Assembly: GCA_045589755.1 (NCBI GenBank)
Contig: JAZNPR010000010.1
Location: forward strand, 11,439 to 75,438
Length of the DNA stretch: 64,000 nucleotides
DNA from: Paludibacteraceae bacterium
GTDB lineage: Bacteria > Bacteroidota > Bacteroidia > Bacteroidales > Paludibacteraceae
Reading direction: 5' to 3'
Shown: piece after piece, positions 1-64,000 of the stretch
How positions within the stretch are numbered: the stretch's first letter is position 1
How the letters are laid out: every line of letters starts with the position of its first letter
Notes under the pieces: model-generated
What the model saw: the letters and a program-made list of their open reading frames with translations, nothing else
Told to the model about the DNA's origin: nothing
Database searches by the model: none
Made by a program: the position numbers and the translations under genes

Positions 1-56
1 ACATTGCTACAGATACTATGAGTTGGGTTTTTCTCATGTTGTGGGTCGTTTAGGGT

Positions 57-389
57 TTACGCTTCGTGCTCGTTCCATACAATGTGCCAGATGAAGCTAT
101 AGAGCGATTCATACTGGTTTTGTGCGCGGAAAGCTGCGCTGTCAGCTGCTTGCATAGAAGGGTCTTTCATGCGTTGGTGGGTAGCCTTGGACACGGCACC
201 GAACTTAGCTCGGCGTGCGAGTTCGGTTTCGGTGTATGGGTGGTTTTTGATGTCACGTTGACCAGTGACGGCGCATCCGCGTCGGCGTTTGCCGAAGGTT
301 CGAGTGACCGCGGTGAATCGTGACTTCTTGCCAAAGATTTTGCCTGAAGCGTTTTCGATAGGTGCGAGGTAAGTGATAGTTCCAGCCAT
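57..389 (-). CDS. small basic protein, paralog family copy 1 (function unknown)
   Basis: 110-aa ATG ORF with no signal peptide. Shares the blocks SGK-I/F (N-terminus), PY(T/S)ExELAxxAKFxAV and AAF(R/K)AQxxY...IW with ORF 437..742, and more distantly with 45812..46153 and 46289..46681. Confidence 0.6.
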   Translation of the reverse strand: MAGTITYLAPIENASGKIFGKKSRFTAVTRTFGKRRRGCAVTGQRDIKNHPYTETELARRAKFGAVSKATHQRMKDPSMQAADSAAFRAQNQYESLYSFIWHIVWNEHEA

Positions 390-436
390 CTTATTCGTTT
401 TAAGGTTTAAGGTTTAAGGTTGAAAGAGATGGGTGC

Positions 437-742
437 TTACGCAGTGTAAGCAGCCCACTCCAGTGCCCAGATGTACGAGCGGAAATTGTCGTACTTTTTC
501 TGTGCTTTGAACGCAGCCACATCTTCAGGTGCAGCGGTCTTGACGCGTGCAGCGGTGGAAGCTGCTACGGCTTTGAACTTAGCCTGATGTGCCAACTCCT
601 GCTCGGAGTAAGGCGAAGTGCGTTGGTTGCATCGCTTTTGGGTGTAGAGGGTGTTGCCTCGTTTCGCAAAAGAGATGTCAGAGTGACCGCAGATTTTACC
701 GGACATAGACTTGATTAAGTCCATAGGGGTGTACTTTGCCAT
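437..742 (-). CDS. small basic protein, paralog family copy 2 (function unknown)
   Basis: 101-aa ATG ORF. Clear paralog of 57..389 (same conserved blocks), co-directional and 47 bp upstream of it. Confidence 0.6.
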   Translation of the reverse strand: MAKYTPMDLIKSMSGKICGHSDISFAKRGNTLYTQKRCNQRTSPYSEQELAHQAKFKAVAASTAARVKTAAPEDVAAFKAQKKYDNFRSYIWALEWAAYTA

Positions 743-855
743 CTTGTCGGAAATAGGTTAAGGGTTAGGGTTTAGGGTTAATGGTTAGTATTTCAAAGAG
801 CTCTTTTGTCTTTTAGAGTGCACATGCTAGGCATGCTAGCACGGGCATTATATTG

Positions 856-927
856 TTGCGGGGGTGGGAATCGAACCCACGACTTTCTGCTGATGAGGCA
901 GTCACGCTACCGCTGCGTCACCCCGCT
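856..927 (-). tRNA. tRNA with CAU anticodon (Met/Ile2 class), atypical
   Basis: The reverse complement folds as a cloverleaf: AGCGGGG-TG-ACGC-AGCGGTA-GCGT-G-ACTGC-CTCATCA-GCAGA-AAGTC-GTGGG-TTCGATT-CCCAC-CCCCGCA-A. The D and T arms are perfect and CCA is not encoded. Odd points are an A1xA72 mismatch, an acceptor stem otherwise identical to E. coli tRNA-fMet, no GGG/CCC in the anticodon stem, and a pyrimidine (C) at position 37. Confidence 0.7.
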
Positions 928-969
928 ATACAATTGCAGCGCAACCCCGATGTTTTTCGAATTGCGCTG

Positions 970-977
970 CAAAGGTA
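970..977 (-). promoter_or_regulatory. Bacteroidota -7 box (TACCTTTG) upstream of the CAU tRNA
   Basis: The reverse complement of caaaggta is TACCTTTG, about 45 nt upstream of the tRNA 5' end. An 11-bp inverted repeat (ttgcagcgcaa/ttgcgctgcaa) lies between the box and the tRNA. Confidence 0.5.
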
Positions 978-1024
978 GTAATAAAATCGTTTTTTTGTTG
1001 GTCAAGCTTGCCCACTAATGCGAA

Positions 1025-1201
1025 TTATTTGCATTTTGCTTGATTACGCACGATTTTGCGGATAGAATCTTCATCCAAATCATATCTGTGAGCGCAAGCA
1101 GCATACGCCTGCATGGCGGGCATACCGTTGCGGAGGTGGGCGCAAAAATCCGCGTAAATCTCTCTGTTTCTCCATTCTATAGTCTTATTTCTACGGTACA
1201 T
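1025..1201 (-). CDS. small HTH protein, Mor / sigma-70 region-4-like (58 aa)
   Basis: ORF below the 60-aa track cutoff: MYRRNKTIEWRNREIYADFCAHLRNGMPAMQAYAACAHRYDLDEDSIRKIVRNQAKCK. The pattern RNxEIxxxF...AY...A..Y.L....IRKIV resembles Mor-type activators. ATG at 1201, TAA at 1025-1027. Confidence 0.45.
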   Translation of the reverse strand: MYRRNKTIEWRNREIYADFCAHLRNGMPAMQAYAACAHRYDLDEDSIRKIVRNQAKCK

Positions 1202-1203
1202 AA

Positions 1204-1229
1204 AAACGGTCGTTTGTTTGGTACATAAA
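1204..1229. repeat. left copy of a 26-bp inverted repeat (partner at 5886..5911)
   Basis: aaacggtcgtttgtttggtacataaa is the exact reverse complement of 5886..5911. The sequence is itself hairpin-prone (GTACC..AAAC/GTTT..GGTAC). Confidence 0.8.
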
Positions 1230-1246
1230 TTTAACTTTCGTTTTAT

Positions 1247-1279
1247 CCCGAAGATACCCCGAAGATACCCCGAAGATAG
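1247..1279. repeat. 3 x 11-bp tandem repeat (CCCGAAGATAC)
   Basis: cccgaagatac cccgaagatac cccgaagatag read directly. Iteron-like, next to the AT-rich region. Confidence 0.9.
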
Positions 1280-1282
1280 AGC

Positions 1283-1390
1283 ATGAAAAGACCATCGCTA
1301 ACATACGCTTTAATCTCCATTTTGCTGACTGCGATTTACGCCCTCATTTATGGCGCTATTCAGTTAGTCAAGTGGCTAATCGGCTGTTAA
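1283..1390 (+). CDS. possible 35-aa hydrophobic membrane peptide
   Basis: ATG ORF MKRPSLTYALISILLTAIYALIYGAIQLVKWLIGC, one predicted TM helix. There is no other support. Confidence 0.25.
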   Translation: MKRPSLTYALISILLTAIYALIYGAIQLVKWLIGC

Positions 1391-1409
1391 TATATTTTTA
1401 CTTTTTCGA

Positions 1410-1617
1410 CTATCACACTATCACATTATCACATATTTTTATGAGTGAATTTCTTCTCCATACTGCCCGACTGCTCAAAACATACTTTTTCAAAATCGGC
1501 GATTTTTTAGGGGAATTTAGGGTAGTATATAATTATATACTTAGTATATATTATATTTTTTTCGACCGATACGCCATTCGACACATTTTTTTGTGTGATA
1601 GTGTGATAGTGTGATAG
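1410..1617. other. ori-like region: AT-rich core flanked by inverted TGTGATAG-type iterons
   Basis: The left arm is ctatcacactatcacattatcaca (1410-1433). The right arm is tgtgtgatagtgtgatagtgtgatag (1592-1617), in inverted orientation. The core contains tagtatataattatatacttagtatatattatattttttt. The ORF 1372..1614 on the track is low-complexity and unlikely to be coding. Confidence 0.35.
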
Positions 1618-1655
1618 TAGCCCAATCGACATTCTAATTACTAATTTTTATTAAT

Positions 1656-2016
1656 ATGAAAACGCAAATCACCCCCCCAGTCTGCGAAAATTAACTACGG
1701 CGATGTAATCGCTTCTCTTCGCAACTCTCTCGCGCAGGCGCAATGCGCGCTCAGCCAATTACAACACATTAGCGCGTCAGCGCAATTCTTTCCTGCCAAC
1801 GACTATCGGCGTATCTACATCGAAGTCAAGGCGCACGCCAAAATCGGGCAAACCTTTCCCGCTCCTTTTTCTTCTTATTCTGAACTTGCCGACCTACTTA
1901 CGCCTATTGTAGGCTGGGCGGTTGATGCAGCTTGCTTGCAGTCGTTTTTCTATCGTGCAAGCACAAAAAACACACTCCAGAACGACATTTCCCGCCGTGC
2001 TAATCAGTTAAAATAG
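1656..2016 (+). pseudogene. hypothetical gene interrupted by a +1 frameshift at a C7 homopolymer
   Basis: The ATG at 1656 reads MKTQITPPVCEN and stops at 1692. The +1 frame is open from 1660 to the TAG at 2014-2016 (112 codons: QSAKINYGDVIASLRNSLAQAQCALSQLQH...RRANQLK) and has no ATG, and no GTG/TTG until a TTG near 1934. The two frames join at CCCCCCC (1672-1678), and removing one C would fuse them. Confidence 0.5.
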
Positions 2017-2024
2017 CACTATTC

Positions 2025-2067
2025 AAGCAAACGCTTGCGATTTCGTAGATTTCGCAAGCATTTGCTT
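2025..2067 (+). terminator. 16-bp-stem hairpin after the frameshifted ORF
   Basis: aagcaaacgcttgcga (2025-2040) pairs with tcgcaagcatttgctt (2052-2067) with one mismatch and an 11-nt loop. The downstream T tract is weak. Confidence 0.35.
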
Positions 2068-2090
2068 TCTTACGCCCCGTAAAATCCCAC

Positions 2091-2098
2091 TACCTTTG
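2091..2098 (+). promoter_or_regulatory. -7 box TACCTTTG for the DUF3127 operon
   Basis: Exact TAnnTTTG match 58 nt upstream of the ATG at 2156. Confidence 0.55.
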
Positions 2099-2155
2099 CA
2101 CCCGATTTCAATGCGCAACGAAATCCGCAATGTTTAACTATTAATTTTTAACAAC

Positions 2156-2428
2156 ATGGATTTTACAGGAATTATCAAACACATCGGACAGATCGAGCAG
2201 TTTGAGACCAAGAACGGCACTACGTGTCTTACCCGCGACATCGTCCTAGAAACGGACGAGCAGTACCCACGTTCCGCATGCGTTACGCTTCGTAACGACA
2301 TTGCCCAGTCTTTCAACCTCAATATCGGGCAGCGCGCACACGTGAGTTTCGACCTCTACGCACGCCCTAACAAAGAGGGTACACGCTATTTCAATCAACT
2401 CACCGCATGGCGTATCACACCATGCTAA
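2156..2428 (+). CDS. DUF3127-family protein (OB-fold, ssDNA-binding-like)
   Basis: The 90-aa sequence MDFTGIIKHIGQIEQFETKNGTTCLTRDIVLETDEQYPRSACVTL... matches the DUF3127 pattern I recall (ITGKI...G.SKNG..W.KQ..VLET.DQYPRK.cF.lw). Confidence 0.7.
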   Translation: MDFTGIIKHIGQIEQFETKNGTTCLTRDIVLETDEQYPRSACVTLRNDIAQSFNLNIGQRAHVSFDLYARPNKEGTRYFNQLTAWRITPC

Positions 2429-2439
2429 CGCACACTACT

Positions 2440-2949
2440 ATGACTACTAAGAAGAAACACGTGGAACTTCCACAATCACAAATGATGGGCGCGACCACTC
2501 ATTTCGCGCAAATCGACAACGAACTAACCCAGTACATGCGTTTCAGACGTGAGAACAAAGACCCTGACAACGAACTGCCTCTTATTAATCTGCCATTCGA
2601 TAAGGCGCTCAAGGGTTCTGTCACTTTCCAGCGTGACCCATCTGTCAAGAACGGTAAGTACATTCGCCAAGTCATTCGCCTTTACAAGAAGACCACCGCC
2701 AAGCGTTCGGCTTCAATTCTCGAAACGCGCTATTCCAAAGTGCGCGTAAGTAACTCACGCGTAACGGTTACTATGTCTTTCCCACTTTGCGACGACCCTA
2801 CGCGCCTCAAAGCGCGCATGCAGAATTTCGCCAATATCATCGTGGATGAATCGGATGAGATTGCTGCACTGCTCAACCAAGAGGGCGATGTCAAGGTGCA
2901 AGAAGCATGGCAGAACCTCACAACTAAAGAGGAGGAGGGCGAACTATGA
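2440..2949 (+). CDS. hypothetical protein
   Basis: The ORF is open from 2407. The start at 2440 (MTTKKKHVEL) avoids overlap with the upstream stop. The stop overlaps the next ATG (ATGA). No recognisable domain. Confidence 0.55.
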   Translation: MTTKKKHVELPQSQMMGATTHFAQIDNELTQYMRFRRENKDPDNELPLINLPFDKALKGSVTFQRDPSVKNGKYIRQVIRLYKKTTAKRSASILETRYSKVRVSNSRVTVTMSFPLCDDPTRLKARMQNFANIIVDESDEIAALLNQEGDVKVQEAWQNLTTKEEEGEL

Positions 2950-3065
2950 TAGGCGTATATCTTATCGGATTCCTATTTGGATTTGGTGCTGCTATGGCAA
3001 TCGGTTATTTGTCTATTAAGTTGAATAATAAAGACAAGAAAGGAGGCAACCATGATCAATGTTGA
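2946..3065 (+). CDS. possible 39-aa membrane peptide
   Basis: MIGVYLIGFLFGFGAAMAIGYLSIKLNNKDKKGGNHDQC. The ATG overlaps the upstream TGA (translational coupling), and there is one TM helix. Confidence 0.3.
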   Translation: MIGVYLIGFLFGFGAAMAIGYLSIKLNNKDKKGGNHDQC

Positions 3066-3268
3066 TGCAACCGTCATGCTGTTTTCAGACAGCCAAACAA
3101 CAACGCGCTTCTGCCTACCACCGTGGCGAACCTGCTGATGTTATTGCTTTGCTCGTTGTCGCTGGCGTAGATGACCCTGCTTTCGGGCAAATGATTTTGC
3201 ACGCTTCTTTACGTATCTGTGATGAGTTAGAGAAACGTGGGGTAAAGGAGATACCCGCCGAAACATAA
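3059..3268 (+). CDS. small hypothetical protein, paralog of 3356..3565
   Basis: The shared block AYHRGEPADVIALLVVAGVDDPAFGQMILHAS aligns with FYHGSDTNIAMMLAIVAHADKRFARILDMAN. Confidence 0.5.
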   Translation: MLMQPSCCFQTAKQQRASAYHRGEPADVIALLVVAGVDDPAFGQMILHASLRICDELEKRGVKEIPAET

Positions 3269-3355
3269 CATTTTTCCACGAGCGGGGAGTTCTGCTGCGA
3301 ACACCTTCGGGCGTTTACTCCCTGCTTATTTATTAACTTTTAAGTATCTACTATT

Positions 3356-3565
3356 ATGGCTAAAAAAGATAACCTTCTGAGGATTACAGGCGATGCGCAC
3401 ATCGCATTCAATATCCTTAAAAAAGAAAACGAACAATCGCTTTTCTATCACGGGTCAGATACCAACATCGCTATGATGCTCGCTATCGTAGCACATGCTG
3501 ACAAGCGTTTTGCCCGTATCCTTGATATGGCGAACCATATCACCATCGAAATCCCTAATTCATAA
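3356..3565 (+). CDS. small hypothetical protein, paralog of 3059..3268
   Basis: 69-aa ATG ORF in tandem with its paralog. Confidence 0.55.
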   Translation: MAKKDNLLRITGDAHIAFNILKKENEQSLFYHGSDTNIAMMLAIVAHADKRFARILDMANHITIEIPNS

Positions 3566-3587
3566 TTCTTAATTCATAATTACTACT

Positions 3588-5879
3588 ATGTTTCCTAGAA
3601 TTTGCATACAAGATTCTATTATCGCGGGTACACCGCGCCCAGTCCTTTGGGCAGACATCGAGGCTGCCATGCGACAACCCTCTGTCCAAGACATCTGCGA
3701 TAAAATCAAACTCCTTGACGGCAAAGACCCCAACGAGATGGCACTACTCAAAAAGCACCTACCTATCATCACGCCACACACTTGCCGCTTCCGTGGCGAT
3801 GGCGCGCGTAGGTCATCCAATGCCGTCCCATCGGGACTGGTCATGCTCGACATCGACCACATCGACGACCCTCGCGAGTTCTTCTCACGTTGGATTGCTC
3901 CACAACTCACCGCTGAGAACAAAATTTACTTCGTAGCCATCACACCAAGCGGTCACGGCATACGCGTAATCGCCGAGCGCGAGCCAGAAGAAACTATCTC
4001 AGCCGCACAAAATCGCCTTGCCACTTGGTTCTGCCTCACCGAGTTCGATGCCGTCACCAAAGACCTGGCACGCGCGTCCTACCTCATGCCTTGGTCGTAT
4101 GTCCTCTATTGCGAACCTACTGGGCTCAACTTCGATACAGCCGAACGCGAAGCCGTTGTTACCGCCCATTTCGCGCAACTCGAAACCAACTCTCACACTA
4201 TCACACTATCACAACAAAATGTGAGCGAAACACCCGCTTCGAGCGAAGCGAACTTCAAGCAACGCGATCTGCCAACTACAGGCGAAGCCGACCCCACCTT
4301 TCGCGGCATACCATACAGCGCTATCATCTCCGAGCTGGAAAATCTCCTTGGCGGGGCACCTGCAATGGGTGAGCGAAACCAATTTTATTTCACAATGGTA
4401 CGTTACATGCGCTATATCTGCGATTTCAATGCAGACAAGTGTGTAGCCGTCCTGCCTGATTATGGACTTTCTATAGGCGAGCGCCATGCCACAGCCATGT
4501 CCTCTGTCAATCGACCACGCAAAGGTGACATGCCCGAACTACTCAACCGCGCCATTACCACCGCCGAACACGCCAATAGCGAAGCCGAGAAAGAAAACTC
4601 CCTTCCTTCTAGGGAGGGGTTGGGGGTAGGCTTACCGCCATTACCTCGCGTACTCGAACTAATTTGCCGTCGCTTGCCTGAGCCTTTCCGCCCTGCCATG
4701 GTCATTGCTGCCTTGCCTATCCTTGGCGCGTTGGCTACACGCGTGCGCTTTCAGTACCTCGACAAGCAGGAGCACTCCTTCTCCTTCATGTCATGTATCA
4801 CCGCGCCAGCGGCTACAGGTAAGTCCTTTATCCGCAAGCCCGTCAATCTTCTACTAACCCCTATTGACCGACAAGATGAACTCGAACGAAAACGAGAGGA
4901 GGAGTACAAAGAGGCTCTGCGAGCAGCCAAAAACTCCAAGATGCAACCTACCAACCCACGCGCCTGCCCACGCAACAACGGTATTAACGTATCCATCGCC
5001 AAACTGCTACAACTCCTTGCATATTCCGATGGAAAGCACCTTATCGGCATTGGCGAGGAGATTGATACTTTGGTTAAGTCCGAGCGTGCAGGGGTATGGT
5101 CACAGAAGTCAGATATCTATCGTCTTGGCTTCGACAATGCCAAGTACGGACAAAACTACATGTCTGACAATTCATTCTCTGCCAATGTGCCTGTTTTCTA
5201 CAACCTTCTTCTCACAGGAACTCCTGGGGGTATGTATCGTTTCTTTAAGGATGTCGAAGACGGACTTGTTACCCGTTTTTGCTTTGCGCAATTACCCGAT
5301 ATGTTTGGCAGTGACATCCCAGCCTTTGAGAACTATACCGAAGCAGAGGAGCGTGAGATCATTGATATAGCCGAGTGTTTGGATAAGGCGGCTGGTACCA
5401 TTGCATGTTCGCATGTAGGTGTGCGTATTCGTAGGTGGTTGAATGAGAAGCGTGATTTGGCAATACGCGAGGATAGTCGTGCGGTGGACACCTTGCGCAA
5501 GCGTGCTGCTGTGATTGGCTATCGTGCGGGCATGTTGGCTTACCTGCTCAATGAGTGTGTGTATGAGAAGTCGGTGGGTGAGTTCACTACATGGGTAGCG
5601 GAGTATGTGTTCCAAAATCAAATGCAGCTGTTTGGCAGTAAGTTTGAGGAGGTAGCGCAGAGCCAGTTAGTGATGAATGAGCGCAAGAGTTGTGTTGTGT
5701 CTTTGTTACAGCAGTTGCCTGAGCAGTTTACGAGAAACGAGTTGATGGCATTGCGTGCAAGGAATGGTCAGAGTACGAGGGTGGACATGGTCATAAGCCG
5801 TTGGAAGTCTTCGGGCTTCATCACGCAAGTGGACAAAACCACCTACAAAAAGACCCCAAAAGCTCACCTCCCAAAATAA
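3588..5879 (+). CDS. VirE-N (BT4734-like) / PriCT-like / DUF3987 primase-helicase-like replication protein
   Basis: 763 aa. The N-terminus (LPIITPHTCRFRGDGARRSSNAVPSGLVMLDIDHIDDP...ITPSGHGIRVI) looks like the VirE N-terminal domain. The central GERNQFYFTMVRYMRYI is PriCT-like. The C-terminal half has a P-loop-like APAATGKSF and looks DUF3987-like. This combination is typical of Bacteroidota mobile elements. Confidence 0.7.
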   Translation: MFPRICIQDSIIAGTPRPVLWADIEAAMRQPSVQDICDKIKLLDGKDPNEMALLKKHLPIITPHTCRFRGDGARRSSNAVPSGLVMLDIDHIDDPREFFSRWIAPQLTAENKIYFVAITPSGHGIRVIAEREPEETISAAQNRLATWFCLTEFDAVTKDLARASYLMPWSYVLYCEPTGLNFDTAEREAVVTAHFAQLETNSHTITLSQQNVSETPASSEANFKQRDLPTTGEADPTFRGIPYSAIISELENLLGGAPAMGERNQFYFTMVRYMRYICDFNADKCVAVLPDYGLSIGERHATAMSSVNRPRKGDMPELLNRAITTAEHANSEAEKENSLPSREGLGVGLPPLPRVLELICRRLPEPFRPAMVIAALPILGALATRVRFQYLDKQEHSFSFMSCITAPAATGKSFIRKPVNLLLTPIDRQDELERKREEEYKEALRAAKNSKMQPTNPRACPRNNGINVSIAKLLQLLAYSDGKHLIGIGEEIDTLVKSERAGVWSQKSDIYRLGFDNAKYGQNYMSDNSFSANVPVFYNLLLTGTPGGMYRFFKDVEDGLVTRFCFAQLPDMFGSDIPAFENYTEAEEREIIDIAECLDKAAGTIACSHVGVRIRRWLNEKRDLAIREDSRAVDTLRKRAAVIGYRAGMLAYLLNECVYEKSVGEFTTWVAEYVFQNQMQLFGSKFEEVAQSQLVMNERKSCVVSLLQQLPEQFTRNELMALRARNGQSTRVDMVISRWKSSGFITQVDKTTYKKTPKAHLPK
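4194..4213. repeat. CACACTATCACA iteron copy inside the replication-protein CDS
   Basis: cacactatcacactatcaca is translated in frame as SHTITLSQ in the linker between the N-terminal and central domains. It is the same word as at 1410-1433, 1592-1617 and 6027-6046. Confidence 0.8.
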
Positions 5880-5885
5880 CCATTT

Positions 5886-5911
5886 TTTATGTACCAAACA
5901 AACGACCGTTT
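5886..5911. repeat. right copy of the 26-bp inverted repeat (partner at 1204..1229)
   Basis: tttatgtaccaaacaaacgaccgttt is an exact reverse complement of the left copy. It lies 7 nt after the stop of the replication gene. Confidence 0.8.
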
Positions 5912-5930
5912 GGGTGGTACATTCCGAGTG

Positions 5931-5938
5931 CAAAGGTA
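5931..5938 (-). promoter_or_regulatory. orphan minus-strand -7 box (TACCTTTG) facing the 3' end of the replication gene
   Basis: The reverse complement of caaaggta, with upstream context gcatatatgcgatattttttgTACCTTTG identical in style to the genuine promoters here. No minus-strand CDS follows. Confidence 0.35.
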
Positions 5939-6026
5939 CAAAAAATATCGCATATATGCAAATAAAATCAACAAAAAAAATACACAGAAGATACACAGAA
6001 AATAACATAATAGACACACGTACTCC

Positions 6027-6046
6027 CACACTACCACACTATCACA
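6027..6046. repeat. CACACTA(T/C)CACA iteron copy
   Basis: cacactaccacactatcaca read directly. Confidence 0.8.
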
Positions 6047-6152
6047 TAAAAAAATGCGTTGAAGAGTTGTTTTTTTCTGTTTACACATAATACTTAATCT
6101 TATTTTTATTTAGATTTCTGCGCGCAGCGCAAGGAGATAAATTTATATACCT

Positions 6153-6272
6153 ATGCTACAAATTCATAAATGCCTCAAATGCGGTAACGAGTTTCCGGCA
6201 GGCGGTTTCATTGCAGAGCCATTGCCCAAATGCCCGCACTGCGGGAGCCGCCTAACCCGTCCGAAGTTATAA
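6153..6272 (+). CDS. possible 39-aa zinc-ribbon protein
   Basis: MLQIHKCLKCGNEFPAGGFIAEPLPKCPHCGSRLTRPKL has two CxxC pairs. It is below the track cutoff. Confidence 0.4.
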   Translation: MLQIHKCLKCGNEFPAGGFIAEPLPKCPHCGSRLTRPKL

Positions 6273-6310
6273 AAATGACAAATACTCTTGCAGGAATAGA
6301 AAATTATTTG

Positions 6311-6318
6311 TAACTTTG
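6311..6318 (+). promoter_or_regulatory. -7 box TAACTTTG
   Basis: Exact TAnnTTTG match 20 nt upstream of the ATG at 6338. Confidence 0.5.
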
Positions 6319-6337
6319 CCGAAAAATATCAAAGCAG

Positions 6338-6766
6338 ATGAAAACAACCAAATTTCTCTACACATGCTGTATGTTGCTTGGTATGCTGCTCCTTGGCGGG
6401 CAGACACTACAAGCACAAAACACTCGAATGGTGCAAGTAGCCAACGAGATAGTGCGCATCAACCCACAGAAAGCTAATCAAATCGACTACTCCACCAACG
6501 GCGGACGCACATGGATGTCACGCTATTCAGGTTCTTCGTGTGGCGAGTTTATTGACCTTGTCCACTACAACAACGAACTCATTGCCATTACTACCAAAGG
6601 CATCTATTACTCCACCAATAGCGGACGCACATGGATGAGTAGATACACAGGGACCTCTTGCGGCAAGTTCCTCTCCCTGATGAACAATGGTAAGGAACTT
6701 CTGGCTCAAACCGACAAAGGGCTCTACTATTCTACCAATAGCGGACGTACATGGATGAGGAGATAA
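6338..6766 (+). CDS. secreted protein with three BNR/Asp-box-like repeats
   Basis: Signal peptide (LLLGGQTLQAQ). Three ~38-aa repeats each contain YSTN(G/S)GRTWMSRY(S/T)G(S/T)SCG, which fits the Asp-box pattern S-x-D/N-x-G-x-T-W. Confidence 0.65.
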   Translation: MKTTKFLYTCCMLLGMLLLGGQTLQAQNTRMVQVANEIVRINPQKANQIDYSTNGGRTWMSRYSGSSCGEFIDLVHYNNELIAITTKGIYYSTNSGRTWMSRYTGTSCGKFLSLMNNGKELLAQTDKGLYYSTNSGRTWMRR

Positions 6767-6890
6767 ACACTATCAAAAATATCATATCTTTTGCGCCCCA
6801 GAAAGTTTATTGGGGCGCAAGTTATTTATATTGTTTTCTTCAAAAACTAAACTTTTATTCGTTTTTCTTGCTTTTCTACATTTTTTTTCG

Positions 6891-6898
6891 TACCTTTG
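6891..6898 (+). promoter_or_regulatory. -7 box TACCTTTG for recJ
   Basis: Exact match 11 nt upstream of the ATG at 6909. This argues that the 33 N-terminal codons of track ORF 6810.. are not translated. Confidence 0.55.
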
Positions 6899-6908
6899 CA
6901 GCCGAATC

Positions 6909-8702
6909 ATGACCTACCAATGGAACATACGGCATTTGACTGCGGTGGAACAGGAGTCGCAACAGCAGTTGGAGCGCGAACTGAACATCAGTTCCGCTGC
7001 CGCGCGTATGTTGGTCGTACGAGGCATACAGACCGCCGATGAGGCACGCGCTTTTGTGCGCCCATCGCTGGACAATCTACATGACCCCTTCCTCATGAAG
7101 GACATGGACAAAGCCGTAGAGCGTCTGCACCAAGCCATCACACGAGGCGAGAAAATCCTCATCTACGGCGACTACGATGTGGACGGCACCACCGCCGTAG
7201 CGCTCATGTACCGTTTTTTGGAGGGGATAATGGATAATGGACCAATCGCCAATAGCCCGCAGGGCGTCCAATACCCAATAGGCGGAACGCCGTCCAATAT
7301 CGACTACTATATTCCCGACCGCTACACCGAAGGCTATGGCGTATCGCAACAGGGAATTGACTACGCAGCTGCACAAGGTTGCTCACTCATCATTACACTC
7401 GACTGCGGTATTAAGGCGGTAGAGAAAATCGCATATGCCAACAGCAAAGGCATTGATGTCATCGTTTGTGACCACCACACCCCTGGCGATGAACTCCCCG
7501 CAGCCGTAGCGGTGCTCAACATGAAGCGCCATGACTGCCCATACCCATACAAAGACCTTTCGGGTTGCGGTGTCGGTTTCAAACTGGCGCAAGCATATAC
7601 GCAACGCTACCTCGCCTCTCGCCTTTCGCCTAATAGCCTCATCGCCTTGTTGCCTCTCACTCAACTGCTAGCGATGTCTATCGCTTCGGACATTGTACCT
7701 ATCACAGGCGAAAACCGAATCTTGGCGCACTTCGGTATTCAGCAACTCAACACCCAACCTTTCACGGGTTTATCGGCAATCATGCAAGTGGCAGGTATTG
7801 AGGCAAAGAAGATAACAATCAATGAATTAGTATATAAGATTGGGCCGCGCATCAACGCTTGTGGACGCATGAAATCTGGTCGTGCAGCCGTAGAACTATT
7901 GCTCACCGACGACCCTGTTTTTGCACGCCAACAAGCCGAAGAAGTCAATCAGCACAACGATGACCGCCGCGACTGCGATACAGAAACTACCAAAGAGGCA
8001 TTGCTACAATTGCAAGACGACCCTGCCTTCGCTAACCGCCGCTCGACCGTAGTCTATGCCCCTCATTGGCACAAAGGAGTTGTGGGTATTGTGGCATCAC
8101 GTTTGACCGAAACCTACTACCGTCCTACTATCGTTCTCACCGCAGGCGAGGATGGTATCATCTCAGGCTCGGCTCGTTCGGTAGGAGGATTTGATATCTA
8201 TGCTGCTATTGATTCGTGCCATGACTTGCTCACTAACTTTGGCGGACATAAATACGCTGCGGGACTCAGTATGCACATCAATGACCTGCCTGAGTTTAAG
8301 CAGCGTTTTGAGGCATACGTAGTTGCCCATATACAGCCCAATCAGTTGCAACCCACATTGGATATTGAGGCAGAATTGCAATTGGGTGATATTACCAAGC
8401 AGTTCTACAACGTGTTGCGCCATTTGGAGCCCTTCGGCCCAGGCAATCCGCGTCCGCTGTTTGTGTCGCGCCGACTGATCAATCACCGCGACACGCGTGC
8501 TGTAGGCAAAGAGCGTGAGCATTTGCGCTTGGACGTTACCGACCGCATGAATGCCATCACTGGCATCGCCTTCGGGCGTGCCGACATGGCAGAGTATATC
8601 CAAAACGGCAACGCCGTGGACATCTGCTACGAACTTAACGAAAATACATTCAACCACTATACCACCATCCAAATGATGGTACAAGATATTAAGCCATCCT
8701 AA
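6909..8702 (+). CDS. recJ: single-stranded-DNA-specific exonuclease RecJ
   Basis: DHH-family motifs IYGDYDVDGTT, DRYTEGYG, LIITLDCG, VCDHH, and the DHHA1 motif GGHKYAAG. The start is set at MTYQWNIRHL, just after the promoter box. Confidence 0.9.
   Translation: MTYQWNIRHLTAVEQESQQQLERELNISSAAARMLVVRGIQTADEARAFVRPSLDNLHDPFLMKDMDKAVERLHQAITRGEKILIYGDYDVDGTTAVALMYRFLEGIMDNGPIANSPQGVQYPIGGTPSNIDYYIPDRYTEGYGVSQQGIDYAAAQGCSLIITLDCGIKAVEKIAYANSKGIDVIVCDHHTPGDELPAAVAVLNMKRHDCPYPYKDLSGCGVGFKLAQAYTQRYLASRLSPNSLIALLPLTQLLAMSIASDIVPITGENRILAHFGIQQLNTQPFTGLSAIMQVAGIEAKKITINELVYKIGPRINACGRMKSGRAAVELLLTDDPVFARQQAEEVNQHNDDRRDCDTETTKEALLQLQDDPAFANRRSTVVYAPHWHKGVVGIVASRLTETYYRPTIVLTAGEDGIISGSARSVGGFDIYAAIDSCHDLLTNFGGHKYAAGLSMHINDLPEFKQRFEAYVVAHIQPNQLQPTLDIEAELQLGDITKQFYNVLRHLEPFGPGNPRPLFVSRRLINHRDTRAVGKEREHLRLDVTDRMNAITGIAFGRADMAEYIQNGNAVDICYELNENTFNHYTTIQMMVQDIKPS
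7225..7300 (+). repeat. interspersed 'CCAATA/GGCGGAACGCC' repeat element inserted in frame in recJ
   Basis: ggataatggataatggaccaatcgccaatagcccgcagggcgtccaatacccaataggcggaacgccgtccaatat. A 52-bp core recurs almost identically at 42869-42920. It encodes GIMDNGPIANSPQGVQYPIGGTPSN, about 22 aa that E. coli RecJ lacks between ...SLG and NIDY. Confidence 0.8.
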
Positions 8703-8750
8703 ATGGCAGGATGCCTCTTTGAGGCTATAGGACGGTGCAGGGCACCTAAG

Positions 8751-8852
8751 GGATAATGGACGCTCGCATGCGAGCTAATGGATAATGGTCCAATCCCCAA
8801 TAGGCGGAACGCCGTCCATTAGCGAAGCGTCCATTAGCAAAGCGTCCAATAA
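8751..8852 (+). repeat. intergenic copy of the same repeat family
   Basis: ggataatggacgctcgcatgcgagctaatggataatggtccaatccccaataggcggaacgccgtccattagcgaagcgtccattagcaaagcgtccaata. Contains the palindrome gctcgcatgcgagc and the hairpin ggcg-gaa-cgcc. Confidence 0.8.
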
Positions 8853-8864
8853 CAACAAAAAGAT

Positions 8865-9458
8865 ATGTTTAGTGAATTAGAGACCAAAGGTCCTCGTCTG
8901 CGTCGAGGCAGTATAGAAGTAGTTTGCGGAAGTATGTTCTCGGGTAAGACCGAAGAACTCATCCGCCGTATGAAACGCGCACAGTTTGCCAAGCTCAAAG
9001 TGGAAATCTTCAAACCCGCTATCGACGTGCGCTATAGCGAAGCCGAAGTGGTCAGCCATGACCGCAACGCCATCCAATCCACACCTGTGGATAGCAGCCA
9101 AAACATCCTCCTCATGGCAAGTGATGTGGATGTCGTTGGCATCGACGAAGCACAGTTCTTCGACATGGGCATCGTAGAGGTAGCCAACGAACTTGCTCGC
9201 CGCGGCATTCGTGTCATTTGTGCAGGCTTGGACATGGACTTCAAGGGCGTACCCTTCGGCCCAATGCCCGCATTGATGGCTATCGCTGATGATGTGTACA
9301 AGACCCACGCTATCTGCGTACATTGTGGCGACTTGGCATATGTCAGCCACCGTACTGTCAGCAGCGACAAACGTGTCCTCCTCGGAGAGACCGAGAGCTA
9401 CGAACCGCTCTGCCGTGCTTGCTACGAGAAAGCCAAAGCGCAGGAGACGGTGGGGTAG
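8865..9458 (+). CDS. tdk: thymidine kinase
   Basis: P-loop [23 protein letters not shown], and the C-terminal zinc ribbon CxxCG...CRxC. Confidence 0.9.
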
Positions 9459-9475
9459 TGGGGATTGATACAGAT

Positions 9476-9509
9476 AAAAAATGAGTTGGATATTCCAACT
9501 CATTTTTTG
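9476..9509. terminator. bidirectional rho-independent terminator
   Basis: aaaaaatGAGTTGGAtattTCCAACTCatttttt: an 8-bp stem flanked by an A run and a T run. It sits between the convergent genes tdk and 9547..10464. Confidence 0.75.
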
Positions 9510-9546
9510 TTTCCGCGCCTCTCGCCTTTAGCCTCATCACCTAACA

Positions 9547-10464
9547 TCACCACTCTCCTACAGGAAGGCTATTCTGGGGCACCAAAACAGTATCGGTAGT
9601 CTCGCCTATCCATGTGAAGCGATAGATGTTATAAATGTTTCTCGGTAATGGAAATTTCAGCGGAGCATCAAGAGCCGCCATTGCGGTGTAATAGGTAGTA
9701 CCTTCTTTAAAATAGGTAGCGGAAGTGCCGTCGCTGACACCATTATTCTCGTGCGCATATATACCATATAATATACGCTCGTAGTCTTCATGATATACAT
9801 GCTTAAAGCGCTCAAAAAAGTATTCACCAGGACTATTCCAACCACCATCACGAATACTGACACTATCTATAGTCTCACCCACCCAAGGGATGGTAGAAAT
9901 GATTTCACCCATAGAATCTGTCGGGTAAATATAATCCCAATAGCCATCTATACGATACTCAAATTGAACAGGTATTCTACTTGTACTATCTGTGGTAATA
10001 GTTTCCACGAAGAGTTTGCCCGCAGGCTTATTCGTTATTGGATCAACTACAAAAGCATATACCCAATACTCGGTATTAGGGTGCAATAGCGTGAAGAAGT
10101 GTTTAATATTACCATATTGCAGCGAGTGGGATGGAAAATCCGCTACGAAAGGTATAAGTTGTTGCAACTGCTTATTGCGCCAATAGAGGTAGTCCGCATA
10201 TGCGCTATCCAGCGATAAAAGCATAAACGTCTTGGCTATCTTTTGTGGATCAATATCTTCTCTCGTAGGTTGGATACTGATCAAGTAAAACGCTTCTTTA
10301 TTAGTGGAAAAACGCACTTGTGCAAAGCCTGCCGATACTTGCTCTACATCAATCGTAATCTCTACGCCCTCAGTATAAGCCACAGCATTGGGGTTACATG
10401 CTGCCAATACAGCGCAAAGAACGATGGGCAATAGGCGACGGATATTAGAAACTAAAGTTGCCAT
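9547..10464 (-). CDS. lipoprotein, function unknown
   Basis: 305 aa with a lipobox-type signal (VLCAVLAAC-NPN). Its start overlaps the end of the upstream gene, suggesting an operon. Confidence 0.6.
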   Translation of the reverse strand: MATLVSNIRRLLPIVLCAVLAACNPNAVAYTEGVEITIDVEQVSAGFAQVRFSTNKEAFYLISIQPTREDIDPQKIAKTFMLLSLDSAYADYLYWRNKQLQQLIPFVADFPSHSLQYGNIKHFFTLLHPNTEYWVYAFVVDPITNKPAGKLFVETITTDSTSRIPVQFEYRIDGYWDYIYPTDSMGEIISTIPWVGETIDSVSIRDGGWNSPGEYFFERFKHVYHEDYERILYGIYAHENNGVSDGTSATYFKEGTTYYTAMAALDAPLKFPLPRNIYNIYRFTWIGETTDTVLVPQNSLPVGEW

Positions 10465-11761
10465 TTTCTTCTTTTTCGTCGTTTTCTAATAAGGTTTGTA
10501 CAGTATAAATAAATCGAATACAACCTATCTGATGGTTGCCATAATGACCAAAACTATATTGGATATTTGCATTTTTCCACTTACTCTTAGCACGCATAGC
10601 ATTCTCAAATGGTACCACATCATCATCCATAGAGTGAAACATGAATACAGGTGCCTCTGGTGTCCATGAATACGTAAGGATAGAGTTCTCTGTCATGGCT
10701 TTATATAGTTCCGACACCTCTTTGCTAGTACGGTCTCTACCCACTTTGGTAAGCAGTTCGCTTGTGACTTTTGTTCCAATCAATGCGTTGATTTGGTTCG
10801 TGGTGTAGAGTTTGCTATTTACCCATTTGTCCAAGTTTCTATAGATATGCCTTGCCATCAGTTTACTCATGTCCAAATTGAGTTTGTTTCCGACCACCAT
10901 TCCCTGCATCATGATAGGCACAGCGCATGGATAGGATGCCCAATCTGTTTCCACAAATTGGTCATAGGTATATTTGATGTCATATGGGCCTCCACCTGCA
11001 AAGACACGTCTAATCTTAATCGGCTCATCGTGGTGTTCTATCGCATGTTGTACTGCCATCGTGGTTGCACCTCCCTGCGAATAGCCCATTAGGTATATGT
11101 CATCGTGTTCGGGGGCGCAACCCGCTTTTTCCATAAATGGTACCACAGCGTAGTACATATCCAGCACATTGCGTGCCGTGAGCTCCATCACTAGATACGG
11201 GTGTACTTTATCCACTGTGACACCATATCCGATGTAGTCGGGTATAATCAATGCATAGCCCAATTTGACTAATAGTCCTTCTAGCGAGAAGATATTACTT
11301 GGAGCTTCTCTATCGCTGGCAATAGTGTAGTGCGATACGAGTATGTATCGTTTGATGGGGCCTTTGGCTGGCAAAATCACTTTGCCTGATAGCAGGATAG
11401 GGTTATTATCCACGTCCACCGATTCATACACGCCACTCACCTCAATAGCCGTAGCCGCTTTGCTAAAGTCTAGCAATTCTTGCATGATATTCGCAACGGA
11501 TGTAGATGTGGCTCGTTGAGGATTAGTCACGCCTGCCACATTTGCTTGTGGCGTGGCAGTTGTGTCTGTAACACCCCATAATGCCAACATATCGGGGTCA
11601 TTACTTAGTTCTTGCAGGTCGGTTGTTTTTTGTGTTATCACACGAAACGTGCTGTTTTCAGCCATGCCCAAATTTGCGAAATCGACATAACGCACTTCGC
11701 CTTTATAACATCCTGTTAGCAACAGAAAAAACAGATATGCAACAATGATATAGCGATTCAT
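10445..11761 (-). CDS. alpha/beta-hydrolase lipoprotein (lipase/esterase-like)
   Basis: 438 aa, lipobox LLLTGC, nucleophile elbow GYSQGG, acidic and His residues late in the sequence (HSMDDDVVP, FGHYGNH). Confidence 0.6.
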   Translation of the reverse strand: MNRYIIVAYLFFLLLTGCYKGEVRYVDFANLGMAENSTFRVITQKTTDLQELSNDPDMLALWGVTDTTATPQANVAGVTNPQRATSTSVANIMQELLDFSKAATAIEVSGVYESVDVDNNPILLSGKVILPAKGPIKRYILVSHYTIASDREAPSNIFSLEGLLVKLGYALIIPDYIGYGVTVDKVHPYLVMELTARNVLDMYYAVVPFMEKAGCAPEHDDIYLMGYSQGGATTMAVQHAIEHHDEPIKIRRVFAGGGPYDIKYTYDQFVETDWASYPCAVPIMMQGMVVGNKLNLDMSKLMARHIYRNLDKWVNSKLYTTNQINALIGTKVTSELLTKVGRDRTSKEVSELYKAMTENSILTYSWTPEAPVFMFHSMDDDVVPFENAMRAKSKWKNANIQYSFGHYGNHQIGCIRFIYTVQTLLENDEKEENGNFSF

Positions 11762-11778
11762 ATTCTCTAATCTATTCT

Positions 11779-12579
11779 TTAAAATCTACAACCGACCGAG
11801 GCGGTAAACATGCGTGAACCTGCCAAATAGACTTCGTTGATATTTATCAGCGAATATAATCCACCAAACTCCACTGCACCAAACCACCGTTCGTTACCTA
11901 CACTCATTCCTAGAACTGTGAGGCTTAATGCAGGTGCTAACGCCGTCTTTCGATCACGATAGTCTATTTCTGAACCAGTATTGACATTCACGCCTGCACC
12001 TAGTCCCGAATACAGCGACACATATTTGGAGTGCATATATGTGAATCGTGTAGTGAGCATGATGGCTATGTTATGGAAGTCGCAGTTCTTGTCTCGCCCA
12101 ACCTCCTCGCCTCTGCCATTGCGACGAACCTTATCCCATATCACACCACTATAATCTACCATGATACCTACGTTAAACCAATACCGAACGCGATACTGAT
12201 ATTCTGCAAACCAATGTTGTACATAGCGATATTCTTCGTTGTATTCTCCTATGTATGATTCAGGGTAAATCGTAGGGTGTGACTGATTGTACCATATCAG
12301 GGATTCGAATATCTGGTCGCCCCAACCAATGCGCAGTTGATGAGGATATCTGCGAGCTATAGAACGCAAATCCTGACGTACAGAATCGCGCATGCTGCGA
12401 ATGTTCATATACATGTTACCTCGTGCTACGCGCATGCTATGCTTCAGCGAATCACGTATGTGGCGTATATCCGACCTGTAATAGAGCGTGTCGGCACTGT
12501 GCGTATCAGCTACCACTGACACTGCACAGCACATCCATAACAGAAAAACGACTCCTATTTTTTGATACCACGACATCAC
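11779..12579 (-). CDS. putative outer-membrane beta-barrel protein
   Basis: Signal peptide, alternating hydrophobic strands in the C-terminal half, and a terminal aromatic residue (..SVGCRF). Its ATG overlaps the pepD stop. Confidence 0.5.
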   Translation of the reverse strand: MMSWYQKIGVVFLLWMCCAVSVVADTHSADTLYYRSDIRHIRDSLKHSMRVARGNMYMNIRSMRDSVRQDLRSIARRYPHQLRIGWGDQIFESLIWYNQSHPTIYPESYIGEYNEEYRYVQHWFAEYQYRVRYWFNVGIMVDYSGVIWDKVRRNGRGEEVGRDKNCDFHNIAIMLTTRFTYMHSKYVSLYSGLGAGVNVNTGSEIDYRDRKTALAPALSLTVLGMSVGNERWFGAVEFGGLYSLININEVYLAGSRMFTASVGCRF

Positions 12580-14015
12580 AACGCTTTCAGTGTGGCAAGC
12601 AAGAAATCATAGAACTTCTCCACCGATGCAATGTTCACGCGCTCATCGGGTGAGTGAGGATACTTGATGGTAGGACCAAACGAAATCATATCCATGCCAG
12701 GGTAGTTTCTTCCAATGATACCGCACTCCAATCCTGCGTGGATAATAATCACGCGTGGCTCAATGCCATAGTTGGTTTGGTAAGTGCTCTTCATTACGTC
12801 CAAGATATGGCTCTTGAGGTTTGGCTTCCATCCTGGATACGAACCCGAGAACTCTACTTCTGCACCTGCCATGGCGAATACGGATTGGATAATCTCCTGC
12901 AACTCCTCCTTGCGTGATTCTACTGACGAACGAGTCAAGCACATCACAGTCACGCAGTCCTCTGCGGTGGTCAACATCGCCAGGTTGTTGCTTGTCTCTA
13001 CCACATCTGGCATTTCTGGTATCACGCGATATACGCCGTGCGGGCAAGCGGTGATAGCATGAATCAAAAAGTCTTGTACATCCTCTGGTAACTCGGTTGC
13101 AGGACATGCCACCTCCTCTGCGGTCAAGCGGATATTGTCCTCTACACCGTCATATTCTGCTACAAACAAGTCTTCACATTCTGCCACCAAATCCATAATG
13201 TCTTCCACACCTTCAGCAGGTACGGTGATGATAGCTGATGCCTCGCGTGGGATAGCGTTGCGCAAACTGCCACCCTCTACACTTGCCAAACGTGCCTCGT
13301 AATTCGCTACTGCCTCTTTCAAGAAGCGGAACAGCAGTTTGTTGGCATTAGCGCGTTGCAAGTGAATATCGCAACCCGAGTGACCGCCCTTGCAACCTGT
13401 GATGCTCACTTTCACTGCTACATCGCCTTCTTCCACTTCTACTGGCGTGTAGGCAAACTTAGCGGTAGTGTCCACACCACCTGCACAACCTACATACAAT
13501 TCGCCTTCGGCTTCAGAGTCCAGATTGAGCAATGTCTTGCCTTGCAGCATACCACCTTCCAATGCAAATGCACCATACATGCCAGTCTCCTCATCTACTG
13601 TCACCAACATCTCCAGTGGAGGGTGCACCGCGTTCTTATCCGCCAAAATAGCCATCGCAGCGGCTACGCCGATACCATTGTCAGCACCTAAGGTAGTACC
13701 TTTGGCTGTTACCCATTCGCCATCAATATATGCTTCGATAGGGTCTTTCTCAAAGTCAAAAATGGTATCGTTATTCTTTTGTGGCACCATGTCCATATGG
13801 CCTTGAAGAATCACGCCTGGGTGATTTTCATAACCTGCGCTGGCTGGTTTGCGAATAATCACATTGCCTATGCTATCAACAATGGTTTCCAAGCCCAATG
13901 AACGACCAAATTCTGCCAAAAAAGCAGATACTTCTTCTTTCTTTCCCGATGGACGGGGGATTTGTGTCAGGCTATGGAAATTGCTCCATACAGCCTGTGG
14001 TTGTAAATTTTTCAT
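12576..14015 (-). CDS. pepD: aminoacyl-histidine dipeptidase (Xaa-His dipeptidase, M20C)
   Basis: 479 aa. The N-terminus LQPQAVWSNFHSLTQIPRPSGKKEEV, and GHMDMVPQK, GADNGIG, TVDEETGM are all typical of PepD. Confidence 0.85.
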   Translation of the reverse strand: MKNLQPQAVWSNFHSLTQIPRPSGKKEEVSAFLAEFGRSLGLETIVDSIGNVIIRKPASAGYENHPGVILQGHMDMVPQKNNDTIFDFEKDPIEAYIDGEWVTAKGTTLGADNGIGVAAAMAILADKNAVHPPLEMLVTVDEETGMYGAFALEGGMLQGKTLLNLDSEAEGELYVGCAGGVDTTAKFAYTPVEVEEGDVAVKVSITGCKGGHSGCDIHLQRANANKLLFRFLKEAVANYEARLASVEGGSLRNAIPREASAIITVPAEGVEDIMDLVAECEDLFVAEYDGVEDNIRLTAEEVACPATELPEDVQDFLIHAITACPHGVYRVIPEMPDVVETSNNLAMLTTAEDCVTVMCLTRSSVESRKEELQEIIQSVFAMAGAEVEFSGSYPGWKPNLKSHILDVMKSTYQTNYGIEPRVIIIHAGLECGIIGRNYPGMDMISFGPTIKYPHSPDERVNIASVEKFYDFLLATLKAL

Positions 14016-14050
14016 TATTTCTCCTTCCTTTAAACTTTAAACTCTAAACA

Positions 14051-15082
14051 CTAAACTACTGTCATCTCCCCACATAGGGATACCGACAGCATTTTCTTTA
14101 CTTTTGCTAGATCATCGCCGTGCTCTCCCAATACATGCATCATCTTGGTTAGCAACGCTTCGGTGGTGATGTCATAACCCGATATTACCCCTGCTTTCAA
14201 CAAGTTCAGACTCACAGCATATTGTCCCATGCTCACTGAACCTGTATTACATTGTGTCTTATTCACAATCACCACACCGCGCTCTACTGCATTGCGCAGG
14301 TGTTCGTACAACCATTCGTGAGTAGGCGCATTGCCCGAACCAAATGTTTCTAATACTACGCCACGCAAATCGGGTATATCCAATATGGCAGATACTACCG
14401 ATTCCGTAATTCCAGGGAATAACTTCAGTATTGCTACGTGCGTGTCAAATCGCTTGTACACGTGCAATCCGCGTGCTAGATTACCTGCTGCTTGTATTAG
14501 ATTTTTGTTGTAGGTGATATGTACTCCAGCCCGCGCAAGTGCAGGATAATTGTACGAATTAAAGGCTGAGAAATGCTCTGCATTGCGTTTGGTAGTACGA
14601 TTACCTCGATATAACTCGCCATCCATATATACTGTTACTTCGGGCACGATAGGCAGACCATTGGGGTCGTATGCCCCTGCAATCTCTATGGCTGTTAGCA
14701 GATTTTCTTTTGCATCAGAGCGTAAAACACCCACAGGTAATTGGCTACCAGTAAATACAACAGGTTTACATAGGTTATCCAGCATGAAACTCAGTGCGGA
14801 TGCCGAATAAGCCATCGTGTCGGTACCGTGCAAAATGACAAAACCATCGTAGGCATCATAGTGGTCAGAAACCATTTGTGCCATTTGTAGCCAATTATCT
14901 GGATTCAAGTCCGATGAATCAAGCAATGGCTCAAAAGGTATCATATCCACGTGAATGTCACCTGCAAATAATTCGGGAACAAACGCCTTGAATGTTTGCA
15001 TATCTGCGGGATGTAGAGCCCCAGTATGCAAGTCACGAACCATAGAGATTGTACCTCCTGTAAAAATGAGCAATACTTTCAT
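14051..15082 (-). CDS. ansA: type I L-asparaginase
   Basis: MKVLLIFTGGTISM (catalytic Thr motif), HGTDTMAYSA, 343 aa, no signal peptide. Confidence 0.85.
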   Translation of the reverse strand: MKVLLIFTGGTISMVRDLHTGALHPADMQTFKAFVPELFAGDIHVDMIPFEPLLDSSDLNPDNWLQMAQMVSDHYDAYDGFVILHGTDTMAYSASALSFMLDNLCKPVVFTGSQLPVGVLRSDAKENLLTAIEIAGAYDPNGLPIVPEVTVYMDGELYRGNRTTKRNAEHFSAFNSYNYPALARAGVHITYNKNLIQAAGNLARGLHVYKRFDTHVAILKLFPGITESVVSAILDIPDLRGVVLETFGSGNAPTHEWLYEHLRNAVERGVVIVNKTQCNTGSVSMGQYAVSLNLLKAGVISGYDITTEALLTKMMHVLGEHGDDLAKVKKMLSVSLCGEMTVV

Positions 15083-15218
15083 GGTGCAAAATTTTGATAC
15101 AAAGGTACAGCTTTTTTTTTGTTCTTACAAATTATTGTTTAACTTTTTTCTCTTTTGATTGTTTTTACCTTTTTGGCACGGTATTTGTGTTGGTAAAGGT
15201 AAACTAGTATTTAGCTTT

Positions 15219-15896
15219 ATGACAACACATATATTGATTATTGAAGATGACGTTACGTTGAGTACTGTTCTTGCCGATTTTTTACGTGGCAAGGGATACG
15301 TAGTGGAAACCGCTAATAACGGCGAAGAGGGATGGAATATGGCTAATAAGAGTCATTACGACCTTTTGTTGTCGGACATCATGATGCCTCGTATGAATGG
15401 TTGGCAGTTGTTGAAAGCCTTACGTGATAATAATAATTTTGTTCCGTTCATTTTTTTGACAGCTAAAATTGACCGTGAAGATATTATTCGCGGCTACGAA
15501 TTAGGATGTGATGACTATGTACTAAAGCCTTATTCGTTGGATATCCTTGTTTGCAAAATGGAGGCCGTGCTACGGCGCTGTAGAATGCAAAAGGAGAATA
15601 GTGATACTGAATTCGAATTAAACGGCAAACGTTTTGACAGTGTCCGCCAAACATTGGATGGAAAGCATCTTAGTACGCGTGAAAATGAATTGTTGTTGAT
15701 TCTTTGCCAAAATATGGGCAAGTTGGTTGAGCGTAATCGCATTTTGATGAGTCTTTGGGGAAGCGATACCTATTTCAATGCCCGCTCGTTGAGTGTATAT
15801 GTCAATCACCTTCGTAATTATATAGGTAAAGATAGTCCCGTTAAAATTTACAGCGTACACGGGAAAGGGTATAAACTGGTTATAATGAATGAATAA
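15219..15896 (+). CDS. OmpR/PhoB-type response regulator (no adjacent kinase)
   Basis: REC domain (ILIIEDD..., LLLSDIMMP, LTAK) plus a winged-helix C-terminus (LSTRENELLLIL..., VHGKGYKL). The start is set at MTTHILIIEDD; the 20 upstream codons of the track ORF are probably not translated. Confidence 0.85.
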   Translation: MTTHILIIEDDVTLSTVLADFLRGKGYVVETANNGEEGWNMANKSHYDLLLSDIMMPRMNGWQLLKALRDNNNFVPFIFLTAKIDREDIIRGYELGCDDYVLKPYSLDILVCKMEAVLRRCRMQKENSDTEFELNGKRFDSVRQTLDGKHLSTRENELLLILCQNMGKLVERNRILMSLWGSDTYFNARSLSVYVNHLRNYIGKDSPVKIYSVHGKGYKLVIMNE

Positions 15897-16130
15897 ATGT
15901 ATAAAAACATTTTTTTTATCATTAGTTTTTGAAAGTTTGGCACAGTTTTTGTGAAAATATTTTTGAACATGTGCAACGCAAAGCGCAAGTAATTGTGTTA
16001 TTTAATAAATAGTGTTTTTCATAATGGAAAAAGAGTTCGATGTGATATCGCGCTCTTTTTTTCTTGCCCATACCCCATACCCATTACCCCATATCCAACA
16101 AAAAAATTTGCACACATGCAAAATTTTTAC

Positions 16131-16138
16131 TACCTTTG
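16131..16138 (+). promoter_or_regulatory. -7 box TACCTTTG for priA
   Basis: Exact match 9 nt upstream of the ATG at 16147. Confidence 0.55.
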
Positions 16139-16146
16139 CAGCAGAA

Positions 16147-18450
16147 ATGTCCAACGCCATATTGATTGATATTATTTTGCCGCTGGCAATAGCGGATGTG
16201 TACACGTATCGGGTATCGGGTATCGGAGAGCGGATATCGGATACCTCGTTGATGGGGTGTCGCGTGTTGGTGCCACTGGGCAAGAAGACGATTACGGGTG
16301 TCGTTTATCGCCTTCACCAGGGCGACTTGCCCGCTTCAGTCAAGGTGCGAGATGTGGTGGATATTATTGACACTCAACCCGTTGTTACGGCTTATCAGTT
16401 GCGCCTATGGCAATGGATGGCGGAGTATTATATGTGTACTTTAGGCGAAGTGATGGCTGCGGCATTGCCTGCGGGAATCATCGACGACAACTATACCGCC
16501 CGCACGATTCAGTATATCCATTTGCATCCTTCGATAGCAGATCCTCGCCAGCAAGAACTAACGCTTGATAGTTTGCGCCGCGCTAAGTCGCAAGAGCAAC
16601 TCTTGCGTTGTTTCCTGCGTATGAATAATAACGGTGTAGAGCGCCGTGTACTCTTAGAGGCGAGTGGGGTAGGCAGTGCGGTGTTGCGTACAATGATTGA
16701 CAAGGGAATATTTTTAGAGGAGGAGCGACCCGTCTCACGATTGCGACAATATACGGGTCAAATGCAGCCGCTACATGCCCTTGATAATCAGCAGACAAAG
16801 GCTGTTGAATCAATACGAGCAAGCTGGCAAACAAAGAACGTAACCCTCTTGCATGGTGTGACGTCCAGCGGAAAGACGGAGGTGTATATTCATCTCATAG
16901 ACGAGCTGCTCAAGCAAGGCAAACAGGTGCTATATCTCGTGCCAGAGATAGCCCTGACTACCCAACTCACCGAACGCTTGCAAGCTGTTTTTGGCAATCA
17001 GGTGTTGGTTTATCACTCGCGCTTCAGTAGCGACGAACGCACAGAGATATATTCCAGCCTATTACCAATATCCAATAGCGAAGCGTCCAATATCCAATAT
17101 CCAAATCTCATCCTCGGTGCCCGCTCCGCGATATTTCTTCCGTTCACCAACTTAGGACTGGTCATTGTGGATGAGGAGCACGAACCCAGTTACAAGCAGC
17201 AGGACCCTGCTCCGCGTTACCATGCACGTTCATCGGCGATAATGATGGCGCAGTGGCATGGCGCTAAGGTACTTTTGGGCACAGCCACACCTTCTGTAGA
17301 ATCTTATCATAATGCTCTGTCTGGGAAATATGGTTTGGTTGAGATGACGGAGCGTTTTCGTGGATTGCAGTTGCCCAAAATTACGATGGTGGACTTGCAG
17401 CGCCAATACCACCGCAAAGAGATGTATGGTCATTTTGCCGACCCTGTGGTATTTCGTATCCGCGAGGAGATTGCCAGAGGCAAACAAGTTATTTTGTTCC
17501 AGAATCGCAGGGGGTATGCACCTTTCTTGCAGTGTCCTAATTGTGGCGAGGTGCCCAAGTGCTCGAACTGCGATGTGAGTATGACCTACCACAAGAGCAA
17601 CAATACCCTCATCTGCCACTCTTGCGGTCATACCCATTCAATATCCAATAGCCCAGAGGGCGTCCATTATCCCATCTCCAATACCCGAATTTGCCCCAAG
17701 TGTGGCTCTGAATGGCGATTGCAGGGTTTTGGTACCGAGCGTTTAGAGGAAGAAATACAGCATCTTTTCCCGCATGCGCGCGTGGAGCGTATGGACTTAG
17801 ATACTACGCGGCGCAAGGATGCTTATCAGCAGATTATTGATCGTTTCGCGTGCCACGAAGTGGACATACTCATTGGCACACAAATGGTTACGAAGGGACT
17901 GCATTTTGATGATGTCTCGTTGGTGGTTGTTTTGCAGGCTGATACGTTGGTTAATCAGCCCGACTATCGGAGTGCCGAGCATGCTTTTCAGATGCTGGAG
18001 CAGGTGTCGGGGCGTGCAGGGCGCAGTGGCAAACAGGGCGAGGTGATGATTCAGACTTTCGACCCTAAGAATCCCTTGTATGCATTGCTGTGTTCGCACG
18101 ATTATGCGGGACTATACCATAGGGAGATTAGCGAGCGACAGATGTTCTGTTTTCCCCCATTTCATCGGCTGATTGTGCTCAGTTTACGCCATCGTGATGT
18201 ACAGCGTTTGGAGAGGAGCAGTGTGGTGCTGATGCAGGCATTGAGAGGGGTGTTTGGCGGGCGTGTGTCTGGTGTGATTACGCCATTGGTTTCACGTCGT
18301 CAGAATCAGTATATCCGCCAGTTGCGTTTGCGTGTGGAGCAAGGCGCAAATGTGCAGCGTGCCAAGCAGTTATTGCGCGAACAAATCCGCTTGCTTTTGC
18401 AACAGACGGATTGCAAAGGTACGATTGTGTCCATTGATGTCGATCCTTAA
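16147..18450 (+). CDS. priA: primosomal replication-restart helicase PriA
   Basis: Walker A GVTSSGKTEVY, DEEH box, Cys-rich zinc region (CPNCG..CSNCD..CHSCG..CPKCGS), helicase motif VI QVSGRAGR. The start is set at MSNAILIDIILPL, after the promoter box. Confidence 0.9.
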   Translation: MSNAILIDIILPLAIADVYTYRVSGIGERISDTSLMGCRVLVPLGKKTITGVVYRLHQGDLPASVKVRDVVDIIDTQPVVTAYQLRLWQWMAEYYMCTLGEVMAAALPAGIIDDNYTARTIQYIHLHPSIADPRQQELTLDSLRRAKSQEQLLRCFLRMNNNGVERRVLLEASGVGSAVLRTMIDKGIFLEEERPVSRLRQYTGQMQPLHALDNQQTKAVESIRASWQTKNVTLLHGVTSSGKTEVYIHLIDELLKQGKQVLYLVPEIALTTQLTERLQAVFGNQVLVYHSRFSSDERTEIYSSLLPISNSEASNIQYPNLILGARSAIFLPFTNLGLVIVDEEHEPSYKQQDPAPRYHARSSAIMMAQWHGAKVLLGTATPSVESYHNALSGKYGLVEMTERFRGLQLPKITMVDLQRQYHRKEMYGHFADPVVFRIREEIARGKQVILFQNRRGYAPFLQCPNCGEVPKCSNCDVSMTYHKSNNTLICHSCGHTHSISNSPEGVHYPISNTRICPKCGSEWRLQGFGTERLEEEIQHLFPHARVERMDLDTTRRKDAYQQIIDRFACHEVDILIGTQMVTKGLHFDDVSLVVVLQADTLVNQPDYRSAEHAFQMLEQVSGRAGRSGKQGEVMIQTFDPKNPLYALLCSHDYAGLYHREISERQMFCFPPFHRLIVLSLRHRDVQRLERSSVVLMQALRGVFGGRVSGVITPLVSRRQNQYIRQLRLRVEQGANVQRAKQLLREQIRLLLQQTDCKGTIVSIDVDP
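16206..16245 (+). repeat. heptamer word repeat (GTATCGG)x3 plus degenerate units inside priA
   Basis: gtatcgg gtatcgg gtatcgg agagcgg atatcgg atacc encodes VSGIGERISDT. Confidence 0.85.
17061..17106 (+). repeat. CCAATA-family repeat in frame in priA
   Basis: attaccaatatccaatagcgaagcgtccaatatccaatatccaaat encodes LPISNSEASNIQYPN. Confidence 0.8.
17633..17687 (+). repeat. CCAATA-family repeat in frame in the priA zinc-binding region
   Basis: cccattcaatatccaatagcccagagggcgtccattatcccatctccaatacccg encodes HSISNSPEGVHYPISNTR between CHSCG and CPKCG. E. coli PriA has about 9 residues between these cysteine pairs; this gene has 22. Confidence 0.8.
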
Positions 18451-18717
18451 TGGATAGTCGTGGCAGTTATTTATATTTTTTTTGTTGGCTTTCAACTTCT
18501 CGACTAAATAATCGAAGAACCCCCTCATTTTCCCCGCTCGCACCGCACAATAACCGCACTATTACCGCACAATAACCGCACAATTCCTGGCGGTCATGGC
18601 CCCCCCCATTTGCAGAAAATTAACACTGTGATTACTGGTTTAGTGCTCGGCGTTAATTCGCCGAGCAAAAAAACACAAGAAAATGCGATTTTTCTTGCAT
18701 TTATGCAAATTTTGTAG

Positions 18718-18725
18718 TACCTTTG
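18718..18725 (+). promoter_or_regulatory. -7 box TACCTTTG ~290 nt upstream of the LRR gene
   Basis: Exact match, with the usual upstream context tttttcttgcatttatgcaaattttg. Confidence 0.5.
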
Positions 18726-18732
18726 TCCCCGA

Positions 18733-18955
18733 TTCGGTAAAGCGTTACCCATCACTACATAATTTAATATAGCGTAATAAGCCCAAACTTGATTGTTTGA
18801 AAACTCGACACTTTCAAGAATCATTGTTTATTCAAGTACGGTTTATGCACGCTCATGCTTTCAGCGTGAGTTTTCCGTGCGTAAATTTGAATAAACAAGG
18901 TAGTCGAGAACCTCAAACAATCAAATTGAAGCGAACGAAAGTTCACGCTTTTTCT
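18733..18955 (+). ncRNA. candidate structured RNA or long 5' leader (unclassified)
   Basis: Nested long-range pairing: ttgattgtttga (18789-18800) with tcaaacaatcaa (18914-18925); tcgac with gtcga; attgtttattcaa (18822-18834) with ttgaataaacaa (18887-18898); gcacg with cgtgc; apical hairpin ctcatgc-tttca-gcgtgag. This is followed by agcgaac-gaaa-gttcacgct plus TTTTT (18930-18952). Confidence 0.3.
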
Positions 18956-19017
18956 ATCTCTATACACCAATAGCGAATAAATAAACAACAATATTAACTT
19001 TTAAAATTCAAACAATT

Positions 19018-22000
19018 ATGAGAAAACTTTTATCTGTTTTATCCTCCACCCTTCAGGGGGGAGTTAGAGGGGGGCTTCTTTTCGTGGCATTCCTCGCCAC
19101 CACCACCCTCTGGGCTGCTGATTTCTGCTCGGGTGATCTCTGTTACAATATCACTAGTAGTTCCGAACCTTATACTGTAGTGGTTGCTGACGCTAACTCG
19201 TCTATCACCACCGCCAACATCCCCGAAACTGTCACTTACGACGGCACTACTTACAGCGTAACGGGTATTGGAAATTATGCTTTCCAGCATTGCTCCTCCC
19301 TTGCCTCTGTTACCATCCCAGAAGGTGTAACAGGTATTGGAATGTGGGCTTTCTCTGGATGCTCTTCTCTGACCTCTATCACCCTCCCAAACAGCGTATC
19401 ATACATTGGGAAAATGGCTTTTTCTTGGTGCTCTGCTTTAACAATTATCAATATTCCAAGTAGCGTGAAGGCTATTGAATCTGATGCATTTTTGAACACT
19501 AAAATCTACAATGATAAATCTAATTGGGATGGTCTTGTTTTATATATTGATGATTGTTTAATTTCTGCGAATCGATATAATGGATCATCACGAACATATC
19601 TATCAGATCCTATTTATAGGATTAAAGAGAATACTCGATTAATTGCTGACGACGCATTCTGGAGTTGTGATAAGGTAACTGAGATTATTATTCCTAATAG
19701 TGTAAAAATAATAGGAAGCGGTGCTTTTTCTGGTTGTTCTTCTCTTTTAGCAATTTCTATTCCTGAAGATGTAACGACTATTGGTCAAGGTTCTTTTTCT
19801 GGTTGTTCTTCTCTTTTAGCAATTTCTATTCCTGAAGGTGTAACGACTATTGGTCAAGGTACTTTTGCGGGATGTTATTCTTTAGAAGAGATTACTTTTC
19901 CCAATAGCATAACTTATTTAGATGCGGATTGTCGCATTGAAAATACAAAATGGTATACAAATCAAGAAGACGGATTGCTATATATTGGTTGTGTACTATA
20001 TAAATATAAGGGTGAAATGCCTGCAAATGCATCAATCACTATTAAAGATGGTATTGTAAGAATAAATCCAAAGCTATTTTATGATTATAGCGATAAAATA
20101 ATATCTATCACCCTTCCTAATAGTCTCAAAAGTATCGGTAGAGATGCTTTTTATTTCTGTAAATTAGAACAAATTAATTATATGGGTGACATTGCAGATT
20201 GGTGTAAGATTAAATTTGAAAATTCATACGCACACCCTATGTATTATTATACTCGGTTTTTAATAAACAACCAAGAATTAGTAGGAGATTTGGTGATTCC
20301 TAATACGGTTGATTCAATATACGATTATACATTTCAATACTTCGAAAACATAACCTCAGTTGTAATCCCCAACAGCGTAATAAGCATTGGAAGTTGGGCT
20401 TTCGATCGTTCCTCTCTCACTTCTATCACTATCCCCAATAGCGTAACGAATATAGGAAATTATGCGTTTCTTAGCTGTTCCTCCCTCACTACCATCACTA
20501 TAGGTAGTGGTGTAAAGACTATCGGAAAGAGTGCTTTTGAAAATTGTTCATCCATTACCAAGGTTAATTACACTGGTGATATAGCAGATTGGTGTAAAAT
20601 ACAATTTGTAGACGCCTTTGCAAGTCCATTTCAACTGAATAAAAGTTACAATAACTATTATAGTATAACGAAATTCTACTTGAATGAACAACCGTTCGAT
20701 GGCATATTTCCCAATAACGTAGATCGAATCAATGCTTATGCTTTTGCTCGTGCTTCTTTCGATAATGAACATTATAATTCCATAACGATTGGAGATAATG
20801 TGAAGTATATTGGAGATGGCGCATTTAGTGGATGTACTGATTTAGAGAGAGTTTATCTACCAACTACTCCACCAAAATTAGGAAAGAATGTGTTTGACTA
20901 TGGATGGGATGGAATTAGTTACTTTTATATCCCATGTGGTCTGGAAAAAATCTATAAAGAATCTGATTGGAAAAATTATACTAATGACGACACCAAATTC
21001 TCTTCATATCATAAAATAATGCATTCAGGATATTGTGGCGATAGTCTAAATTTATCATGGAGTTATAATGCAGAGAAACTTACAATAACTGGGACAGGAG
21101 AATATCACCCTTATGGTTGTACACCATGGGAACTGTTAATAGGTTCTATTAAAACACTTGAAATAGGACAAGGGATAACCAGTATATCTGACAACGCATT
21201 TGATGAATTGGTAAATTTAAATACTCTTATTTTGCCTAATAGTATTGAAGAAATAGGAGCAAAAGCATTTAATACTTGTAAGAAATTGTATGATATTTAT
21301 TGTTATGCACAATTTCCTCCAGAAACATCCAATAATACTTTTGTAAACTATAATGCATTCTTACATGTTCCGTGTGATTATCAGCGTTACTACACAGCCG
21401 ATATGGTATTTTCCAAGTTTACTAATGTAGAATGTATTAGTGCCGAAACAATTTCTACAGATAGCATAATCGTTTCTCCTTCCTTCAATGATGTCGTATT
21501 TACTTGGCCTACAGAATCCAATGCTGGAAGTTACACTCTGACTATCAACAAAGACGGCGAAGTATTCTGCACGCTCACTTTCAACGCTGCGGGTCAATTA
21601 ACTGGCATTGCCTTTGCTCCTTCACGCAATGGACAACGCCACGCACCTGCAGCTACGCAATCAGCTAATGGATTCACATTCACCGTGACTGGTTTAGACG
21701 AAGGAACAGACTACAGCTACAATCTGGTTATTAAAGATAATGCAGGAAAGACATTGCAAACCTATTCAGGCGACTTCCGCACACAAAGTACCAATGATCG
21801 CACCGTTACGGTAGAATACGATGCTTTGCAAGGTGAGGTAATAGGTGCTGGCGTATATCAAGTTGGCGATACTGTTACCCTTACTGCTATTCCTAACGAT
21901 GGCTATCGTTTTGTTCGCTGGAGCAATGATGTGGAGGATAATCCTTATACCTTTGTTATCTCGGAGAATATAATGCTCTCAGCAGAATTTACGATAGAAC

Positions 22001-22122
22001 AAACTGCAGTAGAAAATATTTCATCGCCAACAACCAATTGTCAAAAGATTATCCGAGATAGACAACTGTATATTTACCATAATGGTAGTACATACAACGT
22101 AATGGGAGTAATAGTGGAATAA
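19018..22122 (+). CDS. BspA-type leucine-rich-repeat surface protein with InlB-B-repeat-like module and T9SS C-terminal sorting domain
   Basis: Many ~23-aa units of the form IP.(S/G)VT.IG..AF..C(S)SL.SI. A GYRFVRWSND module near the C-terminus. The tail TAVENIS...KIIRDRQLYIYHNGSTYNVMGVIVE matches the short T9SS CTD pattern. Confidence 0.85.
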   Translation: MRKLLSVLSSTLQGGVRGGLLFVAFLATTTLWAADFCSGDLCYNITSSSEPYTVVVADANSSITTANIPETVTYDGTTYSVTGIGNYAFQHCSSLASVTIPEGVTGIGMWAFSGCSSLTSITLPNSVSYIGKMAFSWCSALTIINIPSSVKAIESDAFLNTKIYNDKSNWDGLVLYIDDCLISANRYNGSSRTYLSDPIYRIKENTRLIADDAFWSCDKVTEIIIPNSVKIIGSGAFSGCSSLLAISIPEDVTTIGQGSFSGCSSLLAISIPEGVTTIGQGTFAGCYSLEEITFPNSITYLDADCRIENTKWYTNQEDGLLYIGCVLYKYKGEMPANASITIKDGIVRINPKLFYDYSDKIISITLPNSLKSIGRDAFYFCKLEQINYMGDIADWCKIKFENSYAHPMYYYTRFLINNQELVGDLVIPNTVDSIYDYTFQYFENITSVVIPNSVISIGSWAFDRSSLTSITIPNSVTNIGNYAFLSCSSLTTITIGSGVKTIGKSAFENCSSITKVNYTGDIADWCKIQFVDAFASPFQLNKSYNNYYSITKFYLNEQPFDGIFPNNVDRINAYAFARASFDNEHYNSITIGDNVKYIGDGAFSGCTDLERVYLPTTPPKLGKNVFDYGWDGISYFYIPCGLEKIYKESDWKNYTNDDTKFSSYHKIMHSGYCGDSLNLSWSYNAEKLTITGTGEYHPYGCTPWELLIGSIKTLEIGQGITSISDNAFDELVNLNTLILPNSIEEIGAKAFNTCKKLYDIYCYAQFPPETSNNTFVNYNAFLHVPCDYQRYYTADMVFSKFTNVECISAETISTDSIIVSPSFNDVVFTWPTESNAGSYTLTINKDGEVFCTLTFNAAGQLTGIAFAPSRNGQRHAPAATQSANGFTFTVTGLDEGTDYSYNLVIKDNAGKTLQTYSGDFRTQSTNDRTVTVEYDALQGEVIGAGVYQVGDTVTLTAIPNDGYRFVRWSNDVEDNPYTFVISENIMLSAEFTIEQTAVENISSPTTNCQKIIRDRQLYIYHNGSTYNVMGVIVE
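19725..19862 (+). repeat. near-perfect 69-bp tandem duplication (one LRR unit) within the LRR gene
   Basis: tttttctggttgttcttctcttttagcaatttctattcctgaag(a/g)tgtaacgactattggtcaaggt occurs twice with period 69 and one mismatch over the shared 66-bp block (the 3 bases flanking each unit also differ at 2 positions). Confidence 0.9.
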
Positions 22123-22141
22123 CCGCTTAACTACTCTGATA

Positions 22142-22215
22142 GCGTTCATGTCGCTATCATCCTACAACAACAAAAGCACCCGAAAGGTGCTTTTGCTGTC
22201 GAGGAGAGGCGACTC
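22142..22215. repeat. direct repeat copy 1: terminator plus 17 nt of the tRNA-Pro 3' end
   Basis: gtcgctatcatcctacaacaacaaaagcaccc(g)aaaggtgcttttgctgtcgaggagaggcgactc matches 22329-22394 with one mismatch over the 66-bp core. Weaker similarity extends about 8 bp further left. Confidence 0.85.
22171..22195. terminator. bidirectional terminator hairpin after the LRR gene
   Basis: aaaAGCACCcgaaaGGTGCTtttg. Confidence 0.6.
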
Positions 22216-22320
22216 ATCGTCGGAATGGACTTGTCGCATTGACTACTGCTACGCAGCATTAGGCGACCGTCATTCCTCCTCTTCCCCAAAAATTAAAAAT
22301 TTTCGGGGACCCCTTTGGTG

Positions 22321-22394
22321 GCGTTCTCGTCGCTATCATCCTACAACAACAAAAGCACCCAAAAGGTGCTTTTGCTGTCGAGGAGAGGCGACTC
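22321..22394. repeat. direct repeat copy 2 (overlaps the genuine tRNA-Pro 3' end)
   Basis: See copy 1. The spacing between copies is 179 bp. Confidence 0.85.
22351..22375 (-). terminator. terminator hairpin downstream of tRNA-Pro
   Basis: aaaAGCACCcaaaaGGTGCTtttg. On the minus strand it is followed by a T-rich run. Confidence 0.6.
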
Positions 22395-22450
22395 GAACGC
22401 CCGACCCCCACGTCCCGAACGTGGTGCGCTACCAACTGCGCTACTCCTCG
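22378..22450 (-). tRNA. tRNA-Pro (CGG)
   Basis: The reverse complement is CGAGGAG-TA-GCGC-AGTTGGTA-GCGC-A-CCACG-TTCGGGA-CGTGG-GGGTC-GGGCG-TTCGAGT-CGCCT-CTCCTCG-A. This is a perfect 73-nt cloverleaf with anticodon CGG; CCA is not encoded. Confidence 0.9.
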
Positions 22451-22492
22451 TATTCCCACTCGCTTACGAAGCTCGTGGGATCTTTATACCAA

Positions 22493-22798
22493 TTACTCCT
22501 CGTAATCCACAGCGCTACGCGCTGCTTTGCACTTGCCGATATATTGCGCCACCCTCACATGCTCAGGGTGCGTAGCGTACGCATCCAAATCCTCCCATGT
22601 GCGGAAGGTGCAAGTCAAACAAATATCGTGGTCGGTGTTCTTCGCATTAGGGATATTGATACCCACCGTCTCATCCACCAATACATCAATCTTCTCGCGC
22701 AATGCGAGCAATCCTTCACGAATAATCTGGGCATTCTCCAATTTCGTCTTGCCCTCTGCCTCGTCTAACAGACGAAAAAATACTACATGCTTTACCAT
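22493..22798 (-). CDS. Dabb (stress-responsive A/B-barrel) family protein
   Basis: 101 aa: MVKHVVFFRL...THPEHVRVAQYI. Typical Dabb length and motifs. Overlaps the pepO stop by 7 nt. Confidence 0.7.
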   Translation of the reverse strand: MVKHVVFFRLLDEAEGKTKLENAQIIREGLLALREKIDVLVDETVGINIPNAKNTDHDICLTCTFRTWEDLDAYATHPEHVRVAQYIGKCKAARSAVDYEE

Positions 22799-24804
22799 AT
22801 TGATACACGTTTTTCTGGTTCAAGATACAATGGCGACTCCTCGGTCACATTCCATGCCTCATACCATGCACCGATATGTGGCAATGCGCCATTCACGCGC
22901 CACATGCCGAGGGAGTGAGGGTCACTCTTCGTGCGTTGCAATACCTCCTCTGGACGGATATTGCCTGCCCATACATTCGCATACGCCAAGAAGAATCGTT
23001 GCTCTGGCGTAAAGCCCTCCACAATGCCCAGTTTTCCGTTTTCACCTTTCAGTTTTTCGTTGTTCAAGAACGCCTGATATGCCACTTGCAAACCACCGTG
23101 GTCAGCGATATTCTCGCCCAAAGTAAAGGCACCATTCGCATATACACCAGGGGCTACCTCAATGGCATTGAAATACTCCTCCATCACTTTCGTGCGCTCC
23201 TCAAAGCGTGCACGATCTTCCTCTGTCCACCAGTTGATCAGGTTACCGTCTTTGTCAAACTGACTACCTTGGTCATCAAAACCGTGGGTCATCTCATGAC
23301 CAATCACCACGCCAATCGCACCATAATTAAACGCATCGTCCGCGTTCATATCGAAGAATGGGTATTGCAGAATACCTGCGGGAAAACAAATCTCGTTGGT
23401 CGCAGGGTTGTAATATGCGTTCACGGTTTGTGGGGTCATAAACCATTTATCCTTGTCTACTGGCTTGCCCAAGAATGACAACGAATAATCTTGCTCAAAC
23501 TTTGCAGCACGCTGAATATTAGCATAATAGGTCAACTCAGGGTCAATCTCCAAAGCCGTATAATCGCGCCATTTATCTGGATAACCAATCTTCACGGTGA
23601 AGGTAGAAAGTTTCTCCATGGCCTTCTCTTTGGTCTCATCCGACATCCACTTCAGGGCTTGAATTCTTTCACCCAATGCCACTTGCAAGTTCTTCACCAA
23701 ACCTATCATACGCTCTTTGTTCTCCTCTGGGAAGTATTTCTCCACATACATTTGTCCCACAGCTTCGCCGAGTGTACCATTCACCATCGCTACCGCGCGT
23801 TTCCAGAGTGGGGTAGGCTCTTGTCTTCCGCTCAAGATGCGACCGTAGAACTCAAAGTTCTGCATGAAGATCTCCTCGGTGAGGAAGTCGGCACTACCGT
23901 CAATGATTTGCCATTGGAAGAGGGTTTTCATGTCTTCGAGTGACTCCTCTGCGAGCATCTTACCTGCCTCTTGGAGGTGGCGTACTTGACCTACGCTGAG
24001 GCTATCAGGAGCGATGTTAAGACCAGCGAAGTATGCTGCCCAATCTACCTGAGGCACAAGCACTTGGAGTTCGTCAATGGACATCTTGTTGTAGTTAGCA
24101 ACTGGGTCACGGAGTTCTACATTGCTGAGCGCTGCACCCGCCAAACGAGTCTCCAAACGGAGTACGGTTTGTGCTTTCTCGGCAGCGTTATCCATACCAA
24201 AGAGCGTGAACATTTTCTCTACGTGCTTGAGGTACTCGGCACGGATATGTGTGGTGTGCTCATCTTGGTCGAAGTAGTAGCTCTTCTCGCTGAGTGCGAA
24301 GCCAGCTTGGTATTCGTTGAGGATGTTCATGGATGAGTTCATAGCGTCTGCGTCCACGTACATAGCCCATAATCCGTAGTCCATGGCTTTGCCAAGAACA
24401 GCAGACCATTGGTCTTTGTCGGTTACTGCGTCTAGTTCAGCGAGTACTGGGAGTACAGGAGCGATGCCTTCTGCATTGCGGCGTTCGATGTCCATACTCA
24501 AGTTGTACACATCGCCAATCTTCTGTGGGATAGACCCCATAGGGTGTTGTTTAGCAGCGATGTCTGCGATGAGACCGTTGACTTGCTCCAGGTTTTGGAG
24601 TCCGAGTTTGTCGAATGAGCCAAAACGGCTGTACTCGTTAGGGAGTGGGTTGTTCTTCATCCATCCGCCGCAAGCGTATTGGTAAAAATCGTTTTGTGCG
24701 ACTACGGTGGTGTCGAGGTTCTCGAGATGAATACCGGTAGTCTGTTGCTTGGTACATGCTGTTAGTGCCATAAGCGATAAGAAAAATAGAAATGGTTTGT
24801 TCAT
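22792..24804 (-). CDS. pepO: M13 family metalloendopeptidase (PepO / endothelin-converting-enzyme-like)
   Basis: Lipoprotein signal (LMALTAC), zinc motif VIGHEMTHGFDDQG, downstream ENIADHGG, C-terminal ...RVSIW. Confidence 0.85.
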   Translation of the reverse strand: MNKPFLFFLSLMALTACTKQQTTGIHLENLDTTVVAQNDFYQYACGGWMKNNPLPNEYSRFGSFDKLGLQNLEQVNGLIADIAAKQHPMGSIPQKIGDVYNLSMDIERRNAEGIAPVLPVLAELDAVTDKDQWSAVLGKAMDYGLWAMYVDADAMNSSMNILNEYQAGFALSEKSYYFDQDEHTTHIRAEYLKHVEKMFTLFGMDNAAEKAQTVLRLETRLAGAALSNVELRDPVANYNKMSIDELQVLVPQVDWAAYFAGLNIAPDSLSVGQVRHLQEAGKMLAEESLEDMKTLFQWQIIDGSADFLTEEIFMQNFEFYGRILSGRQEPTPLWKRAVAMVNGTLGEAVGQMYVEKYFPEENKERMIGLVKNLQVALGERIQALKWMSDETKEKAMEKLSTFTVKIGYPDKWRDYTALEIDPELTYYANIQRAAKFEQDYSLSFLGKPVDKDKWFMTPQTVNAYYNPATNEICFPAGILQYPFFDMNADDAFNYGAIGVVIGHEMTHGFDDQGSQFDKDGNLINWWTEEDRARFEERTKVMEEYFNAIEVAPGVYANGAFTLGENIADHGGLQVAYQAFLNNEKLKGENGKLGIVEGFTPEQRFFLAYANVWAGNIRPEEVLQRTKSDPHSLGMWRVNGALPHIGAWYEAWNVTEESPLYLEPEKRVSIW

Positions 24805-24852
24805 ATGTTTGAAAGTTTAAAAAGTTCCAAAGTTCTAACGGTTCTAAAAGTT

Positions 24853-26880
24853 CTAAAGTTCTAAAAGTTTCAACGATTGTTTGTGACCGTTTTTGTGGAT
24901 GGTCAGAATATAAATCCCCTGCGCTAGGCTTGGGAGAGGGTGGGTGGCGGAGGTGATATGCTCTTGTGCCACGATGGTGCCATCTATATTATATATGGTG
25001 TAGCTACCACCTTGCGCATTTTCAATGGCACGGATAGCGTGGTTGTAATAGAAAGCGTAGGTGGGTGAAGTGATGTCGGTGGTAGTGTTGTCTTTGCCCA
25101 ATCTGAGTCCGATCAGGATAGGGTCATGGTCGCTGCAACGGAACATCGTTCCGTCGTTGGACGAGCCATCGTAGGTGTATGCATCTTTCTCAGGTGCGTT
25201 GATATGATAAGGTGTCATACCGGTCACTTGAGGGTAGAGCGTGCTGTTGCAGAGTGCATGGTCGAGATAACCCAAAGTGCCTTGATACACATAGCTATAG
25301 CTGCTGTCTGCATGGAACGTGCGATGGAGGTCAATCATCCCCCAATCGGTGAGCGTGGTGATAGGATCTTCCTTGCCATAGGCATTGAGGTCGCCCACGA
25401 TGAGGAAATCCTCGTCGCCAAAAGTGGAGGTGTAAGAAGCATAACGAGAGATGATAGAGTTGGCTTCTTGTACGCGGGCAGCGTTGTAGGAGCCTTGTCC
25501 ATCGCCTTGATCTTTGTTAGCACCCGAACCGCTACCGCTCTTGGCTTTGAAGTGGTTGATGGAAAGGATGAACTTCTCGCCGCTGGCTTTCTCGGTGAAG
25601 CCTTGCACTTTCTTGCGGTTTTGGACATAGGTGTCGTTGTGCTGCATATTGCCGTGAGGGGTGACCTTGTCCGTGCAATAGACAAATCCTGCCTTAGTAA
25701 AGGTCCCATCAATGCTACTGCCGTCGTTGATGTAGGTGAAGTTTCTGCCCGTGTTTTTGGTTAGGTCAGCAGCCAGTTCGGCTAGTGCGTCTTGCCCTGT
25801 TTGTATCTCCACAAAAGCGTAGATGTCCGCATTGATTTTAGTCAGGGCTTGACTCACTTTGGCACGTTGCGCTTGGTGTTCGGTATTGTTAGCTGGACCA
25901 TAGGAGTCGAAGGCTTCTACAATGTAATATTCTAAGTTCATGCAGCACACCAGCAGTGTGTGTTCGCCGCGTGCGTCAATGGCTTTGAGGTCAATGCCTT
26001 TCTCCATCTCTGCGCGGGTGTTGCCTCGCCAGTCGCCTGAGACGAAACTGAGGTTGTTGTAGGAGTTGACTTTGACCTTGAGGTTATGCACTCGTTCGTC
26101 GATGCGATGATAGCCGCTGACATTGGTGAGTGTGAGGGTTCCTTGCTCGTTGAGCGAGAGGATAGATTGGTAGTCCGATGAGAGCGGAAGTGCTTGATTA
26201 GTAGGGTTAAAGATACGACGAGGAGCGATGGTGAGTTGCCCTGTTTTGGAGTTGTTGGTCACATAGAATGGAGTAGTGAACTGCACCTCTTTGCCCACAA
26301 ACTGGCTCATCTCGCTATTGGTCCAGAGGTCGGGGTCGGTGATGGTGATGACGCCGTTTGTTTCGTCGGTGTAGTCGCCAGTAGGGGTGTCGCTGCCGCT
26401 GATGAGGGGATTGGTGGAGTTCCAAATGTATGCCTCGCGGTCAAGTGTCTCGTAGATAGGGGTAGAAGAGGCATTCTTCTGATACTTGGTGAGCTCGCCA
26501 TAGAGTACCACGAAGTCGCCCACGGCGATGGTGCTTGGGTTGGTAATCTTTAGATTATCAATACCATACACGCGGTATGCGTAGAAATCGTCGGCGGAGT
26601 TGGCTCCTTTGACTTGCTCGATATAGAAGGACGCGTTGCCGTATCTGGAGACATTGTTTGCGTGGCTGGAATCAATCTTCTTAACATAGCCCATGACATA
26701 GTATTTGGTGCCAGTTGTGGCGCCAGATGCCAGTTTGGAGCAGATCTCACGTGCTTGCAGCACATCAATGGCTTCTGCGGGGATATTCCAGCCTTTTGCC
26801 TCCTCGGGAATGGTGATGGTCGCCGCAAAAGTATTGGCGGCGAAGAGGAGGGGCAGGAGTATGAAAGTAAGTTTTTTCAT
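24853..26880 (-). CDS. ExeM/NucH-type extracellular nuclease (EEP superfamily) with T9SS CTD
   Basis: EEP motifs (ADIYAFVEIQ, INHFKAKSG, IVGDLNAY, CSDHDPI). The C-terminus YTIYNIDGTIVAQEHI...GIYILTIHKNGHKQSLKLLEL is T9SS type-A CTD-like. The start is set at MKKLTFILL. Confidence 0.75.
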   Translation of the reverse strand: MKKLTFILLPLLFAANTFAATITIPEEAKGWNIPAEAIDVLQAREICSKLASGATTGTKYYVMGYVKKIDSSHANNVSRYGNASFYIEQVKGANSADDFYAYRVYGIDNLKITNPSTIAVGDFVVLYGELTKYQKNASSTPIYETLDREAYIWNSTNPLISGSDTPTGDYTDETNGVITITDPDLWTNSEMSQFVGKEVQFTTPFYVTNNSKTGQLTIAPRRIFNPTNQALPLSSDYQSILSLNEQGTLTLTNVSGYHRIDERVHNLKVKVNSYNNLSFVSGDWRGNTRAEMEKGIDLKAIDARGEHTLLVCCMNLEYYIVEAFDSYGPANNTEHQAQRAKVSQALTKINADIYAFVEIQTGQDALAELAADLTKNTGRNFTYINDGSSIDGTFTKAGFVYCTDKVTPHGNMQHNDTYVQNRKKVQGFTEKASGEKFILSINHFKAKSGSGSGANKDQGDGQGSYNAARVQEANSIISRYASYTSTFGDEDFLIVGDLNAYGKEDPITTLTDWGMIDLHRTFHADSSYSYVYQGTLGYLDHALCNSTLYPQVTGMTPYHINAPEKDAYTYDGSSNDGTMFRCSDHDPILIGLRLGKDNTTTDITSPTYAFYYNHAIRAIENAQGGSYTIYNIDGTIVAQEHITSATHPLPSLAQGIYILTIHKNGHKQSLKLLEL

Positions 26881-26971
26881 TTGTCTGTATGAATGAGCCT
26901 GCAAAGGTACGAAAAAAAATGCAGACAAGCAAGAAAACCCGATTTTTCTTGTGTATGTGAGAAATTTTTTG

Positions 26972-26979
26972 TACCTTTG
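26972..26979 (+). promoter_or_regulatory. -7 box TACCTTTG for glgB
   Basis: Exact match 37 nt upstream of the ATG at 27016. Confidence 0.5.
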
Positions 26980-27015
26980 CGCGCTATTTCATGTTGGTAT
27001 GATAATTATTGTACA

Positions 27016-29052
27016 ATGAAGACATTAAAACTGATACAATCTGATTCTTATCTCCGTCCTTATGCTTCGGCCATTGAAGGACGTTATAACTACGCCATCG
27101 CGCAAGAAAAAAAACTGACAGGCGGTCAGAAACTCAGCGACTGGGCGAATGGCTACATGTTCTTTGGCTTGCATAAGGTGGGCAAGAAATGGGTACTGCG
27201 CGAGTGGGCTCCTAATGCCACTGCTATTTATCTCATCGGCGACTGCAATGGCTGGCAAAAGGACGAGGCATATCGTTTGCAGCCCACCGAGAATGGTGTT
27301 TGGGAGATTACTCTAGCTGAGAAGATGCTCCAGCATGAGCAACTCTACAAACTGCTCGTGGAGTGGCAAGGTGGATGCGGAGAGCGCATTCCCAGTTATG
27401 CACGCCGCGTGGTGCAAGACCCTGTGACCAAACTCTTCTCCGCACAAGTGTGGGAGCCAAAAGAGGTAAAAACGGAAAAGTTAAAGGTAAAAGGTGCAAA
27501 GCGCAGAAAAGCGGGCGATCCGCTGTTCATCTACGAATGCCATATTGGTATGTCCAGCGAGGAGGAGAAGGTGAACTCCTACGATGAGTTCCGTCGCGAT
27601 GTACTGCCTCGTATTGCAAAATTGGGCTACAACTGCTTGCAGATTATGGCTATCCAGGAGCACCCCTACTATGGCAGTTTTGGTTACCATGTGTCGAACT
27701 TCTTCGCCGTTTCTTCGCGTCAAGGTACCCCCGAAGAACTCAAGCACCTTATCGCAGATGCACATGCCTATGGCATGGATGTAATCATGGATATTGTGCA
27801 TTCGCATGCCGTGAAGAATGAGTTGGAAGGCTTGGGCATGTTCGATGGTACTCCATATCAATACTTCCACGATGGCGCCAAACGCGAGCACCCAGCATGG
27901 GATAGTCTCTGTTTTAACTATGGCAAGGACGAAGTGTTGCATTTCTTGCTCTCCAACTGCAAGTATTGGATGGAAGAGTATGACTTCGACGGTTTCCGTT
28001 TCGATGGTGTGACCTCAATGATGTATCAAAGCCATGGACTTGGCGAGGATTTTGTGGACTACTCTTGCTACTACAACGGCAACGAGGATGGCGATGCAAT
28101 ATGCTATCTCACCCTAGCCAACAAACTCATCCACGAGGTGAAGAAGAACGCCATTACTATAGCCGAAGATATGTCGGGAATGCCTGGATTGGCTTATCCT
28201 ATCAAGGATGGCGGTATGGGCTTTGACTACCGATTGGCAATGGGTATCCCAGATTTCTGGATTAAATATATCAAAGAGGTACGCGATGAGGATTGGAAAG
28301 CGGGACATATCTTCTACGAGATGACCAACCGCCGTCAAGACGAGAAGACCATATCCTATGCCGAGAGCCACGACCAAGCCCTCGTAGGCGACAAGACTAT
28401 CATCTTCCGCCTCTGCGATGCGGATATGTATTGGCACTTCGAGAAAGGACACTCTACCTATATGGTGGACCGCGGTATCGCACTGCACAAGATGATTCGC
28501 CTCGTTACTGCTTCGACAATCAATGGCGGTTATCTTACTTTCATGGGCAACGAGTTTGGTCATCCAGAGTGGATTGATTTCCCACGCCAAGGCAACGGAT
28601 GGAGCCATAAATACGCTCGCCGTCAGTGGAGTTTGGTGGACAGTCCACGCTACTTCTTCTCTTGCCTGAATCTCTTTGACGAGAAGATGGTACACCTCTT
28701 GCGCGAGCACTTGACACCTGTGAAGGATAGTTATGGCGTGCACTTGCCATGGGAGGATAAACTCTGCGACAACGAGGGCGATCAAGTAGTAGCATACCAA
28801 CGCGGCGACTTGGTGTTTGTCTTCAATTGGAACGGTGTGAAGTCCTTCGAGGGTTATGGTATTCCTGTTCCTGCGGGCAAGTACAAAGTAGTACTCAACA
28901 CGGATGCCAAGGAGTTCGCAGGATTCGGCCTGTCGGATGACACAGTGGAGCATTTCACCCTGCCTGATACAGGATACCTACCCGCTAATAAAGGATGGCT
29001 ACAACTCTACCTTCCTGCACGTAGCGCAGTCGTACTTCAGAAAATAGATTAG
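27016..29052 (+). CDS. glgB: 1,4-alpha-glucan branching enzyme (GH13, eukaryote-like type)
   Basis: GH13 conserved regions DIVHSH, GFRFDGVTSM, AEDMSG, ESHDQ. The start is set at MKTLKLIQSD. Confidence 0.85.
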   Translation: MKTLKLIQSDSYLRPYASAIEGRYNYAIAQEKKLTGGQKLSDWANGYMFFGLHKVGKKWVLREWAPNATAIYLIGDCNGWQKDEAYRLQPTENGVWEITLAEKMLQHEQLYKLLVEWQGGCGERIPSYARRVVQDPVTKLFSAQVWEPKEVKTEKLKVKGAKRRKAGDPLFIYECHIGMSSEEEKVNSYDEFRRDVLPRIAKLGYNCLQIMAIQEHPYYGSFGYHVSNFFAVSSRQGTPEELKHLIADAHAYGMDVIMDIVHSHAVKNELEGLGMFDGTPYQYFHDGAKREHPAWDSLCFNYGKDEVLHFLLSNCKYWMEEYDFDGFRFDGVTSMMYQSHGLGEDFVDYSCYYNGNEDGDAICYLTLANKLIHEVKKNAITIAEDMSGMPGLAYPIKDGGMGFDYRLAMGIPDFWIKYIKEVRDEDWKAGHIFYEMTNRRQDEKTISYAESHDQALVGDKTIIFRLCDADMYWHFEKGHSTYMVDRGIALHKMIRLVTASTINGGYLTFMGNEFGHPEWIDFPRQGNGWSHKYARRQWSLVDSPRYFFSCLNLFDEKMVHLLREHLTPVKDSYGVHLPWEDKLCDNEGDQVVAYQRGDLVFVFNWNGVKSFEGYGIPVPAGKYKVVLNTDAKEFAGFGLSDDTVEHFTLPDTGYLPANKGWLQLYLPARSAVVLQKID

Positions 29053-29096
29053 AGAATACTAACGATTAATTATTAACTACTAACTATATAAACACC

Positions 29097-29906
29097 ATGA
29101 GACTTATCGTTCAACCCAACTATGACCTGCTTTCAGAGTGGGCAGCAAACTATGTAGCAAAACGCATCAACGAGTTCGCTCCTAAAGAGGGTACTCCTTT
29201 CGTTCTCGGTCTGCCAACAGGTTCTTCACCTCTCGGCATGTACCGCAACCTTATTCGCCTTTACCAAGAGGGTAAAGTCAGTTTCCGTAATGTCGTTACC
29301 TTCAATATGGACGAGTATGTGGGCATTCCAGAGGATCACCCAGAGAGTTACCATACTTTCATGTGGAAGAACTTCTTTTCACATATTGACATTCGTCCTG
29401 AAAATGTGAATATCCTCAACGGTAACGCCGAGGATTTGGCTGCTGAGTGCGCTCGCTATGAAGAGAAAATCAAGAACTACGGCGGTATCATGCTCTTCCT
29501 TGGCGGTATCGGTCCTGATGGACACATCGCCTTTAACGAGCCAGGTAGTTCACTCACTTCGCGCACACGCAAAAAAGAGTTGACCACCGATACTATCATT
29601 GCCAACTCTCGTTTCTTCGACAACGATGTAAACAAAGTGCCTAAGACAGCTCTCACCGTAGGTGTAGGTACTATTATGGATGCCAAAGAGGTACTCATTA
29701 TGGTAAATGGCCACAACAAAGCACGTGCTCTCCAACATGCTATTGAGGAGCCAATCTCACATATGTGGACTATCTCTGCCCTCCAAATGCACCAACATGG
29801 CATCATCGTAGCAGACGAAGCTGCTTGTGCTGAACTCAAAGTGGGCACCTACAACTACTTCAAAGACATTGAGAAGAATAACCTCGATCCAAAATCACTG
29901 CTCTAA
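29097..29906 (+). CDS. nagB: glucosamine-6-phosphate deaminase
   Basis: MRLIV...[12 protein letters not shown]...FNMDEYVG...[15 protein letters not shown], 269 aa. Confidence 0.9.
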
Positions 29907-31369
29907 TGCTTCAGATTTATAATACATTAAGTAGACAAAAAGAATACTTCAAACCCTTGCACGAAGGACACGTAGGCATGTATGTCTGCGGTCCTACTGT
30001 GTATGGCGATGCACACTTGGGACACGCACGCCCTGCTATCACCTTTGATTTACTCTATCGTTATTTGATGCACCTCGGTTACAAGGTGCGCTATGTGCGT
30101 AATATCACGGATGTGGGTCACCTAGAGCACGATGCGGACGAGGGCGAAGATAAGATAGCTAAGAAAGCGCGTCTTGAGCAGCTCGAACCTATGGAAGTGG
30201 TGCAATACTTCACGAACCGCTACCACAGGGATATGGAACTGCTGAACGTGTTGCCACCATCTATCGAACCACATGCCAGCGGACATATCATCGAGCAGAT
30301 AGCTTTTGTGCAGAAGATCATGGACAAAGGCTATGCCTATGTGAGCAACGGAAGCGTGTATATGGATGTGGAGAAGTATGCCAAGGATTATCCATATGGC
30401 AAGTTGTCGGGTCGTAACTTGGAGGATATCGTGACTGAGACGCGCGAGCTGGACGGACAACAAGAGAAGAAGCACAGTTTCGACTTCGCCCTTTGGAAAA
30501 AGGCATCGCCTGAACACATCATGCACTGGCCCAGCCCTTGGAGCGAAGGTTTCCCTGGCTGGCATATGGAGTGCTCTGCTATGGGTACAAAATACCTCGG
30601 TGAGCAGTTTGATATCCACGGTGGTGGTATGGATCTCATGTTCCCTCACCACGAAGCAGAGATTGCACAGAGTTGTGCTGCCCTTGGACACGACAGTGTC
30701 CGCTATTGGATGCACAACAATATGATCACCATCGCGGGCAAAAAGATGGGTAAGAGCTACAACAACTTCATCACCCTCGAGCAGTTCTTTGCGGGCAATC
30801 ATGAGTTGTTGGAGCAACCATTTAGTCCAATGACCATTCGCTTCTTTATTCTCCAAGCGCACTATCGTTCTACGGTGGACTTTTCCAATGATGCCCTCGT
30901 TGCAGCAGAAAAGGGATTAGGTCGTTTGACCGAAGCATACCAACGATTGATGAAGATCAAAGCATCTGCTACCTCTACCGTAGAAATCGGCAACCTCCGC
31001 GAACGTTGCCAAGAGGCGATGGACGATGACCTCAACTCACCTATCGTGATTTCGCATTTGTTTGATTCGGCTCGTGCTATCAATACTGTCTTTGACGGTA
31101 AGGGTACGATCTCTGAGGCAGACTTGGAGGAGTTGCGTGCTGTATGGAAGACCTATGCGATGGATATCCTAGGTTTGCAATTGGACGGAGCGCAAGATGC
31201 AGGTGCAGGTATGGACGCATACAAAGGTGCTATAGACATGCTTCTCAATATGCGACTCGAAGCGAAGCGCAACAAGGATTGGGCTACCAGCGACAAGATT
31301 CGCAACGAACTGACTGCGCTAGGATTCACCATCAAAGATACCAAAGACGGTTTTGAATGGAGCCTATAA
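29906..31369 (+). CDS. cysS: cysteine--tRNA ligase
   Basis: HIGH-type HLGHAR, zinc-ligand context GWHMECS, KMSKS-type KMGKSYNN. 1-nt overlap with the nagB stop. Confidence 0.9.
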
Positions 31370-31378
31370 AACGGAAAA

Positions 31379-32077
31379 GTGAAAACAAAAATCCGACATA
31401 TTAGAAAATTAGTCCTGCTAATGGCGGGACTAATTTTTGGTTTCTCTGCATGTAGTTCAAAATCCGATTCCCGAAACCCTAATCCCGATTCCCTAATCGA
31501 GGACACCATGGTGTCATACCCTGGTCGCACTTTCAGCTACAAGCAAAAGTTCAATGATACACAAGCTAAGCAGGAGTTGGCTGCCAAAGCCATAGGACTG
31601 GCGACACCACCGAAGAATCGCCAAGAGGCAGTGCGTATGCGAGGTCAACTAAAACTGATCAAGAGCAACGATAACTATATTGTGGACTCACTCACGCACT
31701 CCATCCCTTTCCTTGTTCCTGCTGCGGCTGCGGAACTGGAGCGTATCGGCGAAGGGTTTGCCGATATTCTGCAACGCAATGGCTTGCCGCATTATCAGTT
31801 TTATGTCACGAGTGTGCTCCGCACGAAGGAGGACATAAAGCAACTACAAAAAAGTGGTAACATCAATGCTACCACTAATTCATGCCACAATTACGGCACG
31901 ACTTTCGACTTGGCGTACTTCCGATTTAATAAGGTAACGCGCACGCGCGAGTACATGCACCAAGATAATCTGAAACTGGTCTTAGGTCAAGTTCTTCTCA
32001 ACGAACAGCGTGCAGGACGTATCTACGTGAAGTACGAATACAAACAAGCCTGCTTCCACATCACTGTGAGAGAATAA
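31379..32077 (+). CDS. DUF5715-like lipoprotein
   Basis: GTG start, lipobox GFSAC. The block VTSVLRTKEDIKQLQKSGNINATTNSCHNYGTTFDLAY matches my recollection of DUF5715. Confidence 0.55.
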   Translation: MKTKIRHIRKLVLLMAGLIFGFSACSSKSDSRNPNPDSLIEDTMVSYPGRTFSYKQKFNDTQAKQELAAKAIGLATPPKNRQEAVRMRGQLKLIKSNDNYIVDSLTHSIPFLVPAAAAELERIGEGFADILQRNGLPHYQFYVTSVLRTKEDIKQLQKSGNINATTNSCHNYGTTFDLAYFRFNKVTRTREYMHQDNLKLVLGQVLLNEQRAGRIYVKYEYKQACFHITVRE

Positions 32078-32100
32078 TCCTATTTCCAATATCCAACAAC

Positions 32101-32424
32101 CTATATCCTACTCCTAATCTCCACTAGTTCGGCGCGGACGCGTTGAAGAATCTCGGCGGCACGCTGACGGAAGTCGGCTTGGCGTTTGCCTTGCTTGAGT
32201 TCTTGGCGAATGGCCTCAATACGCGTGATATGCATCTCATCACGTAAATACTTAATCTGCTTAATCAGCTCAATATCCGCCATAGTATAATAGCGATTAC
32301 CATGACCATCCTTGCGTGGATCCAACTGAGCGAAATGCTTCTCCCAATAACGCAATGTGGTAGCAGGAAGCCCCGTCATCTCTTGGGCTTCGGTCATAGA
32401 ATAATATATCTTCTCACTCACCAT
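32101..32424 (-). CDS. MerR-family transcriptional regulator
   Basis: The N-terminal HTH YSMTEAQEMTGLPATTLRYWEKHF...RKDGHGNRYYTMADIELI is typical of MerR. Confidence 0.8.
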   Translation of the reverse strand: MVSEKIYYSMTEAQEMTGLPATTLRYWEKHFAQLDPRKDGHGNRYYTMADIELIKQIKYLRDEMHITRIEAIRQELKQGKRQADFRQRAAEILQRVRAELVEIRSRI

Positions 32425-33704
32425 TATACGTTTGGTATCTTGAGCGTTTTGCCTGCGCGTATGAAGTCAGACTTCAGTCCATTAAATGCCTTCAGTCGTT
32501 TGACACTCACATGGAACTTAGCCGCTATACCGCCCAGCGTGTCCCCCTCTTTAATCTTATAATAGGTGATACCGTTCACCGAATAGCCACCATTCAATCC
32601 TGTTTTTTGCATAAGGTCAATCTCTGAACGGCGGTTGTGTATCAGTTCTTTGGCTTGATATGCCAAGATGGTATCCTGCTGGTCAATATACGAACCTGAA
32701 ATAGCGATAGGCAAACACAATGCATACTCCTTTCCCCCAGGAATAATATCGCGGGCATATTGTGGATTCAATCGGCGCAATTCCTCAATGGTAATATCTA
32801 AATTTGCAGCAATCTGCTTGAGGTGCTGACGCTCCGTCGTTATAATCGTATCGGTAATGGGATAGAGATTATCGGTAGATGGACAAATACCGTGTACGTC
32901 GGCATAGTTCATGGCATACGATGCTGCGATGAAGATAGGCAAATATCCGCGCGTTTCTTTTGGTAAAAAAGGATAGATACTCCAGAAATCGCGTTTACCT
33001 CCTGCACGGTGAATGGCTTTATTCACATTGCCTGGACCGCAGTTGTAAGCGGCAATCACCAAGTTCCAGTCGTTGAAAATTTTATACAATGCACTCAGGA
33101 ACTTACATGCTGCTTCGGTAGAGCGGATAGGATCCATGCGCTCGTCAATGAGCGAGTTGACTTCCAATCCATATTTCTTGCCTGTAGCAGGCATGAATTG
33201 CCACAAACCCACGGCTCCCATATGCGAACGTGCTTGCGGATTGAGTGCAGATTCTATCACAGGCAAATAGCAGAGTTCAAAGGGTAGTTCATGTTTACCC
33301 AATATATCCTCAAAGATGGGAAAATAATACTCAGCTTTGCGTTGCAAACTGGCGAGTTGACGAGGGCTATGCTTCACATAGCGCAAGATATACCGACGTA
33401 CCACCTCGTTATAAGGCACTTCTATTACAAAGGGCAATGCCTGCAAACGGGATTTATAGATTGAGTCGGGCAATTCAGCAATCAGCGTATCCGATGTACA
33501 TTCTGTTGTATCCAACCATGCCAATGCTTCATCGAAAAAGATAGGTAGTTCCAGACTATCCAATGACGAATCAACCAAACTATCTGGTGTGGAGATGTTT
33601 GAGATTTCAGGAGTGGAATCATGTAGGCACTCAGGAATAGAGTCCTGAGCTATTATTGGTGCATTCAATGCACAAAGCAGTACTATATGAAGGAGTTGTT
33701 TCAT
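32424..33704 (-). CDS. lytic transglycosylase (SLT domain) with LysM repeats, MltD-like
   Basis: SLT catalytic context VIESALNPQARSHMGAVGLWQFMPATG, AAYNCGPGNV. A divergent LysM-like repeat (RQHLKQIAANLDITIEELRRLN...) and a C-terminal LysM (YKIKEGDTLGGIAAKFHVSVKRLKAFN). Confidence 0.8.
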   Translation of the reverse strand: MKQLLHIVLLCALNAPIIAQDSIPECLHDSTPEISNISTPDSLVDSSLDSLELPIFFDEALAWLDTTECTSDTLIAELPDSIYKSRLQALPFVIEVPYNEVVRRYILRYVKHSPRQLASLQRKAEYYFPIFEDILGKHELPFELCYLPVIESALNPQARSHMGAVGLWQFMPATGKKYGLEVNSLIDERMDPIRSTEAACKFLSALYKIFNDWNLVIAAYNCGPGNVNKAIHRAGGKRDFWSIYPFLPKETRGYLPIFIAASYAMNYADVHGICPSTDNLYPITDTIITTERQHLKQIAANLDITIEELRRLNPQYARDIIPGGKEYALCLPIAISGSYIDQQDTILAYQAKELIHNRRSEIDLMQKTGLNGGYSVNGITYYKIKEGDTLGGIAAKFHVSVKRLKAFNGLKSDFIRAGKTLKIPNV

Positions 33705-33711
33705 TTTTAAT

Positions 33712-34416
33712 CTAAAATCGTATTGCCAATTTCACTTCGGCGGTTCGTTGGTGATGCATGTCGTAGTAGAGTTGTGGTGTAATATCTAGCGATAAATCAT
33801 TGGATATGTCAAAATCGAATAGTTGAGCATCCACATATGCATCAACCAGTGATAGTGCATAGACCAACACGGTTACCAAGATAGATAGGTCTCGTTGCCT
33901 GAGTGCTGCATTTTGCCAGGTTTTCAATCTATTTTGATAGGTTTGAGCTCCACCCATACTACTGATAGTATAGCCTTCAGGTAGGATAGCATTGTATGAT
34001 TTGATAGGATCGTCGGTCAGTGTGCCATTTTGCATGTCATAATAGATATCGCGATAAGCCGTTTTGTAGCTGTCATATTGGTTGCTAGTCCAAGTGATAG
34101 CATAGATACATCCCATGAATCCACCATAGACAATGGGGAGTTTCCAATAACTTCGATTGTAGATTTGACCTAATCCAGGAACTACAGCACCTAACCAGAC
34201 AGCACGACCAGGATTGGGTTTCCAAAACAATCGATCCATTTCTTTCTGGGTAAGCGGAACGGAGTCAATAAGGCTAACAGAAGATGTGTCGGCAGTGGAT
34301 TGTTGCTTCAATTCCTCCGAAGTCATCCACTCGCTGTCATCTACCCTGAATTCCGCTTGTTGTGCCCGTAATGGCATAATAATCAGGGCTAATAATATGC
34401 AGAAAATTAGCTTCAA
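33712..34416 (-). CDS. DUF5683-family membrane protein
   Basis: PNPGRAVWLGAVVPGLGQIYNRSYWKLPIVYGG is the characteristic motif. It follows parB, as is common in Bacteroidota. Confidence 0.65.
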   Translation of the reverse strand: MKLIFCILLALIIMPLRAQQAEFRVDDSEWMTSEELKQQSTADTSSVSLIDSVPLTQKEMDRLFWKPNPGRAVWLGAVVPGLGQIYNRSYWKLPIVYGGFMGCIYAITWTSNQYDSYKTAYRDIYYDMQNGTLTDDPIKSYNAILPEGYTISSMGGAQTYQNRLKTWQNAALRQRDLSILVTVLVYALSLVDAYVDAQLFDFDISNDLSLDITPQLYYDMHHQRTAEVKLAIRF

Positions 34417-35237
34417 TGTATTCGTTGTATAATGCTATTTAATTCGTCTTCGTTACGGAAGGTAATAATAATTTTCTGACCAGAAATCTTGGCTGCTTTG
34501 CCCAATCGATCGGTGAGATATTGCTGCTGAGCAGTGTATGTCAGTTTTTCTTTTTTCTCTTTTTTATCAAGTTTTATGGAACTGACCAACTCTTCTACTT
34601 TGCGTACAGATAGACCATTTTGCAGAATACGTTTGTATATGCTGAGTTGTTGTTCTGGTGACGTAGAACCCAAGATAGCGCGTGCATGCCCCATGTCGAT
34701 TTTCTTCTCTTTGATGCCGAGTTGTATTTCTGCGGGCAGTTTGAGCAATCGAAGGTAGTTAGCTACCGTAGCACGTTTCTTGCCTACGCGCTCTGACATG
34801 CGCTCTTGAGTTAGGTTATATTCGTCCATCAATCGTTGATAGGCTAATGCAATCTCAATAGCGTCAAGATCCTCGCGTTGGATATTCTCAATGAGTGCCC
34901 ATTCCATCACTTGCTCATCTTTGGCAGTGCGGATATAAGCGGGTATAGAAACCAAACCTGCCATCTTTGCGGCACGAAAACGACGCTCACCTGCGATAAT
35001 CATATAGCGTTTGTTTGCATCTTTGCGCAGTGTGATAGGCGATATAACGCCATGTTCTTTGATGGATTGCGCCAATTCGCTGAGTGCTTCTTCATCAAAA
35101 GTGCGGCGTGGCTGATCAGGATTGGGATAAATCTTTTCCAACGCAATCTCACTGATGGTCGAAGAACCCTCAGTAGCAATATGTGTAGTATCGATCAGCG
35201 CATCCAATCCGCGCCCTAATCCTAATGATTTTTTCAT
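34413..35237 (-). CDS. parB: chromosome partitioning protein ParB
   Basis: LGRGLDALI, ParB box IIAGERRFRAA, and an HTH region. Confidence 0.9.
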   Translation of the reverse strand: MKKSLGLGRGLDALIDTTHIATEGSSTISEIALEKIYPNPDQPRRTFDEEALSELAQSIKEHGVISPITLRKDANKRYMIIAGERRFRAAKMAGLVSIPAYIRTAKDEQVMEWALIENIQREDLDAIEIALAYQRLMDEYNLTQERMSERVGKKRATVANYLRLLKLPAEIQLGIKEKKIDMGHARAILGSTSPEQQLSIYKRILQNGLSVRKVEELVSSIKLDKKEKKEKLTYTAQQQYLTDRLGKAAKISGQKIIITFRNEDELNSIIQRIH

Positions 35238-36001
35238 GCTTGATTCCTCCTGATAAGTTCTTTAGCTAGGTTGATATAGTTTTTGGCTCCCCTACTATGT
35301 TTGTCGTATTCAAGTACGGACATGCCATGACTGGGGGCTTCGCTCAGTCGCACATTACGTGCGATAACGGTGTTAAATACCAGATCTCCGAAGTGGCGGC
35401 GCACCTCATCGTGTACTTGCATAGACAGACGTAGGCGACCATCGTACATGGTGAGCAAGAATCCTTCGATACGCAGTGAGGGGTTGAGGTTTGACTTAAT
35501 GATCTTAATGGTATTCAGCAGTTTGGCAATACCCTCTAGTGCAAAGAACTCGCACTGTACTGGAATAATCACACTATCGCTGGCGGTAAGCGCATTGATG
35601 GTAATCAAACCCAATGAAGGAGAGCAGTCTATGAGTATATAGTCATACAATGGACGTAGTGGTGCTAATACGCGCTTGAGCAAATTCTCTCGGTCATCAA
35701 TGTTGAGCATTTCTATTTCTGCGCCCACTAAGTCAATGTGCGAAGGAATGAGGTCTAGGTTAGGTAATGTCGTATGTGCAATAGCAGTTTTGGGATCAAT
35801 ACCGACTACTAGACACTCGTAAATAGTATTTTCAAGGTTGCGTATGTCTATACCTAAACCCGATGATGTGTTGGCTTGTGGGTCGGCATCAATGAGAAGG
35901 ACCTTTTTGCCTTCTGATGCTAATGAAGCCGCCAAGTTGATAGAGGTAGTGGTCTTACCTACACCACCTTTTTGATTTGCCAATGAAATAATTTTTCCCA
36001 T
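35234..36001 (-). CDS. parA: chromosome partitioning ATPase ParA/Soj
   Basis: Deviant Walker A NQKGGVGKTT, LLIDADPQ, IPVQCEFFALEG. Confidence 0.9.
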   Translation of the reverse strand: MGKIISLANQKGGVGKTTTSINLAASLASEGKKVLLIDADPQANTSSGLGIDIRNLENTIYECLVVGIDPKTAIAHTTLPNLDLIPSHIDLVGAEIEMLNIDDRENLLKRVLAPLRPLYDYILIDCSPSLGLITINALTASDSVIIPVQCEFFALEGIAKLLNTIKIIKSNLNPSLRIEGFLLTMYDGRLRLSMQVHDEVRRHFGDLVFNTVIARNVRLSEAPSHGMSVLEYDKHSRGAKNYINLAKELIRRNQA

Positions 36002-36032
36002 GTTATATAGTAGTTTAGAAATTCAGTAGTTA

Positions 36033-36707
36033 TTATTTGATTTTTATTTCCCACATGTATGCAAAGTTCACACTCAAGTTCATCGAGTTAGACTGGCTAA
36101 AGTAGGCCACTTTGCGGTTGCTGTAGATGGTTCCTAAGCTGAAGTTAAATCGTGCTTCAAGTTGGAATATACCTATCTTTTTTGTGCGGTAGTAGCATCC
36201 CAATCCGCCTGCCAATCCCCAATCAAATGGATTGTCCAGAGGTAGATATTGGGGTGAAGCCACATTACTTGGTAATTCGGTGCTCACGTCGCGGAAGCAA
36301 TAGCCTATTTGTGGTCCTAGATTAAGAAATCCGCGAAAACGCTCTTTGCCCAAATACAAATGCATGAGTAGTGGCACCTCCAGATAATGCAGGGTGCGAT
36401 AATAATCTATTGTGTTGCCATTATCAAGAGCGATAGTCTCATGCCATCCACGTGGCATATAGTTGATTTCGGTTTGAATAGCGCATACTTTGTGCCCTGC
36501 ATAGCGGAAGACCAGTCCGCCATTGAAGGCTAGTGGAGACTGTATGATGTCTATTTTTGCTACATTGGGAACAAACGTCACCGTAGATGCCATGACACCC
36601 GCATGCACTCCTATGTACATCTCTGGACGGCGCAGACGTGGTTGAGCCATACTTATGCTACTTATGAGCAACAAAACAAGCAATATGATAAAATGTCGTT
36701 GGCGCAT
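36033..36707 (-). CDS. outer-membrane beta-barrel (PorT/OmpA-beta-barrel-like) protein
   Basis: 224 aa with a signal peptide, alternating amphipathic strands and an aromatic-rich C-terminus. Confidence 0.55.
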   Translation of the reverse strand: MRQRHFIILLVLLLISSISMAQPRLRRPEMYIGVHAGVMASTVTFVPNVAKIDIIQSPLAFNGGLVFRYAGHKVCAIQTEINYMPRGWHETIALDNGNTIDYYRTLHYLEVPLLMHLYLGKERFRGFLNLGPQIGYCFRDVSTELPSNVASPQYLPLDNPFDWGLAGGLGCYYRTKKIGIFQLEARFNFSLGTIYSNRKVAYFSQSNSMNLSVNFAYMWEIKIK

Positions 36708-38167
36708 TATTGATGTATGATATGTACGATATGATTTTCATACCCTCCGTCTGCTGCGGTAGGCTGATAGTGAATACGCGCTTGAATGCCATTCCATACC
36801 TCACTGGGTATGGTGTCATGGGTAGTATGTTTATGCTGCTGAAGCATGTCCAGCAGTTGACTGGTGAGGTCGTAGCCTAAGAGGTCGTAGCGTGGTTGAT
36901 AGGAACTCAGTTCGTGGTTGAAATATTGCTCAAAGAGTTGATTATAGGACTCTGGTATCACAGGCGATGGGGCAAACACGGATGTGTATAATTGAGGTAA
37001 AATAATCTTCTCATTTTGCCATGAGTAATGCGAAAACAGGGTGATGCGATACGTACCACAGGCTTTGAGCAGGTGAGGCATGACGGTTTGCAGATTGACA
37101 AAACGCTCGGTATTGAATAAGACAAGATTCTCCAGTTCGGTGCTGAAAGCTCCTTCTATGGAGTCCGACAACAGGGCTTTGAGTGAGATAGTAGTAGTGG
37201 GCACTTGGTACGCTTGCAGGGATTGCTGCAGAGCTTTGATGCCTGATGGAATCACTTCGCCTTCTTTTGCCTCAATCAGTATGCATTGGATACTATCTTT
37301 GCGTTGTGCAAGATAGCGTGCCACAGTATCCGCCTCAATGAGTTCGGATGGGTTGAACTTCATGGCGTATGGATTATTGTTGATACCCTCCACGCGCGAC
37401 AAGAATGGAATCACGAGCCAGATGCTATCATGCTGCAGTGAATCCATGACCATTTCCACTTGCTGACTATATGCGGGACCCACGATGGCATCCACATGTC
37501 GAAGCACGGTGTCTTGCTGTAACAGTTCTTTGATTCGGTTAGCTGTTTTACCAATATCGTAGGTAAAAACTTCCAATAATTGTCCTTTGGCTTGTGCTTC
37601 ATAGATGGCAATCAGTGCGCCAGCGTAGAAGTCATAGAAGCGGTCCATATTCCTGTCGCGTTTGATGGCATCTGCTTGCAATGGCAATAGGAATGCCAAG
37701 CGAATCACGGTGCTGTCATTGATCAACAACGAATCCGCCAGAACGGTATCATGGGATAATGTATCTACCAGTTGCAGCGAATCCAATGAGATGTCCTTTT
37801 GGATGAGGATTTTCTTTTGCTTAGGTTGGTTGGTTTTCTTAGGTTTATTATCTGCCGCAAACACCAAACGATTTCGGTGTTCTTTCTTTTGGCTAACAGT
37901 TTGTTGAGTTGGTATCAAAATTTCTTCTCCGAAGCGTAATCCCTGGTGCTGTAGATGAGGATTCGTTTTTAGAATCTCTTCTTGAGAGACACCAAAGTTC
38001 ACACTGATGCGATACAAGCCTATGCTACGCTCCACGGTGTAGCGATAGTAGATCCTCCCATCAATCGTGTCGGTGGGATAGGGGAGAAGGGGATTCTCTG
38101 CTTGCATAGGGAGTAGTATTCCTAGGCAGAAGCATATTGATAGACAATATTTCAAAAATTGTGTCAT
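36707..38167 (-). CDS. LysM domain + periplasmic-binding-protein-like protein
   Basis: The start is set at MTQFLKYCLS (ATG 38167), 3 nt after the gldG stop. The longer track ORF (to 38449) would overlap gldG by 280 nt. LysM: YRYTVERSIGLYRISVNFGVSQEEILKTNP. Confidence 0.65.
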   Translation of the reverse strand: MTQFLKYCLSICFCLGILLPMQAENPLLPYPTDTIDGRIYYRYTVERSIGLYRISVNFGVSQEEILKTNPHLQHQGLRFGEEILIPTQQTVSQKKEHRNRLVFAADNKPKKTNQPKQKKILIQKDISLDSLQLVDTLSHDTVLADSLLINDSTVIRLAFLLPLQADAIKRDRNMDRFYDFYAGALIAIYEAQAKGQLLEVFTYDIGKTANRIKELLQQDTVLRHVDAIVGPAYSQQVEMVMDSLQHDSIWLVIPFLSRVEGINNNPYAMKFNPSELIEADTVARYLAQRKDSIQCILIEAKEGEVIPSGIKALQQSLQAYQVPTTTISLKALLSDSIEGAFSTELENLVLFNTERFVNLQTVMPHLLKACGTYRITLFSHYSWQNEKIILPQLYTSVFAPSPVIPESYNQLFEQYFNHELSSYQPRYDLLGYDLTSQLLDMLQQHKHTTHDTIPSEVWNGIQARIHYQPTAADGGYENHIVHIIHQ

Positions 38168-38169
38168 AG

Positions 38170-39804
38170 TTATTTGGTATATCTTTTTTTTCGTTGTAGC
38201 ACCACGACTAATCCCACTATTGCCAATAGGGTCAATGGCATAATGATACTGATTATCTGTGCTGTGATGCGTTCTTCTCTTGCGCGCTGATCGTTGATAA
38301 GTCGTAGGGTGATTTGCTTTTGGCGTAGTGACATCCATCCGGTGTCGTCGGTCAGGTAAAGTACAGCATTGACCATGAAATCGCGATTGCCAAACTGCGT
38401 TTGTGTATAGCGGTCGTATCCCAAAGGCAATGGTTGTCCTTGTTGCCACTCGTTGCGTATAGTACTGCCTGCCGCCACAACAATTTGTTTGGTTGGTTCG
38501 CTCTTTTTGCGCAATGGTGCATGCAATTGTAGGTCCTCTGGTGGCAATAAATGAGCGTAGAGTGATGTAAATACGCCTTCTATGCTTGCTGCCACTGGAA
38601 TAAAAGCATATTTAAAGTCGGCTTCCGTTCCGTTGAATAAACTCAGGTTTACTTCTGCTGGCGAAGTTGTGAGCTTACTGTTGGTTGAGGTGGCGAGCAG
38701 TGTTGTTTTGTGCAATCCATCTTCTTCGCCTACCAAGTCAATGCACGAAGCCATCGTGGCGCTCACTTGCATGATATTGCGTGTGATGGGTGACGCTTGC
38801 GAAGTGAGTAGCAATGGTGCGTATGTCCACGGCATGGGTTGCCAATTGGGTTGTTGTGCGTTATCCGATACATCCACGGGCACGGGCATACATTGCAAAT
38901 CCTGAACCAATGCAGGGTTGATGCGTACTCCGTAGCGGAAAAGCATATCTGAAATATTCAAGTCCAATGGAATAATGGGTGTCATACCGTTCTGCGACAA
39001 TGTTCGGTTGGAGAACTGCACTCCGTTCACCACCCACAATATGCGTCCACCTTGCATGAGGTATTGATCCAGAATATACTTGTCTTTTTCCGAGAAGGGT
39101 TCTTGTGGGTCGGCTATAATCACTGCGCGATAGCCGTCCAGCACCCCTGTTTCACTACCCAAGATGCCGCGGTCAATCTGGTAATAGCGCGACAAGGCTT
39201 GGCTCAAGTCATAGACATCTTTTTCTGGCAACTCACCATGTCCTTCCAAAAAGGCTATCTTATCCACTTGCTCGCGCGTCAGTGTGTAGAGGGCTTCCAC
39301 AAAAGCGAACTCCAAGTTCTCGATGCTATGATTCAAGTTCTCTTCGCCGCTTAGTCCACGATTATTGCGCAGCAATTCTACTACGGCAGTCTTGCCCTTG
39401 TAGGTCATTAGTGCATAGGGGTAAACAGTCGTTTGTGCCGTTTGTCCCTTGTGTGTGCGCTCGTGAATGACGGTGGGCGATACGCCTTGCGGAATATCCT
39501 CCGCCGACACCCGATACTCAATCTCTGCGCCTCTCGCCTCTCGCCTCTCGCCTCTCGCTGCTTCCAGCTCCTCCACCATTTCTATGGTAGCGCGTTGGAG
39601 CCGTTGAAAACCTGCGTTCAGTTCGCCATCCAGCAGGATAGTGACTTGCAGCGGAGCGTCCAAATCGTGTATAAGGGCACGAGTGGCTGGGGCAATGCTA
39701 TAGCGGCGGTCGTTGGTCATATCCCAACGCACCACGAACTGCTGCACCAGTATGTTTATCACTACCAGTGCCACCATAGCCGCTATGCCTTTCCACATTT
39801 TCAT
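38170..39804 (-). CDS. gldG: GldG-like gliding/T9SS-associated ABC-transporter auxiliary protein
   Basis: N-terminal TM followed by RWDMTNDRRYSIAPATRALIHDLDAPLQVTILLDGELNAGFQRLQRAT, which matches the GldG pattern, and a C-terminal TM anchor. No gldA or gldF is adjacent. Confidence 0.65.
   Translation of the reverse strand: MKMWKGIAAMVALVVINILVQQFVVRWDMTNDRRYSIAPATRALIHDLDAPLQVTILLDGELNAGFQRLQRATIEMVEELEAARGERREARGAEIEYRVSAEDIPQGVSPTVIHERTHKGQTAQTTVYPYALMTYKGKTAVVELLRNNRGLSGEENLNHSIENLEFAFVEALYTLTREQVDKIAFLEGHGELPEKDVYDLSQALSRYYQIDRGILGSETGVLDGYRAVIIADPQEPFSEKDKYILDQYLMQGGRILWVVNGVQFSNRTLSQNGMTPIIPLDLNISDMLFRYGVRINPALVQDLQCMPVPVDVSDNAQQPNWQPMPWTYAPLLLTSQASPITRNIMQVSATMASCIDLVGEEDGLHKTTLLATSTNSKLTTSPAEVNLSLFNGTEADFKYAFIPVAASIEGVFTSLYAHLLPPEDLQLHAPLRKKSEPTKQIVVAAGSTIRNEWQQGQPLPLGYDRYTQTQFGNRDFMVNAVLYLTDDTGWMSLRQKQITLRLINDQRAREERITAQIISIIMPLTLLAIVGLVVVLQRKKRYTK
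39530..39557. repeat. (CCTCTCG)x4 heptanucleotide tandem repeat inside gldG
   Basis: Read directly. Encodes ARGERREARG on the minus strand. Confidence 0.9.
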
Positions 39805-39811
39805 CTAAACA

Positions 39812-41584
39812 CTACTCCAGTGCTTTTAATACTTCCTCGTTCACCACCACAGGATACTTATCGCGCAGGGTCTGCACCCACAACTTCTCCAGATGGTCTT
39901 GGTAGTCGGTTGTTACTTGTCCGCGAACATCGGTGTATTCTTCTGGTGCTTTGATTACTTTGCCTACAGGAATCACATGTGGGAATTCTTCGGTTGGGGT
40001 GTATTCTGCTGTTTTACTCTTGAAGGCATACTTATCCACAGCAGCATTTTTGCCTTCTTTCCACAGACCGCGCTCCACGCGCACGTACTGTACGCTGTCC
40101 ACGTTCACGCGTTGGTTGATATAACTCATCACCGAATCAGCATTGGCGCTCTTGATGATTTGCTTAGCGGCTTTAGCCACTTTTTCATCCTTTGCGTAGA
40201 TGATATATCCTTTGTAGCGAGGAGCTTCCCAGGTGTAGTTTTTCTTGTTGGCTTTGAAGAATGTTGCCAATCCTTCGGTATCTTTGTTGGCTTTGTCCCA
40301 TACTTCGCGCAATGATACATCGAATAGCAAGATACCATCGTGATACTCGCGAACCAAGTTGCGCAAGTCCGCATACTTCTCCTCCAAGTGTGCATCGGCG
40401 TATGCTTTTACCTCATCGTTGCTCATTTCGGCAGGCAAGTTGTATTCTGCGCGTGTTTTGTTGATAAAACTCTTTTCTGCTTCTTGATAGCGCACATCGC
40501 GTTTCACTTGATTGAGCAGTTGCTGACGCATGCTGTCCAATGGTTGGATGCCACGTTTCTCATAGAGTTTCACAAAGTGCCAGCCGAAGCGTGTTGGGAA
40601 TGGTTCGCTCATTTCGCCTGGTTGCATATCAAAGGTGATGTTCTCGAATGGTTGAACCATCATACCTCTGCCAAACCAACCAAGGTCGCCTCCACGTACT
40701 GCGGAGCCTTTGTCATCGGAATGTGCGGTAGCTATTTCTGCAAAGTCAGCACCTGCCAATACTACTTGATACAAGCTGTCAATATGTTTTTTTGCATCAA
40801 TGGCCATACCTTCGCTGCCACGAGGCATCATTTTCATGATGTGTGCTGCATGCACTTCCTCGAAGACACGTTCTTCCTCTACCAATGCGATGTGCAAGCC
40901 GTATGGGCTGCGGAACACTTCGGTCACTTCGCCAACGGGGGTGTTATATACGGCCTCCTCGAATGGATAGACAAAGCGGAATACTTGAATCCAACCCAGT
41001 TCTCCGCCGTTCTCTTTGCCTGCAGGGTCATCGGTCATCTCGCGTGCTACGTCAGCAAAGGCTTCTGGCTCGCGCACGGTCACCCATTTGCGACCTTGTT
41101 TCACTTTCTTTTCTACGCCTGTTGTCACGCGTTCGCGTGCCAACTGAATTTTAGTTTCCGCAGCTGCCATAGTAGCCGAATCGGCATTGGCTGGGCACTG
41201 AATAGCTATGTGTGCTGCGCGGCGCACGTTGGCTTGACGGTTGTAGCTGAGTTGCACCAAGCTGTCAATAGCCTCGTTATCTTGCATGTATTTAGGTGTC
41301 GCCTGCGCGCGATAGCCTGCCAACTCTTTCTTAAAGGCCTCGGTGGTGTCCACGCCTTGTGCGATAGCTTCTGCCACTTTGAGTTTGAAGTTAATGAATA
41401 GATCCAGGTATTCTTCCATGGATTTCTTTTCCAGACTGCTCTCTTGGTTGTTTTTCTCGTAGATGTACAAGAACTCTGACAGCATCACGGGCTCACCGTT
41501 GATGGTCATAAGCACTTTGTCTTCTTGGGCGAAGCCCATCATGGCACCTGCCAACAAAATGATTGATAAAATTACTTTTTTCAT
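39812..41584 (-). CDS. SurA/PpiD-like peptidyl-prolyl isomerase (two parvulin domains)
   Basis: Signal peptide and two parvulin-like blocks (AAHIAIQ...GGELGW, AAHIMKM...GGDLGWFGRGMMVQPFE). Confidence 0.75.
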   Translation of the reverse strand: MKKVILSIILLAGAMMGFAQEDKVLMTINGEPVMLSEFLYIYEKNNQESSLEKKSMEEYLDLFINFKLKVAEAIAQGVDTTEAFKKELAGYRAQATPKYMQDNEAIDSLVQLSYNRQANVRRAAHIAIQCPANADSATMAAAETKIQLARERVTTGVEKKVKQGRKWVTVREPEAFADVAREMTDDPAGKENGGELGWIQVFRFVYPFEEAVYNTPVGEVTEVFRSPYGLHIALVEEERVFEEVHAAHIMKMMPRGSEGMAIDAKKHIDSLYQVVLAGADFAEIATAHSDDKGSAVRGGDLGWFGRGMMVQPFENITFDMQPGEMSEPFPTRFGWHFVKLYEKRGIQPLDSMRQQLLNQVKRDVRYQEAEKSFINKTRAEYNLPAEMSNDEVKAYADAHLEEKYADLRNLVREYHDGILLFDVSLREVWDKANKDTEGLATFFKANKKNYTWEAPRYKGYIIYAKDEKVAKAAKQIIKSANADSVMSYINQRVNVDSVQYVRVERGLWKEGKNAAVDKYAFKSKTAEYTPTEEFPHVIPVGKVIKAPEEYTDVRGQVTTDYQDHLEKLWVQTLRDKYPVVVNEEVLKALE

Positions 41585-41647
41585 TGTTTTTTTATTCTTT
41601 TTAATTCAAAATTCTTAATTCAAAATTCTTAATTCACATAAAGCGTG

Positions 41648-41655
41648 CAAAATTA
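41648..41655 (-). promoter_or_regulatory. -7 box (TAATTTTG) for the PPIase-gldG operon
   Basis: The reverse complement of caaaatta. The 5'UTR contains a 2x repeat of gaattaagaattttgaatta. Confidence 0.45.
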
Positions 41656-41687
41656 CAAAAAAATTTTGATATATGCAAAAAAAGTAG

Positions 41688-41695
41688 TACTTTTG
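41688..41695 (+). promoter_or_regulatory. -7 box TACTTTTG for nrnA
   Basis: Exact TAnnTTTG match 25 nt upstream of the ATG at 41720. Confidence 0.5.
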
Positions 41696-41719
41696 TAGCG
41701 GATTTTTATTTGAAAGGTA

Positions 41720-42820
41720 ATGGCAACACTTACTCCTATTTTTTCTGCTGCGGAGATTCGTACCGCCCAAGAGTTTATCAATCAGTCGAATAACATAGTT
41801 ATTCTCACGCACATGTCGCCCGATGGCGATGCCATGGGTTCGTCCTTGGCGATGCGCCATTTCTTGGAGGCGCAGGGCAAGCATGTGTCGGTGATTGTGC
41901 CGAATGCTTTTCCCGATTTTTTGGCTTGGTTGCCCAAGGCCGATGAGGATATTATTTACGAGTCGCGCCGTGCGGAGGCGGACGCGCTGTTGGAGCAGGC
42001 GGATTTGGTTATTTGCACCGATTTCAACGAGCCCAAGCGCATTGGTTCGTTGGGCGATAAGTTGCTCACGCTCACTTGCCGCAAGATGATGATTGACCAC
42101 CATCTCCACCCATCCGATTTTCCCGATTTGACATTGTCTTATCCCTCTTCCCCCTCCACCTGCGAACTCGTCTATCGCCTAATAACATGCCTCCAATACC
42201 CGATATCCGATACCCAATACCCGATATCCGATACCCGCTCCCCGATATCCCAAGAAATAGCCACCTGCATCTATACGGGCATGATGACCGATACGGGCAA
42301 TTTCTCCTTTAATTCCAATTATCCAGAGATGTACCAGATTGTCGGTGAATTGGTGTCGTTTGGGGTGAATAAGGACGAGATCTACAACCGTGTTTTCAAT
42401 GCTTATTCGGCGGATCGTATGCGTCTGATGGGCTATTGTTTGTATCAGAAGATGCGCATTTTCCCAGAGTGTCATACGGCGCTCATTTATCTGAGCCGCA
42501 AGGAGTTGTATCGTTTCAATTTCCAGTCAGGTGATGCAGAGGGTATTGTGAACTTGCCGTTGCAGATTAAGGATATTCACTATTCGTGTTTCATGCGCGA
42601 GGACAAGGTCAATCCTACCGAAGTGGCGTTGGCGGGCGGAAGCAAAACGAAGATTAAAATCTCGCTTCGCAGTCAGGGTAATCGTCCTGTGAATGTGTTT
42701 GCTAAGGATATTTTCGGCGGTGGCGGTCATGCCAATGCTTCGGGTGGCGAGTATTATGGTCCATTGCCCGAAGCGGTGCAACGCTTCTTGGACAACTATC
42801 AAGACTACTTTGTCTTGTAA
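41720..42820 (+). CDS. nrnA: DHH/DHHA1 phosphoesterase, NrnA-like oligoribonuclease/pAp phosphatase
   Basis: Motifs HMSPDGDAMGS, DFN, MIDHH, TGMMTDTGNF, GGGHANASG. Confidence 0.75.
   Translation: MATLTPIFSAAEIRTAQEFINQSNNIVILTHMSPDGDAMGSSLAMRHFLEAQGKHVSVIVPNAFPDFLAWLPKADEDIIYESRRAEADALLEQADLVICTDFNEPKRIGSLGDKLLTLTCRKMMIDHHLHPSDFPDLTLSYPSSPSTCELVYRLITCLQYPISDTQYPISDTRSPISQEIATCIYTGMMTDTGNFSFNSNYPEMYQIVGELVSFGVNKDEIYNRVFNAYSADRMRLMGYCLYQKMRIFPECHTALIYLSRKELYRFNFQSGDAEGIVNLPLQIKDIHYSCFMREDKVNPTEVALAGGSKTKIKISLRSQGNRPVNVFAKDIFGGGGHANASGGEYYGPLPEAVQRFLDNYQDYFVL
42191..42251 (+). repeat. CCGATA-type word repeat inserted in frame in nrnA
   Basis: ctccaatacccgatatccgatacccaatacccgatatccgatacccgctccccgatatccc encodes LQYPISDTQYPISDTRSPIS just before the conserved (E)IATCIYTG block. 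Confidence 0.85.
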
Positions 42821-42920
42821 CCCTTACCCCTTACCCATTATCCCTTACCCATTATCCATTACCCATTACCCAATAGCCCGCAGGGCGTCCAATACCCCTT
42901 AGGCGGAACGCCGTCCAATA
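42821..42920 (+). repeat. composite intergenic repeat (CCCTTACCC/CCATTA words + 52-bp CCAATA core) overlapping the 3' end of the exosortase-like gene
   Basis: cccttaccccttacccattatcccttacccattatccattacccattacccaatagcccgcagggcgtccaataccccttaggcggaacgccgtccaatatg. The core matches the recJ insertion at 50 of 52 positions. Confidence 0.85.
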
Positions 42921-43450
42921 TGTGTCCACCACACCCACATGCCGAAGAGCATCAGGTAGAAGAGGTATTTGAAGACATATGTGTGCATCATCTCGAAGAG
43001 TTCGGGGTGATGTTCTATTATCAGGGTAATGAGTGCGATGCGCAATATATTGAATAGGTATATGGCGACGAAGCCGAGTGGGATAAACCACAATTTGCGC
43101 AGCCATTTACCGCGTGCTACGAGCATGATAATCAGCCAGATGAAGGATTGTTTTAGTGCGGTGCAGCTCCATACGATGCGCACGCTGGAACCGCTGTCAA
43201 AGCGCAGGATGTTGTTGGGCAGTTGATGAATGGTGTCGCGCACGAGGTGTACGGTCCAATAGACGGCATTGGCGATGTGTGTAGCGAGGAAATCGAATGG
43301 GGCGGTGATGTCGAGTCCGAACCATGTGACTTGCTCGCCTCCTTCGTCACCTAGCACGGTGTATTTCCAAAAGAAGTTCGCCGCCAGCAGTGCCACCACG
43401 AACAATATAATGTCCGTGTACGGAGCAATCTGTTTTTTCCAATCTTTCAT
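42899..43450 (-). CDS. exosortase/archaeosortase-family intramembrane protein (XrtF-like size)
   Basis: 183 aa from MKDWKKQ. Polytopic membrane protein carrying, in the expected order, the Cys context VRIVWSCTALKQ, the Asn-x-x-Arg context YLFNILRIALI, and a late His (MHTYVFKY), as in the exosortase Cys/Arg/His triad. The 36 upstream codons of the track ORF are probably not translated. Confidence 0.55.
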   Translation of the reverse strand: MKDWKKQIAPYTDIILFVVALLAANFFWKYTVLGDEGGEQVTWFGLDITAPFDFLATHIANAVYWTVHLVRDTIHQLPNNILRFDSGSSVRIVWSCTALKQSFIWLIIMLVARGKWLRKLWFIPLGFVAIYLFNILRIALITLIIEHHPELFEMMHTYVFKYLFYLMLFGMWVWWTHIGRRSA

Positions 43451-43515
43451 TCGCTGTTCGTTTTTAATGATATTTCTTCCGTGTTTCCGTGCCTGTCCGT
43501 GCTCGTCTGTGGTTG

Positions 43516-44535
43516 TTATATGCGGGTTTTTGCGTAGGGTGCGGCATCTACGGGGCAAAACTCCCCCTTCAGGTACTTGTAGTAGCCTGCTTGTGCCACC
43601 ATGGCGGCGTTGTCTGTGGTGTAGGCAAACGGTGGGATATGCACCTGCCAGTGATGGCGTTTGCCGAGGTCGATGAGCGCATCGCGCAGTCCGCTGTTGG
43701 CGCTCACGCCGCCTGCTACGGCAATCTCTTTTATGCCCATGTCTTTGGCTGCTTTCTTCAGCTTATTGATCAGAATATCGATGATAGTCTTCTGCAACGA
43801 AGCGCACAAATCCGCTTTATTTTCCTCGATGAAATCGGGGTTTTCTTTCAGTTGGCCGCGCAGGAAATAGAGGAACGAGGTCTTCAGGCCCGAGAACGAG
43901 TAGTTGTATTCGGGTATATGTGGTTTGCTGAATTGGAACGCCTCGGCATTTCCTTCTTTGGCAAGGCGGTCTATCCATGGACCACCAGGGTAGGGCAGTC
44001 CCATGATTTTCGCGCATTTATCGAATGCTTCGCCTGCCGCATCGTCTATCGTCTGTCCGATGATCTCCATGGTGTAGTGGTCTTTCACCAGCACAATCTG
44101 ACTATTTCCTCCACTCACCAACAAACACAAGAACGGAAAATTCGGAGCCTGATGCCCATGCTTCTCCTCGATGAAATGGGCCAAAATATGCGCTTGCAGG
44201 TGGTTGACTTCCACCAGCGGTATGCCTTGCGACAATGCCAATCCTTTGGCAAAACTGGTACCCACCAGCAGACTACCCAGCAACCCTGGTCCGCGTGTGA
44301 AGGCAATCGCGCTGAGTTGGTCTGCCGTCACGCCTGCGCGTTTGAGGGCGGCATCTACTACGGGAACGATATTCAGTTGGTGCGCGCGGCTAGCAAGTTC
44401 GGGTACTACGCCGCCGAACTCCTCGTGTACGCCTTGTGATGCGGTCACATTGCTCAACAGTATGCCGTCTTTGAGGACTGCTGCCGAGGTATCATCGCAG
44501 CTGGATTCTATTGCGAGAATAATGGTTTCTTTCAT
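43516..44535 (-). CDS. tsaD: tRNA N6-adenosine threonylcarbamoyltransferase TsaD
   Basis: ILAIESSCDDTSAAV, HxxxH-type LQAHILAH, SGGVSAN. 339 aa. Confidence 0.9.
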   Translation of the reverse strand: MKETIILAIESSCDDTSAAVLKDGILLSNVTASQGVHEEFGGVVPELASRAHQLNIVPVVDAALKRAGVTADQLSAIAFTRGPGLLGSLLVGTSFAKGLALSQGIPLVEVNHLQAHILAHFIEEKHGHQAPNFPFLCLLVSGGNSQIVLVKDHYTMEIIGQTIDDAAGEAFDKCAKIMGLPYPGGPWIDRLAKEGNAEAFQFSKPHIPEYNYSFSGLKTSFLYFLRGQLKENPDFIEENKADLCASLQKTIIDILINKLKKAAKDMGIKEIAVAGGVSANSGLRDALIDLGKRHHWQVHIPPFAYTTDNAAMVAQAGYYKYLKGEFCPVDAAPYAKTRI

Positions 44536-44668
44536 CTCTATTTCTTTTATTTTGCCTGCAAAATTACTATATTTCTATGATATACGCAAATTGGTGTGCC
44601 TATATTTATTATCTCATTCCATTGTAATAATTTGGTGTATATTGTGTAACTGATTGTATAATAGTTAC

Positions 44669-45787
44669 TTATAATTGACTTTCGGGGGGGGGTAATTTGC
44701 CAATCTTTATAAATTCAGTTGGCGTATGTCCTACGATTTTCGTGAAATGTCGCCATGCTGTAGCGCGCGACCGATAGCCTGCGTCGTAGAACAGGTCTTG
44801 CACATTGGCGTTGGGGTTGGTCAACAGACATTGACATATATAGTCGATGCGTCTGCGATGTAGCATGTCGGACAAACTTTCGAATCCCAACTCTTTGGCT
44901 GCCAATTGGATATACGTCCTATTGGTTCCCACGCTATGTACTATCTCATCTCCTGTCAGTTCGGGGTCTTGCCATATCTCAGGTTGGTCCATCAGTTCTT
45001 GCAGTTTTTGTGCCACATGGTTGATGGTTTGTTGCGTGCTTTCGGGCGTTTCGGCGGCTGCGTAATAGTCGCGTACTTTTTCCAGCGGCACATGCAGTCG
45101 CTCGTAGTGCTCCGCATAGACGATGAATACGGAGATTATCAGGTAGAAGACCTCGTGGATGATATATCCTACGAATATCTGAATGCAGCGACTGACTATA
45201 TAGGTGCAAACCATCAGAACGAGGCAAGCTGTGAGCAGGTCGATGTATTTTTGTATATCGGGATTCTTGTGCTTATTTCGCATGTGTATCAGTCCAATGC
45301 AATAAGGGATGAACAGGGCTACAAATGCGATACGGATATACACATTTGGTTCCGAGATATGTGTTTTCAGTTGTTCGATGCTGTAGATATTGGTTATATC
45401 TCCCAATGCGCTTAGTGCGATGATGGGTATTGCAACGAGCACCGAGGGCAGTAGTATCAGTGCTGTTCGTTTCAGTGTGAGCCAATGGGGGCGTATCAAT
45501 TCTGCAATATAGCACCAGATCAGGAAGAAAATATAGAATCCTGGTATGAAGATAATGGGTGAAAACAGTTTGTATGTGTCCAGTATGTTGGTATTTTCGA
45601 GTGTCATGATCATCTCTGTGCACGATGCAATGGCAGAAATGGCAAAGAAAATGAATATGTAGTACCACCTGTGATTATCGGGGGTATGGTGTCTGATGAA
45701 AATCAGGGAGGCAGCAGCCAATTGCATGAACACATGTATGCCCAATATCACGAGGTAGAGTACAGATGTCAGATAGGTAAAATTCAT
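44669..45787 (-). CDS. membrane-bound AraC-family transcriptional regulator
   Basis: About 6-7 N-terminal TM helices, then a C-terminal AraC HTH (...IVHSVGTNRTYIQLAAKELGFESLSDMLHRRRIDY...DAGYRSRATAWRHFTKIVGHTPTEF). Confidence 0.75.
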   Translation of the reverse strand: MNFTYLTSVLYLVILGIHVFMQLAAASLIFIRHHTPDNHRWYYIFIFFAISAIASCTEMIMTLENTNILDTYKLFSPIIFIPGFYIFFLIWCYIAELIRPHWLTLKRTALILLPSVLVAIPIIALSALGDITNIYSIEQLKTHISEPNVYIRIAFVALFIPYCIGLIHMRNKHKNPDIQKYIDLLTACLVLMVCTYIVSRCIQIFVGYIIHEVFYLIISVFIVYAEHYERLHVPLEKVRDYYAAAETPESTQQTINHVAQKLQELMDQPEIWQDPELTGDEIVHSVGTNRTYIQLAAKELGFESLSDMLHRRRIDYICQCLLTNPNANVQDLFYDAGYRSRATAWRHFTKIVGHTPTEFIKIGKLPPPESQL

Positions 45788-45811
45788 GCTGTTGTTTCAG
45801 ATAGTCCGTGT

Positions 45812-46153
45812 TTATTTCTTGGGATACAACAATCGGAACACAAACGTACGCAGCGATGCACATGGCTGTTTCTTTCGTTTGCGTGATTCTGTTATGTGTT
45901 TGCGGAAAATCCGCTCATATTCAGCGCGTTGGGTTGGGTCGGCCAGTTGCGTGTCCACCTCTTTCCACGTGTCACGAAAGCGCGCCTGCGCTTGTTGTTG
46001 TGCCTCAGTAGGATTGTCCACGCGATTGGGGTGATCCATACCTATGCCGTATAGTTGTCCCGTGTGCTTGTTGGCACGGATATAGATGCGCTCATTGCTG
46101 ATGAACTTGCCCGTGATTGAGGCAAATGGCGAAGAAGGTGTAATTTTTGACAT
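45812..46153 (-). CDS. small basic protein, paralog family copy 3
   Basis: 113 aa. N-terminus SSPFASITGKFIS and central NPTEAQQQAQARF align with the family at 57..742. Lies 24 nt upstream of the AraC-like gene. Confidence 0.5.
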   Translation of the reverse strand: MSKITPSSPFASITGKFISNERIYIRANKHTGQLYGIGMDHPNRVDNPTEAQQQAQARFRDTWKEVDTQLADPTQRAEYERIFRKHITESRKRKKQPCASLRTFVFRLLYPKK

Positions 46154-46196
46154 ATCATTAAAATTTTGTACTCGTATACAGTTGACACTATATATT

Positions 46197-46250
46197 TATT
46201 CTTGAGCGCGGCAGGGAGTTGATTGCCGCGCAATGTTGTTGAAAATAAAT
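46197..46250 (+). repeat. short version of the GCGGCAGGGAG...TTGATTGCCGCG.AATGTTGT element
   Basis: ttattcttgagcgcggcagggagttgattgccgcgcaatgttgt...atgttgt matches both ends of the 103-bp repeats at 60236 and 60388, minus their internal ~41 nt. 8-bp stem GCGCGGCA/TGCCGCGC. Confidence 0.7.
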
Positions 46251-46288
46251 GTTGTTATGGTTGTTGACTAAGATAATTCTTGTTGTTT

Positions 46289-46681
46289 TTATTCCTGCTC
46301 TTTCGCTTGGGTGTATAGTACATGGAATATATACCCGTATAGTGTGGTGATTACTGGCTTGCGGCGCGATGAATAGGGCAAATGTTCATTGGAGGCAGCG
46401 GGTCGTTTATACGATGGATTATGCTTGTTTGTGTATGCAGCGAACTCTTTCTCCCACATGGCGCGTTTCTCCATATCCGCCATTTCGGCGTATGCTTGTT
46501 TGGAGATTTGACCAAAAAGCGACGAGTTGCGTTTTTGTGTTTCCGATGGTGGTTGCTCATTAGGGTGTGCAATCACGTATGCATGGGTGCGACCATTGCG
46601 CATGCGGTAGATCACTTGCTGGTGTTTAGATATCGCTCCAGCCACCGCCGCTACAGGAGCATCAAGAAGAATCTTTGCCAT
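46289..46681 (-). CDS. small basic protein, paralog family copy 4
   Basis: 130 aa. N-terminus APVAAVAGAISK, central PPSETQKRNSSLFGQISKQAY, C-terminus TLYGYIFHVLY. Same architecture as the other three copies. Confidence 0.5.
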   Translation of the reverse strand: MAKILLDAPVAAVAGAISKHQQVIYRMRNGRTHAYVIAHPNEQPPSETQKRNSSLFGQISKQAYAEMADMEKRAMWEKEFAAYTNKHNPSYKRPAASNEHLPYSSRRKPVITTLYGYIFHVLYTQAKEQE

Positions 46682-46752
46682 GATTGTTATGTTGTTGATC
46701 CGATTGTTTATATTGTTGTTTTATAATAGTTGTCTCTGTTGTCTTTATCCCT

Positions 46753-47181
46753 ATTTCAGTTTGCATATTTATTTTGTTTAGGGTTGCTAATGCGCAATGC
46801 GCATTCTTTCAACCCAAACAAAATAATCTCCTTGATTTTTATTTATTTTTGTAGCCCTCACAGAGGGCGTATTTTTGTTTCAAAAAAACATCCTTGAATT
46901 GACAAGAATTGACAACCCAATTGATGCCAATTGTCTTAATACTCACCCCGTTTCCCGCTTTTATATATTTCAGTTTGTATATTCATTTTGTTTGGGGTTG
47001 CTAATGCGCGTTGCGCATTCTTTCAACCCAAACAAAATAATCTCCTTGATTTTTATTTATTTTTGTAGCCCTCACAGAGGGCGTATTTTTGTTTCAAAAA
47101 AAACATCCTTGAATTGACAAGAATTGACAACCCAATTGACGCCAATTGTCTTACTAATCACCCTGTTTTACGCTTTCGCCT
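46753..47181. repeat. 2 x ~214-bp tandem direct repeat in the divergent control region
   Basis: Copy 1 is 46753-46966 and copy 2 is 46967-~47181, well over 90 percent identical by eye. Each copy carries a 12-13-bp stem (ttttgttt.gggtt / aacccaaacaaaa) enclosing the palindrome aatgcgca-a-tgcgcatt, the hairpin gccctc-aca-gagggc, and the direct words gaattgacaa x2 and ccaattg x2. Confidence 0.9.
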
Positions 47182-47182
47182 G

Positions 47183-47190
47183 CAAAGGTA
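47183..47190 (-). promoter_or_regulatory. -7 box (TACCTTTG) directing transcription through the tandem repeat toward 46681
   Basis: The reverse complement of caaaggta. It would give a ~500-nt leader for the P4-P3-AraC operon. Confidence 0.45.
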
Positions 47191-47271
47191 CTAAATTTCC
47201 CCGACACTACCAAATTTTTTCGCTAAAAAATCTCATTTTTTCCTCATTTTTCCCTCCCCATATCTTTCTAT

Positions 47272-47374
47272 ACATTCCCGATACATACCCGATACATTCC
47301 CGACACATACCCGATACATACGTATATCCCATGAATACTCTACGAATACCCCGCGTATACCCCACGAATACCCC
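47272..47374. repeat. word repeats (CCCGATACAT x4; CGAATACCCC x3)
   Basis: acattcccgatacatacccgatacattcccgacacatacccgatacatacg...ctacgaataccccgcgtataccccacgaatacccc read directly. The ORFs called here on both strands are repeat artefacts. Confidence 0.85.
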
Positions 47375-47573
47375 AAATCGCCTACTAAAATGATAGAAGC
47401 ACCTCCTATCCCCCCACTCTCTATTGGCTGTTTTGTGCACGGCGGTGGTCCGCCGTGTAACCAACTTTGCATGAAACACCCTCTTTTGCTACTTCGACTT
47501 TACAAAATGAAAATAAATGGGGGGGGTAAAATGCTTATTGGGATGTTTAATTGCAAAATTCATATATTTTTTG

Positions 47574-47581
47574 TACCTTTG
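47574..47581 (+). promoter_or_regulatory. -7 box TACCTTTG for cassette 1
   Basis: Exact match ~80 nt upstream of the ATG at 47660. Confidence 0.5.
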
Positions 47582-47659
47582 CACAATTTATAGTGTCTTT
47601 AGTTGAAAAGACTTTTATACGAGTATAAAAAATAGTAGAATTTGATAAAACAACCATAC

Positions 47660-48139
47660 ATGAAACAACTGCACAACACATGGAATTTCATTCACCGACT
47701 CTGGTATAGAGCCGAATATGTCTCCGTGATATGCCTAATGTTGTGGCTATCTGTGCCTACTCAGGCACAAGTGTACTCTACTGCGCGATACTCTACTGCG
47801 CAAACCTACACATACGATATGCCATACGATGCCTACGACGCACAGTTTGGGGAAACGCAAGTGGAGCCCAACAATTATCAGCCCTATCGCTCGACTATCT
47901 ATGAGCCATTCAGCAATGCCAAACCTACTGGACCCCAACGCGGTGGTGCGATTGGCGAGGAGGAAGATGATGACGACAATTCAGAAGACGATTGGGTGGG
48001 CGATTTCGGTCACCCCAGTGACCCTAACCAGTCACAGAACAGCCCTGTAGGCGACGCTTGGGTGCTGCTACTTTTTGCAGCCGTTGCCGCAGGAGTGGTA
48101 TATAAGAAACAACGAACATTAACAACGAAAACATTATAA
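47660..48139 (+). CDS. small secreted/anchored protein with C-terminal SPVGD-TM-basic tail (cassette 1)
   Basis: ATG at 47660 (the track ORF starts at an upstream TTG). Signal-peptide-like VICLMLWLSVPTQAQ, an acidic run EEEDDDDNSEDD, and the tail NSPVGDAWVLLLFAAVAAGVVYKKQRTL. Lies 6 nt before the giant gene. Confidence 0.65.
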   Translation: MKQLHNTWNFIHRLWYRAEYVSVICLMLWLSVPTQAQVYSTARYSTAQTYTYDMPYDAYDAQFGETQVEPNNYQPYRSTIYEPFSNAKPTGPQRGGAIGEEEDDDDNSEDDWVGDFGHPSDPNQSQNSPVGDAWVLLLFAAVAAGVVYKKQRTLTTKTL

Positions 48140-48145
48140 AGCAAT

Positions 48146-51100
48146 ATGAAACACAATATACTCAAATCGCTCTTCATCGCAGCCATTTTCATGGCTGGAA
48201 CAACTAATGTATGGGCAGAGAAAGGATTTTTCGAAAGTGGACAATGGGATGTGTACTATTGGAACGGAAGCAATGACAAATGGGCTGGTTCTCATAACGA
48301 TGGTAGCACCTATGATTTAGGCATCCAAACGACTCTTTACTTAAAACAAGGCTGGGTAAAAACTTGGTCTAATAATAGTTGGACACAATCTGAAGTTGTA
48401 TGGTATTGGGGGTGGAATGACAACTATAGCAACAATTGGAAAACAAACAAGAGCAACGTACAGGGAGATCAAACATGGGATTTTGACATTAACGACTACG
48501 ACATGATTGGTAACGCCCCCAACAATCCTGGTCACAACACATTGTGCATGTATTGGCGATTAGATAATTACGTATCTTCAAAAGCAAGTTATATCAACTT
48601 CACCATCCCTGGTTTTACAACTACAAGCGCAAGCCAAACATTTGATAACACTACCGTTGGTAGCAGCAGTTCAAAAACAATTTCGTTTGGTACACACTAT
48701 GGAACAGCGTTAAAAACATCAAACTGCTCTATTGCGGGAACTAATGCATCGGAGTTTACGGTAACAAGCATAAACGAATCAGGCGTTACTGTTACGTTCA
48801 ATCCAACATCAGCAGGAAACAAGACAGCTACACTAACTATCACAGATGCACACAGCAAGAAATGTACTATTACACTAAGTGCTAAAACCCAATACACGGT
48901 AACTTATTCAAAAGGCAACTACGGAACAGGAAACAACGTAACCGATAACAAAGTATATGGTACAGCTTTGACCCTCAAAGATAAAGGTAACTTCACTCGT
49001 GAACATTACACACAAACAGCTTGGAATACTAATGCAAATGGTACAGGAGGAACATCGTATGCTTTGAAAGCGAGTTATACACAAGAAGCAGCCCTGCAAC
49101 TTTATCCAACTTGGACTCCAATAGAATACCAAATTACCTACCACCACATTGACGGTGCCACACACACAAACCCCACCTCTTACACTGTAGAGACGCCTAC
49201 TTTCACCCTGCAAGCGCCTACTAAAGAGCTCTATACCTTTGAGGGCTGGTATCAGCAAGCAGATTTCAGCGGGGATAAGGTGACCCAAATCACCGAAGGC
49301 ACTACAGGCAACATCGACCTCTATGCCAAATGGTCAGAGACCAAATACTCCGTAAATATCTACTCCAACAATAGCCATTATGGTATCACCACTCCCAGCG
49401 GAGCTAATTGGGTAGGTCCTACTCCTGTAGAAATCACCGCTATCCCTCATAACGGCTATCGCTTTACCCATTGGACTACCACAGGCGGCGCTTCGATTGC
49501 CGATCCGAACAGCGCAACCACCACTATCACAGCTACCGCTACGGGTACAGTCCTCGCCCACTTCGTGGAGAGCCTCTTCCCCATTACCGTTCAGTCGTCC
49601 AACATCGCTCACGGCAAAGTTACCCAATCCGCCACACAAGCAGGCGTAAGCACCGCCATCACTATCACCGCAGACCCAATAGAGGGATTTGAGTTCACTG
49701 GTTGGAGCAAAGATGGCGACATCACTATCGCCAATATCAATAGCGCAACTACTACCCTCACCGCTACAGGTGAAGGTACCGTCACCGCAAACTTCGCACC
49801 AAAAGGTAGTACGCCTATTTATTTCAGAGCAAATCACGCATGGACAGCATCTAAGGCGTGGTTTGCTGTGTATTATTGGGAAACTGGCAAAGACCCAGGT
49901 TGGAGTGTACTCAATCCTATTTGCGGTAATGACTACTACAAAGCCGAAGTACCCGCTGGATATACAGGATTTAAGTTCGTGCGTTTCAGACCTTCAACAG
50001 CTGATGGATATAACTCTGATAATGGTGGTCTGAACTGGACTAATCCATGGAATCAATCAGGCGATCTTGTCGTGCCTACCGATGGAAAGACTATGTTTGA
50101 TACCAAGAAAGTATATCTCAAGCCCAATGACAAATGGAAAACGGATAATATGCGTTTTGCGGCATACTTCTATGTATCAAGCAATGATAGCAAAAACAAG
50201 TGGATGAACATGGAATTAACAAGCATAGATGGCGTATATTCATGTGATATTCCTACCGAATACGAAAGTGCTGATGACTACAACCATGTTATCTTCTGCC
50301 GCATGGATCCAAGCAAAGAAGAAAACAATTGGGACAACTGCAAGAATCAATCAGATAACTTTAAGTTATTTAGCACTGAGAGTGGAACTTTCGACAAGAA
50401 CTGCTTTACCTTATGGAACGACCAATGGGGTAACAAAAGCCAACCTGCCACGGGCTACTGGTCCCTCGTCAACGACGAAGCTACCTACGACGTAACACTC
50501 TACTCTTGTTCGTTTGGTGAGTATGGCTTTATCTACAATAACGTAGAGTACACCTCTCCCGAATCTGGCAATATCACCTACCAAATACCTATCAATGCGA
50601 CTGTCAAAGTGTTTAGCAGACCTTATAGCAAGGAGTACCGCGGAGATGTGATGGTAAACCAATCTGGTACCAAATGGGAAATCACACCAGACAACCCTCT
50701 GCTCAACATTACTTGCAACACTATCCTCGACGACAACTACAAGACTACTGGCGAACACGAAGTGTATCTGGCAGTGCCTAATAACAGTGGTTCATGGGTA
50801 ACGAATGAAGCTACACTCCACTACCTCTACGCTTTCCACGACCGAACAGAATCGGGGCAAGGCATACCCGTTCAGATGACCGAAGTAGGACACGCAAATG
50901 TCGAATTAAATTCACAAAACGTGGACCACATCTACTATCGCTGCGTAATCCCTGCGGAAGTCAATACTATCCGCTTCGAAAAACGCTCTAACGCTACAAC
51001 TACTGTTCTCAGTACCATCGACCTGCGCTACGACATTCCGCTTAATAGCGTAAACTGCTACCGACTCGATAGAAAAGAAGATGCAAATAGCAACCAAAGT

Positions 51101-53461
51101 TACGCAGGCGTTTGGGAGCAAGCCCCAGGCTTCGGCGGCGACTTCCGTCTTGTACATCACCGCGCGAGTGGTGTGACATACACCTCTGACGTTATCCGCC
51201 ATGGCACAATATCGCAAGTAGTGAGTATGCACATCTACCCTGTGGATGCAAATGCTGGGTACCCCAAACTGGAACTCCAACAATGTGTCAATGGTAATTG
51301 GGTAACCGTAAGCGGACAAACCAAACTGGTGAAGGACATCAACAAAATTATGAACGACCAACAAGACAATGGTTGCGGTGTATGGAACTTTACCGTCACT
51401 ACCGATGGCGGCGACAAAGCCGAGGTGAAGTTCAGCACCCCACAACGCTACACGGGCAACTACTATATCCGCACCAACAATGCCGAAGGCGAATGGCGCA
51501 ACTATACCCTCAGCACCAACCACATGACCTTCTCATCCTACGCTAAGAACCATAGCGAATATACCCACTATTTCTGCCGTTACATAGATGTTATAGATAA
51601 TAGCAAAGTACCAGGTCACAACAAGAACGTGAAGTTTATCATCGCCAACGATTATGCAGCTGTTCTCTCCAACGAGATGACTGGCGACGAACATACCACC
51701 TCAGGCGGTGACCTTCCTGAGAGTGCTAACGTGCGCTGGACATGGAACGAAGTGACCAACACAGTCTCCCGCGCGTATATATTAGGTTCGCACGGAAGCT
51801 ATGACCATATCGTTGCAAATGGCAATCGTCTCAACGACCAAGAAGACTGGATATATGAGATTGACATTAAGAATGTAACCAAGGGAACTCTGCTTGATAT
51901 TCAGGCTACATACCCTTCTACAACAAAGGACGGTGTATTGCCTCTAACCCAAACCTTTGCCGAAGACTTGGAGATGATTCACACTGATGCTGGCAACTCC
52001 AACGAATACACCGTGCGCGTAATGTACGACTTCAAGATCAACAAGACCCTCATCATGCTCCTACCCGATCAAGCTGATCCTGCCAATATCGGTGTGGATG
52101 TGCTCATTGACCGCACCGACCAAGGCGAAGCAACACAAGTACAATCTACAGTTACAAGCAACAAGGGCTACACCGTATATTCTACCCTGACGCTGACGAA
52201 GGATCACCTGCTCGGCAATGGTACCGAATGGGAACGCCTCTACTATTGGATTTCCTTCCCATTTGATGTGCGTATCTCCGAAATCTTTGGTTTTGGCGAG
52301 TACGGCAAGCATTATATCATACAATACTACGACGGTGCCGAACGTGCTAAGAACGGTTGCTGGGCAGATAGTCCTACCTATTGGCGACAAATCACCGACA
52401 CTACCTACTCCGCGCGTAGCGAAGATGCCAATGGCGGAAACGAAGACGCCAATGGCAACCCTAACAACGGTATCCTCGTAGCCAACAAGGGTTATGTATT
52501 GGCGCTTGCACGAAACATTGCTAATAGCAATATCTTCAAACATGGCAATGAATACGTGCGCCTCTACTTCCCATCGCGAGAGAAAATCTATAGTATCAAT
52601 GGTGATATACAAAATACCTCTGTCTATCTCATGCCACACACTTGCACCATCACGCGCGAAGACCGTAATATCTACGATAGCAACTGGCATATCATAGGTG
52701 TACCTTCCTACGCAGACAAAACGCAGACACTCACACAAGACGACATGCTCTACTACTATACCTACAACACCAGCAACAATACCTATAGTGTGACTTCGGC
52801 GAAGGATGTGCAAGTAAAATTCAACTCCATGCAAGCTTATATGGTGCAGTTTGCAGGAAACATCAATTGGCAATCGACATGGGAGTTGCAACCGCAACAA
52901 ATCCTCGCACGCCGTACCGCGGAGATGCCTGACCACTACTCCCTCCGCCTCGAACTCCAACGCGATGGTCAATATGCCGACCAGACCTTTATCCAGCTGC
53001 AAGCCGAAGGCGCTACCACGGACTACGATATGAATCAAGACCTGACGAAGATCATCAACACAGGTGCAAACATCTACACCCTCGCAGGCGAGAAGCATAT
53101 CCAATTGGCTGGTAATGTGCTACCTTCTGCCAAGACAACTATCCCTGTAGGCGTACAAGTGGCTCAGGCAGGCACTTACACCTTCGCACTACCTGACGGT
53201 ACCAGTGGCATCAGTGCCACCCTTGTGGACAACCTCTCGGGCATACACACCAACCTGCTGCTGGACGGCTACACCGTCACCCTCGATGCAGGTGCCACAG
53301 AGGGTCGTTTCTATATCGTGCTCGACCCAGACCGCACTGCGACTGCTGTAGAGAACATCGGCGATGCACAAGGCGATAAGACACAGAAGTTCCTCATCGA
53401 CGGACAACTCATCATCAAGCATGATGGCATTAAGTATAACGTACAAGGCGAAAAACTTTAA
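48146..53461 (+). CDS. giant (1771 aa) secreted protein with Listeria-Bacteroides (InlB B-repeat-like) repeats, CBM-like modules and a T9SS CTD
   Basis: Signal peptide. Repeats such as YTVTYSKGNYGTG...YTQTAWNT.ANGTG, YTFEGWYQQADFSG, NGYRFTHW, EGFEFTGW. Two modules resemble starch-binding-like beta-sandwiches (IYFRANHAW..WFAVYYW; VYLKPNDKW..FAAYFYV). The tail TAVENIGDAQGDKTQKFLIDGQLIIKHDGIKYNVQGEKL is T9SS CTD-like. Confidence 0.8.
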   Translation: MKHNILKSLFIAAIFMAGTTNVWAEKGFFESGQWDVYYWNGSNDKWAGSHNDGSTYDLGIQTTLYLKQGWVKTWSNNSWTQSEVVWYWGWNDNYSNNWKTNKSNVQGDQTWDFDINDYDMIGNAPNNPGHNTLCMYWRLDNYVSSKASYINFTIPGFTTTSASQTFDNTTVGSSSSKTISFGTHYGTALKTSNCSIAGTNASEFTVTSINESGVTVTFNPTSAGNKTATLTITDAHSKKCTITLSAKTQYTVTYSKGNYGTGNNVTDNKVYGTALTLKDKGNFTREHYTQTAWNTNANGTGGTSYALKASYTQEAALQLYPTWTPIEYQITYHHIDGATHTNPTSYTVETPTFTLQAPTKELYTFEGWYQQADFSGDKVTQITEGTTGNIDLYAKWSETKYSVNIYSNNSHYGITTPSGANWVGPTPVEITAIPHNGYRFTHWTTTGGASIADPNSATTTITATATGTVLAHFVESLFPITVQSSNIAHGKVTQSATQAGVSTAITITADPIEGFEFTGWSKDGDITIANINSATTTLTATGEGTVTANFAPKGSTPIYFRANHAWTASKAWFAVYYWETGKDPGWSVLNPICGNDYYKAEVPAGYTGFKFVRFRPSTADGYNSDNGGLNWTNPWNQSGDLVVPTDGKTMFDTKKVYLKPNDKWKTDNMRFAAYFYVSSNDSKNKWMNMELTSIDGVYSCDIPTEYESADDYNHVIFCRMDPSKEENNWDNCKNQSDNFKLFSTESGTFDKNCFTLWNDQWGNKSQPATGYWSLVNDEATYDVTLYSCSFGEYGFIYNNVEYTSPESGNITYQIPINATVKVFSRPYSKEYRGDVMVNQSGTKWEITPDNPLLNITCNTILDDNYKTTGEHEVYLAVPNNSGSWVTNEATLHYLYAFHDRTESGQGIPVQMTEVGHANVELNSQNVDHIYYRCVIPAEVNTIRFEKRSNATTTVLSTIDLRYDIPLNSVNCYRLDRKEDANSNQSYAGVWEQAPGFGGDFRLVHHRASGVTYTSDVIRHGTISQVVSMHIYPVDANAGYPKLELQQCVNGNWVTVSGQTKLVKDINKIMNDQQDNGCGVWNFTVTTDGGDKAEVKFSTPQRYTGNYYIRTNNAEGEWRNYTLSTNHMTFSSYAKNHSEYTHYFCRYIDVIDNSKVPGHNKNVKFIIANDYAAVLSNEMTGDEHTTSGGDLPESANVRWTWNEVTNTVSRAYILGSHGSYDHIVANGNRLNDQEDWIYEIDIKNVTKGTLLDIQATYPSTTKDGVLPLTQTFAEDLEMIHTDAGNSNEYTVRVMYDFKINKTLIMLLPDQADPANIGVDVLIDRTDQGEATQVQSTVTSNKGYTVYSTLTLTKDHLLGNGTEWERLYYWISFPFDVRISEIFGFGEYGKHYIIQYYDGAERAKNGCWADSPTYWRQITDTTYSARSEDANGGNEDANGNPNNGILVANKGYVLALARNIANSNIFKHGNEYVRLYFPSREKIYSINGDIQNTSVYLMPHTCTITREDRNIYDSNWHIIGVPSYADKTQTLTQDDMLYYYTYNTSNNTYSVTSAKDVQVKFNSMQAYMVQFAGNINWQSTWELQPQQILARRTAEMPDHYSLRLELQRDGQYADQTFIQLQAEGATTDYDMNQDLTKIINTGANIYTLAGEKHIQLAGNVLPSAKTTIPVGVQVAQAGTYTFALPDGTSGISATLVDNLSGIHTNLLLDGYTVTLDAGATEGRFYIVLDPDRTATAVENIGDAQGDKTQKFLIDGQLIIKHDGIKYNVQGEKL

Positions 53462-53465
53462 GGCA

Positions 53466-56400
53466 ATGAAAAAACTTCTTCTAATCATAGCAGCGGCGAT
53501 ACTATCCCTCGCCCTCATCCAAGCCCAAACAACCGATGGTTACCTCACCAGTGGTGATATTGTAAGTATTAGGTTTAGTTATCCTAACTGGAACATAAAC
53601 AATATGTACCTACAACTCTCCCAACAAGGTATAGGTTCGATTGGTTATCCTGACGAAAACTGCTTGTGGCGTCTGGGTATTGTGGAGAATGGCAATAGTT
53701 ATCAATACACTTTCGAGCATGTCGCTACTGGACTGTACCTTAGAACACAGACCACATCTGCACTGCAAACTGCCGATATCGTAACAGGTAATGCGAGTAA
53801 TAGAACAGCATTCAGATTTGATTGTACAGAAAGAGTCAAGGATAGTTATTTGAGAGGACAATTGGGCTGTGTAATTGTGATACCATCATGGGGAAATGCA
53901 CAAGTATTTGCTTGTTTGACTTCAACCAATGGTTTGCTGCAATTCTGTCCATGGAATCAATTTGACGTATATATTGAGAAATGGACACAATCAGGTTCGG
54001 GTGATGGCACCTTAAAAGGATATTTCTCGCCTGAGTTGCAGAAGTTTGGTTTGGCTAAAGACGATGCCGCAGCACAAGCACAGGCGAAAGACGTTAAGTT
54101 TGTATTCCCAACCCATATCCACTCATCCTTCCACTGTGTCAATCGTCCCGAATTGGTATTGGGTGGCTCGGAAGAAGAGGTTACCACTTTCCCTACACCT
54201 ACCTTCTATTGGAAATCCCAAGGCAAGAACGGCAACAAGATCTCAGTACTTAACCCTGCCAATTATCAAGTACCTGCAGGTGCGCCTGCTATTGAAGGGC
54301 GCAATATGCTTCAGGTGAACACACCTACACAAGACGCAAACGACAACAACATCTGGAACTTCACCATCACGCCACTCAATAAAAGCCCCAAAAACCTCCA
54401 ACACAAAGATAAATACGGTACCTATCGTTGGGTAAACTATATGGACACCCTGGTAGCAGAATACACCTACGACGGTAAAAACTACGCAATAGAAATGCTC
54501 GTGGAGCGCAATTCCTACCACGAAGAGGAATTGCCATCGCTTGTTATTTCGGTTAACCCTCATAGTTATACTTTTGCTCGAACTGCCGAGACGCTAAACA
54601 TTCAAGTAACAGCCGTGCACCAACATGGTACAGTAGTCTATGACGTAGAAGGCAATGCGGTAGAAACTATCTATGCCGATAGCATTACCCCTAACCCAGC
54701 CCAACTATCAACGATAAATGGCAACGGCTGGACAACCACGTTAGAAATAGATTATGGTAGTGGAGAACAAGATTGGATTACCAGTCCTCAAGTCGTTGAT
54801 AACAACACTATTCGGGTTGCAGTGCCAGATCACAACGGCAACAAACGCTCTGCTGTATTGAAAGGCACATTAACTGAAGATACACGACATGGGCATGAAG
54901 GCACGTTCGAGGTGCAACTCCACCAACGCGGTAAGGAAGGAGGAATACAATTCATCACTCAACCTGGTTTTGGTGCATCCGACTCACTTAAGAATATATG
55001 GGGCAACCGCAAGGATCCGCAACCTGTTCACACTGCCGAGCGTACGATTTATTATACCAAAGGACAACAGATCGAACTGAAACTCGCTGAGTCGGGCTTC
55101 TCTGGCTATATGCGTTGGTACGACTACGAAACAGGCGGCAACCCACACTACAACGACCGACATGGTGCAAACTACCCATCTACCGACTGGCACACACAAC
55201 CTCGCACTGCCAATGGTCATTGGTTCGTGAATATTAACACACCACAAAATAGTACAACTGTTAGTGACGAAGGCTACTCATACGGATTATATGCACTGCA
55301 CAAAAATGCCAAAGACAAAGCGGGTCGCCAACTATCAGCCAATCTGGGTGCAATATTGGATGAAACATATAAGACCAACGACCGTCTCGCTCAGCCTGCA
55401 CCTATCCTCTATGGTTGGAACTATACCTACAATGCCAACGCAGCTACCCCAGATGATAAACGTGCTGCGGGCTACCACACCATGGCATGCGATGTGAGCG
55501 CATATACCGATTATACTATCTGGACAAGTCAAAATGGAGCACGTATAGATAGTATCAAAGAGCCCACACTTTCCTATCGCCAACTCTTCCACCTCAAGCC
55601 AGCAGAAGAGATAGCGGATAAGTTTGCAGCATTAGCTGAAAACGAATACCTCGAGGAGTACCACTATATGGCACCTGTCGGACCAGACGTATATCTATCC
55701 ACCGAGTTCCGCCATGCTGCTAAACAACCTGAGACGGAGAAATGTTACTTCTATTGGAAAGACGGAGTGAAAAATGGCACCTTACTTCGTGTGAATGGCA
55801 CTGCGCGTTGGTATGACCAAAATGGCAACAATATTACCCCTGGCACCTATAACGCCAAGGACTATCTGGACGTGGATGCCCAATCACCTGGCACTAAAAC
55901 CTACTACCTACGCGTACCTAATGCTTTCGGAACAGGACAACACTTAAACATTGCCAAGTTTACCGTAGAGTTTATGCACGCTAACGCTTGTGGTCCATCT
56001 GCTGGACTGATCTCTATGGAGCAAATACGCGCACAATATAAGGTGTTAGAGTATATCGACTTTAGTTTTGGAGCCCCAGCACCTGGTACAGACAACGAAC
56101 GTGCATTGCGCACACCTCTCCCTTGGACGTATGCGACCTACGGATTTGTCTATCCAAGCGACATCAATGGCGATGGAAATGCGGACTATGTACGTGGTGA
56201 TAGCCAAGGTGAGTTCCCATACTTCGGCGAGTACCGATTGGTAAACAAAGTTAATAAGAACTTCGGCGGAGATGCAGGTGTTAGTGGCGATAATCACGGT
56301 GGCGCAGCCAACGGATATGCCATGTATGTGGACGGAACCATGGAACCTGGTATGGTGGCAAGTATCTCTACCAAAGCAGTCATCTGCTCCGCTCAGACAA

Positions 56401-59400
56401 TGTATTGCTCCATGTGGTTACGCAACCCAAGCTCCACCGCACACAGCGGTGCGTTGCCTATCTTCCGTTGCAATATCCAAGGACGCAAGAAGACAGACCA
56501 AAAAGATGCACAGGGAAAAACTATCTATACCGAATGGGAAGATGCAGGAGTGTTCTTCGTGGGAAGTATTGATAAAAACTCTGGCTGGAGACAGATTCTC
56601 TTCCCTGTCAATTCGGCGAACAACTACGACGAGACACGCGTATCGCTCTACAACTTCGCTACCGACAACATGGCGAACGACTTCATGATTGACGACATCT
56701 GCCTCTTTGTATCGCAATTGCCATTTGCTGCCTATCAAGGTAAAATGGCATGTCGTACTACCGCTGATAGCAAGACAAACGCCGTGGCTGTGCTCCGTCT
56801 TGACTACAGCAATATCGACAAGGATAACGATGGTTATATGTACTACCAAGTATATAATGAGAACCTCAAAACAGCCGTCAACCTCTCTGGCGATGCAGCC
56901 TACTACCACGAAGCCCATCAAGGCGACCATACAGCAGAAACCTACTATGGTTCCGTAGCAATACCCGAGCAAAGCTACAAACCAACTACGTACTACCAAT
57001 CTGTCACTAAGTTCTTGGACGACCTGATGGCAAGTGGCGAAAAAAACGGTATTGCCTATGTACGTGTAGTGAACGAAGGTATTGATAAGTATCTACTCTA
57101 TGTAGGACATATCATTGAGAATACAGATGCTCCTAATAAAGCAGGCGAATTGCTCTACTCGGGACACGAATATACGCTGCGTATGGCACATACACCCAAC
57201 GAGTTGGACAAAGCAGAGTGCAATATGCGTACACCACTCCACGCAACGCAAGCCACTTACTTCCAATTAGATGATTCCGAAGAAAACTACTGGGACGACA
57301 TCCAGTCCACTTCCTATGACCATTGCGCGAACCAACTCTATTTCCTTACCTCGAAAATCAAGAATAGTTTAGCACTGAATGCTGGTGGAGATATAGAGAA
57401 TTTAGTAGCACCTATTCAATCCGACTGGCTTGTGCTATACGATACATGGAAGGAAATCAATGTATATGCCGAAGCAGTACCTACGGATAATGAAGAACTA
57501 AAAGATTACAACGCACGTTTGGCTGTAGCCGACACCCTCTTCAAACAGAAATATACCTACACGCGCGGACAGATAGCCAATGCTATCCTCCACGACATGC
57601 GACGCATACCTACCGCGGACGACCCTAACCCCAACTACTATGCACGCTCATTCAAGGAATTGGATCCTAACCATTTCCAGACCCATGCTAACTATCAAAT
57701 CATCAAGCACCTGTGCGACAATGATTGGCTGGAGATGCACAAGACCACAACTTTCTTCTTCCTCGGCGCACAAGATACTACTCGCTACTTGGTTTATCCG
57801 ATAGAAGGAACAGCCGAAGCGAAAATGAGTAATGGTACTTCTGTCGTCCTCAAAGACTGTAAGGAAGAGCGCTACGTAGCTATCAGTTCGATGGATTGGG
57901 CATACCACCTCAACGCAACACCTATCCCACACGAGGAGAAAACAGCCCACGAGAGTATGCAATTGCCGACCGTGAAAGTGCTACTCGACAATATCCACAA
58001 TGTGCAAATACCTATCACCGACCTCTTTACTGATAATGATACGCATATTAAGATTGGTGGCAAGGCATACACCCACGGCGCGACGATTACCATTGACCTG
58101 AGCAATTTGCCCGCCTACATGACCTATATGGATATGAATACGGGTAAACCTATGAACAAGCCAACACTTGAAGTCGGCAAAGAATATACTCTCCGACTGC
58201 AATACAACAACGCAAACGATAGCCCTACCAATGATGCTAATAGCGATAAAGCTAAGGATGGCAAATGCCCTGTGGGCTATGTGTTCTTCCACCTACTAGT
58301 AATCCCTAACACTATGGTATGGACACCAGAAGGAGCATCATTCAACGGTTGGGGCAAGAACGAGAACTGGCGCGGATGGAAGGACACCAATGGCAACGCC
58401 ATCATTGATGAGGATGAACTCACCGAGGGCTATGTACCTATCAGCGGCTCCGATGTCATCGTTCCTAAACTTGACAACTCGGCCCTTTATCCATACATCG
58501 TACCAGAGGAGGAGCACAACCACTATGAGATGACCATCAACTTCGACCCACACCACTGCCGAAACATCTACTTCCAAGTAGGAGCACAAATCAATAACCA
58601 GCACATGCTCCACTACGAGAAAGCCTTTGTGGATATGTACGTTCCTGCTGCCAAATGGAACATGATGGCATCACCACTCCAAGAAGTATATTCTGGCGAT
58701 ATATTCATACCACACACCTCCTATGGCATGGTTGAGAATCCCGAACCATTTGAGATAGCCGCATGGGAAGGAAAACGCTATAGCGATGCACCATACGCCT
58801 TCTGGCAAGCACACTTCAACAAGACCGTCACTACCCATTACAGCTCAGGCGCTACGACCACCGCACTATCCAGCAATACCGCCGAGTTTGCACAAACCAA
58901 TAGCCTCGACGTACTACTCGAACCAGGTACAGGCTTCCAACTACAGGGATATGGCCCTAATAACAACGCATCCGACTCCCTCATTGTGCGCCTACCTAAG
59001 AACGATAACCAATACTTCTACTACTCCTCTCGTGGCGAGCAGACCGACCGCTATGCCACCATCCCTCGCACCAGCAACACGGGCAAACTGGCATACGATA
59101 ATAGAAGTACTAACGGCGAGAAAACCATCGTCCTACGTGGCGAAGAAGAATCCAACTACTTCGTCTTTGGTAACCCAACCATGGCATACATCGACTTGGT
59201 ATCTTTCATGGAAACGAACAAAGACATTAAAGCGGTTTACCAAATGAGCAGCAACACGTGGTTGGCAAACACCGACCTCTCTATGTACCAAACAGCCGAC
59301 CGCTATCTGGCACCTACACGCTCTATTCTCGTAGAGGTGGAAAATAGCAGTACCACTCTGACGCTGACCCTCAAGCCTGAGCATCTCACACTAACCAACC

Positions 59401-60179
59401 TTTCTCCAAAGGCAGAGGCAGAGCGAAGAAATGAACGCCGACGCACACCAAGCGTTGACAACAACGATACCCACCTAATGACTATCTACGCCTTCAACAC
59501 CAAAGGTATTGCACGTAGCATAGTAGCATACAACGAATATGCCAACAACGACTACCAACAAGGCGAAGATGCACTCTTCCTATCCACAGGTATCGACACC
59601 AAGGCAGAGACCAATACTCCAACATCGCCTATCAACCTCTACTCGCTACACAACCGCGTACCAATGATGGTGGATATGCGCGAAAACATCGATACTATCC
59701 CACTGGGAATGCTCGTGAGCCCTAACCACCGCACCGCAAAAATGCAGATGGCATTCTACCTCTCACAAGATTGGGACAAGACGTGCTACCTCTATGATGC
59801 ACAAACCAATACCAGTACACGTATCATGGACGGACTCTTGCTCACATTGGACATGCCATTCAACCACGAGAATCGCTATTATATCGTTGGTCCTGACCGC
59901 ACTTCCAACGGCGAAGATATTGTGACTAATCTTCCGAACGTTAATCAGGGCGATATACACGTTTGGGCATACTCCGAGCAAGCGGGCAATATCACAGTCT
60001 GCTCCAACGATATTATCCAGTCGGTAACCGTATATGACATCACAGGTCGCCTTGTGGGGCATAAGACCCTCGACTTGCTCTATAATCAGGTATCGTTACC
60101 AGTAGGTCAAGGTGTACATATCGCCGAAGTTACCCTCCGCGACAACTCCAAACACTACACCCGCGCTATTGTCAAATAA
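53466..60179 (+). CDS. giant (2237 aa) T9SS-secreted protein, function unknown (paralog of 61198..)
   Basis: The start MKKLLLIIAAAILSLALIQAQ is 4 nt after the upstream stop. The C-terminal ...ITVCSNDIIQSVTVYDITGRLVGHKTLDLLYNQVSLPVGQGVHIAEVTLRDNSKHYTRAIVK is a T9SS type-A CTD. There is an internal jelly-roll-like signature NDFMIDDICLF. I recognise no catalytic motif. Confidence 0.8.
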   Translation: MKKLLLIIAAAILSLALIQAQTTDGYLTSGDIVSIRFSYPNWNINNMYLQLSQQGIGSIGYPDENCLWRLGIVENGNSYQYTFEHVATGLYLRTQTTSALQTADIVTGNASNRTAFRFDCTERVKDSYLRGQLGCVIVIPSWGNAQVFACLTSTNGLLQFCPWNQFDVYIEKWTQSGSGDGTLKGYFSPELQKFGLAKDDAAAQAQAKDVKFVFPTHIHSSFHCVNRPELVLGGSEEEVTTFPTPTFYWKSQGKNGNKISVLNPANYQVPAGAPAIEGRNMLQVNTPTQDANDNNIWNFTITPLNKSPKNLQHKDKYGTYRWVNYMDTLVAEYTYDGKNYAIEMLVERNSYHEEELPSLVISVNPHSYTFARTAETLNIQVTAVHQHGTVVYDVEGNAVETIYADSITPNPAQLSTINGNGWTTTLEIDYGSGEQDWITSPQVVDNNTIRVAVPDHNGNKRSAVLKGTLTEDTRHGHEGTFEVQLHQRGKEGGIQFITQPGFGASDSLKNIWGNRKDPQPVHTAERTIYYTKGQQIELKLAESGFSGYMRWYDYETGGNPHYNDRHGANYPSTDWHTQPRTANGHWFVNINTPQNSTTVSDEGYSYGLYALHKNAKDKAGRQLSANLGAILDETYKTNDRLAQPAPILYGWNYTYNANAATPDDKRAAGYHTMACDVSAYTDYTIWTSQNGARIDSIKEPTLSYRQLFHLKPAEEIADKFAALAENEYLEEYHYMAPVGPDVYLSTEFRHAAKQPETEKCYFYWKDGVKNGTLLRVNGTARWYDQNGNNITPGTYNAKDYLDVDAQSPGTKTYYLRVPNAFGTGQHLNIAKFTVEFMHANACGPSAGLISMEQIRAQYKVLEYIDFSFGAPAPGTDNERALRTPLPWTYATYGFVYPSDINGDGNADYVRGDSQGEFPYFGEYRLVNKVNKNFGGDAGVSGDNHGGAANGYAMYVDGTMEPGMVASISTKAVICSAQTMYCSMWLRNPSSTAHSGALPIFRCNIQGRKKTDQKDAQGKTIYTEWEDAGVFFVGSIDKNSGWRQILFPVNSANNYDETRVSLYNFATDNMANDFMIDDICLFVSQLPFAAYQGKMACRTTADSKTNAVAVLRLDYSNIDKDNDGYMYYQVYNENLKTAVNLSGDAAYYHEAHQGDHTAETYYGSVAIPEQSYKPTTYYQSVTKFLDDLMASGEKNGIAYVRVVNEGIDKYLLYVGHIIENTDAPNKAGELLYSGHEYTLRMAHTPNELDKAECNMRTPLHATQATYFQLDDSEENYWDDIQSTSYDHCANQLYFLTSKIKNSLALNAGGDIENLVAPIQSDWLVLYDTWKEINVYAEAVPTDNEELKDYNARLAVADTLFKQKYTYTRGQIANAILHDMRRIPTADDPNPNYYARSFKELDPNHFQTHANYQIIKHLCDNDWLEMHKTTTFFFLGAQDTTRYLVYPIEGTAEAKMSNGTSVVLKDCKEERYVAISSMDWAYHLNATPIPHEEKTAHESMQLPTVKVLLDNIHNVQIPITDLFTDNDTHIKIGGKAYTHGATITIDLSNLPAYMTYMDMNTGKPMNKPTLEVGKEYTLRLQYNNANDSPTNDANSDKAKDGKCPVGYVFFHLLVIPNTMVWTPEGASFNGWGKNENWRGWKDTNGNAIIDEDELTEGYVPISGSDVIVPKLDNSALYPYIVPEEEHNHYEMTINFDPHHCRNIYFQVGAQINNQHMLHYEKAFVDMYVPAAKWNMMASPLQEVYSGDIFIPHTSYGMVENPEPFEIAAWEGKRYSDAPYAFWQAHFNKTVTTHYSSGATTTALSSNTAEFAQTNSLDVLLEPGTGFQLQGYGPNNNASDSLIVRLPKNDNQYFYYSSRGEQTDRYATIPRTSNTGKLAYDNRSTNGEKTIVLRGEEESNYFVFGNPTMAYIDLVSFMETNKDIKAVYQMSSNTWLANTDLSMYQTADRYLAPTRSILVEVENSSTTLTLTLKPEHLTLTNLSPKAEAERRNERRRTPSVDNNDTHLMTIYAFNTKGIARSIVAYNEYANNDYQQGEDALFLSTGIDTKAETNTPTSPINLYSLHNRVPMMVDMRENIDTIPLGMLVSPNHRTAKMQMAFYLSQDWDKTCYLYDAQTNTSTRIMDGLLLTLDMPFNHENRYYIVGPDRTSNGEDIVTNLPNVNQGDIHVWAYSEQAGNITVCSNDIIQSVTVYDITGRLVGHKTLDLLYNQVSLPVGQGVHIAEVTLRDNSKHYTRAIVK

Positions 60180-60192
60180 TCGGTAGCCCCCT

Positions 60193-60233
60193 AAAAAAAA
60201 GCCACTTTGTCTTTTCAACAAAGTGGCTTTTTT
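60193..60233. terminator. strong bidirectional rho-independent terminator
   Basis: aaaaaaaaGCCACTTTGTcttttcaACAAAGTGGCtttttt: a 10-bp stem with flanking A and T runs. Confidence 0.85.
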
Positions 60234-60235
60234 AT

Positions 60236-60338
60236 TCCTTGCCGCGGCAGGGAGTGCGGGGGCCCCGAAAAAGCCTCCTGCTTTTTGGGGTGCTTTTGAT
60301 TGCCGCGGAATGTTGTCTATGTTGTTTTCTTACCCAAC
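60236..60338 (+). repeat. 103-bp direct repeat copy A
   Basis: tccttgccgcggcagggagtgcgggggccccgaaaaagcctcctgctttttggggtgcttttgattgccgcggaatgttgtctatgttgt... Outer stem CCGCGGCA/TGCCGCGG, inner stem ccccgaaaaagc/gctttttgggg. Confidence 0.9.
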
Positions 60339-60387
60339 TGACTCCTTGTTTCCGTGTCCATCCGTGTCATCCGTGGGCGGTTATATC

Positions 60388-60490
60388 TCCTTGCCGCGGC
60401 AGGGAGTGCGGGGCCCCCGAAAAAGCCTCCTGCTTTTTGGGGTGCTTTTGATTGCCGCGGAATGTTGTCTATGTTGTCTTCTTAACCAAC
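60388..60490 (+). repeat. 103-bp direct repeat copy B
   Basis: Near-identical to copy A (period 152 bp). The differences are ggggg/cccc versus gggg/ccccc plus two substitutions near the end. Confidence 0.9.
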
Positions 60491-60671
60491 CGCATTCCTT
60501 GTTTTTGGTTGGGATAGTTTAGATTTCTGCCCATTAGGGCAAGGATACATTTAGTGTCAATACGAATATACATTTCTTAAAAAATGTTGCAAAATCCATA
60601 AGAAATGTGATGTTTTGCCAAAATGAAACACTTATTTGCTGCCATAAAACATAGTTTTAGGGAAAAAGCAG

Positions 60672-60679
60672 TACTTTTG
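60672..60679 (+). promoter_or_regulatory. -7 box TACTTTTG for cassette 2
   Basis: Exact TAnnTTTG match 24 nt upstream of the ATG at 60703. Confidence 0.5.
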
Positions 60680-60702
60680 CACGGAATTTCGGATTTTCCA
60701 AA

Positions 60703-61185
60703 ATGTTTGAACCAACAACTACATATACTCCTATCACTTCTTCTGCTTTAACAAGCAGTAAGAGTATCATGACGAGCAACCACTCGTCATCGTTTGTGGT
60801 GAGTACCAGTTTGGGTAGCAGTTTCAATAGTCACTCATCATCGACAGTTGCTCCTATCTCGGTACGTACATCGGATAAGACGATTCGTTCCTTCTCGACG
60901 GGTGGCGTATATGAGTATGTTATTCCTAAGGGTGTAGGTTCGTTTGTGAGGATGCATCGGGATAACGTAACGCTAAACTCATACGGTTCTGGCGTTCAAC
61001 CGCCGCGTCGCTCAATAGCGTTCCCTGGAGAAGACTACGAAACACCACCTACAGGTGAGTTGGATCCAGATTTTGCGAGTCCAGTAGGTGATGTATTGTT
61101 GCCAATGCTGTTGATGGCATTTGTGTATGCCACTATTCGTTTTTTTAAGAATCGTAAACTTCAAAAATCGATAAATAATCAGTAA
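60703..61185 (+). CDS. small protein with C-terminal SPVGD-TM-basic tail (cassette 2)
   Basis: 160 aa with a Ser/Thr-rich N-terminal half and no obvious signal peptide. The C-terminal half aligns with 47660..48139 (P-x-R..I..GE(E/D)...DP.F.SPVGD). The tail is ASPVGDVLLPMLLMAFVYATIRFFKNRKL. Lies 12 nt before the next giant gene. Confidence 0.65.
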   Translation: MFEPTTTYTPITSSALTSSKSIMTSNHSSSFVVSTSLGSSFNSHSSSTVAPISVRTSDKTIRSFSTGGVYEYVIPKGVGSFVRMHRDNVTLNSYGSGVQPPRRSIAFPGEDYETPPTGELDPDFASPVGDVLLPMLLMAFVYATIRFFKNRKLQKSINNQ

Positions 61186-61197
61186 ATTCCTATCCCA

Positions 61198-64000
61198 ATG
61201 ATGAAAAGATATTTTTACATTCTACTCTTATGCGCGTGCGCGTTGTTCGTTTTTGTTGGTAATGCTGCTGCACAGATAAAAAGTGACGATATCGTTACGA
61301 TTAGTTATAAAGTGACTGATCGAAATGGTAATGTTACCTCTAACTACTTATGTGCTGATGGCACCAGCATAAATGACAAATCTACATATGATGAATCTTG
61401 TCTGTGGAAAATAGCGATTTCAGGGACAAATTATTCGTTCCAAAATGTTAAGACCCCAACATATAATTTGTACACTTACAAAAGTGGAAATACATATAGT
61501 TTAACATTAGGAGAGAATGCTTCTAGTTTTACCTTTAATGGAAGTAATGTAAACAATGTGGCGCAAGGTACCTTGTCTTATAAGTATAATAATAGTACGA
61601 GGTATATTAGATTCTCTAACAATCGTTTTCAAATGAGCAGTACCTCCACAACTCTTACCATCGAAAAATGGACTCGTGTTGAAACGAAGGGTAATGTTGT
61701 GTGTACTCCTTCGCAATCGTCACATACTTTTACTGGTTTTATAGAAGATGCAACATTATCAGAGAATGCAACGATAACGGTCAAGGTGGAGCGAGAAGCA
61801 GCAGAAGCGTATTATCAAAACATGAATAATACTACCCAGAAAATTGAGATTACTTCATCTGGTTCTACGGAAGTAACTCAGCCAACTATCGACCGTGCAT
61901 CTGCGATATGGGTATCTAGCAATAATTCCACTTCAAGTGCGACATGTGCCGTATATGGAGAGGAAACAAAGAAGCATTCACTGTTGTCTGTAGGAGCGCC
62001 GACTGCTAAAGGTAATAATACTTGGGAATTTCCTATTTCAACCATAGGGAAGAGCCCTATGGAAATGACGACTGACGATAGTAAGTGGGCAGACTATTCT
62101 GACATGATTCGATTTGCATTCCATGATAAGGAAACAGATGCAACATATTATGCCAATATAACAGTAGCACGATATTCATTTCATGAGGAAGAGTTGCCCA
62201 ATTTTGTTGTAAAGACGGAACCATCATCAGTAGTATTTACCAAAGGTGGCGGAAATAAATCACTAAAGATAACCCTTACTCATCAGCATGGTAAGCTGGT
62301 TCGTCATATGCATGGCAACATATCTGACAACACTTCGGATTACACAAAAGAGGTGGGTGTAACAAAAGAGGAGTTGACTGATTTGAGTTTTGCTACCTTC
62401 AGCGCTAAAAAAGTAACGGATGAGACAGCATCAGAATGGTTGACAGTAGGAACAATAGCTGCAGATGGTACACTTACCTTAAGTGCGCCCGCAAATGATA
62501 CGGGTGGAATGCGCACCGCACGATTGGTGGGTTTGTTTAATTATACCAATCCTTTAGACCCTTCAGATCAACACTATGAGTATATTGAAATGCAGGTTAC
62601 TCAAAACGCGAAAGATGGTAATTGGAAATTAATTCCAAACAAGGGACACTCTGGTGATAATTTTGTTAAAAACCCATATACGAAATCCGATCAGCAACAA
62701 GTGCATACTGTTGAAAAAACAATATACTACACACCTAATCAAGCCGAAATAGAGCTTCGCCTAACAGAAACAGCGTTCCGAGGTTATATGCGATGGTACG
62801 ATTATCAAACCGGATGTAATCCCGTTTATAATGCTGACGCGAATCAACGTACTACATGGCAAACAGCACCTGGATATGGTACTACTACTAACTTTACCGA
62901 AATAAATACCACAGAAGGGGATTCGTATGGACTATATGCGGTGGTAAATAACAAAGGAAATATTACTAATCCCAATACACCAAGATTAAAAGGGTGGGCT
63001 GATGGTCAGCCACATATCATGGCTTGTGATGTGAGTTCACACAAGGATTATACCGTTGATAATACGAATCAGACAATTACAGAACCTACGCTTTCTTATC
63101 GTCAACTATTCCATTTGCGTCCAGCTGCGGAGATGGCTGATAAATTTAAGGCGGCTGCTAGTATAACAGATGGCAGTCAGTTCTTAGAGAATTACGAGTA
63201 CACAGCCCCAAGTGGTAAGACGGTAATGCTTTCCACACAATTTAGGTACAAATCGTTTACAAAACCTCGTAACTCACATAGTTCCGAGTTCTGCTACTAT
63301 TACTATAAAAACGGTACTAGTGGCGAATTGGGGCAAGTGGGCGTAACTGCAGATGTAACTGCTAAATGGTACAAGGTAAATGGCGCGACACTAACGGAAG
63401 TGGAAAATCCAACATACCCTACCTTCGACTATCTGCAAATTGCAGGTCAGGCGGCAAATACGGAGGCTGAGTATCAGCTGATTGTCTCTGGTGTACATGG
63501 AGGAAAAGACTTAAAAATTGCACGCTTTGTAGTCAAGTTTGTGGATATTAACACACATGGTCCGGTGAATTCGATAATGACTCAGGCAGATATTGCTGCG
63601 AGGTATCAAATTCTTGAGTATAATGATTTTAGTTTTGGCGCAGCTGCTCCTGGCACAGGGAATATGACACATCTATACAAACATTTGCCTTGGGAGGAAA
63701 GTACATATGGTTATTTTTACCCCACCAATGTGGCTAATGAATGTGATAGGCAGAATACGGACATCCCATATTATGGTGAATACGCCCTAATAAATTACTA
63801 CAGTAAAAACTGGGCGGGTGGTGCTCAACATGGTGGTGCAGACAAAGGTTATGCGCTATTTGTGGATGGAACGACGGAACCTGGCTTGGTGGCAAGTATT
63901 TCTACCGATGCGGTAATCTGCTCGGGCCAAACATTATACTGCTCGGTTTGGCTGATGAACCCTCGTAAGAATAACCAAGGTGGAACACCTCCTGTTTTCC
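61198..64000 (+). CDS. giant secreted protein, 5' part only (runs off the window), paralog of 53466..60179
   Basis: Not on the ORF track because it has no stop in the window. My translation from ATG 61198 is open to position 63999: MMKRYFYILLLCACALFVFVGNAAAQ... Blocks shared with the 2237-aa protein include EKTIYYTPNQAEIELRLTETAFRGYMRWYDYQTGCNPVYN, EPTLSYRQLFHLRPAAEMADKF, ILEYNDFSFGAAAPGTGN and FVDGTTEPGLVASISTDAVICSGQTLYCSVWLMNP. Confidence 0.8.
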   Translation, partial: MMKRYFYILLLCACALFVFVGNAAAQIKSDDIVTISYKVTDRNGNVTSNYLCADGTSINDKSTYDESCLWKIAISGTNYSFQNVKTPTYNLYTYKSGNTYSLTLGENASSFTFNGSNVNNVAQGTLSYKYNNSTRYIRFSNNRFQMSSTSTTLTIEKWTRVETKGNVVCTPSQSSHTFTGFIEDATLSENATITVKVEREAAEAYYQNMNNTTQKIEITSSGSTEVTQPTIDRASAIWVSSNNSTSSATCAVYGEETKKHSLLSVGAPTAKGNNTWEFPISTIGKSPMEMTTDDSKWADYSDMIRFAFHDKETDATYYANITVARYSFHEEELPNFVVKTEPSSVVFTKGGGNKSLKITLTHQHGKLVRHMHGNISDNTSDYTKEVGVTKEELTDLSFATFSAKKVTDETASEWLTVGTIAADGTLTLSAPANDTGGMRTARLVGLFNYTNPLDPSDQHYEYIEMQVTQNAKDGNWKLIPNKGHSGDNFVKNPYTKSDQQQVHTVEKTIYYTPNQAEIELRLTETAFRGYMRWYDYQTGCNPVYNADANQRTTWQTAPGYGTTTNFTEINTTEGDSYGLYAVVNNKGNITNPNTPRLKGWADGQPHIMACDVSSHKDYTVDNTNQTITEPTLSYRQLFHLRPAAEMADKFKAAASITDGSQFLENYEYTAPSGKTVMLSTQFRYKSFTKPRNSHSSEFCYYYYKNGTSGELGQVGVTADVTAKWYKVNGATLTEVENPTYPTFDYLQIAGQAANTEAEYQLIVSGVHGGKDLKIARFVVKFVDINTHGPVNSIMTQADIAARYQILEYNDFSFGAAAPGTGNMTHLYKHLPWEESTYGYFYPTNVANECDRQNTDIPYYGEYALINYYSKNWAGGAQHGGADKGYALFVDGTTEPGLVASISTDAVICSGQTLYCSVWLMNPRKNNQGGTPPVF

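Follow-up and report, generated by a model that had tools for sequence, protein, structure and literature searches.

The recJ locus and other in-frame inserts in the window

We analyzed a 64,000-nucleotide stretch of a Paludibacteraceae genome (contig JAZNPR010000010.1), here called the window. Its recJ coding sequence (positions 6909 to 8702, plus strand) encodes a protein of 597 residues with the Pfam domains DHH, DHHA1 and RecJ_OB, which matched the RecJ structures 8y30, 5f54 and 2zxo in the PDB and is 33% identical to E. coli RecJ. An initial annotation had pointed to a translated 76-bp element in this gene, and positions 7225 to 7300 (plus strand) are indeed read in the recJ frame as GIMDNGPIANSPQGVQYPIGGTPSN, residues 106 to 130 of the product. 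This site-1 insert is made of repeat modules, namely, (GGATAAT)x2.4 (7225-7241), CCAATCG (7242-7248), unit A (7249-7272), with the hairpin GCCCGCAGGGC at 7255-7265, the heptamer CCAATAC, and unit B (7275-7298), with the hairpin GGCGGAACGCC at 7281-7291. Unit A is read as xCC AAT AGC and unit B as CCA ATA GGC, that is, in two frames within one gene, and NSPQGVQYPIGGTPSN is an example of a peptide encoded by the insert. Both of the small hairpins proposed earlier, GCCC-GCA-GGGC and GGCG-GAA-CGCC, were present in the predicted folds. Since the 89-nt recJ insert as a whole did not fold above shuffles (z = -0.8 as DNA and -0.2 as RNA), the structure that matters in recJ is not one long hairpin.

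The corresponding segment is 7 residues long in 93 of 133 diverse RecJ representatives and at most 13 residues long in 130 of them, versus 27 here, in line with the proposal of a lineage-specific insertion. E. coli RecJ, said to be nearly devoid of the segment, showed a 19-residue gap, and the structures 8y30 and 5f54 left a gap of about 20 residues opposite the insert. Alignments were broken by the insert, HMMER splitting several matches at residue 129. All close relatives carry some extra sequence at site 1, and nothing else would favor reading the segment as an ancestral loop of RecJ or as an artefact of assembly; with the short loop of most RecJ proteins, the absence of the segment from solved structures and from E. 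coli RecJ, and the same DNA in dozens of independent metagenome-assembled genomes (MAGs) from different studies, this explanation has next to no probability.

AlphaFold2, run on a 30-sequence alignment of close relatives, placed a helix at residues 91 to 109, coil at 110 to 130 and a strand at 131 to 134. The model was poor (mean pLDDT of 42) and was used for local secondary structure alone, and surface exposure of the insert was thus inferred from topology. The insert would follow the helix after DHH motif I and precede the strand leading toward motif II, and such a helix-to-strand crossover in a beta-alpha-beta fold should lie on the face opposite the active site. This predicted position argues that the insert most likely forms a surface loop with a neutral or slightly harmful effect and is no functional module. 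It would add a flexible loop of about 20 residues. The gene itself, initially taken to be essential, is non-essential in E. coli.

The 52-bp core of the insert (7249-7300) recurs in intergenic DNA at 42870-42921, one base off the 42869-42920 given by the initial annotation, with 2 mismatches, while 0 of 100 dinucleotide shuffles gave a match. Half of the core is also found at 8797-8820, and the partial recurrence claimed for 8790-8852 was located in the second half, AATAGGCGGAACGCCGTCCA, which is exact at 8799-8818. The first half has a 2-mismatch copy inside priA, at 17645-17665. Altogether, we located 11 units at 5 places in the window, two in-frame priA sites among them, and in-frame heptamer arrays occur in three more genes or sites; seven in-frame inserts are spread over four genes. 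Arrays of period 7, 14 or 21 numbered 18, compared with about 0.8 per shuffle.

A second recJ insert (site 2; 7611-7646, plus strand) consists of the in-frame array CTCGCCT CTCGCCT TTCGCCT AATAGCC TCATCGCC, translated as LASRLSPNSLIA. The spacer between recJ and tdk contains a chain of 5 hairpin units in both orientations (8724-8853), two on the minus strand (8730-8749 and 8758-8778) and three on the plus strand (8800-8817, 8819-8832 and 8834-8847), which as single-stranded DNA folds at a z of -4.0 versus shuffles. Three in-frame inserts, all on the plus strand, lie in priA (16147-18450): a (GTATCGG)x5 array in the N-terminal 3'BD domain (16207-16243); CCAATAT heptamers with a GCGAAGC mini-hairpin unit (17060-17105), translated as PISNSEASNIQYPN, at a site that is variable across PriA homologues; and a unit with the hairpin GCCCAGAGGGC plus heptamers in the Cys-rich zinc region (17630-17690), translated as SISNSPEGVHYPISNT. 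The zinc-region insert was found in about 8 of 121 PriA homologues, most of the others having CGHSISAPSHCPKC or a different short or unrelated segment. In the gldG-like ABC_transp_aux gene (38170-39804), a (GCGAGAG)x5 array on the minus strand (39523-39558) is read in frame as EAARGERREARGAE, and in the NrnA-like DHH gene (41720-42820), an (ATACCCG/ATATCCG)x7 array on the plus strand (42193-42250) is read in frame as QYPISDTQYPISDTRSPIS; in one relative (L034:6362), the A-B hairpin composite occupies the loop that contains the latter array here. The spacer copy of the core belongs to a plus-strand segment (42820-42921) in which (ACCCATT)x7.7 is followed by the A-B composite, and its unit B contains the end of a convergent open reading frame (ORF; 42899-43558, minus strand), with the final 7 codons and the stop. 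An Rfam search of the window at gathering thresholds returned two tRNAs and nothing else, and the GC skew of the window was uninformative.

Architecture and distribution of the repeat unit

The recJ element had been likened as a 76-bp whole to the Rickettsia palindromic elements (RPEs). The RPE-like in-frame dispersal stood, but the repeating unit turned out to be a hairpin module of 15 to 24 nt with 7-nt repeats, of which the 52- to 76-bp segments are composites. The unit reads CCAWTA-G[GC stem, GAA/GCA/AAA triloop]C-GTCCAWT and lies within 7-nt tandem arrays, the units being joined head to tail and interleaved with the heptamers. Stems are GC-only and 2 to 6 bp long (mode, 4), and loops have 3 nt. 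A perfect stem of at least 3 bp was present in 192 of 262 flank-defined inner segments versus about 9 of 262 after shuffling; GAA (103), GCA (53) and AAA (32) were the main triloops. The stem is upheld by covariation: in the 24-nt alignment, 95.6% of cells were paired versus 70.5% when shuffled, none of 500 shuffles scored as high, and all 4 stem pairs showed changes on both sides. GNA triloops dominate, and among hairpin cores, GCGAAGC ranks second in frequency (57 of 397 units). The 3' tag is better conserved than the 5' flank, A/T-T-A-G (CCAATAG): GT follows the hairpin in 377 of 381 units and CGTCC in nearly all, the C of CGTC being the last paired base of the stem. Left and right flanks were identical in 181 of 381 units versus 137 expected, a modest excess, and no strict target-site duplication was seen among them. 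Clusters were mostly of one orientation (++, 33; --, 27; +++, 13; ---, 18), and in the 7 mixed ones the tags pointed outward in every case.

When 185,579 species genomes were scanned with a pattern, they gave at least 114 stretches in at least 35 assemblies, where we estimated from the information content of the pattern that fewer than one chance match was to be expected. Among the matches listed, all were from Paludibacteraceae or uncultured Bacteroidales MAGs, from different studies. The 50-nt A-B composite alone was found in 27 copies with at least 10 unrelated flank contexts, as expected of the dispersed repeat that had been proposed. The units have been copied between loci that are unrelated and across many species of a single family, and the repeat family is common in uncultured Paludibacteraceae of herbivore guts. 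Viral contigs scanned with exact patterns contained no match, and no plasmid or phage in the collections searched matched the insert by blastn.

We then considered how the units sit in genes. In about 1 Mb of sampled loci, a biased sample because the loci were retrieved by the pattern for two unit types, about 60% of clusters lie inside conserved genes; the hosts are housekeeping genes, including those for RecJ, PriA, RecQ, MurG, MnmA and TruA. As anticipated for an element that keeps its frame open, 75 intragenic clusters read through, against at most 3, all ambiguous, that do not. Frame 0 was used 79 times and frame 1 126 times, while the frame with TAG was never used. Units in genes were on the same strand as the gene in 99 cases and on the opposite strand in 12, versus 14 and 19 in unidirectional spacers. 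The encoded peptides are of low complexity and rich in S (18.5%), P (13.3%), G (12.5%) and N (9.3%). Since every frame stays open, with no stop codon, translational bypass or excision of the insert was rejected. The relation of unit orientation to skew in 8-kb loci was weak and confounded by gene orientation.

These counts also bear on the idea that the intragenic arrays are slippage-driven frameshift switches that bring about phase variation in genes such as recJ and priA. In favor of such switches, a 7-nt period is not a multiple of 3 and arrays of 3 to 7 copies lie inside four window genes, but copy numbers are low, every recJ in the sampled loci is in frame across site 1, and no frameshifted allele was found among the clusters counted above, though consensus assemblies would hide minority variants. 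We consider phase variation highly improbable.

Variation among relatives and the spread of the units

Close relatives differ at recJ site 1 by whole units, and the number and content of units vary between near-identical recJ backbones. On backbones about 6% diverged, we counted at least four cassette types at site 1 and at least five at site 2, in 18 combinations. In loci L003 and L024, the site-1 peptide and DNA, i.e., the same composite, also occur at the second recJ site, which there has hairpin units; L001 carries the reverse complement of the site-2 array at the same codon (29 of 33 nt), and L020 shows the empty state, SLPFDN. The recJ-tdk spacer has 0, 4 or 13 units in relatives. In L001 the spacer chain is replaced by a PDDEXK_3 gene, and a link between the two was dismissed, as the inverted repeats of this gene are unrelated ones of its own and its surroundings are free of units. 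In L067, an older copy is decaying by point mutation.

Comparison of the window with L005 revealed a clear footprint of recombination on the 5' side of the recJ insert and a 29-nt spacer difference flanked by CTAA/TGGATAATGG. Homologous recombination shuffles the alleles. Since such footprints explain much of the variation, the state changes counted on a UPGMA tree (at least 31 and 35) are not readable as de novo turnover. The comparison yielded no clean pair of an empty and a filled site with a target-site duplication, and because all variants at the recJ sites, hairpin-free ones too, are built of heptamers, insertion and replacement are inseparable there.

The persistence of several cassette types on similar backbones could be taken as a sign that the inserts are selected hypervariable loops, which alter or protect RecJ, PriA or RecQ, for instance against inhibitors, or tune repair or mutation rate. 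Hosts such as RecJ, PriA, RecQ and TruA would fit, echoing the reported excess of repetitive extragenic palindromes (REPs) in replication, repair and pseudouridine synthase genes (PMC3733652). However, spacers contain the same DNA in either orientation, two frames are read and yield unrelated peptides, many unrelated housekeeping genes are hosts, the peptides are of low complexity, and the L067 copy is decaying. Selected function is thus very unlikely to account for the inserts.

We conclude that the repeats are selfish DNA that resembles REPs, RPEs and the small dispersed repeats (SDRs) of cyanobacteria and resides in permissive protein loops, a placement owing to which they are tolerated. 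The recJ segment itself is very probably a lineage-specific in-frame insertion of a dispersed hairpin repeat of noncoding type, tolerated in a loop.

How the units spread is less certain. Our tentative proposal, which we hold at somewhat below even confidence, is copy-and-paste via single-stranded hairpin DNA with insertion 3' of a CCNWTA heptamer. Each unit would bring its own 3' CGTCCAWTA and regenerate the target, which would explain the tandem chains and the heptamer flanks; slippage of the 7-nt repeats (7 = 1 mod 3) would then change their length, and selection would retain just the in-frame, same-strand copies in loops. A possible though less favored alternative dispenses with dedicated mobility and invokes slippage, template switching and gene conversion between 7-nt arrays, followed by homologous recombination between strains. 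It is consistent with the constant location of units within heptamer arrays, with indels between relatives that are bounded by direct repeats, such as the 29-nt difference, with the footprint 5' of the recJ insert and with the assortment of site-1 and site-2 types. No transposase was seen among the 3,067 ORFs of about 0.98 Mb of sampled loci, where phmmer with E. coli RayT gave no hit at an E value of ≤10, a search that divergent REP-associated tyrosine transposases (RAYTs) could escape; CGTC-type REPs likewise have no known dedicated transposase (PMC3733652). Recombination of this kind, however, leaves unexplained the conserved unpaired flanks (TAG...CGTCC) around compensatorily varying stems, the arrival of units at new loci without a prior array and the outward tags of the mixed clusters. 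Moreover, the available homology, 7 to 28 nt, is short for RecA-dependent exchange.

Relation to known repeats and implications

The units resemble the selfish DNA of Rickettsia genes, in a new lineage and in a smaller, modular form. RPEs, reportedly described by Ogata et al. in 2000, are likewise dispersed palindromic repeats that occur in spacers and in frame in conserved genes, where extra loops are tolerated and old copies decay. The present units are dispersed in both spacers and genes, and the in-frame copies in recJ and priA are absent from most orthologues. Their size is not that of the described family, RPE-1 measuring about 100 to 150 bp versus units of 15 to 24 nt and a composite of 52 to 76 bp here. 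The Paludibacteraceae units are chained head to tail in 7-nt arrays, and the host of RPEs is obligately intracellular, in contrast to the free-living gut Bacteroidales lineage. RPE-4 and RPE-6 are CGTC REPs with stems of 8 to 9 bp, versus GC stems of 2 to 6 bp with triloops here.

The CGTC and GTAG REPs (Di Nocera et al. 2013, PMC3733652) share with our units a short GC-rich stem-loop with conserved adjacent bases (here, TAG on the 5' side and CGTCC on the 3' side), a preference for unidirectional and convergent over divergent spacers (33 and 16 versus 6 here), mixed clusters with outward tags, the "HH" arrangement, and intragenic copies that reside in genes for replication, repair and a pseudouridine synthase. 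In the CGTC families, however, stems have 8 to 9 bp with A/T at the first two positions, loops have 4 to 5 nt, and head-to-head dimers predominate with head-to-tail ones negligible; here, stems are short and GC-only, loops have 3 nt, and head-to-tail chains predominate. The CGTC motif of those families lies at one end of the stem-loop and takes no part in pairing; in our units, CGTCC likewise follows the hairpin almost universally, but its first C pairs at the end of the stem. The intragenic share of about 60% of sampled clusters also sets our units apart. GTAG REPs and REPINs carry a GTAG tag, while our units have CCAATAG and no GTAG. As in REPIN-RAYT systems, in which the repeats flank the gene of a Y1 HUH transposase (RAYT), inverted doublets of units can form a longer hairpin (the recJ-tdk chain), but the sampled DNA yielded no RayT homologue, and clusters are mostly tandem, not inverted. 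MITEs measure 70 to 300 bp, with terminal inverted repeats (TIRs) of 15 to 30 bp and a target-site duplication, in contrast to units of 15 to 24 nt without TIRs. The GCGAAGC core is shared with the extraordinarily stable d(GCGAAGC) DNA mini-hairpins (PMC13037366), whose literature concerns physical chemistry and replication or priming sites, not a dispersed repeat family.

The initial annotation was aware of no description of such an element in Bacteroidota. CGTC-tagged REPs have already been reported in Bacteroidetes, and intragenic REPs, as well as RPEs, are known in replication and repair genes, the REPs in other phyla (PMC3733652). The phenomenon is therefore of a known kind, while for Paludibacteraceae we found no description of such repeats in the literature.

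A further parallel comes from cyanobacteria. Elhai et al., in 2008 (Genome Res 18:1484), are said to have described SDRs within heptameric STRR arrays of Nostocaceae. SDRs too are tiny dispersed units (21 to 27 nt) that form hairpins with compensatory changes, often lie in tandem heptamers, are restricted to a single coherent clade and moved in recent times. Our units match them in small size, hairpins with compensatory changes and heptamer embedding, but differ in phylum and sequence, and large-scale in-frame occupation of housekeeping genes is not a known feature of SDRs. As the host belongs to Bacteroidota, the present family is at most an analogue. The SDR work is mentioned in PMC5861425.

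The very stable GNA-triloop mini-hairpins in 7-nt arrays thus offer a parallel to an unexplained cyanobacterial system, and comparing genomes that carry the repeats with others that lack them could point to whatever produces or mobilizes the units. We regard as possible, though less likely than not, the stronger notion of a currently active class of ultrasmall, enzyme-moved hairpin elements in Bacteroidota that use CCNWTA landing pads and regenerate their own target. If true, each event would add only 15 to 19 nt, placing the elements among the smallest mobile ones known; coding DNA would be occupied more than spacers, with surface loops of replication, repair and housekeeping proteins continually remodeled; and the family would be an independent counterpart to the SDR and heptamer system.

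In practice, the inserts inflate apparent protein divergence and may mislead strain typing and gene calling in MAGs. The natural alleles, with their varied cassettes, unit numbers and both array orientations, constitute a ready-made experiment on the tolerance of protein loops to insertion. In-frame colonization of genes by selfish hairpin repeats extends beyond Rickettsia, a few Proteobacteria and Verrucomicrobia, and it reaches a high density, seven inserts in four genes within 64 kb, in an abundant uncultured lineage of the herbivore gut.

Hairpin units within and around recJ

The recJ ORF (6909-8702, plus strand) matched Pfam DHH, DHHA1, and RecJ_OB as well as solved RecJ structures (8y30, 5f54, and 2zxo), and alignments to these solved proteins and to E. 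coli RecJ left a gap of 19 to 20 residues opposite the segment at 7225-7300 (site 1), which is translated as GIMDNGPIANSPQGVQYPIGGTPSN (RecJ residues 106 to 130). The 52-bp core of this insert (7249-7300) has a second copy with 2 mismatches at 42870-42921, shifted by one base from its position in the initial annotation, while none of 100 dinucleotide shuffles gave any match. In addition, the second half of the core is copied exactly at 8799-8818 and the first half, with 2 mismatches, at 17645-17665. The claim of a repeat lying in frame in recJ was thus confirmed, and the insert is a well-supported, real feature. The 76-bp element originally delimited does contain the repeat but is modular, the repeated object being a unit with the consensus CCAWTA-G[stem-loop]C-GTCCAWT, loops of 3 nt, and stems including GCCC/GGGC, GGCG/CGCC, GC/GC, GCTCGC/GCGAGC, and GGTGC/GCACC. 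Units A (7249-7272) and B (7275-7298) are read in recJ in two different frames (xCC AAT AGC and CCA ATA GGC, respectively), showing that the conserved object is the DNA and not the peptide. The insert follows the helix downstream of motif I (GDYDVDG) and precedes the strand that leads to motif II (IPDR). In beta-alpha-beta folds, such a helix-to-strand crossover points away from the end of the sheet where catalysis takes place, and the RecJ insert would probably do so as well.

A grammar-based scan of the window identified 11 bona fide units, which lie in five places: two in recJ, five in the recJ-tdk spacer (two minus and three plus), one each at 17075-17088 and 17648-17665 in priA, and two in the spacer at 42873-42916. 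Units are surrounded by 7-nt tandem repeats, e.g., GGATAAT, CCAATAT, and ACCCATT, and the window contains 18 arrays of period 7, 14, or 21, against approximately 0.8 per shuffled sequence (approximately 20-fold). These arrays have many unrelated sequences and lie mostly in spacers (for example, 399-421, 756-787, 3556-3581, 14031-14057, 16067-16097, 29057-29086, 32077-32110, and 41601-41636). Hairpin-free heptamer arrays occur in frame at recJ site 2 (7611-7646), in the 3'BD domain at the priA N terminus [(GTATCGG)x5, 16207-16243], in an NrnA-like DHH gene (41720-42820) [(ATACCCG)x7, read QYPISDTQYPISDTRSPIS, 42193-42250], and, on the minus strand, in a gldG-like ABC_transp_aux gene (38170-39804) [(GCGAGAG)x5, read EAARGERREARGAE, 39523-39558]. 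Where the window has this pure heptamer array in the NrnA-like gene, the close relative L034 carries units A and B in tandem (A-B composite; L034:6362-6411), indicating a single permissive loop with different repeat content. Spacers also hold tandem arrays of period 11 or 22, at 47270-47375 and 18542-18585 (ATACATACCCG / ACGAATACCCC; ACCGCACAATA), which may be related to CCNATAC-type heptamers.

When inner segments were delimited by their flanks alone in the window and 119 related loci, 192 of 262 were closed at their ends by a mismatch-free stem of 3 bp or longer, compared to approximately 9 expected after shuffling; the loops were GAA (103), GCA (53), AAA (32), GTA (9), and AGA (8). When 68 distinct 24-nt units were aligned, pairing held in 95.6% of cells versus 70.5% in shuffles, none of 500 reaching the observed value, and all four stem pairs showed changes on both sides, but since the retrieval pattern had fixed two of the four, this test rests on the other two. 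We conclude that the hairpin of the unit family is under constraint. The second commonest core in the family is GCGAAGC, the textbook case of an extraordinarily stable DNA mini-hairpin; it melts at 76.5 °C and resists nucleases (PMC13037366). The inverted unit chain of the recJ-tdk spacer folds better than shuffles (z = -4.0); folding of the recJ insert as a whole was no better than that of shuffles.

Lineage specificity and polymorphism of the recJ inserts

Among diverse RecJ representatives (38 to 63% identity), the site 1 segment comprises 7 residues in 93 of 133 and at most 13 in 130 of 133, compared to 27 in the window, which rules out an ancestral loop and bears out the proposed lineage-specific insertion. 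The 120 closest RecJ proteins (82 to 95% identity to the query, including entries labeled "Paludibacteraceae bacterium" MAGs) range from 578 to 665 residues, and two sites hold almost all length variation among close relatives. At site 1, relatives carry one to six units, adding modules such as MDNG, GRSAAAMG, RSQSEL, PIANSPQGVQYPIGGT, and PSNSEAS, while other relatives have quite different, heptamer-built cassettes (QNLASNLSPLTFN, DKVIQEQGTKSQD, or GIGNRTAMPIGNR...PISDIRYPLPA). A more distant relative, L067, harbors a decayed site 1 copy with eroded hairpins. The A-B composite, found at site 1 in the window, sits at site 2 in some relatives. The CTCGCCT array of the window is present at site 2 in others, and the close relative L001 has its reverse complement at the identical codon (29/33 nt; alignment score of 44 versus 11.7 ± 2.4 for shuffles); where site 2 is empty, the protein reads SLPFDN.

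Apart from the variable sites, RecJ backbones show a median divergence of only 5.7%, yet site 1 and site 2 types occur in 18 combinations. L005, the locus with the backbone nearest to the window (0.8% amino acid divergence), has a wholly different site 1 cassette, and a run of third-position differences between the two at 7196-7222, directly 5' to the insert, is a trace left by homologous recombination. A large share of the turnover seen is thus allele shuffling between strains, which nevertheless does not remove the need for several independent origins per site.

The neighborhood of recJ varies as well. In the recJ-tdk spacer, L067 has 13 units within 355 nt, forming one head-to-tail chain in a single orientation, and other relatives have 0, 4, or 5 units there. 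L001 carries at L001:4828-5289, where the window has its five-unit chain, a PDDEXK_3 (PF13366) gene flanked by an imperfect inverted repeat of approximately 26 nt (gcgcgcaaatcaacttccttgcgcgc / gcgcggcaggaagttgattgccgcgc); there are no units in its vicinity, and it is possibly an independent small mobile gene. An ORF of 763 amino acids (3588-5879) upstream of recJ, close to a tRNA gene (tRNAs are at 856-927 and 22378-22450), has BT4734-like N-terminal and DUF3987 domains and is of the primase/helicase type typical of integrated Bacteroidales elements; L001 likewise has a DUF3987 gene upstream of recJ.

Units in coding and spacer DNA

The priA gene (16147-18450) has three separate in-frame inserts: the array at its N terminus, a GCGAAGC mini-hairpin unit with CCAATAT heptamers (17060-17105), and a unit that separates the last two Cys pairs in the zinc-binding region (17630-17690). 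The last of these is present in only approximately 8 of 121 close homologues; in most others the position is taken by CGHSISAPSHCPKC or by some other segment that is short or unrelated. Of 20 host ORFs tested, 19 encode conserved housekeeping proteins, among them RecJ, PriA, RecQ, a sigma-54 response regulator, MurG, a Mur ligase, MnmA, TruA, CobW, serine dehydratase, M16 and M20 peptidases, MatE, a TonB-dependent receptor, and MBOAT. In the spacer at 42873-42916, unit B in reverse complement supplies the last seven codons (HIGRRSA) and the stop of an exosortase-like ORF (42899-43558, minus strand; Pfam match below the curated cutoff), and repetitive extragenic palindromes (REPs) are likewise reported to give stop codons to flanking genes. 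Two very large plus-strand ORFs lie at 48146-53461 (1,771 amino acids) and 53364-60179 (2,271 amino acids).

A sample of approximately 0.98 Mb, biased by the retrieval pattern, contained 397 units in 187 clusters, approximately 115 of which, with the same bias, lay inside long ORFs. By a stringent test, 75 clusters were read through in frame, against at most 3 having long ORFs on both sides without continuity, so the open frame is indeed kept by intragenic copies, as had been suggested. Same-strand units were read in frame 1 (126 times) or frame 0 (79 times) and never in the TAG-containing frame. Intragenic clusters were co-oriented with the gene at a ratio of 99:12, whereas those in unidirectional spacers showed 14:19, indicating that the orientation bias stems from selection in coding DNA and not from the insertion process. 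Spacer copies were in unidirectional (33), convergent (16), and, less often, divergent (6) spacers. In the encoded peptides, S, P, G, and N are abundant and L, F, C, K, and D scarce. The 50-nt A-B composite was found in 27 copies whose flanks fall into at least 10 unrelated contexts, the NrnA-like loop of L034 being one, which, with the recurrence of the core in the window, confirms a dispersed repeat. Taken together, these data establish a dispersed family, copied as DNA, whose members have entered loops of housekeeping proteins and are kept in frame there by selection.

Distribution, spread, and relation to known repeats

An exact scan for CCAWTAGSCSRVASGSCGTCCAWT in 185,579 species (one genome each) returned at least 114 matching stretches, with less than 1 chance match estimated from the information content of the pattern. 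Among the matches listed, all 114 stretches belonged to 35 assemblies whose names give Paludibacteraceae or uncultured Bacteroidales, and the samples were hindgut or feces of sheep, yak, buffalo, deer, or cattle. Searches of viral contigs, plasmids, and phages gave no match, no Rfam family matched the repeat, and no literature report of such repeats in Paludibacteraceae was found.

The 3' CGTCC tag is almost invariant (GT follows the stem in 377 of 381 units), while the 5' heptamer is more variable, and agreement between the left and right flanks exceeds the chance level only modestly (181 of 381 versus 137 ± 6.5). On these grounds we tentatively propose, at somewhat less than even odds, that units spread as [hairpin + CGTCCAWTA] inserted 3' of a CCNWTA motif. 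The inserted CGTCCAWTA would regenerate the target, giving head-to-tail chains, and heptamer slippage would adjust insert length. Such insertion would resemble the single-strand, hairpin-guided logic of the IS200/IS605 and REP-RAYT systems; no RayT-like gene was found in the 0.98-Mb sample. The main rival is enzyme-free spread, in which arrays exchange sequence through template switching and gene conversion; we consider it somewhat less likely than the proposed route.

Di Nocera et al. described REPs tagged by short motifs, classed RPE-4 and RPE-6 as CGTC REPs, listed Bacteroidetes among the carriers of CGTC REPs, for which no transposase is known, and found intragenic REPs concentrated in replication/repair and pseudouridine synthase genes (PMC3733652). 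Compared to those families, the Paludibacteraceae repeats have stems of 2 to 6 bp instead of 8 to 9 bp, loops of 3 nt instead of 4 to 5 nt, and a predominantly tandem instead of head-to-head arrangement, and they fall outside the dimensional definitions of PMC3733652. The data nevertheless support the behavior first proposed, that of a Rickettsia palindromic element-like dispersed DNA repeat in frame inside a gene, and they also agree with the wider account of REPs given in PMC3733652. Closest in form are the cyanobacterial small dispersed repeat elements, which Elhai reportedly described in 2008 as nested in heptamer arrays. The family is thus of a kind already known and not a new category; what makes it noteworthy is its small unit size, heptamer scaffolding, high intragenic load, and cassette-like polymorphism at fixed loops.

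Follow-up and report, generated by a model that had tools for sequence, protein, structure and literature searches.

The priA gene of this Paludibacteraceae bacterium carries three in-frame segments that are most probably (we put this at roughly 70%) translated copies of lineage-specific, very small modular repeats, which would have spread without a transposase, by slippage and short-patch replacement. We analyzed a 64,000-nt stretch of contig JAZNPR010000010.1 (the window), and all positions refer to it; Rfam matched two tRNAs only in this window. An initial annotation had proposed three repeat-derived, in-frame segments in priA, and all three were found where it placed them (Table 1). A 21-mer of site 1, GTATCGGGTATCGGGTATCGG, recurs in an intergenic array on contig C11, and a 21-mer of the site 2 hairpin module, CCAATAGCGAAGCGTCCAATA, is found at four loci in the genome. 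Elsewhere in the genome, the priA segments are matched exactly over 17–21 nt at most, and no longer master copy therefore exists in it.

Table 1. Positions of priA, its repeat-derived segments, and neighboring features in the window
Feature	Position	Strand	Sequence, reading, or evidence
priA (replication-restart helicase PriA)	16147..18450	+	Intact ORF, predicted 767 aa; TIGR00595, fold match, Cys pattern
CCCATAC-type intergenic array, same repeat family	16067..16097	+	~50 nt ahead of priA
Site 1, CCGATAC-type heptamers in antisense: (GTATCGG)x3 and degenerate units	16206..16245	-	GTATCGGGTATCGGGTATCGGAGAGCGGATATCGGATACC; peptide VSGIGERISDT
Site 2, CCAATAT/CCAATAG heptamers flanking one hairpin module	17061..17106	+	ATTACCAATATCCAATAGCGAAGCGTCCAATATCCAATATCCAAAT; peptide LPISNSEASNIQYPN
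Site 2 hairpin module, CCAATA-GCGAAGC-GTCC (GC stem, GAA loop)	17072..17088	+	Read as NSEAS
Third CxxC pair (CHSC, C490/C493)	17614..17625	+	Ortholog alignment
Site 3, heptamers plus one hairpin module, in the Cys-rich zinc-binding region	17633..17687	+	CCCATTCAATATCCAATAGCCCAGAGGGCGTCCATTATCCCATCTCCAATACCCG; peptide HSISNSPEGVHYPISNTR
Site 3 hairpin module, CCAATA-GCCC-AGA-GGGC-GTCC	17645..17665	+	Read as NSPEGV
Fourth CxxC pair (CPKC, C516/C519)	17692..17703	+	Ortholog alignment

The host protein is a predicted PriA helicase, identified from profile score, motifs, and a fold model. It scores 534.5 bits against TIGR00595 (primosomal protein N') in a profile search, with a curated cut-off of 230.35; the SF2 helicase motifs GVTSSGKT (Walker A GxGKT) and DEEH are invariant among orthologs; and its AF2 model has the six-domain PriA fold and matches E. 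coli PriA (8fak_H) with a TM of 0.87. The gene is intact in 63/63 orthologs, as are the eight cysteines of the Cys-rich region (C463/466, C472/475, C490/493, and C516/519), which form four CxxC pairs and, by sequence pattern, two putative zinc sites.

Site 3 falls between the third and fourth pairs. The initial annotation had counted 22 residues there against about 9 in E. coli PriA, and the alignment bears this out (X9 to X22, a net gain of 13 aa). This C6–C7 spacing is 9, the ancestral value, in 51 of 63 family orthologs and is expanded in one subclade only, mostly by whole multiples of 7 aa beyond the ancestral length; all other Cys–Cys spacings are invariant, making the X9 loop the sole expandable spacing in the module. 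In the AF2 model, built from 63 diverse orthologs (a model from 30 close homologs, pLDDT 48, was discarded), mean pLDDT is 85 and residues 501–512 are the only segment below 50. Among the insert-spanning peptides predicted for this PriA is SNSPEGVHYPISNTR. E. coli and Klebsiella pneumoniae PriA (8fak, 4nl4; PMC10175261) share the zinc-ligand pattern C-X2-C-X5-C-X2-C-X14-C-X2-C-Xn-C-X2-C, with n = 9 there and 22 here; the 13 residues gained here come from repeats, are predicted to be disordered, and differ in length among strains.

The other two segments also lie in loops. Site 1, whose units are the CCGATAC heptamer reverse-complemented and which is therefore an antisense copy, occupies a loop in the 3'-DNA-binding domain at the N terminus (block 21–30, pLDDT 72), where an 11-aa loop of the RVPSNMPTPLA type has become 15 aa; the segment is missing from relatives L002, L003, and L081. 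Site 2 lies in helicase lobe 1, in the ERxEIY–ILGARS interval (block 311–320, pLDDT 66), and its net length change is 0 when compared with the sister allele, rising to between +6 and +8 aa when compared with distant relatives. The term "insertion" used in the initial annotation therefore fits only in part: there is net gain at sites 1 (+4 aa) and 3 (+13 aa), but an old loop was replaced at each site, and site 2 gained nothing relative to its sister allele. Together the segments occupy three of about seven indel-prone PriA loops, and the same three loops are filled by other repeat families in other species. Conserved peptides on divergent DNA in relatives, the pattern the initial annotation had singled out as speaking against repeat origin, were not seen; relatives have the same repeat DNA letter for letter, repeats of another family, or a short ancestral loop. 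The array upstream of priA is present in L001, and L003 and L081 have other repeats there.

The repeat family comprises CCNATAN heptamers and GC mini-hairpins framed by ATA...GTCC, with the hairpin modules lying within heptamer arrays. A census of the genome (a short-read MAG of 86 contigs, 89.6% complete) yielded 75 confident elements, against 0–2 in four third-order Markov simulations. Within genes lie 48 of the 75 copies (64%), distributed over 42 genes, a count in which a few N-terminal "genic" copies may precede the true start, as gene calls came from a simple in-house caller; non-coding DNA, 12% of the genome, holds 36% of copies (p = 5e-8). All 20 host genes checked are conserved and have Pfam domains, among them Mfd, MutS, LigA, PurD, and NtrC, and in our reading of the domain envelopes ~14 of 24 copies fall in gaps between Pfam domains or beyond them. 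Period 7 is the commonest TRF array period (365 arrays in 2.19 Mb, 151 of them in genes). The 21-mer CCNATAGGCGGAACGCCGTCC has nine copies here, one in one congener, and none in 199 other family genomes. No candidate enzyme gene was found near the longest intergenic arrays (contigs C11 and C43), whose neighbors are ordinary (asnS-like, TonB-dependent receptors). The idea that tightly flanked "intergenic" arrays are genes broken by repeats was rejected, as these arrays merely occupy stop-to-start spacers. We found no description of such repeats in the literature on Bacteroidales and Paludibacteraceae.

The modules are 15–25 nt long. Each is a GC-rich mini-hairpin bounded by constant edges, ATA and GTCC, with a variable yet always complementary stem of 2–6 bp and a loop usually of 3–4 nt (often GAA, GCA, AAA, or AGA). 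Perfect stems of at least 4 bp occur in 34 spacers against 0.7 expected, with >15 different stems, and hairpins are linked by a constant 8-nt junction, GTCCNATA. Nearest-neighbor folding of the segments is weakly better than that of shuffles (z about -1.9 at sites 1 and 3; the 4-bp stem of the site 3 hairpin gives -3.4 kcal/mol as DNA, z = -1.9), and the GCGAAGC module has no fold by nearest-neighbor energies. Because single-segment folding energies are weak, the case for hairpins rests on stem complementarity across copies.

Tabulated genome-wide, as the initial annotation had suggested, orientation within genes is strongly non-random: 42 copies are sense and 6 antisense (~7-fold fewer; p = 1e-7), although copies are related and the orientation and frame statistics thus overstate independence. 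Copies between co-directional genes show no orientation bias (5:8; Fisher p = 7.6e-4 against genic copies, in a small control of 13 copies), so strand-coupled insertion was rejected as the source of the sense bias. The initial annotation had attributed the pattern to selection on insertions, citing a stop codon in the frame it had checked. Intragenic copies are filtered by selection, but stops would favor the antisense orientation, in which 206/225 frames are open compared with 132/225 in sense. Antisense copies are nearly stop-free yet rare in genes, and stop codons, TAG included, are thus not the filter. The initial annotation's further claim that all intragenic copies in recJ, priA, and nrnA share one element frame failed: site 1 is antisense, and the first units of sense copies fall in the three frames 12, 21, and 9 times. 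Since a 7-nt unit passes through all three frames, QYPISN-type peptides arise from any entry frame.

Each type of hairpin module uses one frame though two are open. GGCG-GAA modules are read as PIGGTPS in 7/7 cases and GC-GAA modules as (N/D)SEAS in 6/6, the CCAATA-GCGAAGC-GTCC module occurring in six genes and in the NSEAS-type frame every time. GCCC-GCA copies are read as NSPQGV in 3/3 cases, and GCCC-NNN-GGGC modules in genes are mostly in the NSPEGV/NSPQGV frame, with the exception of a GCCC-ATA copy on C15 (PIAHRAS). Frames in use are rich in Gly, Pro, Ser, Thr, and Asn; their K/R fraction is 0.059 versus 0.242 in the unused open frame (lower in 24 of 31 pairs), and hydrophobic residues make up 39% of antisense frames versus 12%. 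A filter on intragenic copies that acts on peptide composition, not on stop codons, fits the data.

The initial annotation had also raised the question of strain polymorphism, which was addressed with ≥90% protein clusters, using the member proteins and the contigs that carry them; the segments do vary. At site 3, length alleles of 21, 28, and 35 aa occur inside ≥90% clusters, in steps of 7 residues (21 nt), and L001 carries its additional 21 nt as a tandem copy. None of the 60 cluster members examined is out of frame, and the length differences among them come in whole 21-nt steps. At site 2, two alleles ~98.5% identical differ by one 63-nt block, and this patch takes in 12–15 nt of non-repeat priA sequence and so shows allelic, not ectopic, exchange. 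No donor–recipient pair for ectopic conversion was caught. Comparison of filled and unfilled alleles revealed loop replacement, with neither a target-site duplication nor a clean empty site.

The repeats are commonest between genes. Inside genes, we propose, their survival is restricted to surface loops and linkers, and to the orientation and frame whose peptides are rich in Gly, Pro, Ser, Thr, Asn, or Gln and poor in K/R and hydrophobic residues. Such peptides would act as disordered loops. In PriA, three of ~7 permissive loops would have been overwritten by the repeats, with the zinc ligands and other spacings left untouched. Copies may arise and turn over by two routes: replication slippage, of which only three-unit (21-nt) steps would survive in genes, and templated replacement of short patches, by gene conversion or template switching, for which heptamer microhomology would serve as primer. 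The latter could act across loci as well as across the alleles of strains that co-occur, and would hold repeat DNA more uniform than its flanks. A bolder extension, possible though doubtful, is that the heptamers and ATA-[variable hairpin]-GTCC modules are an undescribed, sub-25-nt, self-propagating DNA that is transposase-free and spreads by templated patch replacement primed by microhomology, with arrays serving as landing pads and recombination hot spots and stems co-evolving for pairing and for Gly/Pro/Ser/Thr coding in the frame used. If so, PriA-like housekeeping proteins would be continuously remodelled at fixed loops, even within species.

Among the alternatives, the hairpin modules could be miniature mobile elements whose ATA...GTCC edges and hairpin are recognized by a dedicated enzyme (REP/RAYT or IS200/IS605-like single-strand transposition), with selection pruning the landings. 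The constant junction GTCCNATA beside varied but complementary stems, the several identical module copies confined to this species, and the 9:1 excess of intergenic copies at convergent over divergent gene ends, as in REPs, are all consistent with this. We nevertheless regard it as unlikely. The Y1 transposase PF01797 was not found in the genome, whereas control genomes matched, though at 89.6% completeness the enzyme gene may sit in the missing part; loops were replaced, not interrupted, with no target-site duplication or clean empty site; the strand bias is absent outside genes; and no copy matches another locus over >21 nt. To our knowledge, known transposed units are also all far larger than these modules. 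Assembly or binning artefact, in which short repeats were mis-joined in the MAG contig, would suit a short-read assembly of 86 contigs and is hardly credible here: the ORF is intact, the repeats are shorter than assembly k-mers, and the same alleles and inserts were assembled independently, cluster 1 alone having 39 members (ENA, Logan, NCBI) on contigs of up to 634 kb, and L001, L002, L081, and L103 coming from different samples.

There are two further readings. The segments could be adaptive, lineage-specific loops, for example new partner-binding surfaces in a PriB-less lineage, with their repeat likeness secondary; the site 2 peptide SSLLPISNSEASNIQYPN is nearly invariant in four ≥90% clusters, and the Cys-rich region of E. 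coli PriA is a moving module that docks partners (PMC10175261). At site 2, however, synonymous sites are frozen too, with 46/46 nt the same in L002 although the flanks are 81% identical (0.81^46 = 6e-5), which favors DNA-level copying over peptide selection. The same DNA words also occur at 75 loci, intergenic ones included, sister strains carry 21, 28, or 35 aa at site 3 or an unrelated loop of equal length, most relatives have short loops, and the inserts are unstructured in the AF2 model, so that an adaptive origin is very unlikely. Still less plausible is that the heptamer tracts make priA a phase-variable contingency gene, switched off and on by slippage of one or two units. The heptamer is not a multiple of three and copy number at site 3 differs in close strains, but the 60 cluster members, all in frame, are separated by whole 21-nt steps, the tracts are short (2–3 units) and imperfect, and priA is a housekeeping gene with no broken copy among the 63 orthologs.

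Textbooks present in-frame "selfish" repeats as a curiosity of Rickettsia. Here a far smaller, modular kind riddles housekeeping genes in an abundant, uncultured lineage of herbivore guts, and is active enough for strains of a single species to differ by 7-residue steps within the zinc-binding module of an essential-type helicase. The data tell apart two filters that are usually conflated, as peptide composition explains the pattern and stop codons do not, and they provide a natural map of insertion-tolerant PriA loops. In practice, such segments make proteins look more divergent than they are, lead to artefacts of alignment and annotation in catalogues of MAGs, and could act as strain markers.

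Several known systems share features with these repeats. Like REPs and REPINs that have RAYTs (PMC3116915), they include GC-rich hairpins that are short and flanked by a conserved motif, and are enriched at gene 3' ends; REPs, in contrast, are extragenic, have conserved stems, and come with a RAYT gene, whereas here there are >15 different stems, genic copies make up 64%, and a Y1 transposase was looked for and not found. The terminal inverted repeats, target-site duplication, and clean insertion of MITEs were not observed. Cyanobacterial STRR heptamers and small dispersed repeats (SDRs, 21–27 nt) are reportedly the subject of work by Elhai et al. in 2008, and the likeness is close: dispersed units of ~20 nt, associated with hairpins and nested in heptamer arrays, with no enzyme known for them. 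They differ in sequence and phylum, and SDR mobility was argued from nested-insertion signatures; we know of no description of frame-specific intragenic use for SDRs. SDRs are mentioned in PMC3116915.

Long simple-sequence repeats have units of 5–11 nt, with heptamers most frequent (Mrazek et al. 2007, as given in the introduction of PMC4679880). They include the TAACTGA heptamer repeats of Beggiatoaceae, cyanobacteria, and a few Bacteroidetes. TAACTGA arrays are mostly intergenic and carry stop codons in their forward orientation, whereas here genic copies account for 64% of the confident ones and the arrays are interspersed with hairpin modules. As in long simple-sequence repeats, tandem units of 5–11 nt with period 7 over-represented were found here, and heptamer arrays are dominant, scattered, and lineage-specific, many of them filling gene-to-gene spacers.

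Rickettsia palindromic elements (RPEs) are said to have been reported by Ogata et al. in 2000 in frame inside unrelated Rickettsia genes. The likeness lies in repeated, palindrome-containing DNA that is in frame in many unrelated housekeeping genes, yields a fold-compatible surface peptide, and encodes no transposase. RPEs, summarized in PMC10969869 as palindromic repeats in Rickettsia genes, are ~100–150 bp long, with one long palindrome and a conserved family peptide. The present repeats have neither that size, nor that palindrome, nor a conserved family peptide: they are built of 7-nt units and 15–25-nt modules in segments of 40–55 nt, with stems of 2–6 bp that vary freely and inter-locus matches of at most 21 nt, slippage would change their copy number, and their host is a gut Bacteroidales. 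They are a miniature, modular version of Rickettsia-type in-frame selfish DNA.

The three repeat-derived segments of priA are copies of tiny modular repeats that are read into protein, and selection on the peptide they encode has filtered them. The gene (ORF 16147–18450; 767 aa; TIGR00595 534 bits, cut-off 230; top PDB sequence match E. coli PriA 8fak) belongs to a 2.19-Mb genome of 44% GC in 86 contigs, whose closest public relatives are all titled 'MAG: Paludibacteraceae bacterium' and derive from ruminant and other herbivore hindguts. The window corresponds to C10:11439–75438 of this genome. The segment sequences and peptides given in the initial annotation agreed exactly with the DNA at their positions.

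Repeat-derived features in the window, elsewhere in the genome (contigs C11–C86) and in orthologous priA loci of other genomes
Feature	Position	Orientation and frame	Sequence
priA site 1	16206–16245		
priA site 2	17061–17106		
priA site 3	17633–17687		
recJ copy	7242–7299	sense, in frame	PIANSPQGVQYPIGGTPSN
nrnA copy	42193–42250	sense, in frame	QYPISDTQYPISDTR
Intergenic copy, same family	8813–8848		
Intergenic copy, same family	42820–42890		
11-nt-period array shortly downstream of the priA stop	18542–18585		ACCGCACAATA x4
VirE/primase-like gene of a mobile module	C11:897–2243		
Array forming nearly an entire stop-to-start or stop-to-stop spacer	C37:28194–28223		
Same	C38:5706–5758		
Same	C48:1424–1511		
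Same	C86:4265–4346		
Other repeat families in PriA loops (L005, L008, L020, L024, L026, L042, L066, L072, L073)	aa 26–32, 163, 230, 308–316, 499–512		

Period 7 is the commonest array period in the genome (TRF; 365 arrays, 151 in genes), followed by periods 9 (244) and 11 (185, 44 in genes). The priA family combines CCNATAN heptamers (CCAATAT, CCAATAG, CCAATAC, CCGATAC, CCCATAT and similar) with a second building block, the module CCNATA-[stem-loop-stem]-GTCC. Minimal spacers running from CC.ATA to GTCC.AT include 34 whose ends pair perfectly over 4 bp or more (shuffled expectation 0.7), with more than 15 different stems (GGCG, GCCC, GCCCAC, GCCGC, GCTCGC, GCCTC and others) and loops that are mostly GAA, GCA, AAA or AGA. 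The shortest module, GCGAAGC, is a heptamer known to form an unusually stable DNA mini-hairpin, which nearest-neighbour folding does not capture. A conservative definition yields 75 elements, compared with 0–2 in third-order Markov simulations. Because the longest matches of sites 1, 2 and 3 to any other locus are 21, 21 and 17 nt, the segments are mosaics of modules rather than copies of a longer master element. The 21-nt module CCNATAGGCGGAACGCCGTCC has nine copies here and one in a single congener and is absent from 199 other family genomes, so module variants are very young. Genes of mobile elements have been invaded too, as two stretches of LGDEAKG(K/D) in the VirE/primase-like gene are in frame and consist of GGCGA-type heptamers.

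Against 1,688 genes from a simple codon-usage caller (88% of the genome covered; priA recovered), 48 elements fall within genes, 26 in intergenic DNA and one at a gene edge, a ∼3-fold enrichment in the non-coding 12% of the genome (p = 5e-8; this and the orientation and frame p-values overstate independence, the copies being related). Nine intergenic copies lie between convergent genes and one between divergent genes. Tabulated genome-wide, orientation within genes is non-random, with 42 sense and six antisense copies (p = 1e-7). Copies between co-directional genes show no such preference (5:8; Fisher p = 7.6e-4 versus the genic ratio), so the bias arises inside coding sequence, and a strand-coupled mechanism was rejected. 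Stop codons, proposed initially as the filter on intragenic copies, are ruled out as the cause of the bias, since antisense frames are more often open than sense frames (206/225 vs 132/225) although antisense copies are fewer. The recJ and nrnA copies are sense and in frame, as first described, but a single element frame for all intragenic copies does not hold: first-unit frames of sense copies are distributed 12/21/9, and priA site 1 is itself antisense. QYPISN-like heptad peptides emerge at any entry frame because a 7-nt unit passes through all three frames every 21 nt.

Peptide composition does separate used from unused frames. Hairpin modules are the informative case: each has two open sense frames, yet only one is used per sequence type (GGCG-GAA, PIGGTPS in 7/7; GC-GAA, [ND]SEAS in 6/6; GCCC-GCA, NSPQGV in 3/3), and NRRNAV, PIAKR and PIARRAS are avoided. 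Lys and Arg make up a fraction of 0.059 in the frames that are used and 0.242 in those that are open but unused (used frame lower in 24/31 pairs; Wilcoxon p = 1.8e-4); G/P/S/T/N/Q make up 62% of used frames, and hydrophobic or aromatic residues stand at 39% in antisense frames vs 12%. All 20 host genes checked are conserved (MnmA, Mfd, MutS, LigA, PurD, a Mur ligase, an NtrC-type regulator and others), and by our reading of Pfam envelopes ∼14 of 24 copies fall between or outside domains.

Our comparison of the three sites drew on 80 orthologous loci of GTDB representative genomes, 63 of which were aligned as proteins; we also aligned 30 PriA homologs of 72–95% identity. The 63 orthologs share ∼7 recurrent indel sites (aa 26–32, 62, 76, 163, 230, 308–316 and 499–512), three of which hold the window's segments. 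In other species the same loops are filled by unrelated families (GGCGAGA-type heptamers, read as EAKGERRE, and AGAACCA heptamers), by reverse-oriented copies of the window's hairpin modules (…DGQRPIG…, …YGTAAPIG…) and, in related species, by the translated 'APQKSTDFSGTPL' hairpin element (CCCCAA..TTCGGGG) and 'EKEVLPFRGGFRRG' element; these PriA loops are thus recurrent sinks for whichever small repeats a lineage has. Another small repeat, 'SPYKGEGEKLPSS...PSLCREGR', is also translated in loops of related species. Five loci (L040, L041, L046, L047 and L049), with GenBank records titled Mycobacteriaceae, Acidaminococcaceae, Azospirillum sp. CAG:239, Bacteroides uniformis and Dialister sp. CAG:486, each encode a PriA 59–61% identical to the window protein, alongside Bacteroidales MAGs; these bins are probably mislabelled.

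Alignment bore out the reported CHSC–CPKC gap of 22 residues versus nine in E. coli. The ancestral zinc module, C-X2-C-X5-C-X2-C-X14-C-X2-C-X9-C-X2-C, matches E. coli; across 63 orthologs X5 is invariant, X14 is kept in 62 and X9 in 51, and X9 alone expands (to 14–30), mainly in the subclade holding the window PriA. There (CCAATCG)n arrays lengthen the CHxCG–CPxC loop in 7-aa steps, from an ancestral 8 aa to 15, 22 or 29 aa, and in hairpin-bearing alleles it measures 21 or 28 aa. In an AlphaFold2 model (63-sequence alignment; mean pLDDT 85, pTM 0.83; TM 0.87 to 8fak), aa 501–512, the core of site 3, is the sole stretch predicted below pLDDT 50; confidence also dips locally at sites 1 and 2 (72 and 66), which have no secondary structure. 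The E. coli Cys-rich region carries the DNA-unwinding beta-hairpin and pivots ∼85 degrees when the fork is bound, and PriB docks at Asp438 and residues 481–483, directly past the last CxxC (PMC10175261). The site-3 insert lies in the loop immediately preceding the equivalent surface. PriB is known essentially only from Proteobacteria, and its absence may be the reason why this face can vary here.

Strains are polymorphic, a point that the initial annotation proposed to test. The window's own cluster (at least 90% protein identity) has 12 sequences with a site 3 of 21 aa and four with one of 28 aa, and in the next cluster it is 21 (three), 28 (11) or 35 aa (one); a cluster whose site 3 carries another, non-CCAATA repeat is monomorphic. 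The extra 21 nt of locus L001 are three heptamers copied in tandem. A third cluster has two forms of site 2: HELFRHPDAGLRESNHGN, probably the ancestral loop, whose divergence among relatives is normal, and the equally long, repeat-built SSLLPISNSEASNIQYPN. Two contigs ∼98.5% identical differ at site 2 solely by a 63-nt block that also takes in 12–15 non-repeat nt upstream of the repeat, a short-patch allelic replacement. Locus L081 is a larger recombinant, a clean two-parent hybrid with an L003-like 5' half and a window-like 3' half, and priA reads as a recombination mosaic among co-occurring species. Per-100-nt identity of 16000–18450 to L001, L002, L003 and L081 ranges from 56% to 100%. Conserved peptide over divergent DNA in relatives, named initially as a refuting outcome, was not seen: site-2 DNA is identical at 46/46 positions in L002, with 200 flanking nt at 81% (0.81^46 = 6e-5), and at 45–46/46 in L003 and L034, with flanks at ∼89%, so the repeat is held uniform at the DNA level.

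How the repeats spread is the weakest link of this explanation. Slippage and short-patch templated replacement would generate and homogenise the segments; each of the three segments has taken the place of the old loop, and comparison of filled with other alleles revealed no target-site duplication. A real, if unlikely, alternative is that a hairpin-recognising enzyme spreads the modules. A search of the 89.6% complete genome turned up no Y1/RAYT transposase, and the longest arrays adjoin ordinary genes.

The pairing of heptamers with modules resembles that of cyanobacterial STRR and SDR repeats, and our literature search found no description of such repeats for Bacteroidales. New here are, for PriA, a map of its loops, the X9 loop of the zinc module, within-species polymorphism in 7-aa steps and short-patch exchange, together with the demonstration that orientation and frame are set by peptide composition, not stop codons. 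The functional equivalent is the Rickettsia RPE phenomenon (PMC10969869), from whose definition the priA repeats depart in both size and palindrome length; bacterial long-SSR and heptamer repeats (PMC4679880) are the group to which this family belongs.

Follow-up and report, generated by a model that had tools for sequence, protein, structure and literature searches.

A conserved module of genes for a small predicted membrane protein and a giant surface protein in gut Paludibacteraceae

Very large autotransporter and two-partner-secretion proteins have extended signal peptide regions. PEP-CTERM/exosortase and related CTERM sorting systems were reportedly described by Haft et al. in 2006 and 2012. 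Among T9SS cargo, proteins with a type B CTD have PorP/SprF partners, as in SprB-SprF of Flavobacterium johnsoniae and PG1035-PorP of P. gingivalis (PMC9143113, PMC10202324), and according to a 2023 review of T9SS effectors the type A CTD is necessary and sufficient, cognate clustered partners being given for type B cargo only (PMC10202324). In F. johnsoniae, loss of the exosortase XrtF, whose substrates are unknown, phenocopies T9SS mutants in surface colonisation (PMC10936215).

The stretch of 64,000 nucleotides analysed here (the window) contains two copies of a conserved two-gene module from gut Paludibacteraceae (Table 1). The two promoters, the genes for proteins of 159, 1771, 2237 and 160 aa, the incomplete fifth gene, the terminator and the intergenic gaps (6 nt between small1 and giant A, 4 nt between giants A and B, 12 nt between small2 and giant B′) are all present in the sequence as described in the original prediction. 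The Bacteroidetes −7 box in its extended form (GTACYTTTGCAC) is found at both promoter sites, with exact copies at 47573 and 60671; when at most one mismatch is allowed, the window has 10 matches, compared with an expectation of 0.68. Cassette 1 is a variant, in which the signal-peptide-bearing small1 and giant A are followed by a B-type giant without its own small gene. In a strain with a 99% identical small2, the full-length counterpart of B′ measures 2151 aa, and housekeeping genes come after it.

Table 1. Features of the two cassettes and of their neighbourhood (nt positions in the window)
Feature	Position	Strand	Evidence
Exosortase/archaeosortase-family gene, probable start MKDWKK, full ORF to 43558	42899..43426	-	TIGR04178
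Membrane-bound AraC-type regulator, ~7 TM segments, C-terminal HTH_18	44669..45787	-	Pfam HTH_18, hydropathy
Two small basic proteins (113 and 130 aa), encoded upstream of the AraC regulator	45812..46681	-	ORFs
Cassette 1 promoter-like −7 box, GTACCTTTGCAC	47573..47584	+	motif match
small1, 159 aa from MKQL	47660..48139	+	ORF
small1 signal peptide, TQA|Q site	residues 1-36	+	sequence, hydropathy
small1 tail, SPVGD-AWVLLLFAAVAAGVVY-KKQR	48044-48139	+	sequence
Giant A, 1771 aa	48146..53461	+	ORF
Giant A ASH/choice-of-anchor-D-like Ig domain	within 48146..53461	+	domain search
Giant A Listeria-Bacteroides (Flg_new) repeats	residues ~328-553, 49127-49804	+	Pfam/NCBIfam
Giant A 40-aa C-terminal tail, TAVENI...KFLIDGQLIIKHDGIKYNVQGEKL	53333-53458	+	recurrent sequence
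Giant B, 2237 aa from MKKLLL	53466..60179	+	ORF
Giant B signal peptide, ends AQ|Q	N-terminus of 53466..60179	+	sequence
Giant B beta-trefoil lectin-like domain	residues ~21-175, 53526-53990	+	model of fused homolog
Giant B BACON-like Ig region	within 53466..60179	+	domain search
Giant B conserved core with CBM/MAM-type jelly roll	residues ~923-1083, 56232-56714	+	AF2 + Foldseek
Giant B T9SS type A CTD	~60003-60176	+	TIGR04183, 20.3 bits (cut-off 23)
Intrinsic terminator, closes cassette 1	60195..60233	+	16-bp stem, −20.5 kcal/mol, z = −7.3
Cassette 2 promoter-like −7 box, GTACTTTTGCAC	60671..60682	+	motif match
small2, 160 aa	60703..61185	+	ORF
small2 tail, SPVGD-VLLPMLLMAFVYATI-RFFKNRK	61081-61185	+	sequence
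Giant B′, paralog of B, extends past window end	61198..64000	+	ORF, sequence comparison

Linkage of the small gene to the giant was counted for ~78 evaluable giant-B homologs in 77 loci of the genome collection. A tail-bearing small gene lies directly upstream of ~61 of these homologs, with a 4-nt ATGA overlap between the two genes in 29 cases; in several loci the two are 95-270 nt apart. The loci with this adjacency show 27-90% identity and lie in many unrelated chromosomal contexts. In-frame fusions of the small protein to the giant, each retaining the giant's own signal peptide, were found in six loci from at least three lineages, and nine protein clusters of 2281-2289 aa, assembled independently, bear them out. 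The order is reversed in five deep-branch loci, where the small gene immediately follows the giant, and the small gene is downstream in at least six loci overall. A scan of metagenomes with the tail pattern gave 21 loci, and nearly all evaluable ones, with one exception, contained the small gene and, after it, a signal peptide with GDxVTIS, the typical N-terminus of these giants. Exhaustive searching of 1.84 billion representatives with the tail profile produced 262 matches, and all but 3 of the best 150 were shorter than 240 aa with the match at the extreme C-terminus; with the tail alone as the query, what the reverse search returned was almost exclusively small proteins encoded next to such giants.

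The upstream linkage, the fusions and the reverse search thus indicate that the small and the giant gene form a real two-gene module. The proposal that they are a functional unit rather than chance neighbours, made from the repeated gene order in the original prediction, therefore holds strongly: the adjacency is conserved in related genomes, and overlaps, fusions, order reversals and the reverse search lead to the same pairing. Small1 is always directly upstream of giant A in orthologous loci, and a giant-A-type protein of 1863 aa is followed, after 34 nt, by a family member that has a signal peptide, so the pairing reaches a second giant family. Such a small partner is lacking for other large surface proteins of these loci. 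As the window giant B and the giants of loci L021, L022 and L029 have no small gene of their own, the partner is not strictly required in cis.

The arrangement resembles SprB-SprF and PG1035-PorP in that a large putative T9SS surface protein is encoded beside an accessory gene specific to that cargo, every paralogous cargo being paired with a partner of its own. It differs in the partner, which is a predicted single-pass protein of 110-230 aa with a disordered ectodomain instead of an outer-membrane beta-barrel, and in the cargo, which carries a type A instead of a type B CTD. Neither the type B CTD (TIGR04131) nor a PorP/SprF-family barrel was matched on the giants or the small proteins in NCBIfam or Pfam.

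The small ORF might instead act mainly in cis, as a translationally coupled leader whose hydrophobic end would form a hairpin with the giant's signal peptide and so help to target a very long nascent chain to the membrane or to Sec. The ATGA overlaps, the disorder and hypervariability of the small part, and the fusions, where tail helix, basic loop and signal peptide make up a predicted helical hairpin, are compatible with such a leader, but we regard it as unlikely, given that the small gene can follow the giant or be separated from it by the long gaps described above, that the helix lies ~10-25 residues from the stop codon and would still be in the ribosome tunnel at the end of translation, and that the position-specific conservation of the tail (PxGD, P, Y) exceeds the need of hydrophobic targeting. 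The fused variants are reminiscent of extended signal peptides, as they place an N-terminal extension before the giant's Sec signal peptide; unlike those, the extension is 110-240 aa long with its own hydrophobic helix, and is usually a separate polypeptide, sometimes encoded downstream of the giant.

Giants B and B′ belong as paralogs (E = 3e-129, with 37% identity across 751 aa) to a family of ~2200-aa proteins without annotation, and their comparison recovered all the blocks quoted previously (GYMRWYDY, EPTLSYRQLFHL and VDGT.EPG). Giant A is unrelated to B and not a paralog of it, which restricts the original description of the giants as paralogs to B and B′. Predicted cleavage of the signal peptides of B and B′ leaves an N-terminal Gln. 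The AF2 model of giant B residues 497-1095 (pLDDT 75) matched CBM16/22/4/61 and the meprin MAM domain in Foldseek, and the N-terminal domain, modelled on a fused homolog of giant B, matched ricin-B lectins. Members of the B family are predicted giant, non-enzymatic, lectin-like surface proteins with a Sec signal peptide and many beta-rich domains. Profile searches put neither giant in a characterised adhesin or enzyme family, in agreement with the earlier reading that no enzymatic motif or such adhesin family was recognisable.

Giant A starts with a typical Sec signal peptide. The InlB-B/Listeria-Bacteroides repeats reported earlier were found in it with profile scores all above cut-offs (PF09479, 48.1 bits; PF18998, 56.4; TIGR02543, 36.8), and a long stretch without annotation lies 3′ of them. 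Its 40-aa tail is common to the BspA-LRR (BspA-type) protein of the window and other large proteins of related loci, and its last 120 aa gave no T9SS CTD match in NCBIfam at E ≤ 1 or in Pfam at E ≤ 5. Of the statement that the two complete giants end in T9SS domains, only the part on the B family could thus be retained. TIGR04183 was the top match in 10 of 10 diverse giant-B homolog C-termini and exceeded the cut-off in 4 of them (28.6-33 bits), and the window giant B scored 20.3 bits against a cut-off of 23; T9SS cargo status is therefore supported by profile matches for the B family only, with the window copy borderline. Genes for SprA/Sov, PorV, PorU and GldKLMN were not found within the 64-kb window.

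The similarity between small1 and small2, which had been called homologous, is confined to the last 28 residues (E = 4e-4 in a single pairwise comparison) and does not extend to the rest of the proteins. Small1 contains an acidic low-complexity region in addition to its signal peptide and its tail, and has 15 homologs, all unnamed. Small2 lacks a signal peptide, contains a GSFVRMHRDNV motif and is Ser/Thr-rich in its N-terminal part, where AF2 on a fused homolog predicts disorder; its 180 homologs are all 117-234 aa long and all unnamed. The family tail consists of P-[VI]-G-D, a helix of ~15 residues (LLP[LM]L...Y) and a cluster of Lys/Arg. It hardly varies among 63 distinct relatives, of which 62-63 have the P, the G and the P within the helix, 52 the D, 55 the Y and 56 the K/R. 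These comparisons show the partner as a predicted single-pass membrane protein of 110-230 aa that joins a hypervariable, disordered, Ser/Thr-rich part to a nearly invariant tail. By a hydropathy heuristic, signal peptides are present in 53 of 120 members of the wider family (~44%). None of the 63 giant-B-linked small proteins has one.

The net charge around the tail helix is −2.3 before and +4.7 after it, and in the fusions the tail helix comes first, followed by a basic loop and the Sec signal peptide. Judging from these charge flanks, from the arrangement in the fusions and from the signal peptides that some family members have, the small proteins are probably oriented N-out, C-in, like proteins with C-terminal sorting signals, and the tail-anchored topology originally assigned to them is probably wrong. 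Small1, having a cleavable signal peptide, is not tail-anchored in the strict sense. Small2, with no signal peptide and a single C-terminal TM, was considered as a strict tail-anchored protein and rejected, since its charge flanks and the fusion order predict N-out. For the giant-B-linked members, all devoid of a signal peptide, this orientation would need unusual N-tail translocation.

The topology bears on the possibility that the small proteins are genuinely tail-anchored, with a cytoplasmic N-terminal part, and regulate, for example by signalling to the AraC protein, instead of handling the giant. The AraC regulator is of the membrane type, with ~7 predicted TM segments before the HTH, and is divergent from cassette 1, as predicted. 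AraC homologs also flank small-giant cassettes in non-orthologous contexts (loci L009/L010, L033, L046, L041 and L065), which is in line with a regulatory role, as is the C-terminal position of the sole hydrophobic segment in giant-B-linked members without a signal peptide. However, charge distribution and fusion geometry contradict N-in, signal peptides occur in small1 and the wider family, and the majority of cassettes lack an AraC gene within 10 kb, making a regulatory role very improbable. The 113-aa and 130-aa basic proteins encoded upstream of the AraC gene had no family match in domain searches and were met only in orthologous loci.

Judged by its architecture, the P-x-G-D motif with its short helix and basic end looks like an undescribed sorting signal. 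It shares with PEP-CTERM/exosortase systems the tripartite C-terminal layout (signature motif, short hydrophobic helix, Arg/Lys cluster), the small, low-complexity, Ser/Thr-rich nature of many substrates, and an exosortase-family gene with intact catalytic residues in the genome. Unlike PEP-CTERM, the motif is P-[VI]-G-D with LLP[LM]L after it, no described CTERM model was matched at threshold, most members are without a signal peptide, and the signal is found in one giant-linked small-protein family, not over diverse passenger domains. The window tails matched no described CTERM model at E ≤ 10. Members of the wider family matched only CTERM models, all below threshold (JDVT, PGAP, GVDTG, MYXO, Loki, LPXTG and PEP-CTERM), the best being GVDTG with 20.3 bits against a cut-off of 29.

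An exosortase homolog, absent from the original prediction, is encoded 4 kb upstream of the cassettes, between nrnA and tsaD. It scored 61.8 bits with TIGR04178 (cut-off 23); among named families it comes closest to XrtX, whose cut-off of 170 bits it misses with a score of 80. Its Cys, Arg and His motifs (VWSCTALKQ, FNILRI and MHTY) are invariant in 11 homologs. As an exosortase homolog from Bacteroidota it resembles XrtF, but it is closer to XrtX than to XrtF and below both cut-offs, and no XrtF-associated partner gene was seen. The gene always adjoins tsaD. In 11 of 77 loci its distance from a giant is no more than 10 kb, and in L021 and L029 it is the direct neighbour of giants without a small gene. 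The homolog may be a candidate processing enzyme for the small-protein tails, with the tail as its signal.

In its strongest form, this would mean that the XrtX-like exosortase cleaves the tail, which would then be a genuine C-terminal sorting signal ("PVGD-CTERM"); we hold this idea as possible but doubtful. The tripartite architecture at the extreme C-terminus, the low-complexity Ser/Thr-rich passengers, the signal peptides in ~44% of the wider family, the several paralogs per genome, the exclusively CTERM-type sub-threshold matches, the intact catalytic residues and position of the exosortase gene near or beside giants, and the xrtF phenotype in F. johnsoniae (PMC10936215) all speak for cleavage, but they are set against the lack of any described CTERM model match at cut-off, the 63 giant-B-linked members without a signal peptide, and the restriction of the tail to small proteins in the profile search, never on diverse passenger domains. 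The exosortase gene is always tied to tsaD, and a single ancestral locus may be all that its proximity to giants reflects.

Our preferred reading, to which we assign a probability of about 50%, is that the small protein is a cargo-specific membrane partner of its giant, accessory to handling, export or surface retention. The AF2 run on the fused homolog predicted disorder for the small part, and no docking between small part and giant was readable from it. Under this partner model, the two genes would be transcribed from one promoter, with translation often coupled through the ATGA overlap, and the small protein would be inserted in the inner membrane with its disordered part periplasmic and its basic end cytoplasmic. 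The variable part would recognise its own giant and the conserved tail would dock to, or be processed by, a shared membrane machine, the best candidate being the one exosortase-family enzyme that these genomes encode; the small protein could thereby serve as a cargo-specific accessory factor in the handling, export or surface retention of a giant adhesin. Cleavage by the exosortase overlaps with this explanation and is a stronger and more specific claim. If it were true, the substrates long sought for a Bacteroidota exosortase would be these small proteins, disordered and probably glycosylated, and the processed proteins would be moved to an envelope acceptor, forming a matrix or anchor bound by the lectin domains of the giant.

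ORF analysis bore out the gene map of the original prediction, in which two tandem cassettes each open with a small protein and continue into giant ones: cassette 1 consists of small1, giant A and giant B, and cassette 2 of small2 and giant B′, with gaps of 6, 4 and 12 nt between genes. The promoter claimed for each cassette was also found, as GTACYTTTGCAC, an extended version of the Bacteroidetes -7 box TAnnTTTG, precedes both and occurs 10 times in the window when up to one mismatch is allowed, compared with an expectation of 0.68. A strong hairpin lies at the terminator position proposed for the end of cassette 1, and the AraC-type regulator divergent from this cassette has about seven transmembrane segments N-terminal to its HTH domain, in agreement with its description as a membrane protein. 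The neighbourhood consists of housekeeping genes, including tsaD, nrnA, priA and cysS. One block of repeats lies ahead of small1 and another between the cassettes; both copies in the first block contain the hairpin GCCCTCACAGAGGGC with a T-run after it. Elsewhere in the window, the combination of DUF3987 with a BT4734-like domain may be of a mobile-element type, and such an element may lie near the window start. The product of the ABC_transp_aux gene may resemble gliding-associated GldG-type proteins.

Features of the window discussed in the text (strand where assigned)
Feature	Position	Size	Remarks
DUF3987 protein	3588-5879		BT4734-like N-terminal domain
BspA-type LRR surface protein	19018-22122	1034 aa	InlB-B repeat
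ABC_transp_aux gene	38170-39804 (-)		with DUF7088; conserved block with PPIase and ParAB genes
ORF	41615-42109 (-)	164 aa	probably spurious
nrnA-like gene	41720-42820 (+)		DHH/DHHA1
Exosortase/archaeosortase-family protein	42899-43426		175-aa family; TIGR04178, 61.8 bits (cut-off 23)
Tandem repeat	46752-47176	two ~214-bp copies	96% and 89% identity; divergent intergenic region between a 130-aa gene and small1
small1	47660-48139	159 aa	cassette 1
giant A	48146-53461	1771 aa	cassette 1
giant B	53466-60179	2237 aa	cassette 1
Terminator	60195-60233	16-bp hairpin	-20.5 kcal/mol, z = -7.3
Direct repeat	60236-60338 and 60388-60490	103 nt	97% identity; between cassette 1 terminator and cassette 2 promoter
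small2	60703-61185	160 aa	cassette 2
giant B′	from 61198		cassette 2; off window end

A giant-B profile collected 77 loci, nearly all from Paludibacteraceae and uncultured Bacteroidales of ruminant and human guts; the whole data set consists of metagenome-assembled genomes, and the locus counts take in some close relatives. The synteny expected by the original prediction is conserved in most of about 78 evaluable giant-B homologs, about 61 of which have a small gene directly upstream, with an ATGA overlap in 29 of these. In six loci from at least three lineages (the L015/L023/L069/L070 group, L059 and L078) the small gene and the giant are fused in frame, and in every case the tail helix is followed by a basic loop and then by the Sec signal peptide of the giant itself, which is intact. 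The fusion form also occurs in nine protein clusters of 2281-2289 aa that were assembled independently, which shows that the fusions are not assembly errors. In five deep-branch loci (L057, L077, L082, L087 and L088) the small gene is immediately downstream of the giant; three of the five carry complete giants without an upstream small gene, and in L077 and L087 the N-terminus of the giant lies off the contig. The pair turns up in chromosomal contexts that are unrelated to one another. Giants without a small gene of their own are window giant B and its orthologs, which stand behind small1 and giant A, and those of L021, L022 and L029; two of these, the giants of L021 and L029, are inserted between nrnA and the exosortase gene. 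A purely cis-acting role of the small ORF, as a leader or hairpin, is improbable, since the small gene is downstream of the giant in some loci and at times 95-270 nt away from it.

Searches in the reverse direction agreed. A metagenome scan with the tail pattern P[VI]GD[VM][LV]LP[ML]L found 21 loci, and where downstream sequence was present it encoded, with one exception, a signal peptide and a giant-type N-terminus with GDxVTIS. Against 1.84 billion representative proteins the tail profile gave 262 matches; among the best 150 of these, all but three were proteins shorter than 240 aa with the match at the extreme C-terminus. One small gene of this wider family (L112, 8001-8393), whose product has a signal-peptide-like segment, lies 34 nt downstream of an A-type giant of 1863 aa, so that the tail marks one small-protein family pairing with at least two unrelated giant families. 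The upstream position in about 61 of about 78 homologs, the fusions in at least three lineages and the reverse searches together strongly support the view that small gene and giant form a functional unit rather than a chance adjacency. As separate observations, the frame before the MKKHILL start of the giant in L044 (9779-9990) resembles a frameshifted remnant of a small gene when compared with an intact relative (L035), and six loci (L049, L051, L057, L058, L061 and L063) are labelled Acidaminococcaceae, Dialister, Azospirillum, Firmicutes, Bacteroides uniformis or Clostridium 'cleanbin'. The contigs concerned, whose cassettes are clearly of Bacteroidales type, are probably mis-binned.

The small proteins had been called homologous, which holds for the last 28 residues of small1 and small2, while the remainder is not similar; neither matched a family in Pfam or NCBIfam. 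Among 63 distinct small proteins, all from beside giant-B homologs, the tail begins with P (63/63), then V, I or M, G (62/63) and D (52/63), continues into a helix of about 15 residues with an internal P (62/63) and Y (55/63), and ends the helix with K or R in 56 of 63, followed by a basic cluster. The tail alignments used were the narrower A4 and A5, not the diverse A3. The net charge changes from -2.3 ahead of the helix to +4.7 behind it. The N-terminal parts of the 63 proteins are hypervariable, Ser/Thr-rich and without a signal peptide, and are predicted to be disordered (pLDDT < 40, AF2 model of a fused homolog); the motif G-T-x-S-F-x-x-I-H-x-E-V recurs in 25 of the 63 and S-T-S-A-Y in nine. 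By hydropathy heuristics, on which all signal-peptide calls rest, 53 of 120 members of the tail family of at least 100 aa have a signal-peptide-like N-terminal segment. Small1 departs from the pattern of the 63 in having a cleavable signal peptide, and its variant helix reads PVGD-AW...LLLFAAVAA. A SecM/MifM-like arrest peptide or secretion monitor was rejected as an identity of the small protein, the hydrophobic segment being C-terminal, with the stop codon only 10-25 residues further on. An immunity protein or a polymorphic toxin was likewise rejected, given that there is no toxin domain and that the small gene is mostly upstream.

Giants B and B′ are paralogs as proposed (37% identity over 751 aa, E = 3e-129); giant A is unrelated to B, and the claimed paralogy fails for it. 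The giant-B family spans about 2150-2500 aa, with at least 84 clusters recovered at 36-90% identity and genomic homologs reaching down to 26%. It has no Pfam or NCBIfam assignment, a PDB sequence search with the giant-B profile and giant A returned nothing usable, and an exact look-up of window giant B found no identical copy in public assemblies. For the five cassette proteins, only the Listeria-Bacteroides (Flg_new) repeats of giant A exceeded Pfam or NCBIfam cut-offs, with weak matches to ASH, BACON and choice-of-anchor models; no enzyme family matched and no catalytic motif was recognised, in line with the original prediction, which had recognised no enzymatic motif either. The conserved core of giant B (residues 497-1095) was predicted with pLDDT 75 and pTM 0.77, and its sole Foldseek match was a CBM16/22/4/61- and MAM-type jelly roll (E ~1e-5), with no match for residues ~500-920. 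Modelling of a fused homolog gave a predicted beta-trefoil for the N-terminal domain, resembling ricin-B lectins (target TM-score ~0.6). Structural assignments cover about one third of giant B and, of giant A, the Listeria-Bacteroides repeats alone.

Both complete giants had been said to end in T9SS sorting domains. For the B family this is supported, as the type A CTD model TIGR04183 was the best C-terminal match in ten of ten diverse homologs, above cut-off in four (cut-off 23; window giant B is below it, at 20.3 bits). No CTD model matched the C-terminus of giant A, where the last 40 aa form a tail, TAVENI...KFLIDGQLIIKHDGIKYNVQGEKL, common to the BspA-type LRR protein of the window and other large proteins of related loci; the copy scanned was that of giant A. 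This is probably another sorting tail. In the BspA-type protein the ~40-aa end reads TAVENI...K.IRD.QLYI...G..YN..G, and the same class terminates large proteins in L011, L019, L034, L057, L071 and L073. On the basis of sequence and models, the giant-B family is best read as putative giant lectin-like surface adhesins and T9SS cargo.

The closest logic among known systems is that of type B CTD cargo with a clustered cognate PorP/SprF partner (PMC9143113, PMC10202324), whereas here the cargo appears to be type A and the partner a small single-pass protein. The 2023 effector review (PMC10202324) presents a signal peptide and a CTD as all that type A cargo needs, considers the type A CTD sufficient, and mentions no small cargo-specific factor for it. 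The families are therefore regarded as new ones in a cargo-plus-partner arrangement with a candidate new sorting signal. The small protein would be oriented N-out and C-in, to judge by the charges on either side of the helix, the geometry of the fusions and the signal peptides of some family members; its variable ectodomain may recognise its own giant and its invariant tail may meet a shared membrane machine, and the small protein would thereby help to handle or export the giant or to retain it at the surface. We give this mechanism as a whole a probability of roughly 0.5. That the small protein is a tail-anchored regulator facing the cytoplasm is very improbable.

The shared machine might be an exosortase. 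The tail is built of three parts in the manner of exosortase sorting signals, PEP-CTERM being the closest class; no described model matches it, and its matches, all sub-threshold, are exclusively to CTERM sorting-domain models. The window itself encodes an exosortase homolog with Cys, Arg and His motifs that do not vary among 11 homologs; its nearest named family is XrtX, at a score below the XrtX cut-off. In Bacteroidota, exosortase substrates are unknown, and xrtF mutants of F. johnsoniae resemble T9SS mutants in surface colonisation (PMC10936215). A literature search found no description of the giant and small families or of any XrtX signal. A Bacteroidota exosortase could recognise the tail as a new sorting signal ('PVGD-CTERM'), with disordered small proteins as substrates, each of which would serve a single giant T9SS adhesin. 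We regard this as doubtful: the majority of tails belong to proteins that lack a signal peptide, the tail is absent from diverse passenger domains, and the exosortase gene, near giants in 11 of 77 loci, always adjoins tsaD, so that its closeness to giants may reflect one ancestral locus. The ORF overlapping the nrnA-like gene on the opposite strand was rejected as an exosortase partner, being probably spurious. If the exosortase reading is true, these would be the first exosortase substrates identified in Bacteroidota, and exosortase and type IX secretion pathways would be mechanistically connected. The tail offers a tangible candidate for the substrates of Bacteroidota exosortases.

Returning to the partner reading, the retention of the small protein over about 80 diverged loci, through at least three independent fusions and a reversal of order, suggests an additional handling requirement for very large type A cargo. 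Giant B, the small protein and the C-terminal tail of giant A are three families without a Pfam or NCBIfam match that can be defined from the alignments. The closest relative at the window locus is L043 (AraC protein 97% identical). In L043, L110 and L111, strains compared on the basis of an AraC protein 97% identical or a small2 99% identical, cassette 2 is conserved and the cassette 1 slot (47660-60179) holds a different small gene and a 2328-aa giant in place of small1, A and B, indicating that cassettes are exchanged among close strains. The lectin-like giants are swapped as cassettes among close gut Paludibacteraceae strains of ruminants and humans, a pattern typical for surface proteins under diversifying selection for attachment.
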